Below, piece after piece: positions 1 through 64,000 of a DNA stretch of 64,000 bases. The notes below the pieces were generated by a model, which saw nothing but the letters and a program-made list of their open reading frames with translations, searched no databases and had not been told where the DNA came from. A program made the position numbers and the translations under genes. Position 1 is the stretch's first letter. The number at the start of each line of letters is the position of its first letter. The stretch is from an uncultured virus (IMG/VR IMGVR_UViG_3300043568_001227). Taxonomy: Duplodnaviria > Heunggongvirae > Uroviricota > Caudoviricetes. The stretch is taken from IMG/VR virus record IMGVR_UViG_3300043568_001227, positions 1 to 64,000 of that record; one strand, given 5' to 3'.

Positions 1-834
1 ATTCTCACCTGATGTTCCATTCTCTCCCGAAGTTCCGCTTTCACCTGAAGTTCCGCTTTCACCTGAAGTACCACTTAATCCGCTAGTACCGCTCTCACCC
101 GAAGTTCCATTCTCTCCCGAAGTTCCATTCTCTCCCGAAGTTCCGCTTTCACCTGAAGTTCCACTTAATCCGCTAGTTCCGCTTTCACCTGAAGTTCCAC
201 TTAATCCGCTAGTACCGCTCTCACCTGAAGTACCGCTCTCACCTGAAGTACCGCTCTCACCTGAAGTTCCATTCTCACCTGAAGTTCCATTCTCACCTGA
301 TGTTCCATTCTCTCCCGAAGTTCCGCTTTCACCTGAAGTTCCGCTTTCACCTGAAGTACCACTTAATCCGCTAGTACCGCTCTCACCCGAAGTTCCATTC
401 TCTCCCGAAGTTCCACTTTCACCCGAAGTTCCATTCTCTCCCGAAGTTCCATTCTCACCCGAAGTTCCATTCTCACCTGAAGTTCCATTCTCGCCTGAAG
501 TTCCATTCTCGCCTGAAGTTCCATTCTCGCCTGAAGTTCCATTCTCTCCTGAAGTTCCGCTTTCACCACTTGACCCTGAGGTTCCTGAAGTTCCTGAAGT
601 ACCAGTTCCACCACCTGAGGTTTTTAAGACTAAATCTAAGTCGGTAATACCACTAAGATACCAATATTCAACAATATCAGTTACTCCCGTTAAAATACCC
701 ACAGTTAATCCAATATATCTATTTGCGGTAATAACACTGGTGTTAGCAAATGTTGTACTAGAATATGGCCCAAACCTACTATCTAATGGTTTTGGTGAAA
801 AAGTTGTTAAATTATCATTTATTATAATACCCAT
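1..834 (-). CDS. Gly-X-Y repeat (GTSGEN) fibre-like protein, 3' end runs off the window; missing from the ORF track
   Basis: ATG at 834-832; manual translation MGIIINDNLTTFSPKPLDSRFGPY...RYIGLTVGI...VEYWYLSGITDLDLVLKTSGGG then GTSGENGTSGEN/GES repeats, open to position 1. Confidence 0.85.
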   Translation of the reverse strand, partial: MGIIINDNLTTFSPKPLDSRFGPYSSTTFANTSVITANRYIGLTVGILTGVTDIVEYWYLSGITDLDLVLKTSGGGTGTSGTSGTSGSSGESGTSGENGTSGENGTSGENGTSGENGTSGENGTSGENGTSGENGTSGESGTSGENGTSGESGTSGLSGTSGESGTSGESGTSGENGTSGENGTSGENGTSGESGTSGESGTSGESGTSGLSGTSGESGTSGLSGTSGESGTSGENGTSGENGTSGESGTSGLSGTSGESGTSGESGTSGENGTSGEN

Positions 835-838
835 ATCT

Positions 839-2002
839 TTAAGAATTTCTTAGTTGCATTACGCCCGTTGTAGTTGTTTGATAATTAGAAATATAAATAT
901 CAAAATTTATGCTACTCCAGTAGCTGCTAGGACTTGTAACCGATTGAATTATCGGTGACCCAAATAAATTACCACTTCCACCAATACCACCACTATTCAA
1001 TGAGTCAACAAACCAAACAGTTTTGTCAGTATAATTTGAAAAGTGAGCAAACCATAGATATTCGGACGATGCGGCGAATGTGATATTAATAGTTCCTGAT
1101 GCGGAAGATAGAACTTTATTTGCCGAGTTTGCTTGTATTGCACTTGAGATACTACTTGCGTTTGGTAATGTACTTGATACCCCATAGAAAAATGGATAGA
1201 TACCTGTATACGTCACCACCGAAGTTGCAAAATTATTTGACGAGTCTTGAGGTGCGTTAGTACTTCTAACTAACGGGGTTCGAGTATCATTAACACCTTT
1301 ATTATTTTTTTTAACAACTCCCGCAAGATAATTACCATCGGCATTATAAGTTGTTGTCGTAGACTGATTACCACCTGTTGGTGCTGGTATAGTATAACTA
1401 TCGGTATATGGGGATGGACTTATTGTGAATCCCGAATTTGGATTGTTTAAATCCGTATAACCGAATTGTGCTGGTATGTCTGTTGCCGATGAACTTGATA
1501 ATGTTGTGTCAGTTAAAATCGGTGTCCCATCTCTAAAAATCCTAAGTTGATTATAAATTCCTGCATCATTTTTAACCGCAGAAACCGTTATATTTGAGGT
1601 GAGATTTGACCCAACCTCAACAGTTGAATTTGATACACCTCCTATTGATATTGTTGGTATTGTATATGTTGGGGGTTCTGTCGGGAATAGTAACTCGTCA
1701 AACAACGAAACAAAAGTTTTACCCGATAATTGAGCAACGGTGGTTCCTCCTGATAATCCACCAACGGCACTTGCCATAGAAATCGTAGGGTCTAATAAGG
1801 TATTATAAGTTGTGTATAATACACCACCATCAACACCTAACCCCGTATTTGCCGAAATACTAATATTAGAACCCGTAAATGATGAAAAATATATTGCTTC
1901 AGTCCTTCCAGAACTTATAGGGTTATAATTAACGATTGCCAACAACGAGTCTGAATAACCTGTTGATGCTAAGGGGAGTGAGGATATTGGTAAATCTGCC
2001 AT
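839..2002 (-). CDS. Putative virion structural protein (Ser/Thr-rich, beta-rich)
   Basis: 387 aa; N-terminus MADLPISSLP resembles fibre N-terminal anchor motifs; preceded by TATTTATA. Confidence 0.55.
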   Translation of the reverse strand: MADLPISSLPLASTGYSDSLLAIVNYNPISSGRTEAIYFSSFTGSNISISANTGLGVDGGVLYTTYNTLLDPTISMASAVGGLSGGTTVAQLSGKTFVSLFDELLFPTEPPTYTIPTISIGGVSNSTVEVGSNLTSNITVSAVKNDAGIYNQLRIFRDGTPILTDTTLSSSSATDIPAQFGYTDLNNPNSGFTISPSPYTDSYTIPAPTGGNQSTTTTYNADGNYLAGVVKKNNKGVNDTRTPLVRSTNAPQDSSNNFATSVVTYTGIYPFFYGVSSTLPNASSISSAIQANSANKVLSSASGTINITFAASSEYLWFAHFSNYTDKTVWFVDSLNSGGIGGSGNLFGSPIIQSVTSPSSYWSSINFDIYISNYQTTTTGVMQLRNS

Positions 2003-2042
2003 AGTTTAGTTATAAATATTATACTTTAGATTATTGTGTTTA

Positions 2043-2636
2043 TTATGTAATGATTATTCTACCCCCATTTTCTTGTAAGATTAGGAATAAATCTTCTTGT
2101 GATAGGTAGTTACTCCCTGTTGTTGGTGTAGGTGTCGGAGTTGGCGTTGGTCCAGGTGGTGTAGGTGTAGGACATGTGTTATTAATACAAGGTAAACCAA
2201 TAGTAATTGTAACATCAGACCCCGCAACTGGTTGACTACCACAATAATAAACCGAAGTTCCTGAATATACCACAGTGTTTAATATAGTACCATCACACTG
2301 TGTTAAACTAATTGGGTAATTTAGATTACCATATAAATTGTTAAATCCAATACAATCACAATCACCATGTGTTGGTGATGGTGTCGGTGTTGGTGTTGGT
2401 GTCGGTGTTGGTGTGGGAGTAATACAAGATATTATTTGGAAATAATCACACGACGTACTATCGGTTACTTTTAATATTATTTGGGCTGCAGGTTGTAATA
2501 ATGTTGGTACTGTAACGGTAATTGGAGCTGAAGAAACACCTGTCGCAACTACATAGCAATAAGTTAACGTAACATCACAAATTGTAATGGTATACGGACT
2601 AACACCAGTAAACGAAAGTATTTCAATTGATTGCAT
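2043..2636 (-). CDS. Cys-rich protein with Pro-Thr linkers, putative virion adaptor; paralogue of 30685-30987
   Basis: Two (TP)n tracts; C-terminal YLSQEDLFLILQENGGRI motif; N-terminal 70 aa align with 30685-30987. Confidence 0.55.
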   Translation of the reverse strand: MQSIEILSFTGVSPYTITICDVTLTYCYVVATGVSSAPITVTVPTLLQPAAQIILKVTDSTSCDYFQIISCITPTPTPTPTPTPTPSPTHGDCDCIGFNNLYGNLNYPISLTQCDGTILNTVVYSGTSVYYCGSQPVAGSDVTITIGLPCINNTCPTPTPPGPTPTPTPTPTTGSNYLSQEDLFLILQENGGRIIIT

Positions 2637-2728
2637 TACTATAAATATACACCTGAACGGTTTACCATAAATAGATAATTAACTAAACTTGGGGTATAAT
2701 TTTTGAGTTTTTATTTTATATTTTACTT

Positions 2729-3670
2729 ATGAAAAAAATATGTCTTGATTTATCGGAAGCAAAGGCAATCGGGGATACCCTTTGCTCAACCCCCGTACTT
2801 AGAAAACTACATCAATCATATGACTCAAAAGTTACCGTTGTAACTAATTTCCCTGAATTATTTAAAAATCATCCTTTGGTTGAAAAGGTTTACCACTCGA
2901 ATTCGGTTAATTTAGATTTCATTAAATCTAATTTTATAACTCATAATTCATTTTATGAGAATGGACAAAAAAATAACCGAGGAGTTGAGTTTAAACATAA
3001 CCGTATTGACATTAGACAATATCACGCAATTAAACTTGGTTTTATGTTAACCAAAGATGAAATGAATATTGATTATATTCCTGATGAGTATGAACCAATT
3101 AAAGGATTACCTGAGAAATATGTACTAATACACCCCGTCCAAAATTGGCCAAGCAGAACTTGGGATGCGGTTAAATGGATGGAATTAAGTAAAAAATTAA
3201 ACGACCATAATATTAGTGTAATTTCAGTTGGTAAAGACTCAAGTGAGGTTGGATTTTTTAATGTTAAAAAACCAATTTTTAATTTTGAGATTAAAAATGG
3301 CCTTAATTTAATGAATAAAACCACATTAAGTCAATCGTGGCATTTAATTAATAAATCATTGTGTTTTGTCACAATGGATTCAGGATTACTTCATTTAGCA
3401 GGAACAACTGATTCAGAAATCATTCAATTAGGAAGTTCTATCAATTACGAATTTAGAGCCCCATATCGAAATAATTCACAAGAATATAAATACCATTATG
3501 TTGGTGGTGGTTGTAGTCTGTTTTGTGGTTCAGATATAAAATACGGAGTTAAAGAATGGGGGGATATCCAAGGGGTACCACCTTTAATTAATTGTTTAGA
3601 AAATAAACCAACATTTGAGTGCCATCCCTCAGTTGAGCAAGTGTTTAATAAAATTTTAGAAATTATATGA
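2729..3670 (+). CDS. Glycosyltransferase family 9 (heptosyltransferase-like)
   Basis: AIGDTLCSTPVLRKL, VLIHP, FVTMDSGLLHLAG motifs; Cys-rich C-terminus. Confidence 0.85.
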   Translation: MKKICLDLSEAKAIGDTLCSTPVLRKLHQSYDSKVTVVTNFPELFKNHPLVEKVYHSNSVNLDFIKSNFITHNSFYENGQKNNRGVEFKHNRIDIRQYHAIKLGFMLTKDEMNIDYIPDEYEPIKGLPEKYVLIHPVQNWPSRTWDAVKWMELSKKLNDHNISVISVGKDSSEVGFFNVKKPIFNFEIKNGLNLMNKTTLSQSWHLINKSLCFVTMDSGLLHLAGTTDSEIIQLGSSINYEFRAPYRNNSQEYKYHYVGGGCSLFCGSDIKYGVKEWGDIQGVPPLINCLENKPTFECHPSVEQVFNKILEII

Positions 3671-4692
3671 AAATAGGAATATTACTTTCCGCATACAACT
3701 CCGAAGAATATATTGATGAGTGTTTACGTCCTTGGATAAACTTAAAAAATGAATTAGACATTACTATTGGTTGTAATAGTGGTATGTACCAGGAATATAT
3801 TAATTTTGGATTTAAACCAAAGAATAAAGAGACTCTAACTAAATTAATAAATTATGAATTAGACTTTTTAATCACCACAGGAATGAAATCATTGTTTGGT
3901 GAAAATGAGAGTAAGAATAATGTTTTACATGTCTTAAAGAATAATTGTGATTTAGTTTGGATTGTGGATTCTGATGAGTTTTACACCGAAGACGAAATTA
4001 GAAATATTTTAAATTTTATTCAGGAAACACCTCAATACGATTGGTATTCGGTTAACCTTAAAAATTACACATTTACAAAACAGTTATGGGTGGATGGTTT
4101 CTGTCCACCAAGAATTTTTAGAACCAATAGGAATGGAGGGATAACTCATTTTTATTTTGACAACCATATCTTATATAACGATGGTGAAACTTTTGAATCT
4201 AAACCAACAATTTCGATACCAAGAGATATTGCATGGGTTAAACATTATTCTTGGTTAAATGAGGATAGTAGGTCTAAAGAAAAAATCAGTTACCAACAAC
4301 AAAGATTTGTCGGTGGTTGTTCATTTATTTGGGACGATAAAACCAACTCTTTAAAATATTCAGAAAACTTTTACGAAAGTCGTGGTTTGGAAAAACCAAT
4401 TTTACACGAATCAATTGATATCTCCTCAAATGAATTTACAATTGATTTTATTAGAAATGAGAATAAATTTTATATTAAAAATATAACTAAACCACAATCA
4501 CTAAATTTTAGATTTTTTGATGGACAGACAGGGGACCAAATTTATGAAACATTTTTAAACATTCTACCCAAAACAACTTATTTTGTGTGGCCGTCATCAA
4601 TTATATTTCACGAAATTAATGAGTTCAAAAAATTCAGAGTTGAGGTGACATTAAACAAACAAATAATCCATAACGAATTTATACACATATAA
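3667..4692 (+). CDS. GT-A fold (GT2-like) glycosyltransferase with C-terminal accessory domain
   Basis: ILLSAYNSEEYI start, WIVDSDEF DxD motif, PRIFR, KHYSW. Confidence 0.75.
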   Translation: MKIGILLSAYNSEEYIDECLRPWINLKNELDITIGCNSGMYQEYINFGFKPKNKETLTKLINYELDFLITTGMKSLFGENESKNNVLHVLKNNCDLVWIVDSDEFYTEDEIRNILNFIQETPQYDWYSVNLKNYTFTKQLWVDGFCPPRIFRTNRNGGITHFYFDNHILYNDGETFESKPTISIPRDIAWVKHYSWLNEDSRSKEKISYQQQRFVGGCSFIWDDKTNSLKYSENFYESRGLEKPILHESIDISSNEFTIDFIRNENKFYIKNITKPQSLNFRFFDGQTGDQIYETFLNILPKTTYFVWPSSIIFHEINEFKKFRVEVTLNKQIIHNEFIHI

Positions 4693-4693
4693 T

Positions 4694-5647
4694 ATGAATA
4701 ATATTTTTACAGTAACTAATATTGAAGAGAATGGTATAATCCATTTTGACTTTAATGGTGATGACATAAAAGAAATATACGAGGTCTCAATTATTGATAA
4801 CAATACGGGATTAACCGTACATAAATCAAACATGGGGTTACGAAAAGGAACCAATTGGTGGATATCGACTGGTGAATCTAACGCAAAAAGACTTAGAAAC
4901 ATAACCTTATCCATTATGTATGGTGACCTACAATATTCTCAGGAATTAAAACTATTTGGTCAAAATAGATTTTTAGTAATTAACTCAAAACAAGTTAAAT
5001 TATCTCACTTGGGGGATGATTTATTTCCAATTGTTACTGAGATTTTTTACGATAAAGTATATGAGAGGGATTTTGTTAGACTTAGCATCAATGATACGGT
5101 TGTTGATATTGGGGCGAATTACGGAGTATTCTCATTATACTCACAAATGTTTAACCCATCTAACGTTTATGCGGTAGAACCTCTTAAGGCTACATTTAAA
5201 AGTATGAAAAAGAATCTTTCCGAACACGGAGTAACTTGTATTAATAAGGCGGTTAGTAATGAGAATGGGTTTGAGAAATTTATGATAACCGAAGTTAATG
5301 GTAATAATTTTTCACAAAAAAACGAAAGTGGGTTTCACCCATCAACAGTGATTGGTGAAGAGATTGTTGAGACTATCACTATTAACCAATTAATTTCTGA
5401 CTACGATATCGACAGAATTGATTTTTTAAAAGTTGATTGTGAAGGTGGTGAGTTGGATTTATTCCGAACAATTGATAAAGAATATTTACAAAATAATATT
5501 GGTAAAATTGCAATGGAATACCACTCAAAAGAAATTTACGATGAAGTTTTAGATATACTAAAATCAAACAACTTTATAATTGAGGATACTTTAGGGTCTA
5601 ACGATATCGGATTAATTTACGCATATAATATTAATTTAATAAAATAA
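4694..5647 (+). CDS. FkbM-family SAM methyltransferase
   Basis: VVDIGANYGVFS, YAVEP, IDFLKVDCEGGE. Confidence 0.9.
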   Translation: MNNIFTVTNIEENGIIHFDFNGDDIKEIYEVSIIDNNTGLTVHKSNMGLRKGTNWWISTGESNAKRLRNITLSIMYGDLQYSQELKLFGQNRFLVINSKQVKLSHLGDDLFPIVTEIFYDKVYERDFVRLSINDTVVDIGANYGVFSLYSQMFNPSNVYAVEPLKATFKSMKKNLSEHGVTCINKAVSNENGFEKFMITEVNGNNFSQKNESGFHPSTVIGEEIVETITINQLISDYDIDRIDFLKVDCEGGELDLFRTIDKEYLQNNIGKIAMEYHSKEIYDEVLDILKSNNFIIEDTLGSNDIGLIYAYNINLIK

Positions 5648-8334
5648 TGAAAAAGAAAAAAATATTAGTTGTTTCTCCTCATTTAAGTACTGGAGGAGCG
5701 CCTCAAGTCACATTAAATAAAATACAATTAATTAACAATGAATATGAAATCAAATGTGTTGAGTACGCATTTGTTGCTTGGACGTTTGTCGTTCAAAGAA
5801 ATCAAATACAAGAATTACTTGGTGATAATTTCCATTCTTTAGGGGAAGATAAAAACGAGTTAATTAGAATTGTTAATGAGTTTAAACCTGATGTTGTTAG
5901 TATGGAAGAATTTCCTGAATTTTTCATGGATGATTCTGTCACAAAAGAATTATATAGGGAAGATAGGGAATACACAATATTTGAAACCACACATGATTCT
6001 AGTTTTTCTGTTTCACATAAAAGATGGTTCCCCGATAAATTTATATTCGTAAGTGCGTATAACGCATTTAGATATTCTATATATGATATTCCGTATGACA
6101 TTGTTGAATACCCTGTAGACTATAAAGAAAAAAATAAAAAACAAAACCAAGAATTATTAGATTTAGACCCAACATATAAACATGTTTTAAATGTTGGATT
6201 GTTCACGGCAAGAAAAAATCAATCCTATATTTTTGACATCGCACATAAATTAAAGGATTATAAAATAAAATTTCATTTTTTGGGTAATCAGGCCGAAAAC
6301 TTCCAATCATATTGGGGTCCGTTGATTAAAAATAAACCTGATAACTGCGTTGTTTGGGGAGAAAGAAAAGACGTACAATCATTTATTGAAGCGTCGGACT
6401 TATTCTTGTTTCCTTCAAAAGGTGACAGAAACAATAAAGAATTAAACCCAATCGCCTTAAAAGAGGCTTTGGAGTATAGAATCCCAATGATGATGTATAA
6501 CTTGGATGTTTATTGTGGAAAATACGATAAGTACGAAAATATAACATTTTTAACAGGAGATATTAATCATGATACATCAAAATTACTATCATTATTAAAT
6601 CCTTATAAAGAAAAATATGATAATAATGAGTTAGTTATTGTTGGTACTTATCCGAATACTAAATCACGAGAAAAATTAACTATCGAATGTATTAAGTCTG
6701 TTAAAAAATTAGGTCGAAAAGTAATGTTGGTTTCTCATTATCCAGTGTCGAACGATATTCAAAAAATGGTCGACTATTATATTTTTGATTCAAATAACCC
6801 AACAACAGAACATTCTTATTATACTAAGTTTTATAATTATAAATCAGAGTTTGATGTTGAGATTAACATTAACGGATTAAAAGATACTAACCAATCATTA
6901 CCTGTTTTAACTAATTTAATTAATGGGTTTAAATCCGCAAAAGATTTTAATTTTAATAAAGTATTTTACATAACCTACGATGTTATATTACATCATGATG
7001 ATATTGAATATGTTAATCAATCATTTAAATTGTTGGATGAAAAAGACGCATTCTTATGTACTTTACCTACGGCGTTTAATGTTGGTATTGAGACTACCGC
7101 AATGACGTTTAAAACTGATTTCTTTTTAGAAAAATTTTCACATATAATAACTAAAGAAATTTACAAATCAGAATGTAGAATAAATAATTGTCAAAACTTC
7201 TTAGAGGATTTCTTTTATAAGAAATTAATTCACGAACCAACAGTTAATGTCATTACAAATGATAGTCATACATTCTTAATTAATTCAGGTAAAGGAGTCT
7301 CATCTAATTCAGAATACTATTCTATATTACCAATTATTAATAACGAGAATAAATGGGTGTTTTATTTCTACACATATAATATTGATGACAGAACAGTTAG
7401 TGTTGAGATTAATAAAAATAACGAAACCATTTATTCTAAATCATTTAATATTCTACAAACCCGAGAATTCTTAAAAGAAATTGACTACGATGGAGTTCCA
7501 ATAGAGATTAAGTTAACCTTTTTTGAGGGTGGAGTTCAATATAAATCAGAATCTTACATATTAAATAATGAAACAATAATTAGTTACAAAAATAATGGAT
7601 GGTTTAAGTATAAACGATTACCTAAAATTAAATTAGTTCATTTACAAACAACAAATAACGATGAGAGAGAAATCTTATCAAGAGAGTCGTTACAACAAGT
7701 ATCAAAATACGGTATTGAATATGTTTTACATACAAATGAACTATACAAATCTATACCTCCATCACATAATTGTGTTAGACCACAATGTGTGTCTATGGAA
7801 CTTTTTGATGAAGAGACAACAAACCGACTAGGTACTGCACTAACACCAGCACATTACGGATGTTTTGAATCATTTAAAAATGGTATTATATCTGAATTCG
7901 ATAAAGATTTGGATTTCTTAATTGTTTGTGAGGGAGACTGTTTAATTGAGGTCCCTATTGAGGAATTCATTGATAAAGTTAAACAAGTGTGTGATACCGT
8001 TATCGAATCGGACATACAATATTTTTCATTTGGGGACACTAAAACATTAGACTTCGCTTGGCATCAATCAAATGTGATTAAAGAAATCCCGAACCAAGAC
8101 TTGTTGTTTATTACTGATAAAATTATTGGGTTACAATGTATTATGTTCCCAAGAAAAACTAGAGAATTCTTATACGAACAATTACGTAATCATAAGTGGG
8201 ATTGTGCTGACTCATATTTCAACCTTATTTTTATCGAACATGGGTTAAATATGGGTATTCTAAAAAACAGAATTACAACTCAAGCTGATGGAGTGTCATT
8301 AATCGATAAGGAATTTAAAACATTTATTAAGTAA
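5647..8334 (+). CDS. Multidomain glycosyltransferase (GT4-like + uncharacterised SHYP domain + GT25-like)
   Basis: PHLSTGGAPQV, NVGLFTARKNQ, DLFLFPS...ELNPIALKEAL (GT-B); middle VMLVSHYPVS; C-terminal AHYGCFESF...LIVCEGD. Confidence 0.75.
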   Translation: MKKKKILVVSPHLSTGGAPQVTLNKIQLINNEYEIKCVEYAFVAWTFVVQRNQIQELLGDNFHSLGEDKNELIRIVNEFKPDVVSMEEFPEFFMDDSVTKELYREDREYTIFETTHDSSFSVSHKRWFPDKFIFVSAYNAFRYSIYDIPYDIVEYPVDYKEKNKKQNQELLDLDPTYKHVLNVGLFTARKNQSYIFDIAHKLKDYKIKFHFLGNQAENFQSYWGPLIKNKPDNCVVWGERKDVQSFIEASDLFLFPSKGDRNNKELNPIALKEALEYRIPMMMYNLDVYCGKYDKYENITFLTGDINHDTSKLLSLLNPYKEKYDNNELVIVGTYPNTKSREKLTIECIKSVKKLGRKVMLVSHYPVSNDIQKMVDYYIFDSNNPTTEHSYYTKFYNYKSEFDVEININGLKDTNQSLPVLTNLINGFKSAKDFNFNKVFYITYDVILHHDDIEYVNQSFKLLDEKDAFLCTLPTAFNVGIETTAMTFKTDFFLEKFSHIITKEIYKSECRINNCQNFLEDFFYKKLIHEPTVNVITNDSHTFLINSGKGVSSNSEYYSILPIINNENKWVFYFYTYNIDDRTVSVEINKNNETIYSKSFNILQTREFLKEIDYDGVPIEIKLTFFEGGVQYKSESYILNNETIISYKNNGWFKYKRLPKIKLVHLQTTNNDEREILSRESLQQVSKYGIEYVLHTNELYKSIPPSHNCVRPQCVSMELFDEETTNRLGTALTPAHYGCFESFKNGIISEFDKDLDFLIVCEGDCLIEVPIEEFIDKVKQVCDTVIESDIQYFSFGDTKTLDFAWHQSNVIKEIPNQDLLFITDKIIGLQCIMFPRKTREFLYEQLRNHKWDCADSYFNLIFIEHGLNMGILKNRITTQADGVSLIDKEFKTFIK

Positions 8335-9311
8335 TGAAAAAATTAATAGTTATCGGAGCATACCCGAATACACCAAAAAAAGAACAAGTTCTAATTAATG
8401 AAATAAACTCATTAAAAAATAGTGGTTTTGATTTTATGTTAGTTAGTCATTACCCTGTATCAATTGAATTACAATCAATGGTTGAGTATTATATTTACGA
8501 TAAAAACCAAACTTTAACACCATTAGATAAATCACCGTATTATTGGTTTAAAACCGACTCTTTTTTCTTAAGGGTTAATAACTCAAGACATTCGTTACCG
8601 ATTTGTCAAAATATGTTTAACGCATTTAAATTTGCCGATATAAAAAAATACGATTTTGTTTATTTTATTGAGAATGATAATTTATTCTCGGAAAATGATG
8701 TTACAAAATTAAATCAATTGGTTGATACTATGGTTGAGGAAAGAAAGAAATGTATTTTCTTTAAACCTGAGGGGTATAGAGATAGTGGGTCTTATGTTTA
8801 TGAGACACAACTATTCGGGATTACACCTTCCTACTTTAATGAAATTTTAAAATTACCTGTCACAGAAAATGAGTGGTACGAACACTTAATGCCGTTAACA
8901 TTAGAGTTGGCGTTTTTCCAAAAATTACAACATTATGAGCATGAGTTTTTAATAATCAACGAACACTCAAGTGAGTATTTTAATGAAAGTGATATTAATT
9001 TATTTAGGGTTGAGAATTTTATGATTGAGGTATTACATAACGTTAAAGACCCATCAACACCAATATTATATTGTCACAGTGGTGTCAGAAATTCATATGA
9101 ATATCGAGTCGTTGTTAAAATGAATAATAAAGTCATTACAGATAAAATTGTTTATCCTACACATTGGTTTTATATACCACTATCTTTAAGAGACGATAAA
9201 TTAATAATTGAGGTGTACGAAAATGATACAATAGAATATGTGAAAACATTAGTATTAAATGAGGATAGTTTAGAACAAATAAAAGAAAAAGGATTAATTG
9301 AATTTAATTAA
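8334..9311 (+). CDS. Uncharacterised glycosylation-cluster protein, paralogue of the middle domain of 5647-8334
   Basis: IVIGAYPNT...FMLVSHYPVS...VEYYIYD...VYFIEND. Confidence 0.55.
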   Translation: MKKLIVIGAYPNTPKKEQVLINEINSLKNSGFDFMLVSHYPVSIELQSMVEYYIYDKNQTLTPLDKSPYYWFKTDSFFLRVNNSRHSLPICQNMFNAFKFADIKKYDFVYFIENDNLFSENDVTKLNQLVDTMVEERKKCIFFKPEGYRDSGSYVYETQLFGITPSYFNEILKLPVTENEWYEHLMPLTLELAFFQKLQHYEHEFLIINEHSSEYFNESDINLFRVENFMIEVLHNVKDPSTPILYCHSGVRNSYEYRVVVKMNNKVITDKIVYPTHWFYIPLSLRDDKLIIEVYENDTIEYVKTLVLNEDSLEQIKEKGLIEFN

Positions 9312-9974
9312 ATGAAAAGAGATATTAGATTAGTTAGTATATTTAATAAACCAATGGTGGTATTTGATGGCCCTGAATGTATTTCAGATGACATAGTAAA
9401 ATACAATAATTTTTGGGAATTTAAGATTGTTAACAAATGGTTACATTTTTTTCCTAAAAACGGTCTTTATCTGGATATTGGGGCTAACATAGGTAATCAC
9501 TGCGTACAATTAAAACATTATTTACCAAATATATCTATTTGGGCTTTTGAGCCGTATTTTGAAAATTATGAATTACTTAGATTAAACACTAAACAATTGG
9601 ATAACGTACATTGTTTTTGTTTAGGTGTTGGTAGTTGTAATTCCATGGTACATTTCGACAATGGTCATGACTCTAATAGTGGTGTTGTTAAAGTAGTTGA
9701 GTATAGTAATAACACTAATTTAGTAATTTCTTTAGATACATTTAATTTACCCGAACCCGTTAAGTTTATTAAAATTGATGTTGAGGGATTTGAAAAATCT
9801 TCGTTTGAAGGAATGGTTAATTTATTAGAAAAAGATAAACCGATGATTTGGTTAGAAGATATTGGTGGGGACGCGGTCACGTTTTTACTAATGAAAGATT
9901 ATATCATTGTCGATTCTCAGGAAGAGAGTAGAGATTATTTAATGGTTCACATAACCAACAAACACAAATATTAA
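9312..9974 (+). CDS. FkbM-family SAM methyltransferase
   Basis: YLDIGANIGNH, WAFEP, FIKIDVEGFE. Confidence 0.9.
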   Translation: MKRDIRLVSIFNKPMVVFDGPECISDDIVKYNNFWEFKIVNKWLHFFPKNGLYLDIGANIGNHCVQLKHYLPNISIWAFEPYFENYELLRLNTKQLDNVHCFCLGVGSCNSMVHFDNGHDSNSGVVKVVEYSNNTNLVISLDTFNLPEPVKFIKIDVEGFEKSSFEGMVNLLEKDKPMIWLEDIGGDAVTFLLMKDYIIVDSQEESRDYLMVHITNKHKY

Positions 9975-9975
9975 A

Positions 9976-10965
9976 ATGAAATCAATTTGTTTAGTCGCGT
10001 CTCACACACCAACAAAAGAAAAACAAGATGCGTTAAGAAATTTAATTAGAAAATTAAAAAAAGAAAAAAAGGACATTTTTCTAATAACCCATAGTTTTAC
10101 CCCATCTGACATTATATCTGATGTTAACTATCATTTTTATGATAGTGAAAACGAATTTGTCGACGAAGACAATTTAAAAGGATGGGGTCACATTGAACTT
10201 TTTGGAAATACCTTGGTAAGTAAAGATGTTATAAAACAATCAACATCAATTTTACCTTGTACTAGAAATCTATTCTTTGGGATGTTTATTTCTAAAATGT
10301 TGGGGTATAATGTATTACATTATATTGAATACGATTCGGAAATAACCGACATTAAAGTTATTGATAATAATGACGTTTTACTTAAAGATTATGATTGTGT
10401 TTATTATTTAACAAAACGAGGGTTCGACGGGGATTCAGACCATTTATTTGGCCCATACTCAGCATATAACCTTAATTCATATACGTATGATGAATTGTTG
10501 TGGAATCGAGAAAAAATTTTACACGAGTTTTCAAAAGAAGATAATAATCTTTTAGTTGAGAAGGTATCAGAATCTTTATTAATTAATAATAAAAATTTTA
10601 TATCATTTGATAAGTCAGAATTATTAAACCAAGGGCTAAATGCCGATACCATTAAAAGTAATACAGATTCTCCTGTAGTGTTTAAGACATTATTTTATGA
10701 TGACAATAAACTACATGTGTATTGTAATAATAGTAACCCAAATAAAATTAACGAAAATATTGACATTATCATTAACGATAACACCTATTTAAATATTCCT
10801 ATGATAAAACCAAACACGTTTCATTTTAGAACTATTGGTGAATTAAAGGACATTAAAAAAGTAAAATTATATTCAAATAATATATTAATATTTGAATATC
10901 AATTAGATGATGATGAAGTTATTGAAAAATTTAAAAAAAATAACAAATTAATTAAAAATAATTAA
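9976..10965 (+). CDS. Uncharacterised glycosylation-cluster protein (third SHYP/THS-type paralogue)
   Basis: IFLITHS...VNYHFYDSEN...LHYIEYD. Confidence 0.5.
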   Translation: MKSICLVASHTPTKEKQDALRNLIRKLKKEKKDIFLITHSFTPSDIISDVNYHFYDSENEFVDEDNLKGWGHIELFGNTLVSKDVIKQSTSILPCTRNLFFGMFISKMLGYNVLHYIEYDSEITDIKVIDNNDVLLKDYDCVYYLTKRGFDGDSDHLFGPYSAYNLNSYTYDELLWNREKILHEFSKEDNNLLVEKVSESLLINNKNFISFDKSELLNQGLNADTIKSNTDSPVVFKTLFYDDNKLHVYCNNSNPNKINENIDIIINDNTYLNIPMIKPNTFHFRTIGELKDIKKVKLYSNNILIFEYQLDDDEVIEKFKKNNKLIKNN

Positions 10966-10966
10966 T

Positions 10967-13069
10967 ATGAATATAACACAAGTAACACCAGGAATTATTT
11001 CCATACCCCCAAATGGATGGGGTGCCGTTGAAAAGATAATTTTTAACTACAATAACCATTTAAACTCATTAGGTCATATTTCTGATATAAAGTATTTAAA
11101 TGGGGTTGACATTAACAATACCGATATTGTTCACATTCATATCGCAAATTTAGCTATTGAAGCGTATGAACGAGGTATACCTTACATTTTTTCATTACAC
11201 GACCATCATGTTGTGTATAATGGTAAAGATTCATTTAACTATCAACAAAATTTAGAAGCAATCCAAAAGTCTGTTATTTCATTTTGTCATGCGGAGTTCT
11301 TAGTGGATTACTTTAGTGAGACTGATAAATTATTTTATTTATCTCACGGAGTTGATACTAAATTCTTTAAAGTAGACCAACCTTATCGAACGGAACATAA
11401 ATTATTGTGTTTAGCGAACAACGGTATTGGAGGAGACTCGTCTTACGATAGAAAAGGATTTAGATATGCTATTGAAGCGGCTAAGTCATTGGGGTTACCA
11501 ATAACAATTGCTGGCCCTGAAAATAACCATAACTTTTTTGAACACCACAAAGACTTATTAGAATATGATAAGTTAACACTATTATTAACAAATCCAAATG
11601 AGGATGAGATATTAGAATTATACAAATCGCATTCAATTTTTCTACACCCATCTTGTTTAGAGGCGGGTCATCCTAATTTAACATTACTTGAAGCAATTTC
11701 TTGTGGAATACCAATTGTTGGTACTTATAGTGGTACCCAAAAAATTAAAGGTATGATTGTTTGTGAACTTAACACTAATTCTGTCATAAACGGAATACAA
11801 GATATTATTAATAATTATAATTTTTATGTGTCCCAAACACTGAAGAATAGAGAAAAATTTGATTGGTTGGTAATTTGTGAGCGTATGTTAAAAATGTATG
11901 AAGTAACTAAATTAATTAAAAAAGAATATAACTCAAATGATACAAAAGAATTATTAGTTGATAATATTGAAAATACAGAAAAATTTGTACCTGTTGTTGA
12001 AGAAGATATTGATTGTGTTATACATTTCGTCAATAATCCTTTTTTAGAAATTAAAGGTTCTGGCGTAAAGTCATACAAAGTACAATTTTATGATAAAGAA
12101 AATTTATACTACTCAACCGAGTTAAAACCAAATATGTGGACTAAACTATCTAGACAGTATTATACTGATTGGGATGTTAAAGTTCTTGATGGTGAGGAAT
12201 TAATTTATGAATATAAACCAAATTTTATTAACAAAAGAGTATTCATTTCATTCGATTCTCGTTCTCTTGGGGATAGTATTGCTTGGATACCATATGTTTT
12301 AGAATTTAAGAAGAAACACAATTGTCATGTTATTGTTTCAACATTTTGGAATAAGTTATTTGAAAAATCTTACTCTGAGATTGAGTTTGTTTCACCAGGA
12401 AGTACGGTTCATGATTTAATTGGTATGTATACAATTGGGTGGTTCTATGATACAAATAAAGAACCCGAATTACCAAATACAATCCCATTACAAAAAGCAA
12501 TAACAAATATTATTGGTTTAGAGTTTAACGAAATTAAACCAAACATTGATTTTATTCCATCAGAACGACCATTTACGGAAAAGTATATTACGATTGCAAA
12601 TGAATCAACCGCGGGAGTTAAGTATTGGAATAATCCTAATGGGTGGAGGGAACTAATTGATTACTTAGTATCTAAAGGATATAGGGTCATTAATGTATCT
12701 AAAGAAAGTGACCGAATGGATGGTGTGACAAAACTAAAGGACACGTCAATTGAGAACACAATGAATTGTATTCATCATAGTGAGTTCTTTATTGGTTTAT
12801 CAAGTGGATTATCTTGGTTGACATGGGCATTAGGAAAACATGTTGTTATGATTTCTAACTTTACCGAACCTGACCATGAGTTTACTTCTAATTGCACAAG
12901 AATCACTAACCCATCAGTTTGTAACGGGTGTTGGAATAATCCAATGTTTAAATTTGATAAGGGTGATTGGAATTGGTGTCCTGAACATAAAGGAACAGAA
13001 AGACAGTTTGAATGCCATAAATCGATAACCTCTCAAATGGTTATTGACAGAATACAACATTTATTATAA
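10967..13069 (+). CDS. GT4-like domain fused to a TibC/Aah-type autotransporter (protein) O-heptosyltransferase domain
   Basis: N-terminal IPPNGWGAVE...EAGHPNLTLLEA; C-terminal SLGDSIAWIPY, FIGLSSGLSWLTWA, VCNGCWN...WCPEHKGTERQFEC (4-Cys iron-finger pattern). Confidence 0.85.
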   Translation: MNITQVTPGIISIPPNGWGAVEKIIFNYNNHLNSLGHISDIKYLNGVDINNTDIVHIHIANLAIEAYERGIPYIFSLHDHHVVYNGKDSFNYQQNLEAIQKSVISFCHAEFLVDYFSETDKLFYLSHGVDTKFFKVDQPYRTEHKLLCLANNGIGGDSSYDRKGFRYAIEAAKSLGLPITIAGPENNHNFFEHHKDLLEYDKLTLLLTNPNEDEILELYKSHSIFLHPSCLEAGHPNLTLLEAISCGIPIVGTYSGTQKIKGMIVCELNTNSVINGIQDIINNYNFYVSQTLKNREKFDWLVICERMLKMYEVTKLIKKEYNSNDTKELLVDNIENTEKFVPVVEEDIDCVIHFVNNPFLEIKGSGVKSYKVQFYDKENLYYSTELKPNMWTKLSRQYYTDWDVKVLDGEELIYEYKPNFINKRVFISFDSRSLGDSIAWIPYVLEFKKKHNCHVIVSTFWNKLFEKSYSEIEFVSPGSTVHDLIGMYTIGWFYDTNKEPELPNTIPLQKAITNIIGLEFNEIKPNIDFIPSERPFTEKYITIANESTAGVKYWNNPNGWRELIDYLVSKGYRVINVSKESDRMDGVTKLKDTSIENTMNCIHHSEFFIGLSSGLSWLTWALGKHVVMISNFTEPDHEFTSNCTRITNPSVCNGCWNNPMFKFDKGDWNWCPEHKGTERQFECHKSITSQMVIDRIQHLL

Positions 13070-13440
13070 TGAATATAGAAGTTTCAATTGGGGAAATAGT
13101 TGACAAATTAACTATCCTAAGAATTAAAAAAAATAATATAACAGATAAAGGTAAACTTTTTAATGTTATTACAGAATACGATTATCTATATGATGTTGTA
13201 TTTAATCAATTAAAAATTGAATCAGATGATTTTTATAATCTATTATTGGTTAATGAACGTCTTTGGGATATTGAAGACCTTATTAGAGATAAAGAAAGAG
13301 ATAAGGTATTTGACACCGAATTCATAGAATTAGCTCGGTCCGTTTATGTAACAAACGATAAACGAGCAGAATTAAAGAAAGAGATTAATTTAAAATATGG
13401 GTCTCTTTTTGTTGAAGAGAAGTCATACAAGGAATATTAA
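13069..13440 (+). CDS. Small helical protein, DUF6165-like
   Basis: EVSIGEIVDKLTILRIK...LWDIED..R...FIELARSVYVTND.R...K.EIN. Confidence 0.6.
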   Translation: MNIEVSIGEIVDKLTILRIKKNNITDKGKLFNVITEYDYLYDVVFNQLKIESDDFYNLLLVNERLWDIEDLIRDKERDKVFDTEFIELARSVYVTNDKRAELKKEINLKYGSLFVEEKSYKEY

Positions 13441-13468
13441 AAAAGGGAGTCAAACGACTCCCTTTTTT
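13441..13468. terminator. Bidirectional intrinsic terminator
   Basis: AAAA-GGGAGTC-aaac-GACTCCC-TTTTTT between convergent genes. Confidence 0.9.
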
Positions 13469-13471
13469 ATT

Positions 13472-16400
13472 TTAATATAGTATTGAGAGTGTCCAAGTAA
13501 ATCGAACTTTATTTGGGGTAGCTAGACGACTACTAATACCAACAATAAACATACCGTCACATTGAGATATTGGGTCATAATATGTAACTTGTGACCCAAT
13601 ACATACGGACTTGGTATTTGGATTATAATTATATACATCTTCGAAAATTATAGTAGGTTGTGACACCCCAATCTGACTTAACTCTGAACATTTAACCCAC
13701 GATACACTCACACCCACCTGGTCAGCACCTACTGCGGTATCGCAAAATACATGACCACAAAGATTTATTTTAAATGGTGGTACCGACGTATCGTATAGAT
13801 TAGGAATTGCACAAGAACCATTCTGAGTGGGGAATGGAGTCCCAACACCACTAACTATTGGACTTAAGACAGTCCATTCACATCCATTCCATCCGCAAGC
13901 CGAGTCTCCAATACGATAATTGTCGAGAGATTCATTCACTTGAAAGTCACCAATGGTTGCTGAAGTTGAAGCAATTACATATATCTTTGAGCAGTCAATT
14001 CCAACGGTAATTGCTCCACCACCATCATCAACCGCCGTTATACAAGTACCCGCAAAATTTAAACTAACCGCACTTGATGTTACTAAAGTACCCTCATCGT
14101 AAATCGCAATGGAACCACCACCACCACCTGATGTACCTGAAGTTCCTGCAACACCCGTCAATCCGCTTGAACCTGAACTTCCTGATGAACCTGAACTTCC
14201 TGAACTACCTGAGCTACCCGAAGAACCTGATGTTCCACTTGTTCCTGATGTTCCTGAAGAACCTGAAGTACCTCTAGTACCTGATGTTCCTGAACTTCCT
14301 GAAGAACCGCTACTTCCTGAACTTCCTGATGAACCACTTGTTCCTGACGTTCCGCTAGTTCCTGATGAACCTGAAGTACCTCTAGTACCCGATGTTCCAC
14401 TTGAACCTGAAGTTCCGTTTGTTCCCGATTTACCATTATAAACCCATGAAATTGTACATACATCACCACTGGTTAACACACCACTTCCAACTAAACTTGA
14501 AGAAAAGTTAATATCAAACCATGTAGTGTTATCAACTATGGTTGTTATCTCATAAATTGCAATATTAGAATTATCCCCTAATTTAGTTACTTGGAAAAAT
14601 ACTTTATTACCTAATCCAACAACTAACGCAAGAGCTTTAAACCAATTTGTATAATTAGTCCCAGCATAGTCTAATACATTAATTGTCAAATTGTTATATA
14701 ACCCTTGAGTTGCATTACTTGTCGCGAAACGTGTTGCTAATGGGTCCAACCCAACCCCAACTCCTTTATATTCCCATCTACCTGAGTTTGACCCATCATT
14801 TGCGGTAATACCACTTGTTCCTGACGAACCTGAAGTACCTGAAGTACCTGACGAACCTGAAGTACCTCTAGTACCCGATGTTCCACTTGAACCTGAAGAA
14901 CCACTACTTCCTGAACTTCCTGATGAACCTGAATTTCCGCTAGTACCACTTGAACCTGATGAACCTGATGAACCTGATGAACCTGATGAACCTGATGAAC
15001 CTGATACTCCACTTGTTCCTGAAGACCCTGATGAGCCGCTACTTCCTGATGAGCCCGATGAACCTGATGTTCCACTTGTTCCTGATGTTCCTGAAGAACC
15101 TGAAGTACCTCTAGTACCTGATGTTCCTGAACTTCCTGAAGAACCTGAACTACCTGATGTACCGCTACTTCCTGAACTACCTGATGTACCACTACTTCCT
15201 GAACTACCTGAAGAACCACTTGAACCTGAACTTCCTGATGAACCTGAATTTCCGCTAGTACCACTTGAACCTGAACTTCCTGATGAACCTGAACTTCCTG
15301 AAGTTCCGCTAGTACCGCTTGACCCTGAATTTCCTGATGTCCCACTTGTTCCTGAAACGCCCGATGCTCCTGAAACTCCTGACGTACCCGCAGTTCCTGA
15401 CGAACCACTTGAACCTGAACTACCTGAAGAACCACTTGAACCTGACGTTCCTGATGAACCTGAACTACCTGATGTTCCGCTAGTTCCTGAAGAACCGCTT
15501 GAACCTGAACTTCCTGACGTTCCACTTGTACCTGATGTTCCTGAAGAACCTGAAGTACCTCTAGTACCCGATGTTCCACTTGAACCTGAACTTCCTGAAC
15601 TACCACTTGAACCCGATGTTCCACTTGTTCCTGATGAACCTGAACTTCCACTTGAACCTGATGAACCTGAACTACCACTTGAACCTGAAATTCCACTAGT
15701 TCCTGAACTACCGCTACTTCCACTTGAACCTGAACTACCTGAAGAACCACTTGTACCTGAACTTCCTGAAGAACCGCTAACACCTGAAGTTCCTGAAGAA
15801 CCACTTGACCCTGAAGAACCACTTGTACCTGAAGTTCCTGAAGAACCGCTTGAACCTGAACTTCCTGAAGAACCACTTGAACCTGAACTTCCCGAAGAAC
15901 CGCTTGAACCACTTGTTCCTGATGTTCCGCTAGTTCCTGATGAACCTGAAGTACCTCTAGTTCCCGATGTTCCACTTGTCCCTGATTTACCACTTCCAAC
16001 CCAATTTATACAATGATTATAATTGTTTGTCCATGAACTAACACCTCCACTATTAACCGCCACAGACACTGTGTAAACATTGCCCGCTAATGAAACTGAG
16101 TTTACGGTATATATCCCAACCAATCCTGTTTCAACTTCAACAACTGTTATATAAGCACTACCCGCACCATTTGCAGTTACGTAGTTTTGTAACCCTGTCC
16201 ACCAAGCCGATGTATCAACACTAGGATTATATGATGTTTTATTTACGTATATTGTGTTTAAACTATTAATAACGTTTACAGGTCCGTAAGAAATACGAGT
16301 TGATGCTGGTATAGTTGTATTCGAAGTATCTGATAACCATGTGATACATGATGAAGCTCCATTAACCCCACTCGTACCCGCAGTTCCTGAAGAACCTGAA

Positions 16401-19400
16401 GTACCTCTAGTACCTGATGTTCCGCTTGAACCTGAACTTCCTGAACTACCTGAAGAACCTGATGTTCCGCTAGTTCCTGATGAACCTGAACTACCTGAAG
16501 AACCACTAACACCTGAGCTTCCTGATGAACCACTTGACCCTGAAGAACCACTTGTACCTGAACTTCCTGAAGAACCGCTAACACCTGAAGTTCCTGATGA
16601 GCCTGAACTTCCTGATGAACCTGAGCTTCCTGAAGAACCACTACTTCCTGATGTTCCGCTAGTTCCTGAAGAACCTGATGTTCCGCTAGTTCCTGATGAA
16701 CCTGAAGTACCTCTAGTACCCGATGTCCCACTTGAACCCGAAGAACCTGAACTACCACTACTACCCGAAGAACCTGACGTTCCACTTGTTCCTGATGAAC
16801 CGCTACTACCACTTGACCCTGAACTACCTGATGTTCCCGCAGTTCCTGAAGAACCGCTTGAACCTGAACTACCACTTGAACCTGACGTTCCGCTAGTTCC
16901 CGCAGTCCCACTTAAACCTGAAGTCCCACTTGTTCCTGAACTACCTGACGTACCTCTAGTACCTGAAGTTCCACTAGAACCTGAAGAACCACTACTACCA
17001 GATGAACCTGATGTTCCTGATGTTCCACTTATCCCCGAACTACCGCTAGAACCCGAACTACCACTCGAACCTGATGTACCTGAAGTTCCACTAGAACCTG
17101 AACTTCCTGAAGAACCTGAAGAACCACTTGAACCTGATGACCCGCTACTTCCTGATGTACCAGCAGTCCCTGAAGTACCACTTACACCACTTGAACCTGA
17201 ACTTCCTGAAGAACCACTACTTCCTGATGTTCCGCTAGTACCTGATGTTCCGCTAGTACCTGATGTACCGCTCACACCACTAGTACCACTTGACCCCGAA
17301 GTACCTCTTGTACCTGAAGTTCCTGAACTACCGCTAGAACCACTTGACCCTGACGTACCTGATGAACCACTACTACCACTTGAACCCGAAGAACCACTAG
17401 TTCCTGAACTACCTGATGTTCCCGCAGTTCCTGATGAACCGCTACTGCCGCTTGACCCTGAACTACCTGATGTTCCCGCAGTTCCTGATGAACCACTTGA
17501 ACCTGAAGAACCGCTTGAGCCTGACGTTCCGCTAGTACCTGATGTTCCACTTAAACCTGAAGTCCCACTTGTTCCTGAACTACCTGACGTACCTCTAGTA
17601 CCTGAAGTTCCACTAGAACCTGAAGAACCACTTGTTCCCGAAGAACCTGAAGAACCACTACTACCAGATGAACCTGATGTTCCTGAACTTCCTGAAGACC
17701 CACTTGAACCTGAACTTCCTGATGAACCTGATGTTCCACTTGTACCTGACAAACCTGACGAACCACTACTACCTGAAGAACCTGACGTTCCGCTAGTTCC
17801 TGATGAACCGCTACTACCGCTTGAACCTGAACTACCACTAGACCCACTTGTTCCACTTGTACCTGAAGAACCACTTGACCCTGAAGTTCCGCTAGTTCCT
17901 GCAGTCCCATTTAATCCTGAAGTTCCACTTGTTCCTGAAGAACCTGAAGTACCTCTAGTTCCTGATGTACCCGAACTTCCTGAAGAACCGCTACTACCAC
18001 TAGTACCTGATGAACCGCTACTACCACTTGACCCCGAACTACCTGATGTTCCTGAAGAGCCACTACTCCCACTCGAACCTGAACTTCCTGAAGAGCCCGA
18101 TGTTCCGCTAGTTCCTGATGTACCACTTACCCCCGAACTTCCACTTGAACCTGAACTACCTGAAGAACCACTACTACCTGATGTTCCGCTAGTGCCTGAA
18201 GTACCACTTAATCCTGATGTTCCTGAAGAACCACTACTACCACTTGAACCTGACGTTCCGCTAGTTCCACTTGTTCCCGAAGAACCTGACGTACCTCTTG
18301 TTCCTGAAGTTCCACTACTACCACTAGAACCTGAACTACCTGATGAACCGCTTGTCCCTGAAGTACCACTTGAGCCTGACGACCCGCTACTACCGCTTGA
18401 ACCTGAACTACCACTTGAACCTGAACTTCCTGATGAACCACTTGTTCCCGCAGTCCCACTTGAGCCAGATGTACCTGACGAACCACTACTTCCACTAGAA
18501 CCTGAAGTTCCACTTGTACCTGATGAACCACTTGTTCCACTTGTACCTGAAGACCCTGACGTACCTCTAGTTCCTGATGTTCCTGATGAACCACTACTTC
18601 CACTTGAACCTGAACTACCTGACGAACCACTTGAACCTGAGGTTCCTGATGAACCACTTGAACCTGAAGTACCGCTAGTTCCTGATGAACCACTTGTTCC
18701 ACTTGAGCCTGAACTACCCGAAGAACCTGATGACCCTGAACTTCCTGACGTACCTGATGTACCACTCGAACCTGATGTTCCACTAGTTCCTGACGTACCG
18801 CTTACTCCCGAACTTCCACTTGAACCTGAAGAACCACTAGACCCTGAACTACCTGACGAACCGCTTGTTCCCGCAGTTCCACTTGAGCCAGATGTACCCG
18901 CAGTTCCTGATGAACCCGAACTACCACTACTCCCACTTGAACCTGAAGACCCACTTGTTCCACTTGTTCCTGATGAACCACTACTACCACTTGAGCCTGA
19001 TGTTCCGCTAGTTCCTGATGTTCCGCTAGTTCCACTTGTCCCTGAAGAACCTGACGTACCTCTTGTTCCTGAAGTACCTGAAGAACCACTACTACCGCTT
19101 GAACCTGATGTACCGCTTGAACCTGATGTACCCGAAGAACCGCTAGAACCTGATGTTCCACTTGTACCTGCAGTCCCTGAACTTCCACTACTTCCTGACG
19201 AACCGCTAGAACCTGATGTTCCACTTGTACCAGCACTACCTGATGTACCCGCAGTCCCTGAACTTCCACTACTTCCTGATGAACCACTAGAACCTGATGT
19301 TCCGCTTGAACCTGAACTACCTGAAGAACCACTTGAACCTGATGTTCCGCTAGTTCCTGATGAACCGCTTGAACCTGAACTACCTGATGTACCTGAAGTT

Positions 19401-22400
19401 CCGCTAGTCCCCGAAGAACCTGATGAACCCGAACTTCCGCTTGTACCCGATGTTCCTGAAGAACCACTCGAGCCCGAACTTCCACTACTTCCTGATGTAC
19501 CCGCAGTTCCTGAAGAACCACTACTACCACTTGAACCTGAACTACCTGAAGTTCCGCTTGTTCCCGCACTTCCTGATGTGCCCGCAGTTCCTGAAGAACC
19601 ACTTGACCCAGAAGAACCTGAACTACCACTACTACCTGATGTTCCGCTAGTACCTGAGGTTCCGCTTATACCACTCGTACCACTTGACCCTGAAGAACCT
19701 GACGTTCCACTTGTTCCAGATGTACCACTTGAGCCCGAACTCCCTGACGTTCCGCTTGTTCCTGATGAACCTGACGTTCCGCTCGTACCTGAACTACCCG
19801 CAGTTCCTGATGAGCCTGATGAGCCTGAAGTTCCAGAAGAACCACTTGTACCTGAACTTCCACTACTTCCTGAAGAACCTGAAGAACCACTCGACCCTGA
19901 TGTTCCTGAACTTCCACTAGAACCTGACGTTCCCGCAGTTCCTGATGTTCCGCTACTTCCACTCGAACCCGAACTACCGCTTGAACCTGATGAACCGCTT
20001 GTACCTGACGAGCCACTTGAGCCTGAACTTCCACTCGTACCAGCAGTTCCTGATGAGCCACTACTTCCGCTTGAACCCGATGAACCTGATGTACCACTCG
20101 TTCCTGATGTACCACTCGTTCCCGAAGAACCTGACGTACCTCTAGTTCCTGATGTTCCACTCGAACCTGATGTTCCTGAAGAACCACTTGAACCTGAACT
20201 ACCTGAACTACCTGAAGAACCGCTAGTACCTGAAGACCCTGATGTTCCACTACTTCCACTTGAACCCGAAGAACCTGATGTACCATTAGTTCCATTAACA
20301 CCACTAATTCCACTTGAACCTGAAGTTCCGCTAGTACCTGACGAACCTGATGTTCCGCTAGTCCCCGAAGAACCTGACGTACCTCTAGTTCCAGAAGTTC
20401 CTGAAGAACCGCTACTACCACTCGAACCCGAAGACCCACTTGACCCCGAACTACCGCTAGTACCTGCAGTCCCTGATGAGCCACTTGTACCCGCAGTCCC
20501 TGATGAACCACTACTTCCACTTGAACCTGACGTTCCACTTGTTCCTGATGTTCCTGAAGAACCTGAAGTACCTCTAGTTCCTGATGTACCCGAACTTCCT
20601 GAAGAACCACTTGTTCCTGATGACCCTGAAGTACCGCTAGTTCCTGAAGAACCACTCGAACCCGAACTTCCACTACTTCCTGATGTACCCGCAGTTCCTG
20701 AAGAACCGCTTGTTCCTGATGTCCCACTTGTACCAGTACTACCTGAAGTACCTGAAGAACCACTTGAACCTGATGAACCACTACTTCCACTTGACCCTGA
20801 GGTACCTGATGAACCTGAAGTTCCTGATGAACCTGAAGTTCCTGATGTTCCACTACTTCCGCTTGTTCCACTACTTCCGCTTGAACCCGAACTACCTGAA
20901 GAACCACTTGTTCCGCTAGTTCCTGATGAACCTGAAGTACCTGATGTTCCGCTTGAACCCGAACTACCTGAAGAACCACTTGAACCTGAACTTCCACTAG
21001 AACCTGACGTTCCCGCAGTTCCTGATGAACCTGACGTTCCCGAAGTTCCTGATGAACCTGATGTTCCGCTAGTTCCAGATGTTCCTGAAGAACCTGAACT
21101 ACCACTTGAGCCTGACGTACCGCTTGTCCCCGAGGAACCTGACGAGCCACTACTACCACTTGAACCTGAAGTTCCACTTGAACCTGAACTACCTGATGAG
21201 CCACTTGTTCCCGCAGTTCCACTTGAACCTGATGTTCCGCTAGTTCCTGAAGAACCACTTGAACCAGATGAACCTGATGTCCCACTTGTACCAGCACTAC
21301 CTGAAGAACCACTTGAACCTGAGCTTCCTGAAGAACCTGAGGTTCCTGATGTACCACTTACACCTGAACTTCCGCTTGAACCTGAACTACCTGATGTTCC
21401 GCTAGTTCCTGAAGAACCACTTGTACCCGCAGTACCACTTGAACCTGAACTACCTGACGACCCACTTGAACCTGAACTACCTGACGAACCACTTGTTCCG
21501 CTAGTCCCTGATGAACCGCTTGTTCCTGATGTTCCACTTGTACCAGCACTACCTGAAGTTCCTGAAGAACCGCTAGTACCGCTTGAACCTGAACTTCCTG
21601 ATGAACCTGATGTTCCACTTGTACCAGCACTACCTGATGTACCCGCAGTTCCTGAAGACCCACTTGAACCTGAACTACCACTACTTCCACTTGAGCCTGA
21701 TGTTCCACTTGTACCTGAACTACCTGACGTTCCACTAGTACCTGAAGAGCCCGAAGTTCCGCTTGTTCCCGAACTACCTGAAGTACCTGAAGAACCACTT
21801 GTTCCTGAAGAACCTGAACTACCTGAAGTACCCGCAGTTCCTGATGAACCCGAACTACCACTACTTCCACTTGAGCCTGATGTTCCACTTGAACCTGAAG
21901 TACCACCTGTTCCTGATGTACCTGAAGAACCACTAGACCCCGAAGAACCTGATGTTCCTGATGTACCACTTACACCACTTGAGCCTGAAGTACCCGCAGT
22001 TCCTGAACTACCTGACGTACCACTTGTTCCGCTTGAACCTGAAGACCCTGATGTACCACTACTACCAGATGACCCGCTAGAGCCTGAACTTCCACTTGTG
22101 CCCGCAGTCCCTGAAGAACCTGAACTTCCTGATGTACCTGAAGACCCACTAGACCCTGAACTTCCGCTTGTTCCCGCAGTTCCTGATGAACCACTACTTC
22201 CACTTGAACCTGATGTTCCTGAAGTTCCACTCAATCCTGATGAACCACTTGAACCTGAAGACCCTGATGTACCAGCAGTTCCTGATGAACCACTACTTCC
22301 ACTTGAACCTGATGTTCCGCTTGTTCCTGATGAACCCGAAGACCCACTTGAACCTGATGAACCGCTACTACCACTTGAGCCAGACGTACCCGAAGTTCCT

Positions 22401-22825
22401 GATGAACCACTACTTCCACTTGAACCCGATGTTCCGCTTGTACCTGACGAACCACTTGTTCCCGAACTACCTGATGTTCCACTTGTTCCTGATGTTCCGT
22501 TAATACCAATAATTAACCATCCAGTACCATTACTCTGTACATAAAGAGAATTATCTGTGGTTAATGTTTTAGTAGTACTACCATCAATTGTTTGGCTTGA
22601 CGTTGTATTTACCGTTATGGTCGCTGACCCTGTATTTTTAACAACGTATATTTTACCCGAAATACCAACTGAGGTGGGTAATGTTACTGAAAATGGGGCA
22701 TTCGAAGACCCCTCGATAAGATAATCATCAGTTGACACGCTATAAGCACTTGACACTGATTTATAAGGTACTGTTACGCCACCTAAAGATTTGACCCCAT
22801 TGCGGGCTATGAATTCATTTGCCAT
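13472..22825 (-). CDS. Giant Gly-X-Ser repeat fibre-like protein (3117 aa)
   Basis: N-terminal globular domain (MANEFIARNG...TLP...G..YVVKN...QTIDG), long GSS/GTS triplet runs punctuated by GTR, two internal globular inserts, Cys-containing C-terminal domain. Confidence 0.8.
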   Translation of the reverse strand: MANEFIARNGVKSLGGVTVPYKSVSSAYSVSTDDYLIEGSSNAPFSVTLPTSVGISGKIYVVKNTGSATITVNTTSSQTIDGSTTKTLTTDNSLYVQSNGTGWLIIGINGTSGTSGTSGSSGTSGSSGTSGTSGSSGSSGSSGTSGTSGSSGSSGSSGSSGSSGSSGTSGTSGSSGSSGSSGTAGTSGSSGSSGSSGLSGTSGTSGSSGSSGSSGTAGTSGSSGSSGSSGTSGSSGSSGTAGTSGSSGSSGSSGSSGTSGSSGSSGTSGTSGSSGTAGTSGSSGVSGTSGTSGSSGSSGSSGTSGTGGTSGSSGTSGSSGSSGSSGSSGTAGTSGSSGSSGTSGSSGTSGSSGTSGTSGSSGTSGTSGSSGTSGTSGSSGSSGSSGSSGSSGTAGTSGSAGTSGTSGSSGSSGSSGTSGSSGTSGSAGTSGTSGTSGSSGTSGTSGSSGSSGSSGSSGSSGSSGTAGTSGSSGTSGTSGSSGSSGSSGVSGTSGTSGSSGSSGSSGSSGSAGTSGTSGSSGSSGSSGTSGTSGSSGTAGTSGSSGSSGSSGTSGSSGSSGSSGSSGTSGTSGSSGSSGSSGTSGTSGTSGSSGTSGTSGSSGTAGTSGSSGSSGSSGSSGSSGSSGTSGTSGSSGTSGTSGSSGSSGSSGSSGTSGSSGTSGTSGSSGTSGSSGTSGSSGSSGSSGSSGSSGTSGSTGTSGTSGTSGSSGTAGTSGSSGSSGSSGSSGTSGTSGSSGTSGSSGSSGTSGTRGTSGSSGTSGTSGTSGSSGSSGSSGTAGTSGSSGTAGTSGSSGSSGSSGSSGSSGSSGTSGTRGTSGSSGTSGTSGSSGTSGTSGSSGISGVNGTNGTSGSSGSSGSSGTSGSSGTSGSSGSSGSSGSSGSSGTSGSSGTSGTRGTSGSSGTSGTSGTSGTSGSSGSSGSSGSSGTAGTSGSSGSSGSSGTSGSSGSSGSSGSSGSSGTSGTAGTSGSSGSSGTSGSSGSSGSSGSSGSSGTSGSSGTSGSSGSSGTAGSSGTSGTSGSSGTSGTSGSSGSSGTSGTSGTSGSSGSSGTSGISGTSGTSGTSGSSGSSGSSGSSGSSGTAGTSGSAGTSGTSGSSGSSGSSGSSGTAGTSGSSGSSGSSGSSGTSGTSGSSGSSGSSGTSGTSGTSGSSGSSGSSGTSGTSGSSGSSGSSGSSGTSGSSGSSGSSGSSGTAGTSGSAGTSGTSGSSGSSGSSGSSGTAGTSGTSGSSGSSGTSGSSGTSGSSGSSGSSGTSGTRGTSGSSGTSGTSGTSGTSGTSGSSGSSGSSGTSGTSGSSGSSGSSGSSGSSGTAGTSGSSGTAGTSGSSGSSGSSGSSGSSGSSGVSGTSGTSGTSGSSGTSGTSGSSGSSGSSGSSGSSGTSGSSGTSGTSGSSGSSGTSGSSGSSGSSGSSGSSGSSGTSGTRGTSGSSGTSGTSGSSGTSGTSGSSGSSGSSGTSGSSGTAGTSGSSGSSGSSGSSGSSGSSGSSGSSGTSGTSGSSGSSGSSGSSGTSGTRGTSGSSGTSGTSGTSGSSGSSGSSGTSGLSGTSGTSGTSGSSGSSGSSGSSGSSGVSGTSGTSGTSGSSGSSGSSGSSGSSGTSGSSGSSGSSGSSGTSGSSGSSGSSGTSGTRGTSGSSGTSGTSGLNGTAGTSGTSGSSGSSGTSGTSGSSGSSGSSGSSGSSGTSGTSGSSGSSGSSGLSGTSGTSGSSGSSGSSGSSGSSGTSGSSGSSGSSGSSGTSGSSGSSGTSGTRGTSGSSGTSGTSGLSGTSGTSGTSGSSGSSGSSGSSGTAGTSGSSGSSGSSGSSGTAGTSGSSGTSGSSGSSGSSGSSGTSGSSGSSGSSGTSGTRGTSGSSGTSGVSGTSGTSGTSGTSGTSGSSGSSGSSGSSGVSGTSGTAGTSGSSGSSGSSGSSGSSGSSGSSGTSGTSGSSGSSGSSGSSGISGTSGTSGSSGSSGSSGSSGTSGTRGTSGSSGTSGTSGLSGTAGTSGTSGSSGSSGSSGSSGTAGTSGSSGSSGSSGSSGTSGTSGSSGSSGSSGSSGSSGTSGTRGTSGSSGTSGTSGSSGTSGTSGSSGSSGSSGSSGSSGSSGTSGVSGSSGSSGTSGSSGSSGSSGSSGVSGSSGSSGSSGTSGTSGSSGSSGSSGSSGTSGTRGTSGSSGTAGTSGVNGASSCITWLSDTSNTTIPASTRISYGPVNVINSLNTIYVNKTSYNPSVDTSAWWTGLQNYVTANGAGSAYITVVEVETGLVGIYTVNSVSLAGNVYTVSVAVNSGGVSSWTNNYNHCINWVGSGKSGTSGTSGTRGTSGSSGTSGTSGTSGSSGSSGSSGSSGSSGSSGSSGSSGTSGTSGSSGSSGSSGTSGVSGSSGSSGTSGSSGSSGSSGSSGSSGTSGISGSSGSSGSSGSSGSSGSSGTSGTSGSSGSSGSSGSSGTSGTRGTSGSSGTSGTSGTSGSSGSSGSSGTSGTSGSSGSSGTSGSSGSSGSSGSSGSSGTAGTSGVSGASGVSGTSGTSGNSGSSGTSGTSGSSGSSGSSGSSGTSGNSGSSGSSGSSGSSGSSGSSGTSGSSGSSGTSGSSGSSGSSGTSGTRGTSGSSGTSGTSGTSGSSGSSGSSGSSGSSGTSGVSGSSGSSGSSGSSGSSGSSGTSGNSGSSGSSGSSGSSGSSGTSGTRGTSGSSGTSGTSGSSGTSGITANDGSNSGRWEYKGVGVGLDPLATRFATSNATQGLYNNLTINVLDYAGTNYTNWFKALALVVGLGNKVFFQVTKLGDNSNIAIYEITTIVDNTTWFDINFSSSLVGSGVLTSGDVCTISWVYNGKSGTNGTSGSSGTSGTRGTSGSSGTSGTSGTSGSSGSSGSSGSSGSSGTSGTRGTSGSSGTSGTSGTSGSSGSSGSSGSSGSSGSSGSSGLTGVAGTSGTSGGGGGSIAIYDEGTLVTSSAVSLNFAGTCITAVDDGGGAITVGIDCSKIYVIASTSATIGDFQVNESLDNYRIGDSACGWNGCEWTVLSPIVSGVGTPFPTQNGSCAIPNLYDTSVPPFKINLCGHVFCDTAVGADQVGVSVSWVKCSELSQIGVSQPTIIFEDVYNYNPNTKSVCIGSQVTYYDPISQCDGMFIVGISSRLATPNKVRFTWTLSILY
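16360..22500 (-). repeat. Main 9-nt/18-nt periodic repeat tract encoding about 680 Gly-X-Y triplets
   Basis: cctga/ccact(ccgct)-initiated 9-mers on the + strand; boundaries approximate. Confidence 0.9.
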
Positions 22826-22916
22826 TATATTTTTCTTTTTTCACTTTCCAAAAGAAAATTCTTCTATGTTTATTAACTTATAAATATGTTATCATAACCT
22901 TTTCTCTTTTTAAAAT

Positions 22917-22954
22917 AAAAAAAACCACCATATAATTTGAGTAATATGGTGGTT
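22917..22954 (-). terminator. Intrinsic terminator downstream of the 2553-aa gene
   Basis: AACCACCATAT (22923-33) / ATATGGTGGTT (22944-54) stem with A-run giving a U-tail on the minus strand. Confidence 0.7.
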
Positions 22955-22975
22955 ATTAATTAATATGTTTTTATT

Positions 22976-25900
22976 TTAGAAGACAATCCTTGTTCCTACA
23001 CTTATATCCCAAGTTCCGCCTCCAATTGCTGCGTACAACTCAAGATTTGAACCTATAATTACTGTGTAGAATTTAACCGCCACCGTTGAAGCGTTTAAAT
23101 CAGGTGTTGAACTATCAGTAAATGCCGTATTAGTTCCGTCCCACACTGTCATAATAATACCACTTCTCATCGCGTTTGTTCCAGAATCGTATACGTAATA
23201 ATCAAATGTTGCACTTGAACCTGATGCGAATGGAAAACGACAAATTAATGTTGTTGTTGTAACACCTGTTTCTCTACATGATTGTAATGACTGATTACCT
23301 TGTTCAATAGTGTCACCTGTTATTCCTAAAGTAGTACCATCAAAGGTTAAATTAGGTTCTGATGTTATACCACCCGCACCATCTGAAGTTAATACTTCAT
23401 TATCATTACCTGATACGACAGGAGATAAACCACTTGTACCTGAAGAACCTGATGTCCCACTTGTCCCTGATGTCCCACTAGTTCCTTGCAAACCACTTGT
23501 TCCGCTCGTACCCGTAGTTCCCGAAGAACCACTTGTACCCGATGTTCCTGAAGAACCGCTTGTTCCTGATGAACCAGAACTACCTGATGTTCCGCTTGAG
23601 CCCGAACTACCCGATGTTCCTGATGAGCCACTCGTACCTGAAGTTCCGCTCGTACCCGATGTTCCTGAACTACCTGACGTACCCGATGTTCCTGAACTAC
23701 CTGACGTACCCGATGTTCCTGAAGAACCACTTGTTCCTGATGTTCCACTACTTCCTGATGTACCTGCAGTTCCACTTGAACCCGATGTTCCTGAAGAACC
23801 TGAAGACCCGCTTGTTCCTGAAGAACCTGACGTTCCACTTGTACCACTAGACCCTGAACTACCTGAGGAACCACTTGAACCTGATGTTCCACTTGTACCC
23901 GCAGTTCCTGAAGAACCCGAACTACCACTAGAACCTGATGTTCCCGATGTTCCACTACTTCCGCTTGTACCCGCGGTTCCTGATGAACCCGATGTTCCAC
24001 TACTCCCTGAAGTTCCTGATGAACCTGAACTACCTGATGTTCCGCTTGTACCCGCAGTTCCTGATGAACCACTTGTTCCTGAACTACCCGAAGAACCCGA
24101 AGTTCCACTACTTCCACTAGAACCTGATGAACCCGAAGAACCGCTTGACCCCGATGTTCCACTACTTCCACTTGTACCCGCAGTTCCTGAAGAACCGCTA
24201 CTTCCTGAAGAACCACTTGACCCCGATGAACCGCTTGTTCCTGAACTACCCGATGTTCCACTACTTCCGCTTGTGCCTGATGTACCTGCAGTTCCTGAAG
24301 AACCGCTTGTTCCTGATGTTCCTGAAGACCCCGAACTACCACTAGAACCTGAAGACCCCGAACTACCACTTGAACCTGAAGTTCCGCTAGTTCCTGAAGA
24401 ACCACTTGACCCCGACGAACCTGAACTTCCTGACGTTCCACTAGTACCCGCAGTTCCTGAAGAGCCGCTACTACCGCTTGAACCTGAACTACCTGAAGTT
24501 CCTGATGAACCACTTGAACCTGATGAACCGCTACTACCACTTGAGCCAGACGTACCTGAAGTTCCTGATGAACCTGATGTACCTGCAGTTCCTGAAGAAC
24601 CACTTGTCCCACTAGACCCTGATGAACCTGATGAGCCACTTGAACCTGAACTACCGCTAGTGCCTGATGTACCCGAGCTACCACTTGTTCCTGACGAACC
24701 ACTTGTTCCACTTGAGCCCGAACTACCTGATGAACCTGATGTTCCTGATGAGCCACTCGTACCTGAAGTTCCGCTAGTTCCTGAAGAACCTGATGAGCCA
24801 CTCGTACCTGAAGAACCGCTAGTTCCTGAAGAACCTGAAGTTCCACTAGTTCCTGAAGAACCACTTGTCCCCGACGTTCCTGAACTACCCGATGTACCAC
24901 TTGAACCTGAACTACCTGACGTTCCCGATGTTCCACTACTTCCACTAGAACCTGAACTACCACTAGAACCTGATGTTCCACTTGTACCTGAAGAACCGCT
25001 TGACCCTGATGTTCCACTACTTCCACTTGTACCTGCAGTACCTGAAGAACCGCTTGACCCCGATGAACCGCTTGTCCCACTAGACCCTGATGAACCTGAA
25101 CTACCACTAGAACCTGAACTTCCTGATGTACCTGAACTTCCGCTAGTACCTGATGTTCCGCTAGTCCCACTTGTACCCGCAGAACCTGAAGTTCCTGATG
25201 ACCCGTTAGTTCCTGATGAACCACTTGAACCTGAAGTTCCGCTAGTTCCTGAAGAACCACTTGTCCCTGACGTACCTGAACTTCCGCTAGTTCCTGATGA
25301 ACCACTTGTACCTGATGTTCCGCTAGTACCTGATGTTCCTGAAGAACCACTTGTCCCTGACGTACCTGAACTTCCGCTAGTTCCTGAAGAACCACTTGAA
25401 CCTGATGACCCTGAACTTCCACTAGTTCCTGAAGTACCACTTGAACCTGAAGTTCCGCTAGTTCCTGAACTTCCGTTAGTTCCTGATGAACCACTTGTTC
25501 CTGATGAACCACTTGTTCCTGATGAACCACTTGTTCCTGATGAACCGCTTGTTCCTGAAGTACCCGAAGAACCTGACGTTCCACTTGTTCCCGATGAACC
25601 ACTTGAACCCGATGTTCCTGATGAACCATTAGTTCCTGAAGTACCCGAAGAACCTGACGTTCCACTTGTTCCCGATGAACCACTTGTACCTGAACTACCG
25701 CTAGTTCCTGATGAACCTGAACTTCCTGACGTTCCGCTTGTACCCGCAGTACCTGACGAACCACTAGACCCTGAACTTCCTGATGAACCTGAACTTCCTG
25801 ATGTTCCACTTGTTCCGCTAGACCCTGAAGAACCGCTTGACCCCGATGTTCCGCTAGTTCCTGATGAACCACTAGTTCCTGACGAACCTGAAGTACCACT

Positions 25901-28900
25901 TGAACCTGATGTTCCTGAAGAACCCGATGTTCCTGAAGAACCATCTGTTCCGCTAGTTCCTGACGAACCACTTGAACCTGATGTCCCCGATGAACCTGAA
26001 CTACCGCTAGTGCCTGATGTACCCGAGCTACCACTTGTTCCTGACGAACCACTTGAACCTGATGACCCGCTTGTACCTGAAGACCCACTTGTTCCACTAG
26101 AACCTGATGTCCCACTTGACCCTGAAGTTCCTGATGAGCCACTTGTTCCGCTTGAACCAGATGTACCACTTGTTCCTGATGAACCATTTACACCACTAAT
26201 ACCACTTGAGCCTGAAGTTCCGCTACTACCATCCGTTCCTGATGAACCATCTGTTCCACTTGTACCTGAACTACCGTCAGTTCCGCTTGTTCCTGAAGTT
26301 CCACTTGACCCATCTGTTCCTGATGAACCATCTGTTCCACTAGTACCTGATGTTCCTGATGAACCATCTGTTCCACTAGTACCTGATGTTCCTGATGAGC
26401 CATCCGTACCTGAAGTACCACTAGTTCCTGAAGAACCATCTGTACCACTTGTTCCGCTAGTTCCTGAAGAACCATCAGTTCCGCTAGTTCCTGAAGAACC
26501 ATCAGTTCCACTTGTACCTGAACTACCATCAACACCACTTAATCCACTTGAACCTGATGTTCCTGAAGTACCTGAACTACCGCTAGTTCCTGATGAACCT
26601 GAACTTCCACTTGTTCCCGATGAACCATCAGTACCTGAAGTACCACTAGTTCCCGAAGAACCATCTATTCCTGAAGTTCCTGAAGAACCATCAACACCAC
26701 TTAATCCGCTTGAACCCGATGTTCCTGAAGAACCATCAGTTCCGCTTGTTCCTGATGAACCATCGGTTCCACTAGTACCTGATGTTCCTGAAGAGCCGTC
26801 TGTACCTGAAGTTCCTGAAGAACCGTCTGTTCCTGATGTTCCTGAAGAACCGTCTGTTCCTGAAGTTCCACTTGTTCCTGAAGAACCATCGGTTCCACTT
26901 GTTCCTGAAGAACCATCGGTTCCACTAGTACCTGATGTTCCTGAAGAGCCGTCTGTACCTGAAGTACCACTACTTCCTGAAGAACCATCAGTTCCCGAAC
27001 TTCCGCTAGTTCCTGAAGAGCCGTCTGTACCTGATGTACCGCTAGTTCCTGAAGAGCCGTCTGTACCTGATGTACCACTAGTTCCTGAAGAACCATCAGT
27101 TCCTGAACTCCCACTAGTCCCTGAAGAACCATCTGTTCCGCTTGTTCCTGAAGAACCATCTGTTCCTGAAGTACCTGAACTTCCACTTGTTCCTGAAGAA
27201 CCATCTGTTCCGCTTGTTCCTGAAGAACCGTCAACACCACTTAATCCACTTGAACCTGATGTTCCACTACTCCCATTAGTTCCACTTGTTCCTGAACTAC
27301 CATCTGTTCCTGAAGTTCCACTAGTACCTGAAGAGCCATCTGTTCCCGAAGTTCCTGAAGAACCATCTGTTCCTGATGAACCATCTGTTCCGCTAGTTCC
27401 TGATGAACCATCTGTTCCACTAGTACCTGAAGTACCTGATGAACCATCTGTTCCGCTAGTGCCTGAAGAACCGTCAGTTCCGCTTGTTCCTGAACTACCA
27501 TCCGTACCGCTTGTTCCTGAACTACCATCAGTCCCACTTGTTCCTGACGAACCACTTGTTCCTGATGAACCATCTGTTCCTGAAGAACCACTGGTCCCCG
27601 ATGAACCGTTAGTACCGCTTGTTCCTGATGAACCATTCACACCACTAATACCACTTGAACCTGACGAACCTGACGAGCCATCTGTCCCGCTAGTTCCTGA
27701 AGAACCGTCAGTACCACTTGTTCCTGAACTTCCTGAAGAACCGCTAGTCCCTGAAGAACCATCCGTTCCACTTGTTCCTGAAGAACCATCTGTACCTGAA
27801 CTTCCACTAGTTCCTGAACTTCCACTAGTTCCTGAAGAACCATCTGTTCCTGAACTACCGTCAGTTCCGCTAGTTCCTGAAGAACCATCAACACCACTTA
27901 ATCCACTTGAACCCGAGGTTCCTGAACTACCATCTGTCCCACTTGTACCTGATGTACCGCTAGTTCCTGAAGAGCCGTCTGTACCTGATGTACCACTAGT
28001 TCCTGAAGAACCATCAGTTCCTGAACTCCCACTAGTCCCTGAAGAACCGTCAGTTCCGCTTGTACCTGAAGAACCATCAACACCGCTTAATCCGCTTGAC
28101 CCCGATGTTCCTGAAGAACCATCAGTTCCGCTAGTTCCTGAACTACCGTCAGTACCCGAACTTCCACTTGTTCCCGATGACCCATCTGTTCCTGAAGTAC
28201 CTGATGAACCATCTGTCCCTGAAGTACCTGAAGAACCATCTGTTCCACTAGTACCTGAACTACCATCTGTTCCACTTGTTCCTGAGGAACCGCCTGAACC
28301 TGAAGAACCGCTTGTACCAGAACTTCCACTTGTACCTGAAGAACCATCAGTACCCGAACTTCCACTTGTACCTGAAGAACCATCAGTTCCGCTTGTTCCT
28401 GAAGAACCATCAGTACCGCTAGTTCCTGAAGAACCACTTGACCCCGATGTTCCTGAAGTACCTGAACTACCGTCAGTACCGCTAGTTCCTGATGAACCAT
28501 CTGTTCCTGAAGTACCTGAACTTCCACTTGTTCCTGAAGAACCATCTGTTCCTGAAGTACCTGAAGAACCATCAACACCACTTAATCCACTTGAACCTGA
28601 TGTTCCACTTGTTCCTGAAGAACCATCTGTTCCGCTTGTTCCACTAGTACCTGAAGAACCATCAGTTCCGCTTGTTCCTGAAGAACCATCAGTACCGCTA
28701 GTTCCTGAAGAACCGTCTGTTCCGCTTGTTCCTGAAGAACCGTCAACACCACTTAATCCACTTGAACCTGATGTTCCACTTGTTCCCGATGACCCATCTG
28801 TTCCGCTAGTTCCACTTGTTCCTGATGAACCATCTGTTCCGCTAGTTCCTGAAGAACCGTTAGTACCACTAGTTCCTGATGAACCATCTGTTCCTGAACT

Positions 28901-30637
28901 ACCGCTTGTCCCTGATGAACCATCTGTTCCGCTTGTTCCTGAAGAACCTGACGTACCATTAGTTCCGTTAACACCACTAATTCCACTTGAACCCGAGGTA
29001 CCACTTGAACCATCGGTACCACTTGTTCCTGAACTACCGTCAGTTCCACTTGTTCCTGAAGAACCATCAGTTCCTGAAGTACCTGAACTCCCACTTGTTC
29101 CTGAAGAACCGCTAGTCCCTGAAGAACCATCCGTTCCACTTGTTCCTGAAGAACCATCTGTTCCTGAACTTCCGCTTGTTCCTGAACTACCGTCAGTTCC
29201 GCTAGTTCCTGATGAACCATCTGTTCCTGAACTACCGTCAGTTCCACTTGTTCCTGAAGAACCATCAACACCACTTAATCCGCTTGAACCCGAAGTGCCT
29301 GAACTTCCGTCAGTTCCACTTGTTCCTGATGAACCATCTGTTCCTGAACTTCCGCTAGTTCCTGATGAACCATCTGTTCCTGAAGTTCCTGAACTACCGT
29401 CAGTTCCGCTTGTACCTGAACTACCATCTGTACCACTTGAGCCCGATGTTCCTGAAGAACCATCTGTTCCACTAGTTCCTGATGAACCATCTGTTCCTGA
29501 ACTACCGTCAGTACCGCTTGTTCCTGAAGAACCGTCAATACCACTAGTTCCTGAACTACCGTCAGTTCCACTTGTACCTGAACTACCGTCAGTTCCACTT
29601 GTACCTGAACTACCATTGGTACCACTTGTTCCGCTTGAGCCCGATGTTCCTGAAGAACCATCTGTTCCTGATGTTCCTGAAGACCCACTATTTCCTGACG
29701 TACCTGAACTACCATCGGTCCCACTAATACCTGAAGTCCCTGAAGAACCATTAACACCACTTATACCACTAGACCCTGAAGTTCCCGAAGAACCATCAGC
29801 ACCTGAAGTTCCCGAACTACCGTCAGTTCCTGAAGTTCCTGAAGAACCGTCAATCCCACTTGTTCCTGAAGAACCTGACGTTCCTGAAGAACCGTCAGTC
29901 CCACTTGTTCCTGAACTACCATCAGTACCTGAAGTACCTGATGAACCATCAGTACCCGAACTTCCACTAGTCCCTGAAGAGCCGTTAGTCCCTGAAGAGC
30001 CGTTAGTCCCTGAAGAGCCGTTAGTTCCTGAAGAACCACTACTACCAGAAGAACCACTACTACCTGACGTACCCGATGTTCCTGATGAACCACTTTCACC
30101 CGAAGAACCCGATGAACCCGATGAACCGTTAGTTCCTGAAGAACCGTTAGTTCCTGAAGAACCGTTAGTTCCTGAAGAACCACTACTACCAGAAGAACCA
30201 CTTGAACCTGAACTTCCTGATGAACCACTTGAACCTGAACTTCCTGATGAACCACTTGTTCCACTAGAACCTGATATTCCTGAAGTACCACTTGAACCTG
30301 ATGTTCCTTTAGTTCCTGAACTACCCGAAGAACCGCTACTTCCTGATGTTCCACTACTTCCTGAAGAACCACTTAAACCTGAAGTACCATTTTGACCACT
30401 TGAACCTGACGAACCATTAACACCACTTGTTCCTGATGAACCATTAACACCACTTGTTCCTGCAGTACCTGAAGTACCAGCAAGGGATAGAGCATCCGCA
30501 ATTTGTTGGATACTTGCTTTATATGATGAACCTGCGGGGTTTTGTGATGTATCACCCGTAATGACAATGTGTACAATGTCATCTGGAGATACTATCGGAG
30601 CTTGGGTTCTGTCGGTCAGTCTTTGATAATTCGGCAT
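22976..30637 (-). CDS. Giant Gly-X-Ser/Asp repeat fibre-like protein (2553 aa)
   Basis: Short N-terminal anchor, about 2350 aa of GTD/GSS/GTS triplets, C-terminal NEVLTSDG...SEPNLTFDG motif and beta-rich domain. Confidence 0.8.
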   Translation of the reverse strand: MPNYQRLTDRTQAPIVSPDDIVHIVITGDTSQNPAGSSYKASIQQIADALSLAGTSGTAGTSGVNGSSGTSGVNGSSGSSGQNGTSGLSGSSGSSGTSGSSGSSGSSGTKGTSGSSGTSGISGSSGTSGSSGSSGSSGSSGSSGSSGSSGSSGSSGTNGSSGTNGSSGTNGSSGSSGSSGESGSSGTSGTSGSSGSSGSSGSSGTNGSSGTNGSSGTNGSSGTSGSSGTDGSSGTSGTDGSSGTSGTDGSSGTSGSSGTSGIDGSSGTSGTDGSSGTSGADGSSGTSGSSGISGVNGSSGTSGISGTDGSSGTSGNSGSSGTSGTDGSSGTSGSSGTSGTNGSSGTSGTDGSSGTSGTDGSSGTSGIDGSSGTSGTDGSSGTDGSSGTSGTDGSSGTSGSSGTDGSSGTSGTDGSSGTSGTDGSSGTSGSSGTDGSSGTSGTDGSSGTSGSSGLSGVDGSSGTSGTDGSSGTDGSSGTSGTDGSSGTSGSSGTDGSSGTSGTDGSSGTSGSSGTSGSSGTSGTDGSSGTSGTDGSSGTSGTDGSSGTSGSSGISGVNGTNGTSGSSGTSGTDGSSGTSGSSGTDGSSGTSGTNGSSGTSGTDGSSGTSGTSGTDGSSGTSGTSGSSGLSGVDGSSGTSGTDGSSGTSGTDGSSGTSGTDGSSGTSGTSGTDGSSGTSGTSGSSGLSGVDGSSGTSGTDGSSGTSGSSGTSGTDGSSGTSGTDGSSGTSGTSGSSGSSGTSGTDGSSGTSGTDGSSGTSGSSGTDGSSGTSGSSGTSGSSGSGGSSGTSGTDGSSGTSGTDGSSGTSGTDGSSGTSGTDGSSGTSGSSGTDGSSGTSGTDGSSGTSGSSGLSGVDGSSGTSGTDGSSGTSGSSGTDGSSGTSGTSGTDGSSGTSGTSGTSGTDGSSGTSGSSGLSGVDGSSGTSGTDGSSGTDGSSGTSGSSGTSGSSGTDGSSGTSGTDGSSGTSGSSGSSGTSGTDGSSGTSGTDGSSGSSGSSGISGVNGSSGTSGTNGSSGTSGSSGTDGSSGTSGSSGTSGTDGSSGTSGTDGSSGTSGTDGSSGTSGTDGSSGTSGTSGTDGSSGTSGTDGSSGTDGSSGTSGTDGSSGTSGTSGTDGSSGTSGTNGSSGTSGSSGLSGVDGSSGTSGTDGSSGTSGSSGTSGTDGSSGTSGTDGSSGTSGSSGTDGSSGTSGTSGTDGSSGTSGTSGTDGSSGTSGSSGTDGSSGSSGTSGTDGSSGTSGTSGTDGSSGTSGTDGSSGTSGTSGTDGSSGTSGTDGSSGTSGTDGSSGTSGTSGTDGSSGTSGTDGSSGTSGSSGLSGVDGSSGTSGIDGSSGTSGTSGTDGSSGTSGSSGSSGTSGSSGTSGTSGSSGLSGVDGSSGTSGTDGSSGTSGTDGSSGTSGTSGTDGSSGTSGTSGTDGSSGTSGTSGTDGSSGTSGTSGTDGSSGTDGSSGTSGTSGTDGSSGTSGTDGSSGTDGSSGTSGSSGISGVNGSSGTSGTSGSSGTSGSSGTSGSSGTSGSSGTSGSSGTSGSSGSSGSSGTSGSSGTSGTSGSSGSSGTSGSSGSSGTSGTDGSSGTSGSSGTSGSSGTSGSSGTSGSSGTSGTSGSSGSSGSSGTSGTSGSSGSSGSSGSSGSSGTAGTSGTSGSSGSSGTSGSSGTSGSSGTSGTSGSSGTSGTNGSSGTSGSSGSSGTSGTSGSSGTSGTSGSSGTSGSSGTSGSSGTSGSSGTNGSSGTSGTSGSSGTSGTSGSSGSSGSSGSSGTSGSSGTSGTSGSSGTSGTSGTSGTSGSSGTSGSSGTSGTSGSSGTSGTSGSSGSSGTNGSSGTSGSAGTSGTSGTSGTSGSSGTSGSSGSSGSSGSSGSSGTSGSSGSSGSSGTAGTSGSSGTSGSSGSSGTSGTSGSSGSSGSSGSSGTSGTSGSSGSSGTSGSSGTSGTSGSSGTSGTSGSSGTSGSSGTSGSSGSSGTSGTSGTSGSSGTSGSSGSSGSSGTSGSSGTSGSSGTSGTSGSSGSSGSSGSSGSSGTSGSSGTAGTSGSSGTSGTSGSSGSSGSSGSSGSSGTSGSSGSSGSSGSSGTAGTSGTSGSSGSSGSSGSSGTSGTSGSSGSSGSSGSSGSSGSSGTSGTSGSSGTAGTSGTSGSSGTSGSSGTSGSSGSSGSSGSSGSSGTAGTSGSSGTSGSSGSSGSSGSSGSSGTSGSSGSSGTSGSSGTAGTSGTSGSSGSSGTSGSSGTSGSSGTAGTSGSSGTSGTSGSSGSSGSSGTAGTSGTSGSSGSSGSSGSSGTSGTSGSSGTSGSSGSSGTSGSSGTAGTSGSSGTSGTSGSSGTSGTSGSSGTSGTSGSSGTSGTSGTSGTSGSSGTSGSSGSSGTSGSSGSSGTSGSSGTSGTSGSSGTTGTSGTSGLQGTSGTSGTSGTSGSSGTSGLSPVVSGNDNEVLTSDGAGGITSEPNLTFDGTTLGITGDTIEQGNQSLQSCRETGVTTTTLICRFPFASGSSATFDYYVYDSGTNAMRSGIIMTVWDGTNTAFTDSSTPDLNASTVAVKFYTVIIGSNLELYAAIGGGTWDISVGTRIVF
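23430..30480 (-). repeat. Periodic repeat tract of the 2553-aa gene
   Basis: Same 9-nt periodicity; Asp-rich part about 25945-29960; boundaries approximate. Confidence 0.9.
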
Positions 30638-30684
30638 CTTTTTAGTCTATATGTATAAATATGAATCTTTTCATAATTTGGTTT

Positions 30685-30987
30685 TTATTGGTCTTCGAAT
30701 ATATAAATATTTGCATCCATGAAAATAAAGATTTCTCCGTCTTGATAAATCTTACCTTTCTCGTCACAATAAATTATTCCGAACTTTTCGCACCCCAAAG
30801 AGTCTATGATTTTTATTCCAACGGCGGGGGCTGAATTGAATGTGGTTGGTAGTACAATAGATATTGATGGAGGTACTTGAGTGTTAATAGTTGAAATTAA
30901 AACACATTGATTCCCATACACATCACACGCATATAAATCATACGGTAATGTAACTCCAGAAACTCCAGTAATCTCAATTTGTGTCAT
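30685..30987 (-). CDS. Small Cys-containing putative adaptor protein; paralogue of 2043-2636
   Basis: IEI..G..PY....CDV....C...K..DS..C..F.II.C shared with 2043-2636; C-terminal IYQDGEIFIFMD tail. Confidence 0.55.
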   Translation of the reverse strand: MTQIEITGVSGVTLPYDLYACDVYGNQCVLISTINTQVPPSISIVLPTTFNSAPAVGIKIIDSLGCEKFGIIYCDEKGKIYQDGEIFIFMDANIYIFEDQ

Positions 30988-31030
30988 ATTGAATAAATAG
31001 TTAGTATTTACTTTAACTCTTTTTTAAAAC

Positions 31031-31056
31031 AAAAAATCCCCCAAGGGTTGGAGGAC
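31031..31056 (-). terminator. Intrinsic terminator
   Basis: Minus strand TCCTCCAA-ccc-TTGGGGGA-TTTTTT (one G-U pair). Confidence 0.65.
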
Positions 31057-31078
31057 TTTATTTATGTTTTTATAGTTA

Positions 31079-32113
31079 TTAATAAGGAGTGTCAGAACTA
31101 CGTGTTATTGCCCCAACAATAACGGTACTACCTAAATTACTAAGGTCTTGTTGAAAAGAGGGTGAATTTAATGAGTCAATTAAAAGAACACAGTCACCAT
31201 CATTAATTTGATTAGTGGACGCACCTCCGTAAGGATTTGCACCTTGTATTGGTAATAATGAACTTTTGGGGGTTGTAAACCCACTTGTATATACAATATT
31301 TCTACATATCCTTATATCAGTAAGTTTCGCATCTAAAAAATTACTACTCGATAGTAAAGAGCCAAAATAAATTAAACCAATAGTGTTACTAATCAGAGTG
31401 TTAGGTATTCCAACGGCAGTTTTGTCATTACCATCAAAATAGACTTTAACTTGACCATTGTCACATGTAATTGCAATGTGTTGCCAAACATTTGTTGACA
31501 ATGGTAGAGATATCGCATTACCAGTGGATAATCCGTGAAGACAACTATCTGATGGGTCAATATATAAATTTAAATCACCACCACCAAATGAAGCACTTTG
31601 ACTAAATATGTATTGGTTACTACCTGTTGATACTGGATTTCCAAAATACCAAAATTCAATTGTAAAGAATTCATTAACTGTACCAATATGAGTAGGAATA
31701 ATCCTTGCCGTATTAGAACTATTTGGAAATATTAACGAACCTGGATTTACTTCCCAAGAAGACCAATGTCCAAAACCGTTCATCCAAATATACGCCTCGT
31801 CACCTGTTGTGTAAGTTTTACTACTAACAAATCCCGCCTTTTCAACAAATGAAATTTCATTTAACGACAACGACCTCCAAAATCCTACATACGCAGAAAT
31901 CCCTAACGGATTTGGTTGTGTTCCTGTTGGAACTGAGTGAGCGATTACATACCCAAGGTCTTCATCGGGTCCGTTCCACCATTGAATTCCACCTGGTTGT
32001 AATGTGTAGTCTTGGTCGTCAACCCCAATAGTTAATGTACTATTAAATACTCGGATAGCCCCATTGATTAGTGATAATGTTGGATTATATGCAAATGGTC
32101 TTGATGTTGACAT
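31079..32113 (-). CDS. LamG/concanavalin A-like domain virion protein
   Basis: FTIEFW...WQHIAIT...VKVYFDG...LTDIRI pattern. Confidence 0.75.
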   Translation of the reverse strand: MSTSRPFAYNPTLSLINGAIRVFNSTLTIGVDDQDYTLQPGGIQWWNGPDEDLGYVIAHSVPTGTQPNPLGISAYVGFWRSLSLNEISFVEKAGFVSSKTYTTGDEAYIWMNGFGHWSSWEVNPGSLIFPNSSNTARIIPTHIGTVNEFFTIEFWYFGNPVSTGSNQYIFSQSASFGGGDLNLYIDPSDSCLHGLSTGNAISLPLSTNVWQHIAITCDNGQVKVYFDGNDKTAVGIPNTLISNTIGLIYFGSLLSSSNFLDAKLTDIRICRNIVYTSGFTTPKSSLLPIQGANPYGGASTNQINDGDCVLLIDSLNSPSFQQDLSNLGSTVIVGAITRSSDTPY

Positions 32114-32170
32114 AGTTTTTTTTTTATTTAATAAATATCTTTTATTTTTATTTTATTCTTAAACTTAATA

Positions 32171-32668
32171 TTATAAACCAATTGTTGGTGTTACACAAGG
32201 GGTGCGAGTTAATGTTGGTGTTGGTCTTGGAGCACGAGTTGGTTTTGGGGTTGGTGTTGGGGTGGCGCAAGGGTCAAAAGTAGGGGTTGGTGTTGGGTGT
32301 AGTGTTGGAGTTGGTGTTTTGGTTGGTTTAGGCGTTTTAGTTGGTTGTGGGGGGCAAGGAGTGTCTGTTGGTGTTGGTGTTGGCGTACTTGTAGGAATAG
32401 GAGTTGGGGTACTTGTAGGTGTTGGTGTAGGTGTTGGTGATGGAATTGGTCTAACAACAGTTAAGAAGTTAGGGCAGTCAGAATTAATAACTAATATAGT
32501 ATAAACACCATAAACCTCTCTTGGGGGAGTTAATAAGTTAGGTTCAAATAAAAAAGGTAATAATACATCACCTAAATTAATAGCGTCCATACTGTTGTCA
32601 GGTTTAAAAACAACATTAGCAATTTGACCATTATAATTGATACTAGATATTACAATTGTTTCATTCAT
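32171..32668 (-). CDS. Pro/Thr-rich protein, putative virion component
   Basis: C-terminal ~90 aa almost entirely PT/PK repeats. Confidence 0.6.
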
Positions 32669-35600
32669 ATACTTAAATTATTTGGGTCACAATCACAATT
32701 GATATCAACAACTGTTACAGTTCCTCCACCATTAAGTTTAATTACATTGATGGCACATTTATAAGTTATGGTAACATATAATGGTACATCAATAACTTCG
32801 ACAGTATTATCACAATATAAAATTTGATACGTTGAACCAGTTCCAGGTCCAAATCCACTATATAATTGGAATGTTTTGCAACAAGATGAACAATCTCCAA
32901 TAACCGTATACGTCAGAAAATTTATATGCTGTATTCCTGCACCGCCTCCATATAGACAACTACCTATAATATTTGGTAGTGGTACCCAATTATTCATTCC
33001 CCCAATTGGTGTAAGACTATTTATAGGAAGATATGCGAGTGGGTTAGGTAATGGATAATATGTGGACATATCCTCTAAAATCCAATAATTATTTATATTA
33101 TCCCAAGAAATCCTCATTAATACGGTGGGTGGGGCGATAGAGTAATAAGTGAAATAATATGATGATTTACCATTAATCTGAGTTGAAGGACTTATATTTG
33201 ATGGTAATGCAATTGTACCAGTACAATCCGTTAAATCATCAATAAAACGAATACACTCTCCAGGTGTATAAACCGTAGGTGTAGGTGTAGGTGTAGGTGT
33301 TGGTGTTGAAGTTGGTGTTGAAGTTGGTGTTGAAGTGTTAGTCGGTGTTGGTGTTGGGGTGTTAGTTGGTGTTGGGGTCGGTGAATATGTGGTTGTAGTT
33401 GTTGTTAAATTTGAGGTTGTAGTTGTTGTTGTTAAATTTGAGGTTGTAGTTGTTGTCGTTAAATTTGAGGTTGTTGTTGTCGTTGTGGTTAAATTTGTGG
33501 TGGTGGTTGTTGTTGTTTCTCCAGATATTTGGTATGTAAAGTCGTTAGGTAAACAAACCGATGTCGAGCAGTCAGGACAATCAGGGTTAAACATTCTGAA
33601 AGTATTTTTTAATAAATTAAAGTTGTGTTTTACCTCAGGAGCCGATAATGGGGTAACATACATTCTAAATTGTGAAATGGCACCATCAAAAGTTCCCGCA
33701 AAATTCTGTTCAATTAATATATTAGTTTTTAACCCATTAAATGTTGTCCCCGATAAATCATTAATTGGGAAATTTTCAGGGTCTTGAATATAAGGTCCGT
33801 AAGGTTGCGTCATAGATGAAAAAGTTAAATTTTCTCTAAGTCCTTGGGTACCTCCACCCCACGATATATTAAATGGAACACCAACTTGTTTTTCTTTGTC
33901 GGTATCTAACCCTCTTGGGATAATCTCCTCAAAATTTTCAATTGTATGAAATAATTTACCATTAACGTAAATCTTAAGTCTCCCATTTCGATATAATTTA
34001 TCAATTAACCATTTTTCATTTAATCTAACCAACTCAATTTGTTCTGATGTTTTACCACCAATTTGAGTGTATGGTATTGTAATTAATGATGTTGCATTAT
34101 TTGCTAATGATTCTAAATAAAGTTTTTCAGTTATATCACCAAGTCCTCCTCGATACCATAAATCACACGTATCTAACCATGTATATCTTTCCCATACCGC
34201 ATCTACTTGAAACCAATGTTCCTCCTCTAACCACGCGGGATTCTCTAATAAACATGTAGGGTAAATTGGGGGTGTACAATAATCAACAATAGTGTGTCCT
34301 GTAGTGTACGTAATTCCACTTGTTTCACAAGAACCCGTAGTAACACAGTCTCCTGTGAATTTTAACATTCTAACTCCGATACCAGGATTTTTTGGGTCAC
34401 CACATAATCTAAAAGATAATGCGTTTGACATAGAATCATATATTGGATTTGTTTCACAAGTATTTTCGATTGATGTAAATCCTGTATTACAGTTATAACA
34501 AGTTGTGGTTGTTGTACAAACATCACATGATGGTGTGCAAACAGGTGGTAGTTCACAATCAGGTATTGGCGTTGGAGGGGGTGTTGGTGTTGGTGTTGGG
34601 ATAATTATAGTGTCGCATATGTGTGTTTGACATTCCCACCCACAAGTTTCACAAGGGTCTAAATTACAATCACAACCACAAGTAATTTTCTTTTCTGGGT
34701 CTCCATTACAACTACTACACCCATAATTAACGTGAGGGTCATGAATATTATTTACTGACCTTGGCGGATAAACAAATACACATCTACTATCCGTAATTGT
34801 TCTATTACAACAAGCACATGTTTGTAGTTGAGTTAGACCTGATGTTACTCGATTGTACCCCGAAAAACACAATGGACTACCACTGGCGTGGTGATAAAAT
34901 TTATTTTCAGCTCTAGTTCCAAAATAAAAAAAAGTATTCTTATTGTTTGGATAAATTTCATTAAGAGTTGTTTCATTAGGTAATGGAGAATACTCATTGA
35001 TAAGTCTTGGTTTCAAAACCATTTCAACGGACCATCCTTTATTCATTCTTTCAGGAAAAATCTCATAATCAAAACCAAATAATTTATAAAACCCTTGATA
35101 AAAACCACCATATAATTCGTGGTATCTACCCTCAAAAGGGCTTGATTTACTAACCACTTCGTATAAAACGGTTTTATTAAACCCCGAAAATCTTACGTTA
35201 GGTAAATTGGTGTGACCTGTAACTTGATGTAACTTTAATCTTCGGTCGTAATACATTCTATTGAATTTTAAATAATCAGAATATAAACCTTTAGTGAATG
35301 TTATCGTTTCACCCGTCATTTGGTTGACTAATCCGTTGTCAACACCTGTTAACCCAATATCACATGATGTTGATGATGAGTAACAAGTCAAATCATCATT
35401 ATTTGGATTGTAATAATTTTGAGATACAAAAATATTATTATTATTGTATTGTTTATATGAAAGTGTTTGGTTTTGAACACTTAAAGGATTGTTAATGTCA
35501 AAATAAACAGGAAGTCGGTTTCCGTATGTTTGTGCAATCAAATATGGGGAGAAAACAACCTCTTGATTGTAGTCTTGTTCATCTGAGGTCAAAGACATAT

Positions 35601-35670
35601 CATTGGAATCTAAATTAAGTTTTAGAGACCAATTTGAGCGGACGTATTGATTTATATTTTGACTTGCCAT
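32665..35670 (-). CDS. Large virion protein: LamG-like segments, Cys-rich inserts, mucin-like Thr/Pro tract
   Basis: [31 protein letters not shown]; CxxC/CxC clusters; SNLTTTTTT repeats. Confidence 0.6.
33390..33517 (-). repeat. About 27-nt tandem repeat (SNLTTTTTT), about 4 copies
   Basis: gttaaatttgaggttg... recurring; seen in translation. Confidence 0.8.
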
Positions 35671-35680
35671 CTTTTTTATG

Positions 35681-35707
35681 ATAAATACTCTAAATCGAAG
35701 TATTTAT
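35681..35707. promoter_or_regulatory. Back-to-back TATTTAT motifs serving divergent genes (representative of 14 sites)
   Basis: ATAAATA 35681-87 (minus-strand TATTTAT) and TATTTAT 35701-07, each 10-13 nt before an ATG. Confidence 0.65.
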
Positions 35708-35720
35708 TGGAAAATGTGTT

Positions 35721-36557
35721 ATGATAAATTTTAACAAAGAATACTACAGTAATAATTATTACTTCTTTTTAAAAGATAGAGGAGACCAAATCTCCTTATA
35801 CTATTCTATTGCTGACACTTTAACCGAATCTAGAAAAAAAGACAAAAAAATGGACTTCGATAAAAAAGATTCGAAAAAAGTTAAAGATGTTGTAAATAAT
35901 ATTTTAAAATCAAAAGAAAAACAAACAACAATTGATATTGAGGATAAATTAAAAGGTGTAAAAAAATCTTCGGGTGAGATTGGTGAGTTAGTTGATTCTG
36001 ACGGAACTATGTTAAGTTCAAGAATTCCTTTGATAAATTTAACCCTTTCCCCAAGAAAAACAATGGACCAAACTGTTGTTATGGCTAGAACAACAAATGA
36101 CCCTGTAACAAGAGGTTACCGTGTTTATTATGGTGAGAGTGAAGAAGAAAAAGAAAATATTGTGTCAGAAGTTGACTATTCAGAAGCCTTTGGATATGTT
36201 GAGACTGAAGGAAAAGATTTTAAAGAAACTATAAATATATTAAAAAAGATGGGTGTTGAGAATCCCGTACAAAGAGCAAAAGAATTTGGTAAATTACCCA
36301 AAGCTAAGAAAGTTGGTGGTAAATTAAAACAAAGACTTTCTGAAAAAGATAGTATTGAAGAACAACAAAAAGAAAAAATGATTAAAATGGTTGAGGACAT
36401 CTTAACTAAGAAATCTAAAGATAGTTCAGACGTTGTAAAACGTGATGAAAGCGTTAGTAAGATATTAGTTAAAAATTTACAATCAATTAAAAAATTAGCA
36501 GATAAAGAAGGTATCAGTATTTCTAAATTAATTAACATATTAAAATCAAATGAATAA
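35721..36557 (+). CDS. Hypothetical protein (Lys/Glu-rich)
   Basis: 278 aa ORF preceded by TATTTAT; first gene of an overlapping series. Confidence 0.6.
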   Translation: MINFNKEYYSNNYYFFLKDRGDQISLYYSIADTLTESRKKDKKMDFDKKDSKKVKDVVNNILKSKEKQTTIDIEDKLKGVKKSSGEIGELVDSDGTMLSSRIPLINLTLSPRKTMDQTVVMARTTNDPVTRGYRVYYGESEEEKENIVSEVDYSEAFGYVETEGKDFKETINILKKMGVENPVQRAKEFGKLPKAKKVGGKLKQRLSEKDSIEEQQKEKMIKMVEDILTKKSKDSSDVVKRDESVSKILVKNLQSIKKLADKEGISISKLINILKSNE

Positions 36558-37020
36558 AGATTTATATGGAAATAAATTTTCTCTACCTGAGGAGGTTGTA
36601 AGTTATTTACAACAGTGTCATGATGCCGCGGGAGGTGCTGACGAAAGTGTTGAGGGTTATAAGAGAAACAAAGAACTAAGAGATAGTCGTGAAGTTACAT
36701 ATCAACAATTAAAACGAATGAAAAATTGGTTTGATAAGTTTGAGGGTGACGAAAATGATTTATCTTATATTTTAAATGGGGGTCATTATGTTAAAAATTG
36801 GGTTCACAACACCTTAACTTCAATGAGAGATAATGTACACAATACTAAAAAGAATAAATCTGAGGTTTTACCTAATCAATTTATTCAGCCACATGAGAAG
36901 AATGACATGACAACGATTAATAGACCTAGTAAAAGTCACAAATCAACCGTTGATAAATATGACACTGCTATCATGGAAAATTTAACTAGAATAAACGATT
37001 TAATTAAAAAAATAATATAA
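36550..37020 (+). CDS. Hypothetical protein
   Basis: 156 aa, overlaps upstream gene. Confidence 0.6.
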   Translation: MNKDLYGNKFSLPEEVVSYLQQCHDAAGGADESVEGYKRNKELRDSREVTYQQLKRMKNWFDKFEGDENDLSYILNGGHYVKNWVHNTLTSMRDNVHNTKKNKSEVLPNQFIQPHEKNDMTTINRPSKSHKSTVDKYDTAIMENLTRINDLIKKII

Positions 37021-37021
37021 T

Positions 37022-37315
37022 ATGCCAACAACAGAACCAATTAGTTTCGAGCAACCTAAAAATGATTTATCATCAATTGCTGAGATGGAGAGAGCAAAAT
37101 TATTCCCAAAGAATGATTATAAACCAACAAACCAATATTCTGCGGTTAATCCTGACGCTATTGCCGATGGAGATGCTCAAGGTAAAGGTACTGGAGGATT
37201 TTTAGATGTTTATAATCAAGGTGCGGGAGCAATCCAAGACATTTTAGAGAGAAAGGCCGAGGTAGTTATTAATGAATTTAAACCCAACTCACCGTATACT
37301 ACACCAAGTGCATAA
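37022..37315 (+). CDS. Hypothetical protein
   Basis: 97 aa, TAATG coupling to next gene. Confidence 0.6.
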   Translation: MPTTEPISFEQPKNDLSSIAEMERAKLFPKNDYKPTNQYSAVNPDAIADGDAQGKGTGGFLDVYNQGAGAIQDILERKAEVVINEFKPNSPYTTPSA

Positions 37316-37749
37316 TGAAACTTTACAACACAGTTAAATCTCTTATTTTAGAAGTAGCGTCGATTGACTCAATCGTTGATGCTATAAAAAAAAGAAATAA
37401 GATAGTAATTTACTATGATGGTGATGAGCCAGGTGGTAGAGGGTTAAGAGAAATCGAACCTGTTTGTCTTGGGTATAGTAAGTCAGATAATCCTGTTTTA
37501 AGAGCTTGGGATAATGAAGGGTCTTCTCATACCGCGTATAAAGGCGAACAACCTTTACCTGGGTGGAGATTATTCAGAGTTGATAAAATATTATCATTTA
37601 AACCAACGGGAGAAAATTTTGATTCATCTAAACCAGGATATAATCCATCAGGGGACAAAAGTATGAATAGAGTTATTATTAACGCAGTGTTTAATCAACA
37701 ACCAACGGAACCAACGGAACCAACGGAACCAACGGAACCAATACAATAA
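37315..37749 (+). CDS. Stand-alone WYL-domain protein
   Basis: I.IYY...G.REIEPVCLG...LRAW...WRLFRVDKI pattern. Confidence 0.7.
   Translation: MKLYNTVKSLILEVASIDSIVDAIKKRNKIVIYYDGDEPGGRGLREIEPVCLGYSKSDNPVLRAWDNEGSSHTAYKGEQPLPGWRLFRVDKILSFKPTGENFDSSKPGYNPSGDKSMNRVIINAVFNQQPTEPTEPTEPTEPIQ
37702..37740 (+). repeat. Perfect 9-nt tandem repeat CCAACGGAA x4.3 (PTE)
   Basis: Directly visible. Confidence 0.95.
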
Positions 37750-37756
37750 TTAAGAT

Positions 37757-38341
37757 ATGACAAACGAAAACGACTTAATACAAAAATTAATGGTATCTAA
37801 GGCTATTATGGATAAACATAATAATACCCCAAGAGCGGGTAATAATTTAAATATGACAAGTCCAATGGTTCAGGATTACGAAGCCCCACAAGCCAAGTAT
37901 AACTTACCACAAGAATTTATGCAGGAATCTGTAACTCAATCAGTTCCTTCAACACAACAACCAATAACCAAAGATAGGGTTATGTCATCTAAATTACCTG
38001 ATGAGATTAAAAGGTTAATGATAGAACATCCAATCAATCAACCAAACTCAATGGCAGGACCTTCATTATCTAATGATTTGATTGATAAAGCCGCAAGATT
38101 GATGAATGTTGACGCTAAAGGAACTCCAAGAGGACCTCAACCAAAAAGAGTTACCGAACAATCAATACCGACTCAAGATTTGTCAAGTTTAAAAGAATTG
38201 TTAAGAGAAGTTGTTGAAGAGGTTTTATTAGAAAATGGATTAATCGCCGAATCAACCCAAAAATCAAATGAAGTATTTTCTTTTAAGGTAGGTAAGCATA
38301 TATTTGAAGGTAAGGTTACTAAGATAAAAAAAATATCTTAA
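37757..38341 (+). CDS. Hypothetical protein
   Basis: 194 aa, SKLPDEIKRLMIEHPI core. Confidence 0.6.
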   Translation: MTNENDLIQKLMVSKAIMDKHNNTPRAGNNLNMTSPMVQDYEAPQAKYNLPQEFMQESVTQSVPSTQQPITKDRVMSSKLPDEIKRLMIEHPINQPNSMAGPSLSNDLIDKAARLMNVDAKGTPRGPQPKRVTEQSIPTQDLSSLKELLREVVEEVLLENGLIAESTQKSNEVFSFKVGKHIFEGKVTKIKKIS

Positions 38342-38360
38342 AAACAAGTTTACTCTAAAG

Positions 38361-38393
38361 AAAACCCCCCTCATAACTATGTGGGGGTTTTTT
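38361..38393 (+). terminator. Intrinsic terminator
   Basis: AAAACCCCC...GGGGGTTTTTT. Confidence 0.8.
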
Positions 38394-38404
38394 ATTTTAT
38401 AAGG

Positions 38405-38433
38405 TTGATATTCTATTATTTTCTTATTATATT
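38405..38433 (+). promoter_or_regulatory. Candidate promoter TTGATA-N17-TATATT
   Basis: Sits between a terminator and the 38454 start; weak evidence in AT-rich DNA. Confidence 0.4.
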
Positions 38434-38453
38434 TTCTAAGACAATTTTATATT

Positions 38454-39674
38454 ATGAAAGAAAAAATTAATGTTTTAGTACTACCAAGTGATAAAAGTGG
38501 TGTTGGGAAATTTCGTTCTATCGACCCTCACGTACATTTACAAAATTTATATCCTGACGACTTCCATTTAGACATTGACTACGAACCAAAAATCAATGAC
38601 CCAAATTATTGGAAAAAATATCAAATCGTTCACGTACATAGAAATATTGGTAGTAATTACGACAATACTCCACTAATCATTAGAAAGTTAAAATCACTAG
38701 GAATTATCGTTATTGTTGACATTGATGATTATTGGTTACCAACAAAAGAACATCCTATTCATCAAATAATTGTTCAACAAAAAATTAACGAAAAAATTGT
38801 TGCAAACTTAAAAGAAGCTGATTATGTTACAACAACAACAGATATTTTTGCAAATGAAATTAGAAGGTTTAATAAAAATGTTGTTGTATTCCCCAATGCA
38901 ATTAACCCAAAAGAACCTCAATTCAATCAACCAACCGTTGAATCAGATAGAATTAGAGTTGGGTGGTTAGGTGGCTCATCTCACTTACATGATTTAATGT
39001 TACTACAAGGGTTCACTCAAAGAAATGGTAAGGACATTAATGACAAAATTCAATATGTTATTTGTGGGTTTGATACTCGTGGTACTGTTACTGAGATTAA
39101 TCCACAAACGGGGGAACAAAAACGTAGAGACATTTTACCTCACGAAACTGTGTGGGCAAAATATGAAGAGATTTTTACAAACAATTATAATTTAGTTGAT
39201 GAGGATTATAAAAAATTCTTAATGGAATATAAAGAACAAGATTATGTTTCAAATAAAGAATTACCTTATCTTAGAGTTTGGACAAAACCTGTTACCACAT
39301 ATGCAATGAATTATTCTAAATTTGATATTTCATTAGCTCCAATCAAAAATCACGTCTTTAATAGAATGAAATCTCAGTTAAAAGTTATTGAAGCAGGATT
39401 TTATAAGAAAGCGTTAATCGCGTCTGAAATAGGTCCATATACAATCGACTTGAAACATTGTATGAAGAATGGTAACTTTGTTGATGGTAATGCTTTATTA
39501 GTCGGTGAGCAAAGAAATCATAGTGATTGGTCGAAACACATCAAAAAGTTAGTTCAAAACCCTAATTTGATTACAGATATGGGAGAAAGATTATATGAAA
39601 CGGTTAAAGACAAATACGATTTAAATACCGTAACAAAAAATAGAGCAGAATTTTATAAATCATTAATTAAATAA
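38454..39674 (+). CDS. GT-B fold glycosyltransferase
   Basis: DIDDYW, RVGWLGGSSHLHDL, DISLAPI...FNRMKSQLKVIEAG. Confidence 0.8.
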   Translation: MKEKINVLVLPSDKSGVGKFRSIDPHVHLQNLYPDDFHLDIDYEPKINDPNYWKKYQIVHVHRNIGSNYDNTPLIIRKLKSLGIIVIVDIDDYWLPTKEHPIHQIIVQQKINEKIVANLKEADYVTTTTDIFANEIRRFNKNVVVFPNAINPKEPQFNQPTVESDRIRVGWLGGSSHLHDLMLLQGFTQRNGKDINDKIQYVICGFDTRGTVTEINPQTGEQKRRDILPHETVWAKYEEIFTNNYNLVDEDYKKFLMEYKEQDYVSNKELPYLRVWTKPVTTYAMNYSKFDISLAPIKNHVFNRMKSQLKVIEAGFYKKALIASEIGPYTIDLKHCMKNGNFVDGNALLVGEQRNHSDWSKHIKKLVQNPNLITDMGERLYETVKDKYDLNTVTKNRAEFYKSLIK

Positions 39675-39675
39675 T

Positions 39676-40134
39676 ATGTATAATAAAAAAGGTAAAGTTG
39701 GGTTCACCGCAGGTAATTTTGATTTATTACACCCAGGTTATATTTACACTTTTGAAGCGGCAAAAGAAAAGTGTGATTACTTTATGGTCTTTTTACAAAG
39801 AGACCCGTCTGAGACAAGATTTACAAAGTATAAACCAGTCGTTCCATTATATGAAAGATATAAAACTTTAATGTCAATAAAGTATGTTGATGAAGTTGTG
39901 ACATATCAAACTGAAGAGGATTTAATAAAACTTATTGAGTTTTATAAACCTGATGTTAGAATTTTAGGTGACGATTATATTGGTAAGAGGTTTACTGGAG
40001 ACCATCTACCAATTGAGGTAGTTTACACCACAAGGTCTCACAATTGGTCAACAACTAAAATCAAAGATTTAATCACAATACAAACATTGAAACAAAACCC
40101 TGAAATTTTAAAAAATTTAGAGACAAATGATTAA
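39676..40134 (+). CDS. Cytidylyltransferase/nucleotidyltransferase (TagD/RfaE-II-like)
   Basis: GFTAGNFDLLHPGY (HxGH variant), KP...ER, YVDEV, SttKI. Confidence 0.8.
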   Translation: MYNKKGKVGFTAGNFDLLHPGYIYTFEAAKEKCDYFMVFLQRDPSETRFTKYKPVVPLYERYKTLMSIKYVDEVVTYQTEEDLIKLIEFYKPDVRILGDDYIGKRFTGDHLPIEVVYTTRSHNWSTTKIKDLITIQTLKQNPEILKNLETND

Positions 40135-40846
40135 AATACCTATTACTAAAATTTTGTTTCTTGATATAGAAACAGTTGGGATTGAAAAAGACTTCGATAC
40201 TTGTGTTGAAAAACGTCCTGAAATTGCACATCAATTCGATAAGTATTTCGATTGGTTTTTAAAACGATTCCCTGAAGACGCAATTAAAGGGGAAAACGAA
40301 GATGAAAGAAAAAATATTATATTCTCAACAAGAACCGCGCTGGTACCCGAATTTGCAAAGATTGTATGTGTTAGTGTTGCCTTTGTTATGGATAATGGTG
40401 AAGTTAAAAAACAAACGTTTTCTGGTGATGATGAGGAACAATTATTACGTGATTGTCAGAAATTATTGGACCGTTGTGGAAGATTGGATTTCTTTCTGTG
40501 TGGGCATAATCTAAAGAATTTTGATATTCCAATGATGGCTAAAAGAATGATTATTAATGGATTACTTCCACCATCAATTTTACCGTCATACGATACAAAA
40601 CCATGGGAAATTAAAGCCATCGACACTAAAGAAATTTGGCAATATGGTGCTTATACGGCGATTGGTTCATTAGATTTAATGTGTACCTCAATGGAGATTC
40701 CATCACCAAAAGAAGGTGAAATCACAGGAGATAAAGTACATAATTCATATTGGAACCATGGTAAATTAAAAGAAATCTCAGAATACTGTGAACGAGACGT
40801 TAACGTATTAATTGAGGTGATAAAAAAATTAAAAGAACTTAAATAA
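40127..40846 (+). CDS. DEDD 3'-5' exonuclease (PolB exonuclease-like)
   Basis: LDIET (Exo I), GHNLKNFDIP (Exo II), YCERDV (Exo III). Confidence 0.85.
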   Translation: MIKIPITKILFLDIETVGIEKDFDTCVEKRPEIAHQFDKYFDWFLKRFPEDAIKGENEDERKNIIFSTRTALVPEFAKIVCVSVAFVMDNGEVKKQTFSGDDEEQLLRDCQKLLDRCGRLDFFLCGHNLKNFDIPMMAKRMIINGLLPPSILPSYDTKPWEIKAIDTKEIWQYGAYTAIGSLDLMCTSMEIPSPKEGEITGDKVHNSYWNHGKLKEISEYCERDVNVLIEVIKKLKELK

Positions 40847-41448
40847 TGTCAGAAGAAATAGATTTAGATTTTTTAAAGAAAAAAGCCGAAGAGCTAAAAT
40901 CAATACTATCAATGTCAGAAAACAATGATATTGATTATAATCAAATCCTTGAGGAGTTTGGTGTTGATGTTAAACAATTAGAAGTTGATATGAAAAACTA
41001 TAAAGCTCAGTTAGAATTAGGTTTTAATAAACTACATCTTGATGCCGTAACCCCAAGTTATAACTACCCAAGTGATTCTGGATTTGATTTATACTCAGTT
41101 GAAGATATTACAATTGAGGGACTTGGTAGAGGTTTAGTTCCGACAGGATTATCATTTGACATTAAAGATGGATATGAAATTCAAGTTAGGTCTAAAAGTG
41201 GGTTAGCCATTAATCAAGGTTTAATGTGTTTAAACTCTCCAGGAACGGTAGATAATGGATATACAGGTGAAGTAAAAGTAATTATATTTAATACAAATAA
41301 AGAACCTTTTACAATTACTAAAGGTATGAAAGTTGCTCAAGCAGTTTTATGTCCCGTAGTTAATGGTGGTTGGGTTTATTTGGATGAGAGAAATGAAGTA
41401 ACAAAAAAAGACCGTAATAGTAACGGATTCGGTTCAACAGGAATTTAA
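40846..41448 (+). CDS. dut: dUTP diphosphatase (trimeric) with N-terminal extension
   Basis: SGFDL, RSKSGLA, GTVDNGYTGE, VAQAV, RNSNGFGSTG motifs. Confidence 0.95.
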   Translation: MSEEIDLDFLKKKAEELKSILSMSENNDIDYNQILEEFGVDVKQLEVDMKNYKAQLELGFNKLHLDAVTPSYNYPSDSGFDLYSVEDITIEGLGRGLVPTGLSFDIKDGYEIQVRSKSGLAINQGLMCLNSPGTVDNGYTGEVKVIIFNTNKEPFTITKGMKVAQAVLCPVVNGGWVYLDERNEVTKKDRNSNGFGSTGI

Positions 41449-41449
41449 T

Positions 41450-42949
41450 ATGATAACAATAATTTATTCAACCCATAAAGACGAAACTTATAATAACAAA
41501 TTTAAACAACATTTGTTACAAACTGTTGGATTAAAACATGTTCAGATTTTAGAGTTTCAGAACAATAATCAATACAGTTTGGCTGAGGTATATAACAAAG
41601 GTATATCACAATCAATTTATGATATTGTGGTTTGTTGTCATAACGACATCAAATTAGAAAATAATTGGGGTAAGAAATTATTTAAAGATTTCGAAAATAA
41701 CCCTGATTACGGAATCATTGGGAAGGCAGGGTCAACATATTTTCCTGAATCAGGAGTCTATTGGGAACGAATGGCTCAAACAATGGTTGGTCATGTATAT
41801 CACCAACCTGAGGGTCGTAAAAAATGGGTTAATAAGTATTCCGCAAAATTAGATGAATTAACACCAGTAGTGACTATTGATGGTTTATTCATTTCATTCG
41901 ATAAAACAAAAATAAAACATAATTTTAATGAGACTATTGGTAAGTTTCATTTTTATGACCACCCATTCTGTTTAAGTAATTATTTAGACGGGGTAAAAAT
42001 TGGGGTTACATTTTCTTTTGATATTACCCACCAATCAGTTGGACGACCAAATGAGGAATTTTTTGAAAGTAAAACTAAATTTTTAGAGAAGTTCTCGTCT
42101 AAATTGCCATTAGACTTAAAACCAAACAGTATTTACGTTCCTAAAATAAACGAAAAACCAACTAAAAATATTGGTAAAGTTTCGGTAATTATACCAACAA
42201 AAGATAAGTTCGAATTAATAAGTGAATGTATTCTATCTTTTTACGAACATTGTAACCCTAATTTATTTGACATTTTTATCGCCGACACTGGGTCAACTGA
42301 TGAAAATAAAGAAAAACTTAAATCATTTATTTCTGATTATAATAATATTAAATTAATTGAATATGATTATTATAATTTTGCAAAAATTAATAATGATGTG
42401 GTTAAAAACCATCTAAATAACACTCACGAATATTTGTTATTTTGTAATAATGATATTAAATTATTAAACAACGTTATTTATGGTATGTTAAAAATATTCA
42501 AAACAACTCCAAAAGTTGGTACTGTCGGTTGTCGTCTACATTATTTAGATAATACCGTACAACATGATGGTATGGTAATTTATATTCATAACAATATAAT
42601 ACAATTAACACATTCGGGATTAAAAGGATATTATACTTATACACCATCAATAAAAAAAGTATTGGGGTCTACTGCAGCTCTATTAATGATTAATAAAACC
42701 ATATTTGAAAAGTGTGGTTATTTTAACGAAAATTATCAAACTTGTTTAGAGGATGCGGAATTAAACATCAAATGTCTTTCATTAGGTCTAAATAATTATT
42801 ATGACGGTAATTTAGTTGCTTATCACTATGAGAGTCAAACCAGAGGAGATAATGATGATAATTACCGTCAAGATTACATTAACACTTTTTATCCTTTTAT
42901 GATTAAAAACGAAAACAATATTAAACCTTTTATATTTAAATTAAACTAA
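41450..42949 (+). CDS. Two-domain GT-A (GT2-like) glycosyltransferase
   Basis: CCHNDI...FHFYD first domain; VSVIIPTK..DTGS..NFAKINN..LFCNNDI..EDAEL second domain. Confidence 0.85.
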   Translation: MITIIYSTHKDETYNNKFKQHLLQTVGLKHVQILEFQNNNQYSLAEVYNKGISQSIYDIVVCCHNDIKLENNWGKKLFKDFENNPDYGIIGKAGSTYFPESGVYWERMAQTMVGHVYHQPEGRKKWVNKYSAKLDELTPVVTIDGLFISFDKTKIKHNFNETIGKFHFYDHPFCLSNYLDGVKIGVTFSFDITHQSVGRPNEEFFESKTKFLEKFSSKLPLDLKPNSIYVPKINEKPTKNIGKVSVIIPTKDKFELISECILSFYEHCNPNLFDIFIADTGSTDENKEKLKSFISDYNNIKLIEYDYYNFAKINNDVVKNHLNNTHEYLLFCNNDIKLLNNVIYGMLKIFKTTPKVGTVGCRLHYLDNTVQHDGMVIYIHNNIIQLTHSGLKGYYTYTPSIKKVLGSTAALLMINKTIFEKCGYFNENYQTCLEDAELNIKCLSLGLNNYYDGNLVAYHYESQTRGDNDDNYRQDYINTFYPFMIKNENNIKPFIFKLN

Positions 42950-43578
42950 TGGCACAAGGAATTTACCAAATAACAGAAAATTTTGAAACTAAACTATCCG
43001 AATATACAGGTGCGAAGTACGTTGTAACAGTGGATAATCAAAGTAACGCATTATTCTTATCACTAATGTATGAGAATATTAAAGGTATGGAAATTGAGAT
43101 TCCATCCAGAACATACCCATCGGTACCATGTGAGATTATTCATGCGGGAGGTAAGGTTAAATTTACCCCTGTTGAGGGTAAAACTATAAAAGGTGCGTAC
43201 CAGTTGTCCCCAACAAAAGTTTGGGATTCGGCACTTAGGTTTACTAGTAATATGTACATACCTAACACTCATATGTGTATCTCATTCACAGGACCATACA
43301 AACACTTTAAACTGTCTAAGGGTGGTGCAATTTTAACAGACGACTATGATGCGTATCTTTGGTTCAAACGAGCAAGATATAGTGGGAGAAGAGAATGTTC
43401 ATACCATGACGACCATTTTGATATGTTAGGTTGGAATTTTTATATGATGCCCGAATTAGCCGCGAGAGGTTATTTATTAATGAATCAGTTCTATAATATG
43501 GATGGGACTCCAAAACATAATGAGGATTTAGAATTACCTTATCCAGATTTATCAAATTTTAAAATATATCAACAATGA
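42949..43578 (+). CDS. DegT/DnrJ/EryC1/StrS-family PLP sugar aminotransferase (short form)
   Basis: FE..L.EYTGAKY, PSRTYPSVP, WDSA, SF...K...GGAILTDD, GWNFYM. Confidence 0.8.
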   Translation: MAQGIYQITENFETKLSEYTGAKYVVTVDNQSNALFLSLMYENIKGMEIEIPSRTYPSVPCEIIHAGGKVKFTPVEGKTIKGAYQLSPTKVWDSALRFTSNMYIPNTHMCISFTGPYKHFKLSKGGAILTDDYDAYLWFKRARYSGRRECSYHDDHFDMLGWNFYMMPELAARGYLLMNQFYNMDGTPKHNEDLELPYPDLSNFKIYQQ

Positions 43579-44192
43579 AAAATTACAAATTTACAGAAGA
43601 ATGGTTTACCAACGATGGGTTATCCGTATTAAATAATTTAGACCCAACAAAAGAAATTCATATCCTTGAGATAGGTTGTTTTGAGGGTAAATCCACTATT
43701 TGGTTTTTAGATAATATTTTACAAAACGACAAATCAACGATAACTTGTGTCGACCCATGGACTAATTTTAGTCAAGATAATAATAGTTTAAATTCTTACT
43801 TTAAAGATAACGCTGAATGGTTATTAAGTGAAAGAAAAACTAAAGAAATGTTTTTACATAATATTAATGAAAGTACAAACGCCAATAAGGTAATCGTTAG
43901 GGAAGGTCTTTCAAATAAAGTCTTACCATTTTTAATTACTGAAGGAAAAATGTACGATATAATTTTTATTGACGGTAATCATACCGCACCATATGTTATG
44001 ATGGATGCGATTATGTCATGGGAATTATTAAATGATAATGGTATTATTATTTTTGACGATTACTTATGGGAAATGAGTCGGCCAACAAACTTAAGACCGA
44101 AAGAATCTGTAGACTATTTTATGTTAACCTTTTCTGACTATATTACCGAATTACATTCAAATTACCGTAAAATAATTAAAAAAATAAAATAA
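43575..44192 (+). CDS. Class I SAM methyltransferase (Methyltransf_24-like)
   Basis: ILEIGCFEGKST, CVDPW, DIIFIDGNH, GIIIFDDY. Confidence 0.85.
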   Translation: MKNYKFTEEWFTNDGLSVLNNLDPTKEIHILEIGCFEGKSTIWFLDNILQNDKSTITCVDPWTNFSQDNNSLNSYFKDNAEWLLSERKTKEMFLHNINESTNANKVIVREGLSNKVLPFLITEGKMYDIIFIDGNHTAPYVMMDAIMSWELLNDNGIIIFDDYLWEMSRPTNLRPKESVDYFMLTFSDYITELHSNYRKIIKKIK

Positions 44193-44272
44193 AAAAATCG
44201 AGAATAGGTACAGGTGAGTTTGGAAGGAAAGTGAGTAATAATCTTTCTTTACTGTCTATAAAAATTAATTAA
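44189..44272 (+). pseudogene. Possible remnant of a NeuD/PglD-type acyltransferase N-terminus
   Basis: ATA AAA AAA TCG AGA ATA GGT ACA GGT GAG TTT GGA AGG AAA GTG = (I)KKSRIGTGEFGRKV, then TAA at 44270-72. Confidence 0.35.
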
Positions 44273-44279
44273 AATAACT

Positions 44280-44837
44280 ATGTTTTATACTAAAGAAGAA
44301 TTAAAATTAATTGGATTTAAATCAATTGGGGAAAATGTTTTGATTTCAAACAAATGTTCAATTTACAATCCACGGAACATATCGATAGGTAACAATGTTA
44401 GAATTGATGATTTTTGTGTGATTAGCGCTGGTGAAGGTGGAATTAAAATAGGTAACTATGTTCACATTGCCGTTTTTTGTAGTTTAATCGGGAACGGTAA
44501 AATAACACTTGACGATTTTTCAGGATTATCATCAAGAGTATCAATATACAGTTCAACTGATGATTATAGTGGTAATTTTTTAACAAATCCAACAGTAAGT
44601 AAAGAATACACTAATGTTATATCAGGTGATGTTAGGTTAGGTAAACACGTTATTGTTGGTGCGGGGAGTGTGATATTACCAAATGTTAATATTGATGACC
44701 ATAGTTCTGTTGGTTCGTTATCATTAGTGACTAAAGATGTTGAAAAGTCTAAAATTGTTGTTGGTATACCATCTAAGGTCATAAAAAATAGAGAAAATAA
44801 TTTATACAGTTTAGAATGCGAGTTTCTGAAAAAATAA
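44280..44837 (+). CDS. vioB: Hexapeptide-repeat amino-sugar N-acyltransferase, VioB-like
   Basis: GFKSIGENVLIS...ISIGNNVRIDDFCVISAGEGGI...SSRVSIYSSTDDYSG...GKHVIVG closely follows VioB as I recall it. Confidence 0.75.
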   Translation: MFYTKEELKLIGFKSIGENVLISNKCSIYNPRNISIGNNVRIDDFCVISAGEGGIKIGNYVHIAVFCSLIGNGKITLDDFSGLSSRVSIYSSTDDYSGNFLTNPTVSKEYTNVISGDVRLGKHVIVGAGSVILPNVNIDDHSSVGSLSLVTKDVEKSKIVVGIPSKVIKNRENNLYSLECEFLKK

Positions 44838-45184
44838 CTATAACAGATAAAATGGTGAGGGATTTTTCCGAACTGTCTGGAGATAAAAATCCAATCCACT
44901 TAGATGATGAGTATTCCAAAAATAGTATATTTGGAAAAAGAATTGCACATGGAATGTTATTATCTTCCTTTTTTTCTAAGATAATTGCAACCTATTACCC
45001 TGGTGAAGGTTCAATATATTTAAAACAAGATTTAAATTTTAAAAACCCTTGTTACATTAATGATGAGATTGAAATTGTGATTGAGTTAGACAAAAAAGAA
45101 AATAATAAGTATTTTTTAAAAACAAAAATAATAAGAGACGATGTAGAAATTATTGATGGTAATGCGATAGTTTTAAAAAAATAA
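44816..45184 (+). CDS. MaoC-family (R)-specific enoyl-CoA hydratase/dehydratase
   Basis: FSELSGDKNPIHLD...FGKRIAHGML...PG.GSIY..Q.L.F..P. Confidence 0.9.
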   Translation: MRVSEKITITDKMVRDFSELSGDKNPIHLDDEYSKNSIFGKRIAHGMLLSSFFSKIIATYYPGEGSIYLKQDLNFKNPCYINDEIEIVIELDKKENNKYFLKTKIIRDDVEIIDGNAIVLKK

Positions 45185-45202
45185 AGTAAAAACTAAATAA
45201 TC

Positions 45203-45913
45203 ATGAAACTATCAATTATAATATCAACATACCAAAGAACAGATAACTCAACACCTTTTTACTTAAAAAGAGCGTTAGATTGTGTTTTTAATCAAACTCA
45301 TGAAGATTTTAAAGTTTACGTTATTGGAGACAAGTACGAAGATAATGAAGAGTTTATTAACATATGTAAAAGTTACGATAAAGATAAACTCTATTTTGAA
45401 AACCTCCCGTTTGCTAAAGAAAGGGACCGTTATGGTAAAGGGTATGCTCTTTGGTCTTACGGTGGTGTTAACGCGGTTAACTACGGAATTGATAAATCAT
45501 TAGACGATGGAAACTATTATATTTGTCATTTGGACCATGACGACGTATGGGAACCAAATCATTTAGAAGTAATTAATAAATGTCTATTAAATACAAACGC
45601 CGATTGGGTTTGTACTAAGTCAACTTACTTGTCACCAGAAAAAACTATGCCAAAAATAATTGGTATCGAAAATCATTATATTAATTTTCTACCAAGTTAT
45701 GCGACATTAATCCATTCTTCAGTATGTATGAATTTTAATACAATACCATTTAAATATCGTGATTTATTTGATGAAACAGGGGTTGTTGGGTTACCCTCTG
45801 ATGGTGAATTATGGAATAGATGTAGAGAACATATATTAAAAAATAACTTAAAAAGTTATTTAATTAACTCAATAACCTGTCACCATGATGAAGAAGGATT
45901 TGAAAGAAATTGA
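45203..45913 (+). CDS. GT2 glycosyltransferase
   Basis: LSIIISTY, NQTHEDF, HLDHDDVWEPNHL. Confidence 0.85.
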   Translation: MKLSIIISTYQRTDNSTPFYLKRALDCVFNQTHEDFKVYVIGDKYEDNEEFINICKSYDKDKLYFENLPFAKERDRYGKGYALWSYGGVNAVNYGIDKSLDDGNYYICHLDHDDVWEPNHLEVINKCLLNTNADWVCTKSTYLSPEKTMPKIIGIENHYINFLPSYATLIHSSVCMNFNTIPFKYRDLFDETGVVGLPSDGELWNRCREHILKNNLKSYLINSITCHHDEEGFERN

Positions 45914-45972
45914 TTTACATAAACAGTAACTAAAGTATATTTTAAAAAACAATTAACATTTAAGTTTTTAAC

Positions 45973-46710
45973 ATGACAGAAAGAAAAAAAAGAAGTACAG
46001 TACCACCAAAACCAGTTGATGAGTACAAACCAAGACTAACAAAAAAAGAATTAATATCACAAATCATAAAGAAAAAATCTAAAGAGAAGTTTCTTTCGGA
46101 AAGTCAAAGAAAGTATTATGACATTTTAACTAATAGTCAAATTACCATTTGTTCAGGACCTGCAGGTGTTGGTAAAAGTTACATAGCGATGAAAGCGGCG
46201 GTAGATTTACTCGCAGACCCTACAACACCTTATGAAAAAATCATTATTGTAAGACCCGCAGTTGAGGCCGAAGAAAAATTAGGTTCACTCCCTGGTAATG
46301 TTGAAGAGAAATTAGACCCTTACATTTTCCCATCGTATTATTTATTAAATAAGATTATTGGTAAAGAAGCGAGAGAAAAATTAAAAGAGATTGAAGCTAT
46401 CGAAGTTTTTGCATTGGCCTACATGAGAGGTATGAACATCGACAATTCAATTCTACTATTCGAGGAGGCTCAGAACTCAACACCAAGTCAAATGAAATTA
46501 TTATTAACAAGGATTGGGTTTAATTCTAAATTCTTCCTTTCAGGTGACTTAGAACAATTTGACCGACATAAAGATAAAACTCAGACAGGGTTGTGGGACG
46601 CACTACAAAAGTTTCAAAATATGGATGATATTGGAACATTCGAATTCAAACCTGAAGATGTGGTTAGAAACCCATTAATTAGTAAAATCCTAAAAAGATA
46701 CGAAAACTAA
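45973..46710 (+). CDS. phoH: PhoH-family ATPase
   Basis: GPAGVGKS, IIIVRPAVE, LGSLPG, AYMRG, EEAQN, LTRIG, GDLEQ, VVRNP. Confidence 0.95.
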   Translation: MTERKKRSTVPPKPVDEYKPRLTKKELISQIIKKKSKEKFLSESQRKYYDILTNSQITICSGPAGVGKSYIAMKAAVDLLADPTTPYEKIIIVRPAVEAEEKLGSLPGNVEEKLDPYIFPSYYLLNKIIGKEAREKLKEIEAIEVFALAYMRGMNIDNSILLFEEAQNSTPSQMKLLLTRIGFNSKFFLSGDLEQFDRHKDKTQTGLWDALQKFQNMDDIGTFEFKPEDVVRNPLISKILKRYEN

Positions 46711-46720
46711 AATAATTACG

Positions 46721-46766
46721 AACCCAATAAGTATAAATTCAATTTAATTTACTTATTGGGTTTTTT
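46721..46766 (+). terminator. Long hairpin/terminator after phoH
   Basis: AACCCAATAAGTA (46721-33) / TACTTATTGGGTT (46750-62) followed by T-run. Confidence 0.75.
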
Positions 46767-46784
46767 ACATATTTTTTTACGTAT

Positions 46785-47381
46785 ATGAGAATAGGTATAG
46801 AAATTAATGGTGTTCTACGAAACACTTTAGACAAAATAGAACAAACTTATCAAAAATTCATGATTGATAAGACTGACGGTATTGAGGAAGAAAACACCTT
46901 CAATTACGAGATAACAACACCTGTTGATAGTCTTGATTTAAAAAAACATTTTAGTTTTGAAAATGATGAGGAGTTATACTCATTCTTGTATGAAGAATTT
47001 CCTATGGAAATTTTTGGACATGCTCAATCAGCAGAATACTCAACATTTAACGATTTAAATGAAATCTACTTAAAATTAAGAAATGAACATGATTTAATTA
47101 TTATTTCTGACGAAATTAATAAATCAAAACCCGCTTCATTATTTTTCTTATCTAAATTTGGATGCGAATTTGAAAAGGTAAAATTCTATAGTAATTTAAC
47201 AATTAACTCTATGTGGGATGAAATTGATGTTTTACTTACCGCAAATCCCGCACTATTATTAGACCATCCATCAGATAAAACATTAATTAAATATGAAACA
47301 ATTTATAACAATAATGTTGAATCGGAATACACAATAAACACAATCAAAGAATTGGAAGATAAATTAAAAATTATTTTATAA
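46785..47381 (+). CDS. HAD/5'(3')-deoxyribonucleotidase-like protein with degenerate motif I
   Basis: RIGIEINGVLR in place of the usual IxIDxDGVL; YN near C-terminus. Confidence 0.55.
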   Translation: MRIGIEINGVLRNTLDKIEQTYQKFMIDKTDGIEEENTFNYEITTPVDSLDLKKHFSFENDEELYSFLYEEFPMEIFGHAQSAEYSTFNDLNEIYLKLRNEHDLIIISDEINKSKPASLFFLSKFGCEFEKVKFYSNLTINSMWDEIDVLLTANPALLLDHPSDKTLIKYETIYNNNVESEYTINTIKELEDKLKIIL

Positions 47382-47656
47382 TGTTAAAAATATTAGGAGA
47401 ACATTACTATTTGGATTTAGATAAGATTGACGAATATATCCAAATAAAACAAGAGCCGTCATCTTCTTCGGGTGAAACCGATAGTACACAAATTAATATC
47501 GTAAAATACGAAACGATTAAACTCATGTTAGATGTTATTATGGATGATGGAGATGAAGTCGACGAAACTTTAGCAGGTAAAGGGTCAGAGATTACAATTC
47601 CATTTAAATTAGCCTTTAACACACTTTTAAATAAAAAATTACTAAATAAATACTAA
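47381..47656 (+). CDS. Hypothetical protein
   Basis: 91 aa, TAATG-coupled. Confidence 0.6.
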   Translation: MLKILGEHYYLDLDKIDEYIQIKQEPSSSSGETDSTQINIVKYETIKLMLDVIMDDGDEVDETLAGKGSEITIPFKLAFNTLLNKKLLNKY

Positions 47657-47660
47657 TACA

Positions 47661-48725
47661 ATGAATAAAGAACAAATTTCAAAATTAGAACAGTCAGTTC
47701 AAAACATGAAAGATAAGAAATCAAGAATCTATCTTTTAGTTCAGGATACTAAGGGTAATGCCAAAGCATCAATCGCCTACATTTATAATTTAGGAATGGC
47801 ATTATTAAACGAAGGATATAACCCAATCATTTTACATGAGAAACCTGATTATACAGGAGTATCAGGATGGTTAGGTGAATCATACATGACATCATTACCT
47901 CATAAATCTATCGAAGGTCAAAACTTAGAGGTTTCACCTGAAGATTTTATTGTTATCCCTGAATTATACGGATTTGTAATGAGTCAAATCGCTAAATTAC
48001 CTTGTGGTAAAATTGTGTTATGTCAAGCTTATGACCACGTATTGGAAACATTACAACCAGGTCAATCTTGGTCACAATTAGGGTTTTACAAATGTATTAC
48101 TACATCAGAAACCCAAATGGAGTTTTTAGAAAACTTAATGAAAGGTATTTCTTATGATGTTTTAAAACCATTCATTTCGGAATCATTCACCAAACAAACA
48201 TTACCACCAAAACCAATTGTTGCAGTCCATTCAAGAGACCAAAGAGATTCGGTTAATTTAATTAAATCTTTCTACATAAAATTCCCTCAATATAGATGGG
48301 TCACTTTTAGAGATATGAGAGGTTTATCCGAAGAAGAATTTTCTAAATCATTAAAAGAAAGTTTCTTATCTGTATGGATTGATGAAACAAGTGCTTATGG
48401 TACATTCCCATTAGAATCAATGACTTGCGGGGTACCTGTTTTAGGTTTAACACCAAACTTACTACCATCTTGGATGTCAGAGGATAATGGTATATGGATT
48501 AACAATAAAAATCAAATGGTTGATTTTGTTGCTGACTTCTTACAAAATTGGTTGGAGGACAATGTTAACCCTAATTTATATGAGGAAATGATTAAAACAG
48601 TTGAGAATTTACCAACAAAAAAAGAATTCAATGAGGTTTCGGTAAAATTATTTACTGATTATATTAACACAAGATTTGCCTCATTTCAAGAACAATTAAC
48701 TAAACTAGAAACTATCGAAGAGTAA
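47661..48725 (+). CDS. GT-B-like glycosyltransferase
   Basis: EDFIVIPE, GTFPLESMTCGVPVLG. Confidence 0.7.
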   Translation: MNKEQISKLEQSVQNMKDKKSRIYLLVQDTKGNAKASIAYIYNLGMALLNEGYNPIILHEKPDYTGVSGWLGESYMTSLPHKSIEGQNLEVSPEDFIVIPELYGFVMSQIAKLPCGKIVLCQAYDHVLETLQPGQSWSQLGFYKCITTSETQMEFLENLMKGISYDVLKPFISESFTKQTLPPKPIVAVHSRDQRDSVNLIKSFYIKFPQYRWVTFRDMRGLSEEEFSKSLKESFLSVWIDETSAYGTFPLESMTCGVPVLGLTPNLLPSWMSEDNGIWINNKNQMVDFVADFLQNWLEDNVNPNLYEEMIKTVENLPTKKEFNEVSVKLFTDYINTRFASFQEQLTKLETIEE

Positions 48726-48726
48726 T

Positions 48727-49539
48727 ATGGAAAACACACAAAAATTTGACGTATCGGTTATTTTACCAATTAAGTCAGGAAAAGCAAACGGATTTACTGA
48801 ATATTTTGAAAAATGTATTGAGTCATTAAAAAATCAAAAAGTTGGTATCAATGAATTAATTATAGTTCACACTAACGAAACACATATTGTAGATTACTTA
48901 AATCAATTTGATTTTGGTACTTTAAATGTAGTTAAAGTTGCGTGGACAAAAGACGCTAACTACGCATCACAAATAAATCATGGTGTGAGGTCGGCAAAAT
49001 CTAAATGGGTTTCTCTATTTGAGTTTGACGATGAGTATTCAAGTATTTGGTTTAAAAACGTTGAGGTCTACGCTAACTCATATCCTGATGTTGACGCATT
49101 CTTACCTATCGTTGTTGATACAGACCAAACAGGTAAATTTGCAGGATTTACAAATGAGGCAACATTCGCAGCAAACTTCACACCAGAAATGGGTATTTTA
49201 ACTCATGAAACTTTATTAGAATATCAGAATTTTCAAACTTCAGGTATGGTTATTAAAACATCATCTTTTATTGATTTTGGTTTAATTAAACCATCATTCA
49301 AATTAACATTTGGATATGAATTTTTCTTAAGAATGACACATAACTCAGTTAAGATTATGTCAATACCTAAGATTGGGTATAAACATGTTAACTTGAGAGA
49401 CGGGTCTATTTTTTGGAATTATAAAAATGGTGACGATAGATTAACGGAAGGTGAAGTAAGATTTTGGATTGACTCGGCCAAAAAAGAATACTTTTTTATT
49501 AACGACAGGGCCATAAAGTATGAACCCCAAACAGTTTAA
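48727..49539 (+). CDS. GT2 glycosyltransferase
   Basis: VSVILPI, INHGV, SLFEFDD. Confidence 0.8.
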   Translation: MENTQKFDVSVILPIKSGKANGFTEYFEKCIESLKNQKVGINELIIVHTNETHIVDYLNQFDFGTLNVVKVAWTKDANYASQINHGVRSAKSKWVSLFEFDDEYSSIWFKNVEVYANSYPDVDAFLPIVVDTDQTGKFAGFTNEATFAANFTPEMGILTHETLLEYQNFQTSGMVIKTSSFIDFGLIKPSFKLTFGYEFFLRMTHNSVKIMSIPKIGYKHVNLRDGSIFWNYKNGDDRLTEGEVRFWIDSAKKEYFFINDRAIKYEPQTV

Positions 49540-50288
49540 TGACAGAAATTATTAATTTAACAGGAAACACCAATGTTGAGTTAAAAAAGAAAGGTAGAAA
49601 ACCAACACAATTAAATTATTTTGATGTTCCCGAAGAGCAGGCCGTTGTTAGATTTTTAGAATCAACCTCCTACGAAGAACGAAATAAAATTTATAATGAT
49701 TTTTTAAAAAAACCTTTAGATAAGATGATATCTTCGATAATTCGAAGATACAAATTATATAGAAAAGACATGGACTTTACGGAGATACATGTAGACACTC
49801 ACTCATTCTTAATGACAAAAATTGAAAAGTTTAAACCCTCTAGAGAGAAAAAAGCTTATTCATATTTTGGTACAATCTGTAAGAATTATCTTATGGGTCA
49901 AATTATTAAGGACCAAAAAGAAACTAACCGAAAAATATCATATGAAGATATCTCAACGAGTATAGAAAATAACCCTAACTTTTCTTACAGTATAGAAAAA
50001 GAAGGTATTGATTCAGAAAAAGTAATTAAAAACTTTTTACTTGAGTTAGATAATTTGCTAGAAAATGAGAGTTTATCGGAAAACGAAATCAAACTAGGTC
50101 ATGCGTTACATGACCTTTTTGAGAATTATGAATCTATTTTTATCGGTAACGATAATAATAAATTTAATAAAAATATTATACTACTCTCATTAAGGGAAAT
50201 GACTAATTTGTCAACCAAAGAAATTAGGGGGTCAATGAAGAAATACAAAACAATGTATTATACTTTAGTGGAGAATATGGTTAAATAA
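49539..50288 (+). CDS. Phage sigma-factor-like protein (gp55-like late sigma candidate)
   Basis: KIEKFKPSREKKAYSYFGTICKNYL resembles sigma region 2.3-2.4 (gp55-like KFDP...FAYFT.I..N). Confidence 0.6.
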   Translation: MTEIINLTGNTNVELKKKGRKPTQLNYFDVPEEQAVVRFLESTSYEERNKIYNDFLKKPLDKMISSIIRRYKLYRKDMDFTEIHVDTHSFLMTKIEKFKPSREKKAYSYFGTICKNYLMGQIIKDQKETNRKISYEDISTSIENNPNFSYSIEKEGIDSEKVIKNFLLELDNLLENESLSENEIKLGHALHDLFENYESIFIGNDNNKFNKNIILLSLREMTNLSTKEIRGSMKKYKTMYYTLVENMVK

Positions 50289-50313
50289 AATTTTATAGTT
50301 AATATTTATTGTA

Positions 50314-50691
50314 ATGGGAAGACCACAAAAAAAAGAAATTAATTTAACTAAAGAGTCGATGTTATCTTTGATGCAAGAAATCTATAATGAACTTGTTGAA
50401 CAAAGAAACACTGCGATTAGAATACAAAATAAAATGTTGACAATGATGAAAGAACCTGAAGATATGACTCTAATAGGTCCTGTTATTGAAAAGCAACAAA
50501 AAATCATTAACGATTGTGTTGAAAAGAAATTAACATTATCTAAACTGCAATCTACTATGTGGGAAAAATCTAATACCGCAGGAAGTGGTAGTTTCTCAAT
50601 TACTGATTTAGGTGTGGATGATGATTTATTAGAAAATTTAATACTAAAAGACGCGTCTAAACCTGACGGGTCTTACAAAATGAAAAACTAA
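50314..50691 (+). CDS. Hypothetical coiled-coil protein
   Basis: 125 aa; TATTTAT 4 nt upstream. Confidence 0.6.
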   Translation: MGRPQKKEINLTKESMLSLMQEIYNELVEQRNTAIRIQNKMLTMMKEPEDMTLIGPVIEKQQKIINDCVEKKLTLSKLQSTMWEKSNTAGSGSFSITDLGVDDDLLENLILKDASKPDGSYKMKN

Positions 50692-50696
50692 CTAAA

Positions 50697-52604
50697 ATGG
50701 CATCATTAGATTTAGGTCTTGATTATAAAGACGCACAAAAAAAGATTGCGGCGACCACCACATATAAGGATTTAAAAACTCAATATGATGACACTTCTAA
50801 AAAAGCTGGAGAGTCTTTTGATACTGCCAAACAAAACGTTACTGAGTCTATAGATAAAGTCAAAGAACAGACTAAAAGATTTCAAAGGGAAATCAAAAAT
50901 CAATTTGAACAATTACTAGATATTAATAATCTTACTGGTGGTAAGGGAGGTAGTTCAATTAGTTACGTTAAAAAAACATTAATTAGGGTTATTAAGAATA
51001 TTGAACCTAAAATTATTGAGCTTCTTATGGAAGAAGCAATAAATGCGGTTGGTTGTGACCAACAACAAACATATGCGGCTCAGGTGGTGTATGTTAAAGT
51101 AAGTTCAATAGACTTGATTAACCTATTAAAAAAAGACCCGTCAAGTAAAGAAGGTAAAGTCTTATACGAAAGAAATCCTGTTAACGTACAACTTTATCCA
51201 TTCTCAATGAACAAAGAGTTGTATCAAAGAATTCAAAGTGGTCAACCTTACTCAACTGACAACGGTCAACAATATATTGGTCAATCAGGACAAGCGTTAT
51301 TTGATATTCAATACGTTGACACAAATAACTTAGGAGAAACTGGTCCGTGGTTTAAGGTAACTCTACCTAATAGAGCAAACAATATTAATAAAGTTGGTAC
51401 TTTTTTAGCCGATTATTATAGAACAACTAAAGTTGTTGAGTTCACAAATATTATGGCAAATATTATGGAGTCATTAAGTGGAGCCATATCTATTAGTGCA
51501 AATGTTGGAGTAGCTCAAGCCGAAGACACTAATAAACTTATGTTAATCATCCAAAGGGTTTTAGGTTTATGTTTTGATAATAAAAAAGAAATCGATGTTA
51601 GTGGTATTGCAAAATTAGCCGAACTCGATGATATTGATGAGTCGTTTTTTGAATTCACAGATATTGATTTACGTAATATTGACCAAAGAGTAACTAACAT
51701 TAAAAATGGTGTGATTGAATTTGAGGATTGTGGTAATGTTAAATTACCCGTTAATTATGATGACATTCTAAATGATTTAGGTACATTAAATTTTATTGAG
51801 GATAAGGATTTAGTCGATGCTGCTGACGCATTAACTCAAACATTAATTAACAATCCTGAATGGCAAGGTTTTGCTATTGAGGGGAATATTAAAGCCACGG
51901 TAGATTTAAACTTCCTTAAATTAATCGTTCAAGGAATTGCCGCGTCGTTACTATCTCCAAAAGTATTATTACCAATATTTGTAATGTTAAAATCATTAGG
52001 TCAAACATTTGTTGATGGTGTTAACTCATTCGTCGCTTTCATGAAAACATTTAAAAAGTTTTTTATAAACTTAATGTCAAAAATAGGAGCTTTATTTGTT
52101 AAGGAACTTTTTGAAATAATTAAAAAAGATATTTTAAATTTAATCCAATCAGTAATTCAAGATGTTGCTAGAGAAAAAATGGATAAAAGAATTATTATGA
52201 TTTTAAAGTTAATCCAACTTATAATTGTTGTGGCTCAGTTTATATCGGATTGGCGTAAATGTAAGAGTGTTATTGATGAAATTCTATCATTGTTAAAGAT
52301 TGCGACTTCTGGATGGGGTGGTGAAATACCATTACCTCTATTATTTGCATCTCAATTTATGGATGGATATTCTGAATCTCGTGCGTTTATTGGAGCTATT
52401 GAGGAAATGCAAAAACTTGGTATCCCAACAGGTACAATGCCAGATGGAAGTCCTAATTTAGATGTTCTAAAAATGTTAGGGCAAATGAAATCTATGTCAT
52501 CGGAAGAGGCTGAAAATGGTAAGGTACAAATTGCAATACCACCATTAACAATGACACCAGCAGGTCTGACAGTTCCTTCGAGTGCTTTCGGTAAAAAAAT
52601 GTAA
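50697..52604 (+). CDS. Hypothetical protein, probably structural
   Basis: 635 aa in the operon with the spike gene. Confidence 0.55.
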   Translation: MASLDLGLDYKDAQKKIAATTTYKDLKTQYDDTSKKAGESFDTAKQNVTESIDKVKEQTKRFQREIKNQFEQLLDINNLTGGKGGSSISYVKKTLIRVIKNIEPKIIELLMEEAINAVGCDQQQTYAAQVVYVKVSSIDLINLLKKDPSSKEGKVLYERNPVNVQLYPFSMNKELYQRIQSGQPYSTDNGQQYIGQSGQALFDIQYVDTNNLGETGPWFKVTLPNRANNINKVGTFLADYYRTTKVVEFTNIMANIMESLSGAISISANVGVAQAEDTNKLMLIIQRVLGLCFDNKKEIDVSGIAKLAELDDIDESFFEFTDIDLRNIDQRVTNIKNGVIEFEDCGNVKLPVNYDDILNDLGTLNFIEDKDLVDAADALTQTLINNPEWQGFAIEGNIKATVDLNFLKLIVQGIAASLLSPKVLLPIFVMLKSLGQTFVDGVNSFVAFMKTFKKFFINLMSKIGALFVKELFEIIKKDILNLIQSVIQDVAREKMDKRIIMILKLIQLIIVVAQFISDWRKCKSVIDEILSLLKIATSGWGGEIPLPLLFASQFMDGYSESRAFIGAIEEMQKLGIPTGTMPDGSPNLDVLKMLGQMKSMSSEEAENGKVQIAIPPLTMTPAGLTVPSSAFGKKM

Positions 52605-52606
52605 TT

Positions 52607-52819
52607 ATGACAAAAAAAGAACAATCGGAAAAAGCCGTAAAAATAATAAAAGACTACAAATCACACTCAAATAAAGATTTGACTTTTGTTATGGATTTTA
52701 TTCAGGAAGATTTTAAATTTACCAAAGATGCGGTCATTAAAATGACCGAACATTTAGATAAATTAGAATTAACTTACAATACTATTCTTAAAGAATATCA
52801 AAACAGAACTATTAAATAA
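52607..52819 (+). CDS. Hypothetical protein
   Basis: 70 aa, TAATG-coupled to next gene. Confidence 0.55.
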
Positions 52820-54399
52820 TGAAAATAGACCAATCTAATAAGTATCAAATTATATTTCCTGGTATCGTTTACGATAACCAAGACCCGATGATGTTAGGTA
52901 GACTTAGAGTAATACCTGAAACACAAACATATAGTGATATTTTAGCTTCAGTTCCTGATTGGAATGAGGAAATAGATAAATGGACTTCTAAAGACCCGTT
53001 AATTTTTTTACCATTACTACCTTTTTATTTTAGCCAAGTACCGAAAAAAGACGAGTACGTACATATTATATATCAAAATAAAAAATTTAATTTCCAAAGT
53101 CAATTTTATATTCAAGGACCGTTTTCGTCACCAATGACAACACCTTTTGAGTATTATCAAGGCGCTAAGAAATTTTTAGCTGCGGGAGATAGAATTAAAC
53201 AAGGTATTTCGATTAAAAATAGTGATGGGCAATATCGTAACAAAGATAGTTATGGTGTATTTCCCGAACCTGGTGATAACGCATTGTTAGGACGTGGTTC
53301 CGCCGATGTAGTTGTTAAAGAAAATGAGGTTTTAATTAGAGCGGGTAAAACAAAAGTATTAAGTACAACACAATTACCTGTTGGAAATGCGATGAGGTCA
53401 TTCTTACAACTTTCAAATTTTACCCAACAAAAAGTTTTATTACCCCAAGAAAGTCAAGCTAGATTAGTTGAAAATGTAAAGGTAGTTAAAAAAATAATAA
53501 TCTGGGATATTGAAAATTTAGAAAACACTCAAAATGTTTTTAATGGGTCTGTTGGATTATACAATGTAATACCAAGTCAGAAAGTTAACAGTAAAAATTT
53601 TAAGTCCGACACTATCCTTAACTTAAGTGTTGGTACCGATTATAGTGGCCCTATTGAGGAAGTAAAATTTACCGCCAAAAGTTTTAACGAATCATTAACT
53701 TTAATTAATAAATTTAGTGATGGAGTTTTTAAAAAATTTATTGATTTACCTAATTATGTTGTTAACAACCAATTACGTAATATACCTCAAGACCAAATAT
53801 TTCCATTTGTTGTTACCCCATCAAAATTAACTTATGAAAAAGGTGTTAAATTCTCACCATCACAAGTTGTAAATGATGTTGCGGAACTAACTAATTATGT
53901 TAATTTTTATAGTAAAATTAAATTAAATATGGGGTTAGTTAATAGTGGGTGGTTTTTAGTTTGGGAAAACAAAAATGGAACTGCACTTATTGGACCTCAA
54001 GGGGATATTAAAACTGAAACAGTTACTCCATCCGAGTTTGTACCTTCAGATGTCACTTATGGTGTCTTAGGAGCTCAAAAAATTTATTTACTATCTCAAG
54101 ACTCTACAGGACCTAAAGGTAAGATTAGTTTAAGTCAAACTTTATATGGTATACCACAAGATAAATTTATTGGTGACGAAAGTAGTATTTTTAATAAGAC
54201 ATACCCAACAACAAGAGGTGATGAGTTAATGAAACTACTTAGAAAAATATTTTCATTTGTTACTGGTCACGTACATCCTGTGGCTACGGCACCACCTATT
54301 CCTGTTGCCGCAGGTAACGGACAAACCTCCGCAGAAATTAATGCAATTCTTGCTGACGCAGAAAATACCATCCTAAATCAAAATATCCGAATTAATTGA
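52819..54399 (+). CDS. Baseplate hub/spike protein (gp5/VgrG/gpV-like)
   Basis: N-terminal OB-fold motif [17 protein letters not shown]...LP..F..VPK..E.V; C-terminal GDEL...GHVHP (HxH spike tip). Confidence 0.7.
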
Positions 54400-54421
54400 T
54401 ATTTATAAGTAAAACACTTAA

Positions 54422-55897
54422 ATGTCAATTAATAACTCCTACTTTAGTAAGAACAATACTATCATATCCAACAGTTTCACCAATACTGGTAGAAACCCAG
54501 TTACGGAATTGTTTTATGGTTCTACCGCAGTGTCTCAATATCCTAGTGGGTATAGTAGATTCATATTCGATTTAGACCTTTCATTACTATTTCAGAAGAT
54601 AAATGACGGTACAATTTCTACAACTTGTAACGACACAATTGTTCACACTTTAAGAATGGTGAATACCTCAACCTTTGATATTGAGTTATTAAACACCTCA
54701 ACATCTCAAGGTAGAAAAAGAGCCACGTCATTTGATTTAATTTTATTCAGAATCCCATACATTAATAACAACCCACTAAACCCACAGATTTGGGATGAAG
54801 GTGTTGGTTATGATTTTGCTGATTTAGTTTATGAATATAGTGATACGGACAAATCTTTTTCTGATAGACCCTCGAATTGGTTTCAAACAACGACAATTGG
54901 TGTTTGGACTGAGCCTGGTGTCTACAATAACTTAAACAGTGGGGTTGTTCCTTTTAGCTCATTAACTATCGTTGACACACAACATTTTGAATTTGGTAAT
55001 GAGAACGTTAGTTTTGACATGACTAGTGAAATTAATTCAATTATTGATGGTTCATTAACTAATGTCACAGGATGGGGAATTGCTTACAAACCTCAGGTCG
55101 AAAACTTATCAGGTCTTACTGATACCTATGAAACTCAATTTTTTACAAGACATACTCAAACATTTTACGAACCATTTTTAGAAACAAACTATAATGACCT
55201 TATTGAAGATGATAGAAACTTATTTTCTTTAGGTAGAACAAACAAACTTTATTTGTACTTGTTTGATAACGGTAACCCAATCAATTTAGACAATAATCCA
55301 AGTGTTACTATTATGGATTCATCGGGAAATGACATTCCTGGATTAACAGGGTTAACCGCTTGTCAAAGAACTAAAGGTGTTTATGAAATTGTTATACCAC
55401 CAATAATTGGTTATAAAACACCATGTATGTTTACTGATAAATGGTACAACTTAAATTACAATGGTTTCCCATTACCCCAATCGTTTAATGAGTTTACAAT
55501 ACAACCATTAAAAAATTCAATTCAGATTGGTACTAATTCAGTCGACCCTAAATTATATGGGTTTGACTTTTATGGTATTAAACAAGATGAAAAAATATAC
55601 AATACTGATATTAGAAAAGTTGGTGTTGTCATTAAACAAGCTTACACAACTCAAAAACTTTTACAAAATGTTGACGCTCACTACAGAGTATATGTTAGAG
55701 AAGGCCAGACTGAGGTTGAGGTTCAAGGTTGGACCAAAATCAACAGGACGCCAAACGAATATTATTTTATGTTTGACACTAGGGATAAAATACCTAACGA
55801 GTATTATATAGATATTAAGGTGGATAGTAGTGGAGAGATAAATACATACAAACGACAAGTTAAATTTCAAATCGTTAATATGAAGTATTTAGATTAA
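54422..55897 (+). CDS. Hypothetical structural protein
   Basis: 491 aa, beta-rich, WDEGVG; TATTTATA upstream. Confidence 0.5.
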   Translation: MSINNSYFSKNNTIISNSFTNTGRNPVTELFYGSTAVSQYPSGYSRFIFDLDLSLLFQKINDGTISTTCNDTIVHTLRMVNTSTFDIELLNTSTSQGRKRATSFDLILFRIPYINNNPLNPQIWDEGVGYDFADLVYEYSDTDKSFSDRPSNWFQTTTIGVWTEPGVYNNLNSGVVPFSSLTIVDTQHFEFGNENVSFDMTSEINSIIDGSLTNVTGWGIAYKPQVENLSGLTDTYETQFFTRHTQTFYEPFLETNYNDLIEDDRNLFSLGRTNKLYLYLFDNGNPINLDNNPSVTIMDSSGNDIPGLTGLTACQRTKGVYEIVIPPIIGYKTPCMFTDKWYNLNYNGFPLPQSFNEFTIQPLKNSIQIGTNSVDPKLYGFDFYGIKQDEKIYNTDIRKVGVVIKQAYTTQKLLQNVDAHYRVYVREGQTEVEVQGWTKINRTPNEYYFMFDTRDKIPNEYYIDIKVDSSGEINTYKRQVKFQIVNMKYLD

Positions 55898-55995
55898 TAA
55901 GATATTTATAATAAAAACAAAATGTTAAATAATATAAAATTATTAAATTTTACATTATAACCTATAAAAATTAAAAAAAAAATAACACAAAAGAT

Positions 55996-56598
55996 ATGGC
56001 AAATTATATTATAAATGAATGTTTAACTAATGATGTATACATTCTTTCTGCAGCAACGTTAACTTTGGGGGCCACAGTAGAGTTCGATATTAGCGAGGCT
56101 CGATTTTGTGGTACTGTTGGGGCAGTAACAGAAAGCGCGGAAACTCTAAATATATCCTTTGTTCAATTACACGACGATTGTTGTACGTGTTTAAGTGGTC
56201 TTACAGAGTCTTTAAATTTTAAATTTATAGGATGTAATGACTTAGAAGTGTTTAATATTGAAGCAACTAATTTTTGTCGTGAATATGGTACTCCTACAAC
56301 AGGTATTACTTATGAAATACAATTTGGTTCTGAAACACCATTTTGTGCTACTTTTGATGAGTTATCACTAACGGGTGAAACAAATTATCATTACAGTTCA
56401 GGGCCATTTTTAGATTGTGAAGATTGTAAAAATCTACCACCATTATCGTCTAACACTGAAACCACCATATGCCAGGAAATATGCGACAATTCGGTAATTA
56501 CAATAATTCCTCCACATCCAACCTATACAAATAGTGCTGGTAGAGAAGTTGTTCAAATGAACGCGGTTCTTATTGGTGGTAACGGATTAAACGGGTAA
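55996..56598 (+). CDS. Cys-rich protein with an internal two-fold repeat
   Basis: EC...FCGT...CCTCL / GC...FCAT...CEDC. Confidence 0.55.
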   Translation: MANYIINECLTNDVYILSAATLTLGATVEFDISEARFCGTVGAVTESAETLNISFVQLHDDCCTCLSGLTESLNFKFIGCNDLEVFNIEATNFCREYGTPTTGITYEIQFGSETPFCATFDELSLTGETNYHYSSGPFLDCEDCKNLPPLSSNTETTICQEICDNSVITIIPPHPTYTNSAGREVVQMNAVLIGGNGLNG

Positions 56599-56627
56599 TT
56601 AGTAAGACTAATAATAAAAAATACAAG

Positions 56628-56662
56628 AAATAACCTTAATTATTTTAAGGTTATTTTTTTTT
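56628..56662 (+). terminator. Intrinsic terminator
   Basis: AAATAACCTTAA-ttatt-TTAAGGTTATTT plus T-run. Confidence 0.7.
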
Positions 56663-56719
56663 GTCAATATTTTTACTATCTTTGTACTTAAGATAATGTA
56701 ATCAACATACAACAAAAAA

Positions 56720-57130
56720 ATGAAAATATATTTAAAGAGGGTTCTAAAGAGATGGTACACTAAATTTACTCTTTGGCACAAGTATCGATTTTTCACAGAA
56801 AAAAGTCGACTATCGGAAAATGAAAAGATTTGTACCGCAATTTGTCGTAGACTTATTAATCATCCTGATTCTAAATTTTTAATTGCTCCACTATCAGGTA
56901 AGAAATATATCAAGAATGTTACGTTAGGTTTATTTATCCTTATGGACGATAGAAAAATTAGTATTACCAATCACGTATACCATTATGATATAGTTTTGTC
57001 TCAGAGAGATTGGGAAAAATTAAATGTTTTGTATGATAACAAAACAGAGATTATGAGACAAGGGTACGAAGATGAAATAAAATCACAAATAGTTCATTCT
57101 TTATCATCAATATTAGAAAAAATTGCTTAA
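56720..57130 (+). CDS. Hypothetical protein
   Basis: 136 aa; TATCTTTG at 56677-84 upstream. Confidence 0.6.
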   Translation: MKIYLKRVLKRWYTKFTLWHKYRFFTEKSRLSENEKICTAICRRLINHPDSKFLIAPLSGKKYIKNVTLGLFILMDDRKISITNHVYHYDIVLSQRDWEKLNVLYDNKTEIMRQGYEDEIKSQIVHSLSSILEKIA

Positions 57131-57139
57131 CTTTGTAAT

Positions 57140-57535
57140 ATGAAAAAATTAATCACACTCATCGTTTTAGTCTTAACCACATGTGTTGGTTTCGCTCAGG
57201 TTGAATCCTCTATTAAGAAGGCGGGGAACTTCTATGAGTTAAGTGATTTATGGGTTAAAGATTCCGTATCCGTTAAGTTGTTACTTAACACATACAAGAT
57301 TGATATCACTAATCTTGATTCAGTTAGATTTTTCAAGGACTTCAAACTTAATCAAACGTTACATAATGAATTCACATACGATTCATACGTATATATCCAA
57401 GATAAGAAAACAGGGGTTGTCACATTAGATAGTATTCCACATACTAATACTCATCCTAAGTTAGGTAAGTATGTTTTAATCTACTGCTTTGATGACTACA
57501 CTGATAAGAAAATTATCAACATCAAAGTGTTCTAA
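57140..57535 (+). CDS. Exported protein with Sec signal peptide
   Basis: MKKLITLIVLVLTTCVGFA/Q; TAACTTTG at 57128-35. Confidence 0.7.
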   Translation: MKKLITLIVLVLTTCVGFAQVESSIKKAGNFYELSDLWVKDSVSVKLLLNTYKIDITNLDSVRFFKDFKLNQTLHNEFTYDSYVYIQDKKTGVVTLDSIPHTNTHPKLGKYVLIYCFDDYTDKKIINIKVF

Positions 57536-57537
57536 AT

Positions 57538-57569
57538 AAAAAAGAGGTCTAATGACCTCTTTTTTTTTT
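57538..57569. terminator. Bidirectional intrinsic terminator
   Basis: AAAAAAGAGGTC-taat-GACCTCTTTTTTTT between convergent genes. Confidence 0.9.
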
Positions 57570-59013
57570 ATTCTGTATAATCTTTAATTTTAATTACAAA
57601 CCTTCTATTAGGTTGTGTTTGGTCAGTAGTAGTTGATTTTTCTTTTGTCCATCCTGGCCCGAACTCAGTCGTTTCACCTTTACCAATAGGGGTCATAACA
57701 ATACCCGTTTTCTCTTTAATCATATTAGCGATTGTATTTGCTCTTTGTTGTGATAAACATTGATTATACTCACCAATAGTTTTAGATGATTGACATGCAG
57801 GTAATTTACCAATTATTCTATCGTTAGGGTCTTTATCTCTTGATGAATATCCGATAATTAATGGGACGTTTTGTAATAAGAATTTACCATACTTAGGATA
57901 TGTTTTCAAGTAACCATTTAAATTAGAAATAAATTTATCAATCTTATCTTGAGCTTCAGGTTTTAATTCTGTTTTGTCAAATACGAACGGTTCTGTAATA
58001 TCCAAACTAATATTAGTCGGTGTTGGTGTTGTTTTTTTTGATGACCCACCAATTGTAACTTCAGTACCAGGTCTTGCGCCAGGATATAACATCACATAAT
58101 ACCCTTTTCCACCCTTCTTATAATACATCATAGGTGAAATGGTAGTATCTTTAGATTCGGTCATTCCGATTGATTTTAAGACACTTATGTCCTCTGCAAC
58201 AATATTACCCGTGTAAACAACTGGTTTACCGATTGAGGCCTTATTAGGAACACCTTCAGGTGCCACGGCAATAAATTTGTATCTTACATTATTATATTGT
58301 CCAGGTTGTATATCAGAACGAACTATATCATTCCAATAAAACTCTGTGAATTCGATATTTGTTCTATAGTCCTCGTCAAGTACTTCACCTGTTTTAACAT
58401 CTACTTTGAAGTCGTATAACTCCCCGTTTAATGCGTAGTCTGGTTTTACTTCACCTGTTGATTTATTAAATAATACCGTGTATAATTTTCCATCAATAAT
58501 TTTAAATCCTAAACCTGTTGCACCTAACTTATAATAAGTTTTTTCATCATCTTGTTCAGATAAAATTCTTTTTACCATTCGAATAATATCACCTTCGTTA
58601 AGTTTAATTACTTTCTTTTCACCAACAACTACAGTGTCTTTTTTTATTTCAATCCACTCTTTTAGAGTTGTGATTGGTACAATACTTTTTTTACCTCCAG
58701 GTGTTTGGTTTATATTATTACCTTCATCATCACCAGATGTTAAAGTAGGGTGATTCTTAATATAATTGGAGATGTTTTTTGCTTTATTTTCCATCTTTTT
58801 AATTTTCTTTTTAGGGGTACTCATTTTACCGTCATAACTGTCGTATCCCAACTCAGTATTGACATACTTTGATACGGGTGTTATAAATGGTTGTAACGAC
58901 TCTTTACTAAATTCTCTAACACCAGGTTGTAAAGGAGAAACATAGGACCCTCTACCCCCATTACTGTCAGAAGTTGCCTCGAGTAATACTTTCTTTATTA
59001 ATTGATTTAGCAT
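57568..59013 (-). CDS. Protein with C-terminal OmpA-like peptidoglycan-binding domain
   Basis: FVFDKTELK...IIGYSS...NQCLSQQRA...GKGET...NRRFVI; no signal peptide; LxE-type leaders. Confidence 0.75.
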   Translation of the reverse strand: MLNQLIKKVLLEATSDSNGGRGSYVSPLQPGVREFSKESLQPFITPVSKYVNTELGYDSYDGKMSTPKKKIKKMENKAKNISNYIKNHPTLTSGDDEGNNINQTPGGKKSIVPITTLKEWIEIKKDTVVVGEKKVIKLNEGDIIRMVKRILSEQDDEKTYYKLGATGLGFKIIDGKLYTVLFNKSTGEVKPDYALNGELYDFKVDVKTGEVLDEDYRTNIEFTEFYWNDIVRSDIQPGQYNNVRYKFIAVAPEGVPNKASIGKPVVYTGNIVAEDISVLKSIGMTESKDTTISPMMYYKKGGKGYYVMLYPGARPGTEVTIGGSSKKTTPTPTNISLDITEPFVFDKTELKPEAQDKIDKFISNLNGYLKTYPKYGKFLLQNVPLIIGYSSRDKDPNDRIIGKLPACQSSKTIGEYNQCLSQQRANTIANMIKEKTGIVMTPIGKGETTEFGPGWTKEKSTTTDQTQPNRRFVIKIKDYTE

Positions 59014-59061
59014 AGATATTTTAGTATACTTATAAATATATCAAAAAAAGATATTTTCACA

Positions 59062-59295
59062 ATGGAAGAACAACAATTATTTGGAAAACTATTCGACACA
59101 ATACCTCTACTAACTGAGGACCATTTAGACGTGCTACTACAATCTATGGATAAAGACAATGCTTCATACCTATTAATACAAGCGGTTAAGAAGGCATACC
59201 ACGAGGGGGTTTATTCTTTAGGTGAGGCAGAGGTTGTATCAAGAGCAATTAGAGTTATGTCAAAACAGGAAATTAAAAATGAAACAGAAGATTAA
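59062..59295 (+). CDS. Hypothetical protein
   Basis: 77 aa. Confidence 0.55.
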   Translation: MEEQQLFGKLFDTIPLLTEDHLDVLLQSMDKDNASYLLIQAVKKAYHEGVYSLGEAEVVSRAIRVMSKQEIKNETED

Positions 59296-59662
59296 ATTAG
59301 CGTTAATCGCTCACGACGGTAAGAAGGCCGATATGGTATCATTCGTAATGAAACGACTACCTTTCTTCACTTCAGATAATGTTGAAGTAGTTGCCACAGG
59401 TACAACAGGAAAACATTTAAAACATGCTGGATTAACTAAGGTTGAGACGATGTTAAGTGGTCCTATGGGTGGTGACGCTCAGATTGCGTCAATGATTGTA
59501 AACAAAGAAGTCGATATAGTTATATTCTTTATCGACCCCTTAGAAGTTCATCCACATCAAGTAGATGTTAGTATGTTATTAAGAATTTGTAATGTCCATG
59601 ACATTGCAATCGCTACGAATTATTCTACCGCTAGTAGATTAATCAGTCCCTTAGAAGATTAA
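59279..59662 (+). CDS. mgsA: Methylglyoxal synthase (start re-set to ATG 59279)
   Basis: LALIAHDGKK, ATGTTG, SGPMGGDAQI, FFIDPL..HPH..DV..LLR.C.VH, ATN. Confidence 0.95.
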   Translation: MKQKIKLALIAHDGKKADMVSFVMKRLPFFTSDNVEVVATGTTGKHLKHAGLTKVETMLSGPMGGDAQIASMIVNKEVDIVIFFIDPLEVHPHQVDVSMLLRICNVHDIAIATNYSTASRLISPLED

Positions 59663-60141
59663 ACCGTTAAGCTATCAACAGGTTCATCTGTTGCTGACGC
59701 AACTGTAGTTCCAGCGGGTGTTTGTACTCCTGCGGGTGTTTGTACTCCTGCAGGTGTTTGTACTCCTGCGGGTGTTTGAGTTCCCGAACTTTTACTCAAA
59801 TCAATACCCGTACAAGCATTAATTGCGTTCATAGTATTAGTACCGTATATACCATCCTCAACTAATTTTTTAGATATCTTAGTACATTTATCGTTAATTT
59901 TAACTTGTACATCTAAAACTTTTTGTTTACATCTTGTAGGATTTTTAGTTGTTGTACAATCTACTTTTCTATCTTGGGATGCAGGAGCTGCGGTTGCAGG
60001 AGCTGCGGTTGCAGGAGTTGCGGTTGCAGGAGCTGCAGTTACAGGAGCTGGTGTTTGTTCCATTAATCTATTTTTATACGTGTTATGTAAATTTAAAATA
60101 GACTCTTTTTCAGATTCAGTTATTTTTATAATTTTCTTCAT
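59659..60141 (-). CDS. Protein with PG-binding-like domain and low-complexity repeats
   Basis: MKKIIKITESE leader; VLDVQ..IN...LVEDGIYG.NT..AI; PATAA and TPAGVQ repeats. Confidence 0.55.
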   Translation of the reverse strand: MKKIIKITESEKESILNLHNTYKNRLMEQTPAPVTAAPATATPATAAPATAAPASQDRKVDCTTTKNPTRCKQKVLDVQVKINDKCTKISKKLVEDGIYGTNTMNAINACTGIDLSKSSGTQTPAGVQTPAGVQTPAGVQTPAGTTVASATDEPVDSLTV

Positions 60142-60157
60142 TTTAATAATTAATAAT

Positions 60158-61033
60158 TTAAAGTTTAGTCAATACCATATCTAAATCTGTATCTGAAGGT
60201 ATTGTTGGTTGTTTAACTTTTGTCTTAGTATTTGTCTTAGTATTAGACGATTCTTTACCACAAGAATAACTGGCCATAGTTCCGTCGACCAATTTTTTTC
60301 TACCATTCCCGTAATAAACCACCCCATCAATTATGTAAGCAATACTACCGTCACTCAATTTTGATGATTTCGCTTTTGGGTTACTTGGAATACAAGGAAA
60401 TTTTTCAAATCCCTTTACGACACTTGATTCCTTTTGTGCCGCCAATTTTTTACCAAGGTCAACACTGTTTTCATATGCGTCTAATAATGGTAAAAAAACA
60501 TATTGTTTCCATTCACCCTCAGAATCGATGTCCCCATCAATTGCTGCGAATAAACTTTCACCATGTCTTGTATTATATATGTTTGACATCGCACATAAAT
60601 CAGGAATTGTTGTGATTTTTTGTAGATTACTTTTAATTGCATCCTCATCAGTACCCATACCATCAACCGCTGCGTTAATACCATCGGCAATACCATTTAA
60701 TGTGGCTCTACTCAGTGTTGATTTACCAACTTCTTTTAAATTTCCACAAGCTTGTAAAATTTTTTCGGCACCTTTGTAAGAATAATTCCCACCATTAATT
60801 AATCCGTTAATTAATCCAATCGCTCCACCGATAATTGCTCCTGGAACTAAACCAACGGCTCCACCAATTGCAGCACCTGTTGCCATTGACGCCATTACAC
60901 CATCTTCGGCTAACTCATTTTCAGATGACATCATAGTGTCGTCTTCTTTAAGATATTGTTTTTTAGTTGCTTCTTTATGAAGATTTAGAATTCTTTTAGA
61001 TTCTTCTTCATTTAAAAAATATAATTTTTTCAT
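60158..61033 (-). CDS. Protein with glycine-zipper helix and an annexin-like repeat
   Basis: GAAIGGAVGLVPGAIIGGAIG; AVDGMGTDEDAI...Y...HGESL..AI. Confidence 0.6.
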   Translation of the reverse strand: MKKLYFLNEEESKRILNLHKEATKKQYLKEDDTMMSSENELAEDGVMASMATGAAIGGAVGLVPGAIIGGAIGLINGLINGGNYSYKGAEKILQACGNLKEVGKSTLSRATLNGIADGINAAVDGMGTDEDAIKSNLQKITTIPDLCAMSNIYNTRHGESLFAAIDGDIDSEGEWKQYVFLPLLDAYENSVDLGKKLAAQKESSVVKGFEKFPCIPSNPKAKSSKLSDGSIAYIIDGVVYYGNGRKKLVDGTMASYSCGKESSNTKTNTKTKVKQPTIPSDTDLDMVLTKL

Positions 61034-61080
61034 ACCTATTTCTGTTTAATATATAAATATCTGTTTTTTCGAAAAAAAAG

Positions 61081-61110
61081 TTGTGGATTCAGTATATTTA
61101 CTTATCTTTG
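61081..61110 (+). promoter_or_regulatory. Bacteroidota-type promoter TTG-N19-TATCTTTG
   Basis: TTG 61081-83, TATCTTTG 61103-10; matches the -33/-7 consensus. Confidence 0.7.
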
Positions 61111-61115
61111 TAATG

Positions 61116-61227
61116 TGGTTGAGGGAAACGATTCAGATACAACTAAATCAATCATAATGGTTAGGACGAAAACCTCCTAATTTGAACGGGATAGAAACGA
61201 TTTAGATACTAAGTCCCGTTCTTTTTT
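61116..61227 (+). ncRNA. Putative structured small RNA (three hairpins, duplicated 16-nt loop motif)
   Basis: Own promoter, GAAACGATTYAGATAC at 61125-40 and 61194-209, terminal GAACGGGA/TCCCGTTC stem plus T6. Confidence 0.6.
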
Positions 61228-61639
61228 AAATCCAAATAACAAATTGGTCTTTACCAACTCTAAAAGATAAATCATACGATTCTCTAAAAACGGTAATTAT
61301 AAGTAATTTCCAATAGGAGCCACCACCATGTTTTGGTACTATGACCATAGCGATTTCTTTTTCTTTTGATTTAATAACAAATGCTACATCATCTTTAATC
61401 TCTCCTGTGGTAATTCCTTCCGCAATTTCTCGTCTACAACTCTCAATTATATATTTTAATTCACCGTTAGATATTTCTCTATCATTATAATCAGGAATAT
61501 CAGTTCTGTTTTTTCTTTCATATGCGTGGGTAGTTCTATCAATCTCAAAACCAAAGGCAATTTCTATTTTGGCCATAATATGCCCAATTTTCTTTTCTAA
61601 TAATAAATGTTCTTTGATTAATCTACGTAATTCGCTCAT
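61226..61639 (-). CDS. Hypothetical protein, possibly DUF4258/BECR-like fold (start re-set to 61639)
   Basis: TATTTATA 4 nt before ATG 61639; TTHAYER...ISN.EL...LLIITV pattern. Confidence 0.45.
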   Translation of the reverse strand: MSELRRLIKEHLLLEKKIGHIMAKIEIAFGFEIDRTTHAYERKNRTDIPDYNDREISNGELKYIIESCRREIAEGITTGEIKDDVAFVIKSKEKEIAMVIVPKHGGGSYWKLLIITVFRESYDLSFRVGKDQFVIWI

Positions 61640-61661
61640 ATAATATAAATACTTGTAAAAC

Positions 61662-61690
61662 AAAAAAAGGGACGATTACTCGTCCCTTTT
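61662..61690 (-). terminator. Intrinsic terminator after the major capsid gene
   Basis: AAAAAAA-GGGACGA-ttac-TCGTCCC-TTTT. Confidence 0.9.
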
Positions 61691-61710
61691 CATATTATTT
61701 AAGATGTTGA

Positions 61711-63582
61711 TTATCTCAATTCTCTTAAGTCGAATGTTCTAACTCCATCAACTGTGATACGTCCGTAGAAACGGTTGTTAACCATTTTCTTAGCGTAACG
61801 TGTCATAATACCTTTAATAGGTGTGAAGTTGAATGGGTTATACATTGTAGGTGTTAATTGTAATGGTACATACGGTGCGTAGATGTAACCTGTGTCTAAC
61901 AATGACGTTCCTTTATGTCCTACTAACACTGTGTTAGCTGGGAAGTAAGGGTCACGGTAAACTTGGTAACGACCTGCTAATGTTCCAACTCTTTCAATAC
62001 CCATGTTGTATTGGTCTTGCTCTGGAGACGCGTTAGATACGTGGAAGTACTCTAAATCATCAAAAATAGCCGAAATCTCAGAAGAAACTACAATCCAGTT
62101 AGCTCCACCTCTTAATGTAGATTTGTGGATTTGTGCTGACAATTGGTTAATTGCAGTAATTAATGTTTGATTCCAATCTTTTTGAGTATAAGATGTAGTT
62201 TGAGAAATTCTTCTCCATCCGTTGTAATCCCAACGTAAGTTCCATGCCGCACCTTTACGTAAATCTCTTAAGATTTCACGGTCGATTTCAGCAGCAACTT
62301 GTTCAGATAATAAAGCCGTTAATTCAGCTTCAGCATCGATGTTGTGGAATGCAGCAACGTCTTGAGCTAACTCAGGAGACCATTGTGCTCTTAATTTTCT
62401 TTCTGTAACAGATACAGTAACTGAATCTAAGTCGAAAGAAACCTCACCGATTTTATCTTCAAATTCTAATTGTTCGTAACGTCTGAACGCTGCGTAGAAT
62501 GATGTTCCTGAAGACGCTTCAGTAATAGTAGTACCTGTGTAACCATCTAAAGATGTAGAATCACAATCAGCACATACTGGACAAGATAAATCAACTTCTA
62601 AGTAGATACATCCGTTAGCGTCACATACGGTTTTAAACGAACCACCGTTACCTGCAGGGTTATTACCTGATGCCGCTGGCCAATTAGTTTGAACTGTATT
62701 ACCGTAAGAAACGATTCCTTTACCATATTGTTGAGTAACAACTCTGAACAATAATGCTCCTGTTGAAACTGTACATGGAGAACCTTCAGCAACTGTTAAA
62801 CCAGCACCTGTAAAGATAACTAAATCAGATAAGAAAGATTCTGTATCCATTTCATTACCGTCAGGTCCGATTAATTTACCAGCTCCTGTATCAGCGAAAC
62901 CACACATTTTAACAATAACTTTTCTTGTGTTACCTGAAGCAATTTCAATACCATTTGCTGGTGCACCATCATTAATAGTTGCATCAACTAATGACCCATT
63001 TGACCATGCTTGAATCAACGTACTTGCAGTGATTGCTGACCAACGACCTTTTGAATAATCGAATAAACCTGCTGGGTCTAAACCTGGTTCAGTTCCTTCG
63101 TAGAATAAGTCATAAAGGTTTTTAGCAACCGCTCCAGTTCCTGTGTAACCTGCATTTTGAGATGTTGGTCCGTTTGGTGCTCCTAGTGGTGCGTAGTGGT
63201 CTCCTGAAGATACATCACTCCATGGAGTGTTAGTACCACCTGAATACCCTTGAATTTTAGGTACAAAGAAGAATAATTTACCGATTGGTAAATTCATCGC
63301 TTGTACTGATACGATGTCATTCGCTAATAATTTAGAGAATACACGTCTTACGATAGGGAATACAACAGTTTCAAATGAACCTGAAGACCCGTCAGACGTT
63401 GCTTCGTTAATTAAGAAAGACGCTTGGTTCTCATATAACTGAGCTACGTTTTCTTTTAGGTGACCTTTAAGGCCTTCTAGGAATCCTAATTTATCCCATT
63501 TGTTGATAGTATCTTCTTTGATAACTTTAAGGTGTTTTAACCCGATGTTACCAACAAGACCTGATTCTAATAATGCTCCCAT
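61711..63582 (-). CDS. Major capsid protein, T4 gp23-like
   Basis: VRRVF..L.ANDIVSVQAM..P.G, RKLRAQWSPELAQDV.AFH.IDAEAELT..LS....EIDRE, YAPYVPL, F.P..G.MTRY. Confidence 0.93.
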   Translation of the reverse strand: MGALLESGLVGNIGLKHLKVIKEDTINKWDKLGFLEGLKGHLKENVAQLYENQASFLINEATSDGSSGSFETVVFPIVRRVFSKLLANDIVSVQAMNLPIGKLFFFVPKIQGYSGGTNTPWSDVSSGDHYAPLGAPNGPTSQNAGYTGTGAVAKNLYDLFYEGTEPGLDPAGLFDYSKGRWSAITASTLIQAWSNGSLVDATINDGAPANGIEIASGNTRKVIVKMCGFADTGAGKLIGPDGNEMDTESFLSDLVIFTGAGLTVAEGSPCTVSTGALLFRVVTQQYGKGIVSYGNTVQTNWPAASGNNPAGNGGSFKTVCDANGCIYLEVDLSCPVCADCDSTSLDGYTGTTITEASSGTSFYAAFRRYEQLEFEDKIGEVSFDLDSVTVSVTERKLRAQWSPELAQDVAAFHNIDAEAELTALLSEQVAAEIDREILRDLRKGAAWNLRWDYNGWRRISQTTSYTQKDWNQTLITAINQLSAQIHKSTLRGGANWIVVSSEISAIFDDLEYFHVSNASPEQDQYNMGIERVGTLAGRYQVYRDPYFPANTVLVGHKGTSLLDTGYIYAPYVPLQLTPTMYNPFNFTPIKGIMTRYAKKMVNNRFYGRITVDGVRTFDLRELR

Positions 63583-63614
63583 TTTTTTGGTTTTTATTAA
63601 TTTTTTAGTTTATT

Positions 63615-64000
63615 TTATTTTAATTTTGACATTAAATCTTTCATTCTTAAGAACTGAGGATTTTCGTATGTTTTAGACTCAATCAAGTTAGCCGAAGAAC
63701 CTGTTGATGGAGAACTTTGAATGGTTCTTTCCATTGATTCATTCATTGGTTGACTTGTCGTAGCCGAAAGGTCATCTTTTAATGTCTTATACAAGTTTTT
63801 AGATTCTTTAATAGTTTCAACACTATCAAAACGTCTTAAGATATTAATCTTCTCTTGTTTTGATGTCGAATGTTCTGTAAACAAACGTGTAGCATAAGCT
63901 AAGTTTGAATTAAACACTGCAACTTCGTTTAATTTATTTCTGAAAACGTTAAGTGCTTTTCTGTACTCTTCATTTTTTTCTCTAAGAACTTGTAATTCTT
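63615..64000 (-). CDS. Prohead scaffold/core protein candidate, C-terminal part (5' end outside the window)
   Basis: Frame open to the edge (ELQVLREKNEEYRKALNVFRNKLNEVAVFNSNL...); coiled-coil; immediately upstream of the capsid gene. Confidence 0.6.
   Translation of the reverse strand, partial: ELQVLREKNEEYRKALNVFRNKLNEVAVFNSNLAYATRLFTEHSTSKQEKINILRRFDSVETIKESKNLYKTLKDDLSATTSQPMNESMERTIQSSPSTGSSANLIESKTYENPQFLRMKDLMSKLK

Follow-up and report, generated by a model that had tools for sequence, protein, structure and literature searches.

A putative fibre O-glycosylation locus in an uncultured T4-like lake phage, pairing proline-free collagen-like proteins with a TibC/Aah-type enzyme

Collagen-like genes and their surroundings

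The window analysed here, a stretch of 64,000 nucleotides whose first base is the first base of its contig, comes from an uncultured T4-like phage of lake water: a T4-type capsid protein, a portal, a terminase and a prohead protease are encoded, confirming the phage origin, and the genomes of close relatives span 270-300 kb. Three genes of Gly-X-Y repeats, all on the minus strand, lie where the preliminary description had placed them, at 1-834 (gene A), 13472-22825 (gene B) and 22976-30637 (gene C). Gene A runs off the contig end and encodes a 74-aa N-terminal domain followed by at least 68 triplets in which GTS alternates with GEN or GES; nine identical contigs all end within about 0.5 kb of the same point. 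In the gene B product (3117 aa), two globular inserts of about 120 aa interrupt the repeats, leaving unbroken runs of 684, 132 and 36 triplets, and the whole is bordered by a 106-aa N-terminal domain and a 212-aa Cys-containing C-terminal domain. That of gene C (2553 aa) carries a single run of 784 triplets (GSS, GTS, GTD) between a 53-aa N-terminus and a 148-aa C-terminal beta-sandwich. No match was found between the end domains of these proteins and annotated structural families, nor did the C-terminal fold point to a place on the virion.

Ser and Thr together account for 1734 residues of gene B and 1439 of gene C. Position X of gene B is occupied by Ser (465), Thr (350) or other residues (37), and position Y by Ser in 787 triplets and by others in 65. 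Gly stands unchanged in every one of the 1636 triplets of genes B and C, and X and Y are variable, being almost all Ser or Thr with almost no charge; no proline occurs in the Gly-X-Y arrays. The underlying DNA repeats are old and diverged (63-92% matches) and all their periods are multiples of 9 bp, so that they do not represent a collapsed assembly artefact; the same 3122-codon open frame of gene B is also present in nine further IMG/VR contigs, which bear different dataset numbers. The three genes score 1076, 1017 and 112 bits on the Pfam Collagen model, the last value being that of gene A. The phage is predicted to make at least three collagen-like proteins that lack proline and consist of Gly-(Ser/Thr)-Ser triplets.

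Such proteins could be glycosylated and disordered, as mucin-like bottle-brush polymers rather than triple-helical fibres, the three-residue period then being a by-product of 9-bp repeat growth. The composition of the arrays and the DNA repeat periods are consistent with this possibility, as are the bacterial counterparts presented below, which are short and contain interspersed Gly-Gly-Ser/Thr triplets, and no stable triple helix is known for proline-free, near-uncharged sequences of this kind. However, the persistence of every Gly amid diverged DNA repeats and variable X and Y positions bears the mark of selection for a triple helix, and genes B and C exceed 1000 bits on the Pfam Collagen model; we regard the disordered state as unlikely and infer a triple-helical one.

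The repeat genes had been described as flanking a plus-strand operon (2729-13440), which holds true, except that two further minus-strand genes separate gene A from it. The first (839-2002) encodes a 387-aa Ser/Thr-rich protein of unknown family, for which Pfam, PHROG and PDB sequence searches returned nothing, and the second (2043-2636) a 197-aa protein with two (Thr-Pro)n linkers, which adjoins the operon in 10 related loci (tblastn) and has its N-terminal ~74 aa in common with a 100-aa protein encoded directly ahead of gene C (30685-30987, minus strand). On the other side, the operon and gene B converge on a shared hairpin (13438-13469; 14-bp stem, T-runs on both strands) located in the 31-base gap between them, which looks like a bidirectional terminator. 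Beyond gene C, a 344-aa protein of LamG/concanavalin-like lectin fold (31079-32113, minus strand; Pfam Laminin_G_3, 48 bits) is the only neighbour weakly similar to virion and baseplate families (PHROG baseplate-wedge and virion structural families, E 3e-5 to 2e-4). The minus-strand block is headed by genes for a 165-aa and a 1001-aa protein (32171-35670) of unknown family, with no Pfam or PDB match; a weak LamG lead was obtained for them in the ESM-Atlas, and a 64% identical orthologue is present in L078.

A TibC/Aah-type enzyme within a nine-gene operon

The nine genes of the operon are translationally coupled, with intergenic gaps of -4 to +1 bases. Their products comprise as many as nine glycosyltransferase domains together with two FkbM methyltransferases and one DUF6165 protein; no membrane segment was found in any operon protein. 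Domain searches confirmed one GT9, two FkbM, two GT4 and the TibC/Aah domain, and two further assignments of the preliminary description proved less firm. The first gene (2729-3670) encodes a 313-aa GT9 protein (Pfam, 55 bits) that reaches none of the NCBIfam heptosyltransferase cut-offs; sharing 22% identity with the TibC-like domain described hereafter (314 aa aligned), it constitutes a second, divergent TibC-like catalytic domain without N-terminal beta-barrel, retaining the Asp of the GD(T) motif and a C-terminal four-Cys ...FECHPS motif. The following 341-aa protein (3667-4692), previously called GT2-like, does match Glycos_transf_2, but under the Pfam cut-off (20.7 vs 23.3 bits), and is considered as a possible GT-A/GT2 enzyme. 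The FkbM-family methyltransferases are of 317 aa (4694-5647; Pfam 70 bits, NCBIfam TIGR01444 98.5 bits) and 220 aa (9312-9974). Between them lie an 895-aa three-domain enzyme (5647-8334), with an N-terminal GT4 domain (Pfam GT1 group), a middle GT-A domain and a C-terminus whose GT25-like assignment comes from an ESM-Atlas lead (0.96, 28 of 30 hits) and which has no match among PDB sequences, and a 325-aa protein (8334-9311) made of a GT-A-fold glycosyltransferase of unnamed family and a C-terminal beta-sandwich. The AF2 model of the latter (pLDDT 92.9) retrieved TarS, ColGalT1, SpsA, TarP and mimivirus R699 with Foldseek (E 4e-7 to 3e-5), and none of its 55 homologues is named. Its paralogues in the operon are the middle domain of the 895-aa enzyme (25% identical in alignment) and a 329-aa protein (9976-10965; 21%). 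The last gene (13069-13440) encodes the 123-aa DUF6165 protein (Pfam 33.4 bits) and is present in 7 of 38 related viral clusters.

The 700-aa protein (10967-13069) is a fusion of a GT4 domain (about residues 1-340), a beta-barrel and a TibC/Aah-type O-glycosyltransferase domain with an iron finger (residues 370-698), and 33 of the 36 viral representatives of the TibC-like enzyme are fusions. Profile and PDB searches bear out its earlier TibC/Aah-like assignment and make it a true member of that family: the domain reaches 285 bits on NCBIfam TIGR04414 (equivalog cut-off 200), remains at or below 20.8 bits on LPS heptosyltransferase models (cut-offs of at least 185), and aligns with residues 48-380 of TibC (PDB 4rb4, E 8e-51), N-terminal beta-barrel region included. 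It belongs to the same sequence family as the BAHT enzymes of the TibC-TibA and Aah-AIDA-I systems of E. coli (PDB 4RAP/4RB4; PMC4358343, accessible part). Taking the catalytic and binding residues of TibC from that part of PMC4358343, the phage domain retains D436, T548, K552, W617 and C652/655/671/683; it thereby shares with TibC the catalytic Asp, an iron finger with all its four Cys, and three sugar-binding residues out of four. Asp-110, Thr-226, Lys-230, Trp-305 and the four iron-finger Cys (TibC numbering) are invariant in 26 phage homologues, and each is kept in at least 101 of the 105 phage-side rows of the enzyme tree.

The phage domain differs from TibC in its thumb hairpin, which builds the TibC dodecamer and is about 10 residues shorter, and in the replacement of the sugar-binding Arg-286 by Thr, this position being Arg in 59/59 AIDA-side rows and in 9/105 phage-side rows. 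The latter replacement suggests that the donor may be other than ADP-heptose. No ADP-heptose pathway was found on the contig, whose 152-aa nucleotidyltransferase scores about equally on the HldE domain II and glycerol-3-phosphate cytidylyltransferase models without approaching the cut-off of either, and gmhA is absent in all five large relatives. A glycan starting with heptose, as implied by the +192 Da increments anticipated initially, is therefore no more than a possibility.

Phage glycosyltransferases often target DNA (review via PMC7029224; preprint 10.1101/2023.12.21.572611; accessible parts of both). Such a role is extremely improbable for the present enzymes, given that the operon holds no base-hypermodification genes and that the family of its key enzyme is protein-modifying.

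Linkage of the enzyme to Gly-X-Y genes

The expected co-occurrence of TibC-like genes with Gly-Ser/Thr-Ser genes across phage genomes was observed in both directions. Among the best 80 of 218 viral contigs encoding a TibC-like relative, 53 have a Gly-X-Y ORF rich in Ser/Thr no more than 10 kb away, at a median distance of 781 bp from the enzyme; the same holds for 27 of the 39 clusters formed at 85% identity and for 34 of the 40 loci flanked by 8 kb or more on each side. This ORF is downstream and on the opposite strand in 50 of the 53 positive loci, as in this window, and a Gly-X-Y gene was found at only 2 of 80 capsid-gene loci of related phages used as a control. Conversely, whole viral records were queried with the back-translated GTSGSSGTSGSSG pattern, and a TibC-like protein is encoded in 14 of the 46 records holding it, in 7 of the 10 that are at least 60% complete and in 4 of the 5 that are at least 90% complete. 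Most of the 32 pattern-bearing records lacking the enzyme are small fragments. In five large relatives the presence or absence of enzyme and collagen agrees in every case: the three that encode the enzyme give collagen hits, and neither of the two that lack it, among them a 296-kb record with a rated completeness of 100%, gives one above the cut-off. Both partners are also carried by a cultured relative, Microcystis phage Mel-JY01. Enzyme and repeat gene do not always occur together: two fairly complete pattern-bearing records (98% and 84%) lack the enzyme, it lies within the fetched 10-kb flanks of only 6 of 58 pattern-bearing contigs, and the Gly-X-Y gene is missing at 6 of the 40 fully flanked enzyme loci.

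In a FastTree phylogeny, the enzyme family is divided by a long, fully supported branch according to the repeat type of the neighbouring gene, with a Gly-X-Y neighbour in none of the 57 rows of the bacterial side and in 69 of the 105 rows of the other. The same split was recovered with IQ-TREE on 100 representatives, two AIDA-I-adjacent reference enzymes falling on the bacterial side, where 23 of 30 sampled neighbour ORFs carry AIDA repeats. As the family divided in this way only once, deep in the tree, the contrast cannot be counted as many independent trials. The phage side also includes bacterial enzymes beside lipoprotein-like Gly-Ser/Thr-Ser proteins, and the free-living bacteria placed there pair the enzyme with such repeats only. 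A 5.18-Mb Arenicellales chromosome offers an example outside a phage context: a stand-alone enzyme is flanked by three small Gly-Ser/Thr-Ser proteins, whose N-termini carry, on visual inspection, signal-and-Cys (lipoprotein-like) motifs.

The enzymes might glycosylate other phage proteins, either in addition to the Gly-X-Y arrays or in their place, and possible acceptors are the Thr-Pro-linker protein, the 387-aa Ser/Thr-rich protein and capsid or tail proteins. The conservation of the Thr-Pro-linker gene beside the operon, the six fully flanked loci without Gly-X-Y gene and the extensive virion protein glycosylation reported for mycobacteriophages (PMC12582341, accessible part) are in line with this alternative. 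It nevertheless appears quite improbable, since the Thr-Pro-linker protein is linked far less widely (10 loci, vs 53 of the best 80) and the bacterial loci associate the enzyme with Gly-Ser/Thr-Ser proteins only.

The operon might alternatively act on the host surface, remodelling the LPS core, the O-chain or some other glycan, perhaps as a means of preventing superinfection, and would then adjoin the fibre genes only through a shared hypervariable "host-recognition" region. This corresponds to the published reading of related marine myophage transferases, assigned to host LPS modification in the accessible part of PMC7029224, and, going by Pfam and NCBIfam names, LPS-core enzymes occur among the GT9, GT25 and GT4 families; LPS-core GT-B enzymes are likewise soluble, so the absence of membrane segments is compatible with it. 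Against this reading, the key domain passes the protein O-glycosyltransferase equivalog cut-off and fails every LPS heptosyltransferase model, the enzyme is linked specifically to repeat genes, both in bacteria and in phages whose gene orders differ, and searches revealed neither a flippase nor a polymerase nor a lipid-carrier transferase. We consider host-surface remodelling as rather unlikely, and the O-glycosylation of the phage's own fibres by the operon as the best reading of these sequences, and a fairly probable one.

Known systems and proposed glycosylation of the fibres

As in the TibC and Aah systems, the phage enzyme gene adjoins a gene for a long Ser-rich repetitive protein, collagen-like here and an AIDA-repeat beta-helix autotransporter there. 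In contrast to TibC, the phage enzyme is virus-encoded, fused to a GT4 domain, embedded in a multi-enzyme operon and placed across the deepest split of the family tree. The collagen-like BclA of the Bacillus exosporium carries O-linked sugars and forms a hair-like surface nap. It shares Gly-X-Thr/Ser repeats with the phage proteins, but the BclA repeats are proline-rich (GPT) and much shorter, and its glycosylation enzymes differ; a C1q-like C-terminal domain such as that of BclA was not demonstrable in the phage proteins. Mimivirus, a eukaryotic giant virus, also combines glycosylated fibrils, collagen-like proteins and a virus-encoded glycosylation machinery, with different enzymes and a hydroxylysine-based collagen glycosylation; its R699 is among the above Foldseek matches. 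In mycobacteriophages, for which virion glycosylation was described by Freeman et al. in 2023 (cited in PMC12582341), the acceptors are reportedly capsid and tail-tube subunits. The likeness lies in phage-encoded transferases decorating the phage's own structural proteins (PMC12582341, accessible part), as proposed here, although the enzyme families and acceptors are others, with neither collagen-like fibres nor a BAHT enzyme. In pelagimyophages, which are aquatic and T4-like, a single variable region houses tail-fibre genes, collagen-repeat proteins and numerous transferases, and the accessible part of PMC7029224 describes neither a TibC-type enzyme nor an enzyme-fibre pairing. Our literature searches retrieved no paper on the pairing of a TibC-like enzyme with a Gly-X-Y gene.

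The preliminary description proposed that the phage encodes both the acceptors and the enzymes of fibre glycosylation. With favourable outcomes of both the family assignment and the co-occurrence search, the pairing now has comparative support, and the glycan itself, its sugar and the Gly-X-Y arrays as substrate are what we infer from the genes. The soluble enzymes would act on the fibre polypeptides in the cytoplasm of the infected cell, the TibC/Aah-type domain of the 700-aa protein adding the first sugar to triplet Ser (or Thr) hydroxyls. The glycan would then be extended by the fused GT4, the second, divergent GT9, the four or five GT-A domains and the GT25-like domain, and methylated by the two FkbM enzymes, before the chains assemble into long fibres, presumably located on the virion, where they might serve adsorption, shielding or drift as suggested initially. 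Judging from its genes, this phage probably sugar-coats its own fibres, whose arrays, if triple-helical, would measure about 0.6-0.7 micrometre.

Collagen-like genes of the viral contig

The window constitutes the leading 64 kb of a 77.7-kb IMG/VR viral contig, whose CheckV completeness is 26%. Judged by its predicted genes, this contig is that of a T4-like phage, as it combines a gp23-type capsid protein (61711-63582; Pfam Gp23, 248 bits) with a gp20 portal, a T4-type terminase and a prohead protease, matched in the remaining contig beyond the window (Pfam Portal_T4, 254 bits; Terminase_6N; Peptidase_S77). Domain matches to PhoH and dUTPase are also present within the window. The capsid protein shares at most 46% identity with that of any deposited phage, the nearest being those of a 484-kb uncultured phage, Microcystis phage Mel-JY01 and Flavobacterium phages, and the IMG/VR relatives with 78-79% identical capsid proteins are records of 272 and 296 kb. 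Its 623 aa, compared with the 376 positions of the gp23 profile, are matched in two stretches (profile positions 3-45 and 107-356), which would imply a large insert or an additional N-terminal region; this length is kept in relatives at 59-95% identity. Other genes, at 37315-37749, 57568-59013 and 59222-59662, encode a WYL-domain protein, a protein with a weak OmpA-like domain and an MGS-like domain protein.

Three minus-strand genes, hereafter A, B and C, encode Gly-X-Y repeats scoring up to 1076 bits against Pfam Collagen (PF01391; 1076, 1017 and 112 bits), and their G+C content reaches up to 43-50% in a sequence otherwise at 28-32% overall. Gene B (13472-22825) encodes 3117 aa, of which 106 form an N-terminal and 212 a C-terminal domain; between these, Gly-X-Y runs of 684, 132 and 36 triplets are separated by two globular inserts of ~120 aa that show no relation to each other in sequence comparison. 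Gene C (22976-30637; 2553 aa) is composed of a 53-aa head, a single run of 784 triplets and a 148-aa tail, and gene A (1-834) of 74 N-terminal residues followed by at least 68 triplets up to the contig end. Of the 852 triplets of gene B, 815 have Ser or Thr at X and 787 have Ser at Y; of the 784 triplets of gene C, 644 carry Ser and 103 carry Asp at Y. Open frames on the opposite strand (e.g. 16341-22544) were rejected as genes, being shadows interrupted at the globular inserts.

Nine further contigs with differing dataset numbers share an identical 3122-codon frame of gene B, the length of which is therefore not an accident of assembly. These nine contigs and the present one all end inside the 18-bp array of gene A, the nine stopping within ~0.5 kb of window position 1; every assembly breaks there because this array is more uniform. 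Within the arrays, every DNA repeat period is a multiple of 9 bp and copies match each other at just 63-92%. Despite this divergence, and while X and Y vary, glycine is substituted in none of the 1636 triplets of B and C, and we therefore read the glycine at each third residue as being under selection, a hallmark of the triple helix. The arrays might alternatively be disordered brushes and not helices, a proposal that the absolute conservation of glycine speaks against. The collagen triple helix rises 0.286 nm per residue, from which the arrays, if helical, would span ~590 + 110 + 30 nm in B and 670 nm in C. The imino acids and charge pairs that stabilise collagen helices are lacking, Pro being absent from X and Y throughout the arrays of B and C and Arg being confined, in the arrays of B, to one 16-residue motif. 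Gene B has 18 copies of this motif, GTSGTRGTSGSSGT(S/A)G, which account for every Arg of its collagen arrays, and gene C has none. Of 26 viral Gly-X-Y clusters, 13 contain the motif core, GTRGTSG, which Mel-JY01 carries 18 times and the proteins of an Arenicellales bacterium twice. The motif could mark the register or serve for docking or cleavage.

Compared with PHROGs, the end domains of the fibres matched families of unknown function and one "virion structural protein" family marginally (E 0.005). The C-terminal domain of gene C gave no homologue in the 260-2000 aa range; its 148 aa are predicted, in a low-confidence model (pLDDT 67.5), to form a beta-sandwich for which Foldseek had no match reaching E 0.001, the top hits being C-terminal domains of phage tailspikes and tail fibres (E 0.005-0.04, TM at most 0.44). 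A LamG-fold protein that weakly resembles baseplate and virion families is encoded in the same minus-strand block as B and C. Among the neighbours, a 1001-aa protein has no PDB sequence match and a weak LamG lead in the Atlas, and a 387-aa protein has two weak PDB sequence matches (best E 0.023). Two small proteins (2043-2636 and 30685-30987), each encoded immediately before a set of fibre genes, have a domain of ~74 N-terminal residues in common. The larger one (2043-2636) carries two (Thr-Pro)n linkers and could be an adaptor, a chaperone or an additional glycan acceptor.

The glycosyltransferase operon and its TibC-like enzyme

Nine plus-strand genes (2729-13440) form an operon with intergenic spacings of -4 to +1 bases, which ends 31 bases from the stop codon of gene B; the gap holds a hairpin with a 14-bp stem and T-runs on both strands. 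A promoter scan gave 77 sites against 76.9 expected. The successive products are a GT9 enzyme of 313 aa, a GT2-like protein detected below threshold, an FkbM methyltransferase, an 895-aa protein, a 325-aa protein of no named family, a second FkbM enzyme, a paralogue of the 325-aa protein (21% identity), a 700-aa fusion of a GT4 with a TibC-like domain (10967-13069) and a DUF6165 protein. The 895-aa protein joins a GT4, a middle domain paralogous to the 325-aa protein and a putative GT25-like end, which is an Atlas lead with no PDB sequence match. The 325-aa protein is modelled as a GT-A fold followed by a beta-sandwich (pLDDT 92.9), with matches to TarS, the human collagen galactosyltransferase ColGalT1, SpsA, TarP and mimivirus R699 (E 4e-7 to 3e-5) at a modest TM of 0.35-0.41. 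No membrane-spanning hydrophobic segment was detected in any of the nine proteins. A role of the operon in DNA modification was set aside because it holds no such genes.

Bacterial autotransporter heptosyltransferases, such as TibC and Aah of E. coli, are represented by the equivalog model TIGR04414. Residues 370-698 of the 700-aa protein score 285.3 bits against this model, over its cut-off of 200, and at most 21 bits against each of the NCBIfam models for LPS heptosyltransferases; they also align with residues 48-380 of the TibC PDB chain (E 8e-51). The first product of the operon, the GT9 enzyme, can be aligned with the TibC-like domain across 314 residues at 22% identity (E 9e-10), including the Gly-Asp motif and the C-terminal four-Cys end (...FECHxS), and the operon therefore starts and finishes with relatives of the family.

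The functional residues of TibC, taken from its structure paper (PMC4358343), were mapped through the TibC alignment and an alignment of 26 phage homologues. The catalytic base Asp-110 corresponds to Asp-436, invariant in the 26 homologues and kept in 104 of 105 phage-side rows of the enzyme tree described below. Three of the four ADP-heptose-binding residues are retained, Thr-226, Lys-230 and Trp-305 corresponding to T548, K552 and W617, all invariant in the 26 homologues. The sugar-binding Arg-286 is replaced by Thr-598, leaving the four-residue set incomplete; Arg occupies this position in 59 of 59 AIDA-side rows versus 9 of 105 phage-side rows. C652, C655, C671 and C683 align with C339, C342, C358 and C370 and are invariant, forming a putative iron finger. 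At the stereoselectivity site, Pro-300 of TibC is Ser in the phage domain, as in AAH. The thumb hairpin through which TibC dimers assemble into the dodecamer (Phe-265/Val-266) is not conserved, deletions of 6 and 4 residues being observed, and this segment measures 47-48 aa on the AIDA side versus a median of 38 aa on the phage side. Within the window, no AIDA or autotransporter domain was found that could represent an AIDA-repeat neighbour.

The viral TibC-like domain is part of a fusion of 674-1495 aa in 33 of 36 untruncated viral representatives, and the bacterial AIDA-side enzymes mostly stand alone. Among 38 other viral clusters, GT4 is found in 34 and FkbM in 13; each of the others (divergent GT9, GT-A paralogues, GT25-like domain, DUF6165) is restricted to 5-7 of them. 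We infer a conserved core consisting of the TibC-like domain and GT4, with a variable tailoring set that is unusually rich in this phage. The enzyme gene is present in 20 lake-water metagenome DNA runs, and no RNA run carrying it appeared among the sequencing runs listed.

Gly-X-Y genes in the neighbourhood of the enzyme

In IMG/VR, 218 contigs were identified that encode a TibC-like relative. The best 80 were analysed, a stop-to-stop frame being counted when it contained 8 or more consecutive Gly-X-Y triplets whose Ser/Thr content was 60% or higher. Among these 80 loci, 53 carry a Gly-X-Y ORF within 10 kb of the enzyme, and the proportion is 34 of 40 where at least 8 kb flank the enzyme on both sides. 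When clustered at 85% identity, 27 of 39 clusters have such a gene, and only 2 of the 12 others have full flanks. The median distance from the enzyme to the Gly-X-Y gene is 781 bp and, matching the arrangement of the window, the gene lies downstream on the opposite strand in 50 of the 53 loci. Arrays of at least 50 triplets were found at 48 loci. In a control made on the capsid-gene surroundings of 80 related phages (1.03 Mb against 1.37 Mb), only 2 loci had a frame with 8 or more Ser/Thr-rich Gly-X-Y triplets. Across 38 clusters, the arrays have median fractions of 0.74 Ser at Y and 0.905 Ser/Thr at X, with Pro near zero. Genetic linkage of transferases to presumed structural genes, by which glycosylation of phage virion proteins was assessed, is therefore observed. 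Other phage proteins may also be targets of the glycan, since the Thr-Pro-linker protein is kept beside the operon in 10 related loci. Elsewhere, a nucleotidyltransferase fused to an M23 peptidase was noted (L246:12169-13464).

The reverse scan, using a back-translated GTSGSSGTSGSSG pattern, retrieved 76 loci from 58 contigs, only 6 of which have the enzyme inside the fetched flanks, a count that weighs against a tight pairing rule. Most of the pattern-bearing records are small fragments, and giant genes occupy the flanks. A search of whole records, covering 46 of the 58 pattern contigs, found the enzyme in 14 of the 46, in 7 of 10 records at least 60% complete and in 4 of 5 at least 90% complete. 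It was not found in two fairly complete records (98% and 84%) where the pattern is present. Of five large relatives, the three that bear the enzyme have collagen matches and the two without it have none over the cut-off, one of the latter being rated 100% complete.

In prokaryotes, a profile scan of one genome per species gave 476 relatives. Gly-X-Y neighbours were found at 15 of the 80 bacterial loci analysed (the best 80 of the 476), all of them among those nearest to the phage enzymes. A FastTree phylogeny of 162 rows is divided by a long branch, of 0.59 changes per column and with support 100, which separates 57 bacterial rows, none with a Gly-X-Y neighbour, from 105 rows (82 viral and 23 from bacteria or metagenome-assembled genomes), 69 of which have one. 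The split was reproduced by IQ-TREE in a short search under LG+C20 with 100 representatives, where the enzyme of the window belongs to a 47-row set with viral rows (support 96). A fully supported set unites 41 bacterial rows devoid of Gly-X-Y neighbours with two plasmid enzymes whose annotated neighbours are AIDA-I adhesins. Among the largest neighbouring ORFs at 30 of the 57 bacterial-side loci, AIDA repeats were present in 23, 5 of which also have an autotransporter beta-domain. The split should be read with caution as one deep event in which kin share labels; for this reason, weight is placed on a linkage persisting through rearranged contexts and not on row counts. This linkage is found across many rearranged phage and bacterial contexts.

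The phage side includes a clade of seven gammaproteobacterial rows, all with Gly-X-Y neighbours. In one of these, on a 5.18-Mb Arenicellales chromosome (L180:8459-12529), a stand-alone enzyme of 377 aa is encoded between three small proteins, each combining a signal peptide and lipobox-like Cys with Gly-Ser/Thr-Ser repeats and ending in poly-Asp. The surroundings of this locus, with genes for a sensor kinase and for a sigma-54 regulator, are not those of a prophage, and the locus may represent a bacterial version of the same enzyme-acceptor pair.

Among cultured viruses, Mel-JY01 encodes a 1226-aa fusion of FkbM to a TibC-like domain 44% identical to that of the window and, ~1.7 kb upstream of this gene, a collagen-like gene of 202 triplets (L083:2-3052, PP395634.1). 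The collagen-like frame is single, on the plus strand, and begins at the first bases of the record, around the ends of which the gene may wrap; in GenBank, two minus-strand hypothetical proteins and a short plus-strand CDS are annotated over it.

Possible function of the proposed glycan and its significance

Because the operon enzymes are soluble, they would be expected to act in the cytoplasm of the infected cell. TibC modifies its substrate before export (PMC4358343). Most probably, glycan synthesis would be initiated by the TibC-like domain at Ser (or Thr) hydroxyl groups within the triplets; its fused GT4, together with the remaining transferases, would lengthen the glycan and the FkbM enzymes would methylate it, after which the glycosylated chains would trimerise and join the virion. 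The sole heptose-related gene of the contig encodes a 152-aa nucleotidyltransferase (39676-40134), scoring 69.8 bits against HldE domain II and 69.2 against glycerol-3-phosphate cytidylyltransferase, both far under the cut-off; gmhA was found in none of the five large relatives, and the search for ADP-heptose genes in the contig beyond the window met only head-assembly genes. The sugar could be supplied by the host.

This nucleotidyltransferase, of HldE-II/TagD-like type, is part of a second, plus-strand sugar cluster (38454-49539), interspersed with a 3'-5' exonuclease, dUTPase and PhoH. The cluster also comprises a phrog_7162 glycosyltransferase, a GT2_5+GT2 protein, a DegT-like fragment, a Methyltransf_24 protein, a hexapeptide acyltransferase, a MaoC dehydratase and two further GT2. 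The cluster may synthesise or attach further sugars for these fibres, or do something else.

Remodelling of the host surface by the operon, which corresponds to the published reading of transferases in such regions (PMC7029224), appears improbable to us: it leaves unexplained the membership of a protein-transferase family, the specific linkage to Gly-X-Y genes and the bacterial loci. As for the fibres themselves, the arrays are without Pro and almost without charge, and it is therefore plausible that a glycan is required for helix stability or solubility. Glycosylated threonine stabilises a vent-worm cuticle collagen. We tentatively propose, as a possibility on the doubtful side, a proline-free phage collagen in which the triple helix forms, and holds, only after dense O-glycosylation of Gly-(Ser/Thr)-Ser, the sugar replacing hydroxyproline. 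Such a replacement would make the enzyme a TibC-family member retooled for a new acceptor, with the thumb lost and the donor contact changed. The methylated bottle-brush fibres of 0.6-0.7 micrometre would constitute a virus-made glycocalyx serving long-range host capture or shielding, and the same enzyme-repeat pair would also serve surface lipoproteins of free-living bacteria.

The putative system would extend two known kinds, phage virion glycosylation and the autotransporter heptosyltransferases. A literature search, with subscription journals largely outside its reach, found no paper pairing a phage TibC-type enzyme with collagen-like fibres. To our knowledge, virion glycosylation has so far been reported from experiments for mycobacteriophages only. 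As Mel-JY01 carries both the enzyme and the repeat gene, the hypothesis is directly testable in a cultured phage. If true, virion glycosylation would extend to abundant freshwater and marine T4-like and huge phages, and the TibC/Aah family would gain a second, structurally unrelated class of acceptors. It would also provide a natural collagen stabilised or solubilised by O-glycans in place of proline, and many "LPS-type" transferases in phage host-recognition regions would need to be read again. On the reading in which a sugar replaces hydroxyproline, the enzyme-repeat pair would, moreover, be a widespread and as yet undescribed system by which aquatic microbes and their viruses glycosylate proteins.
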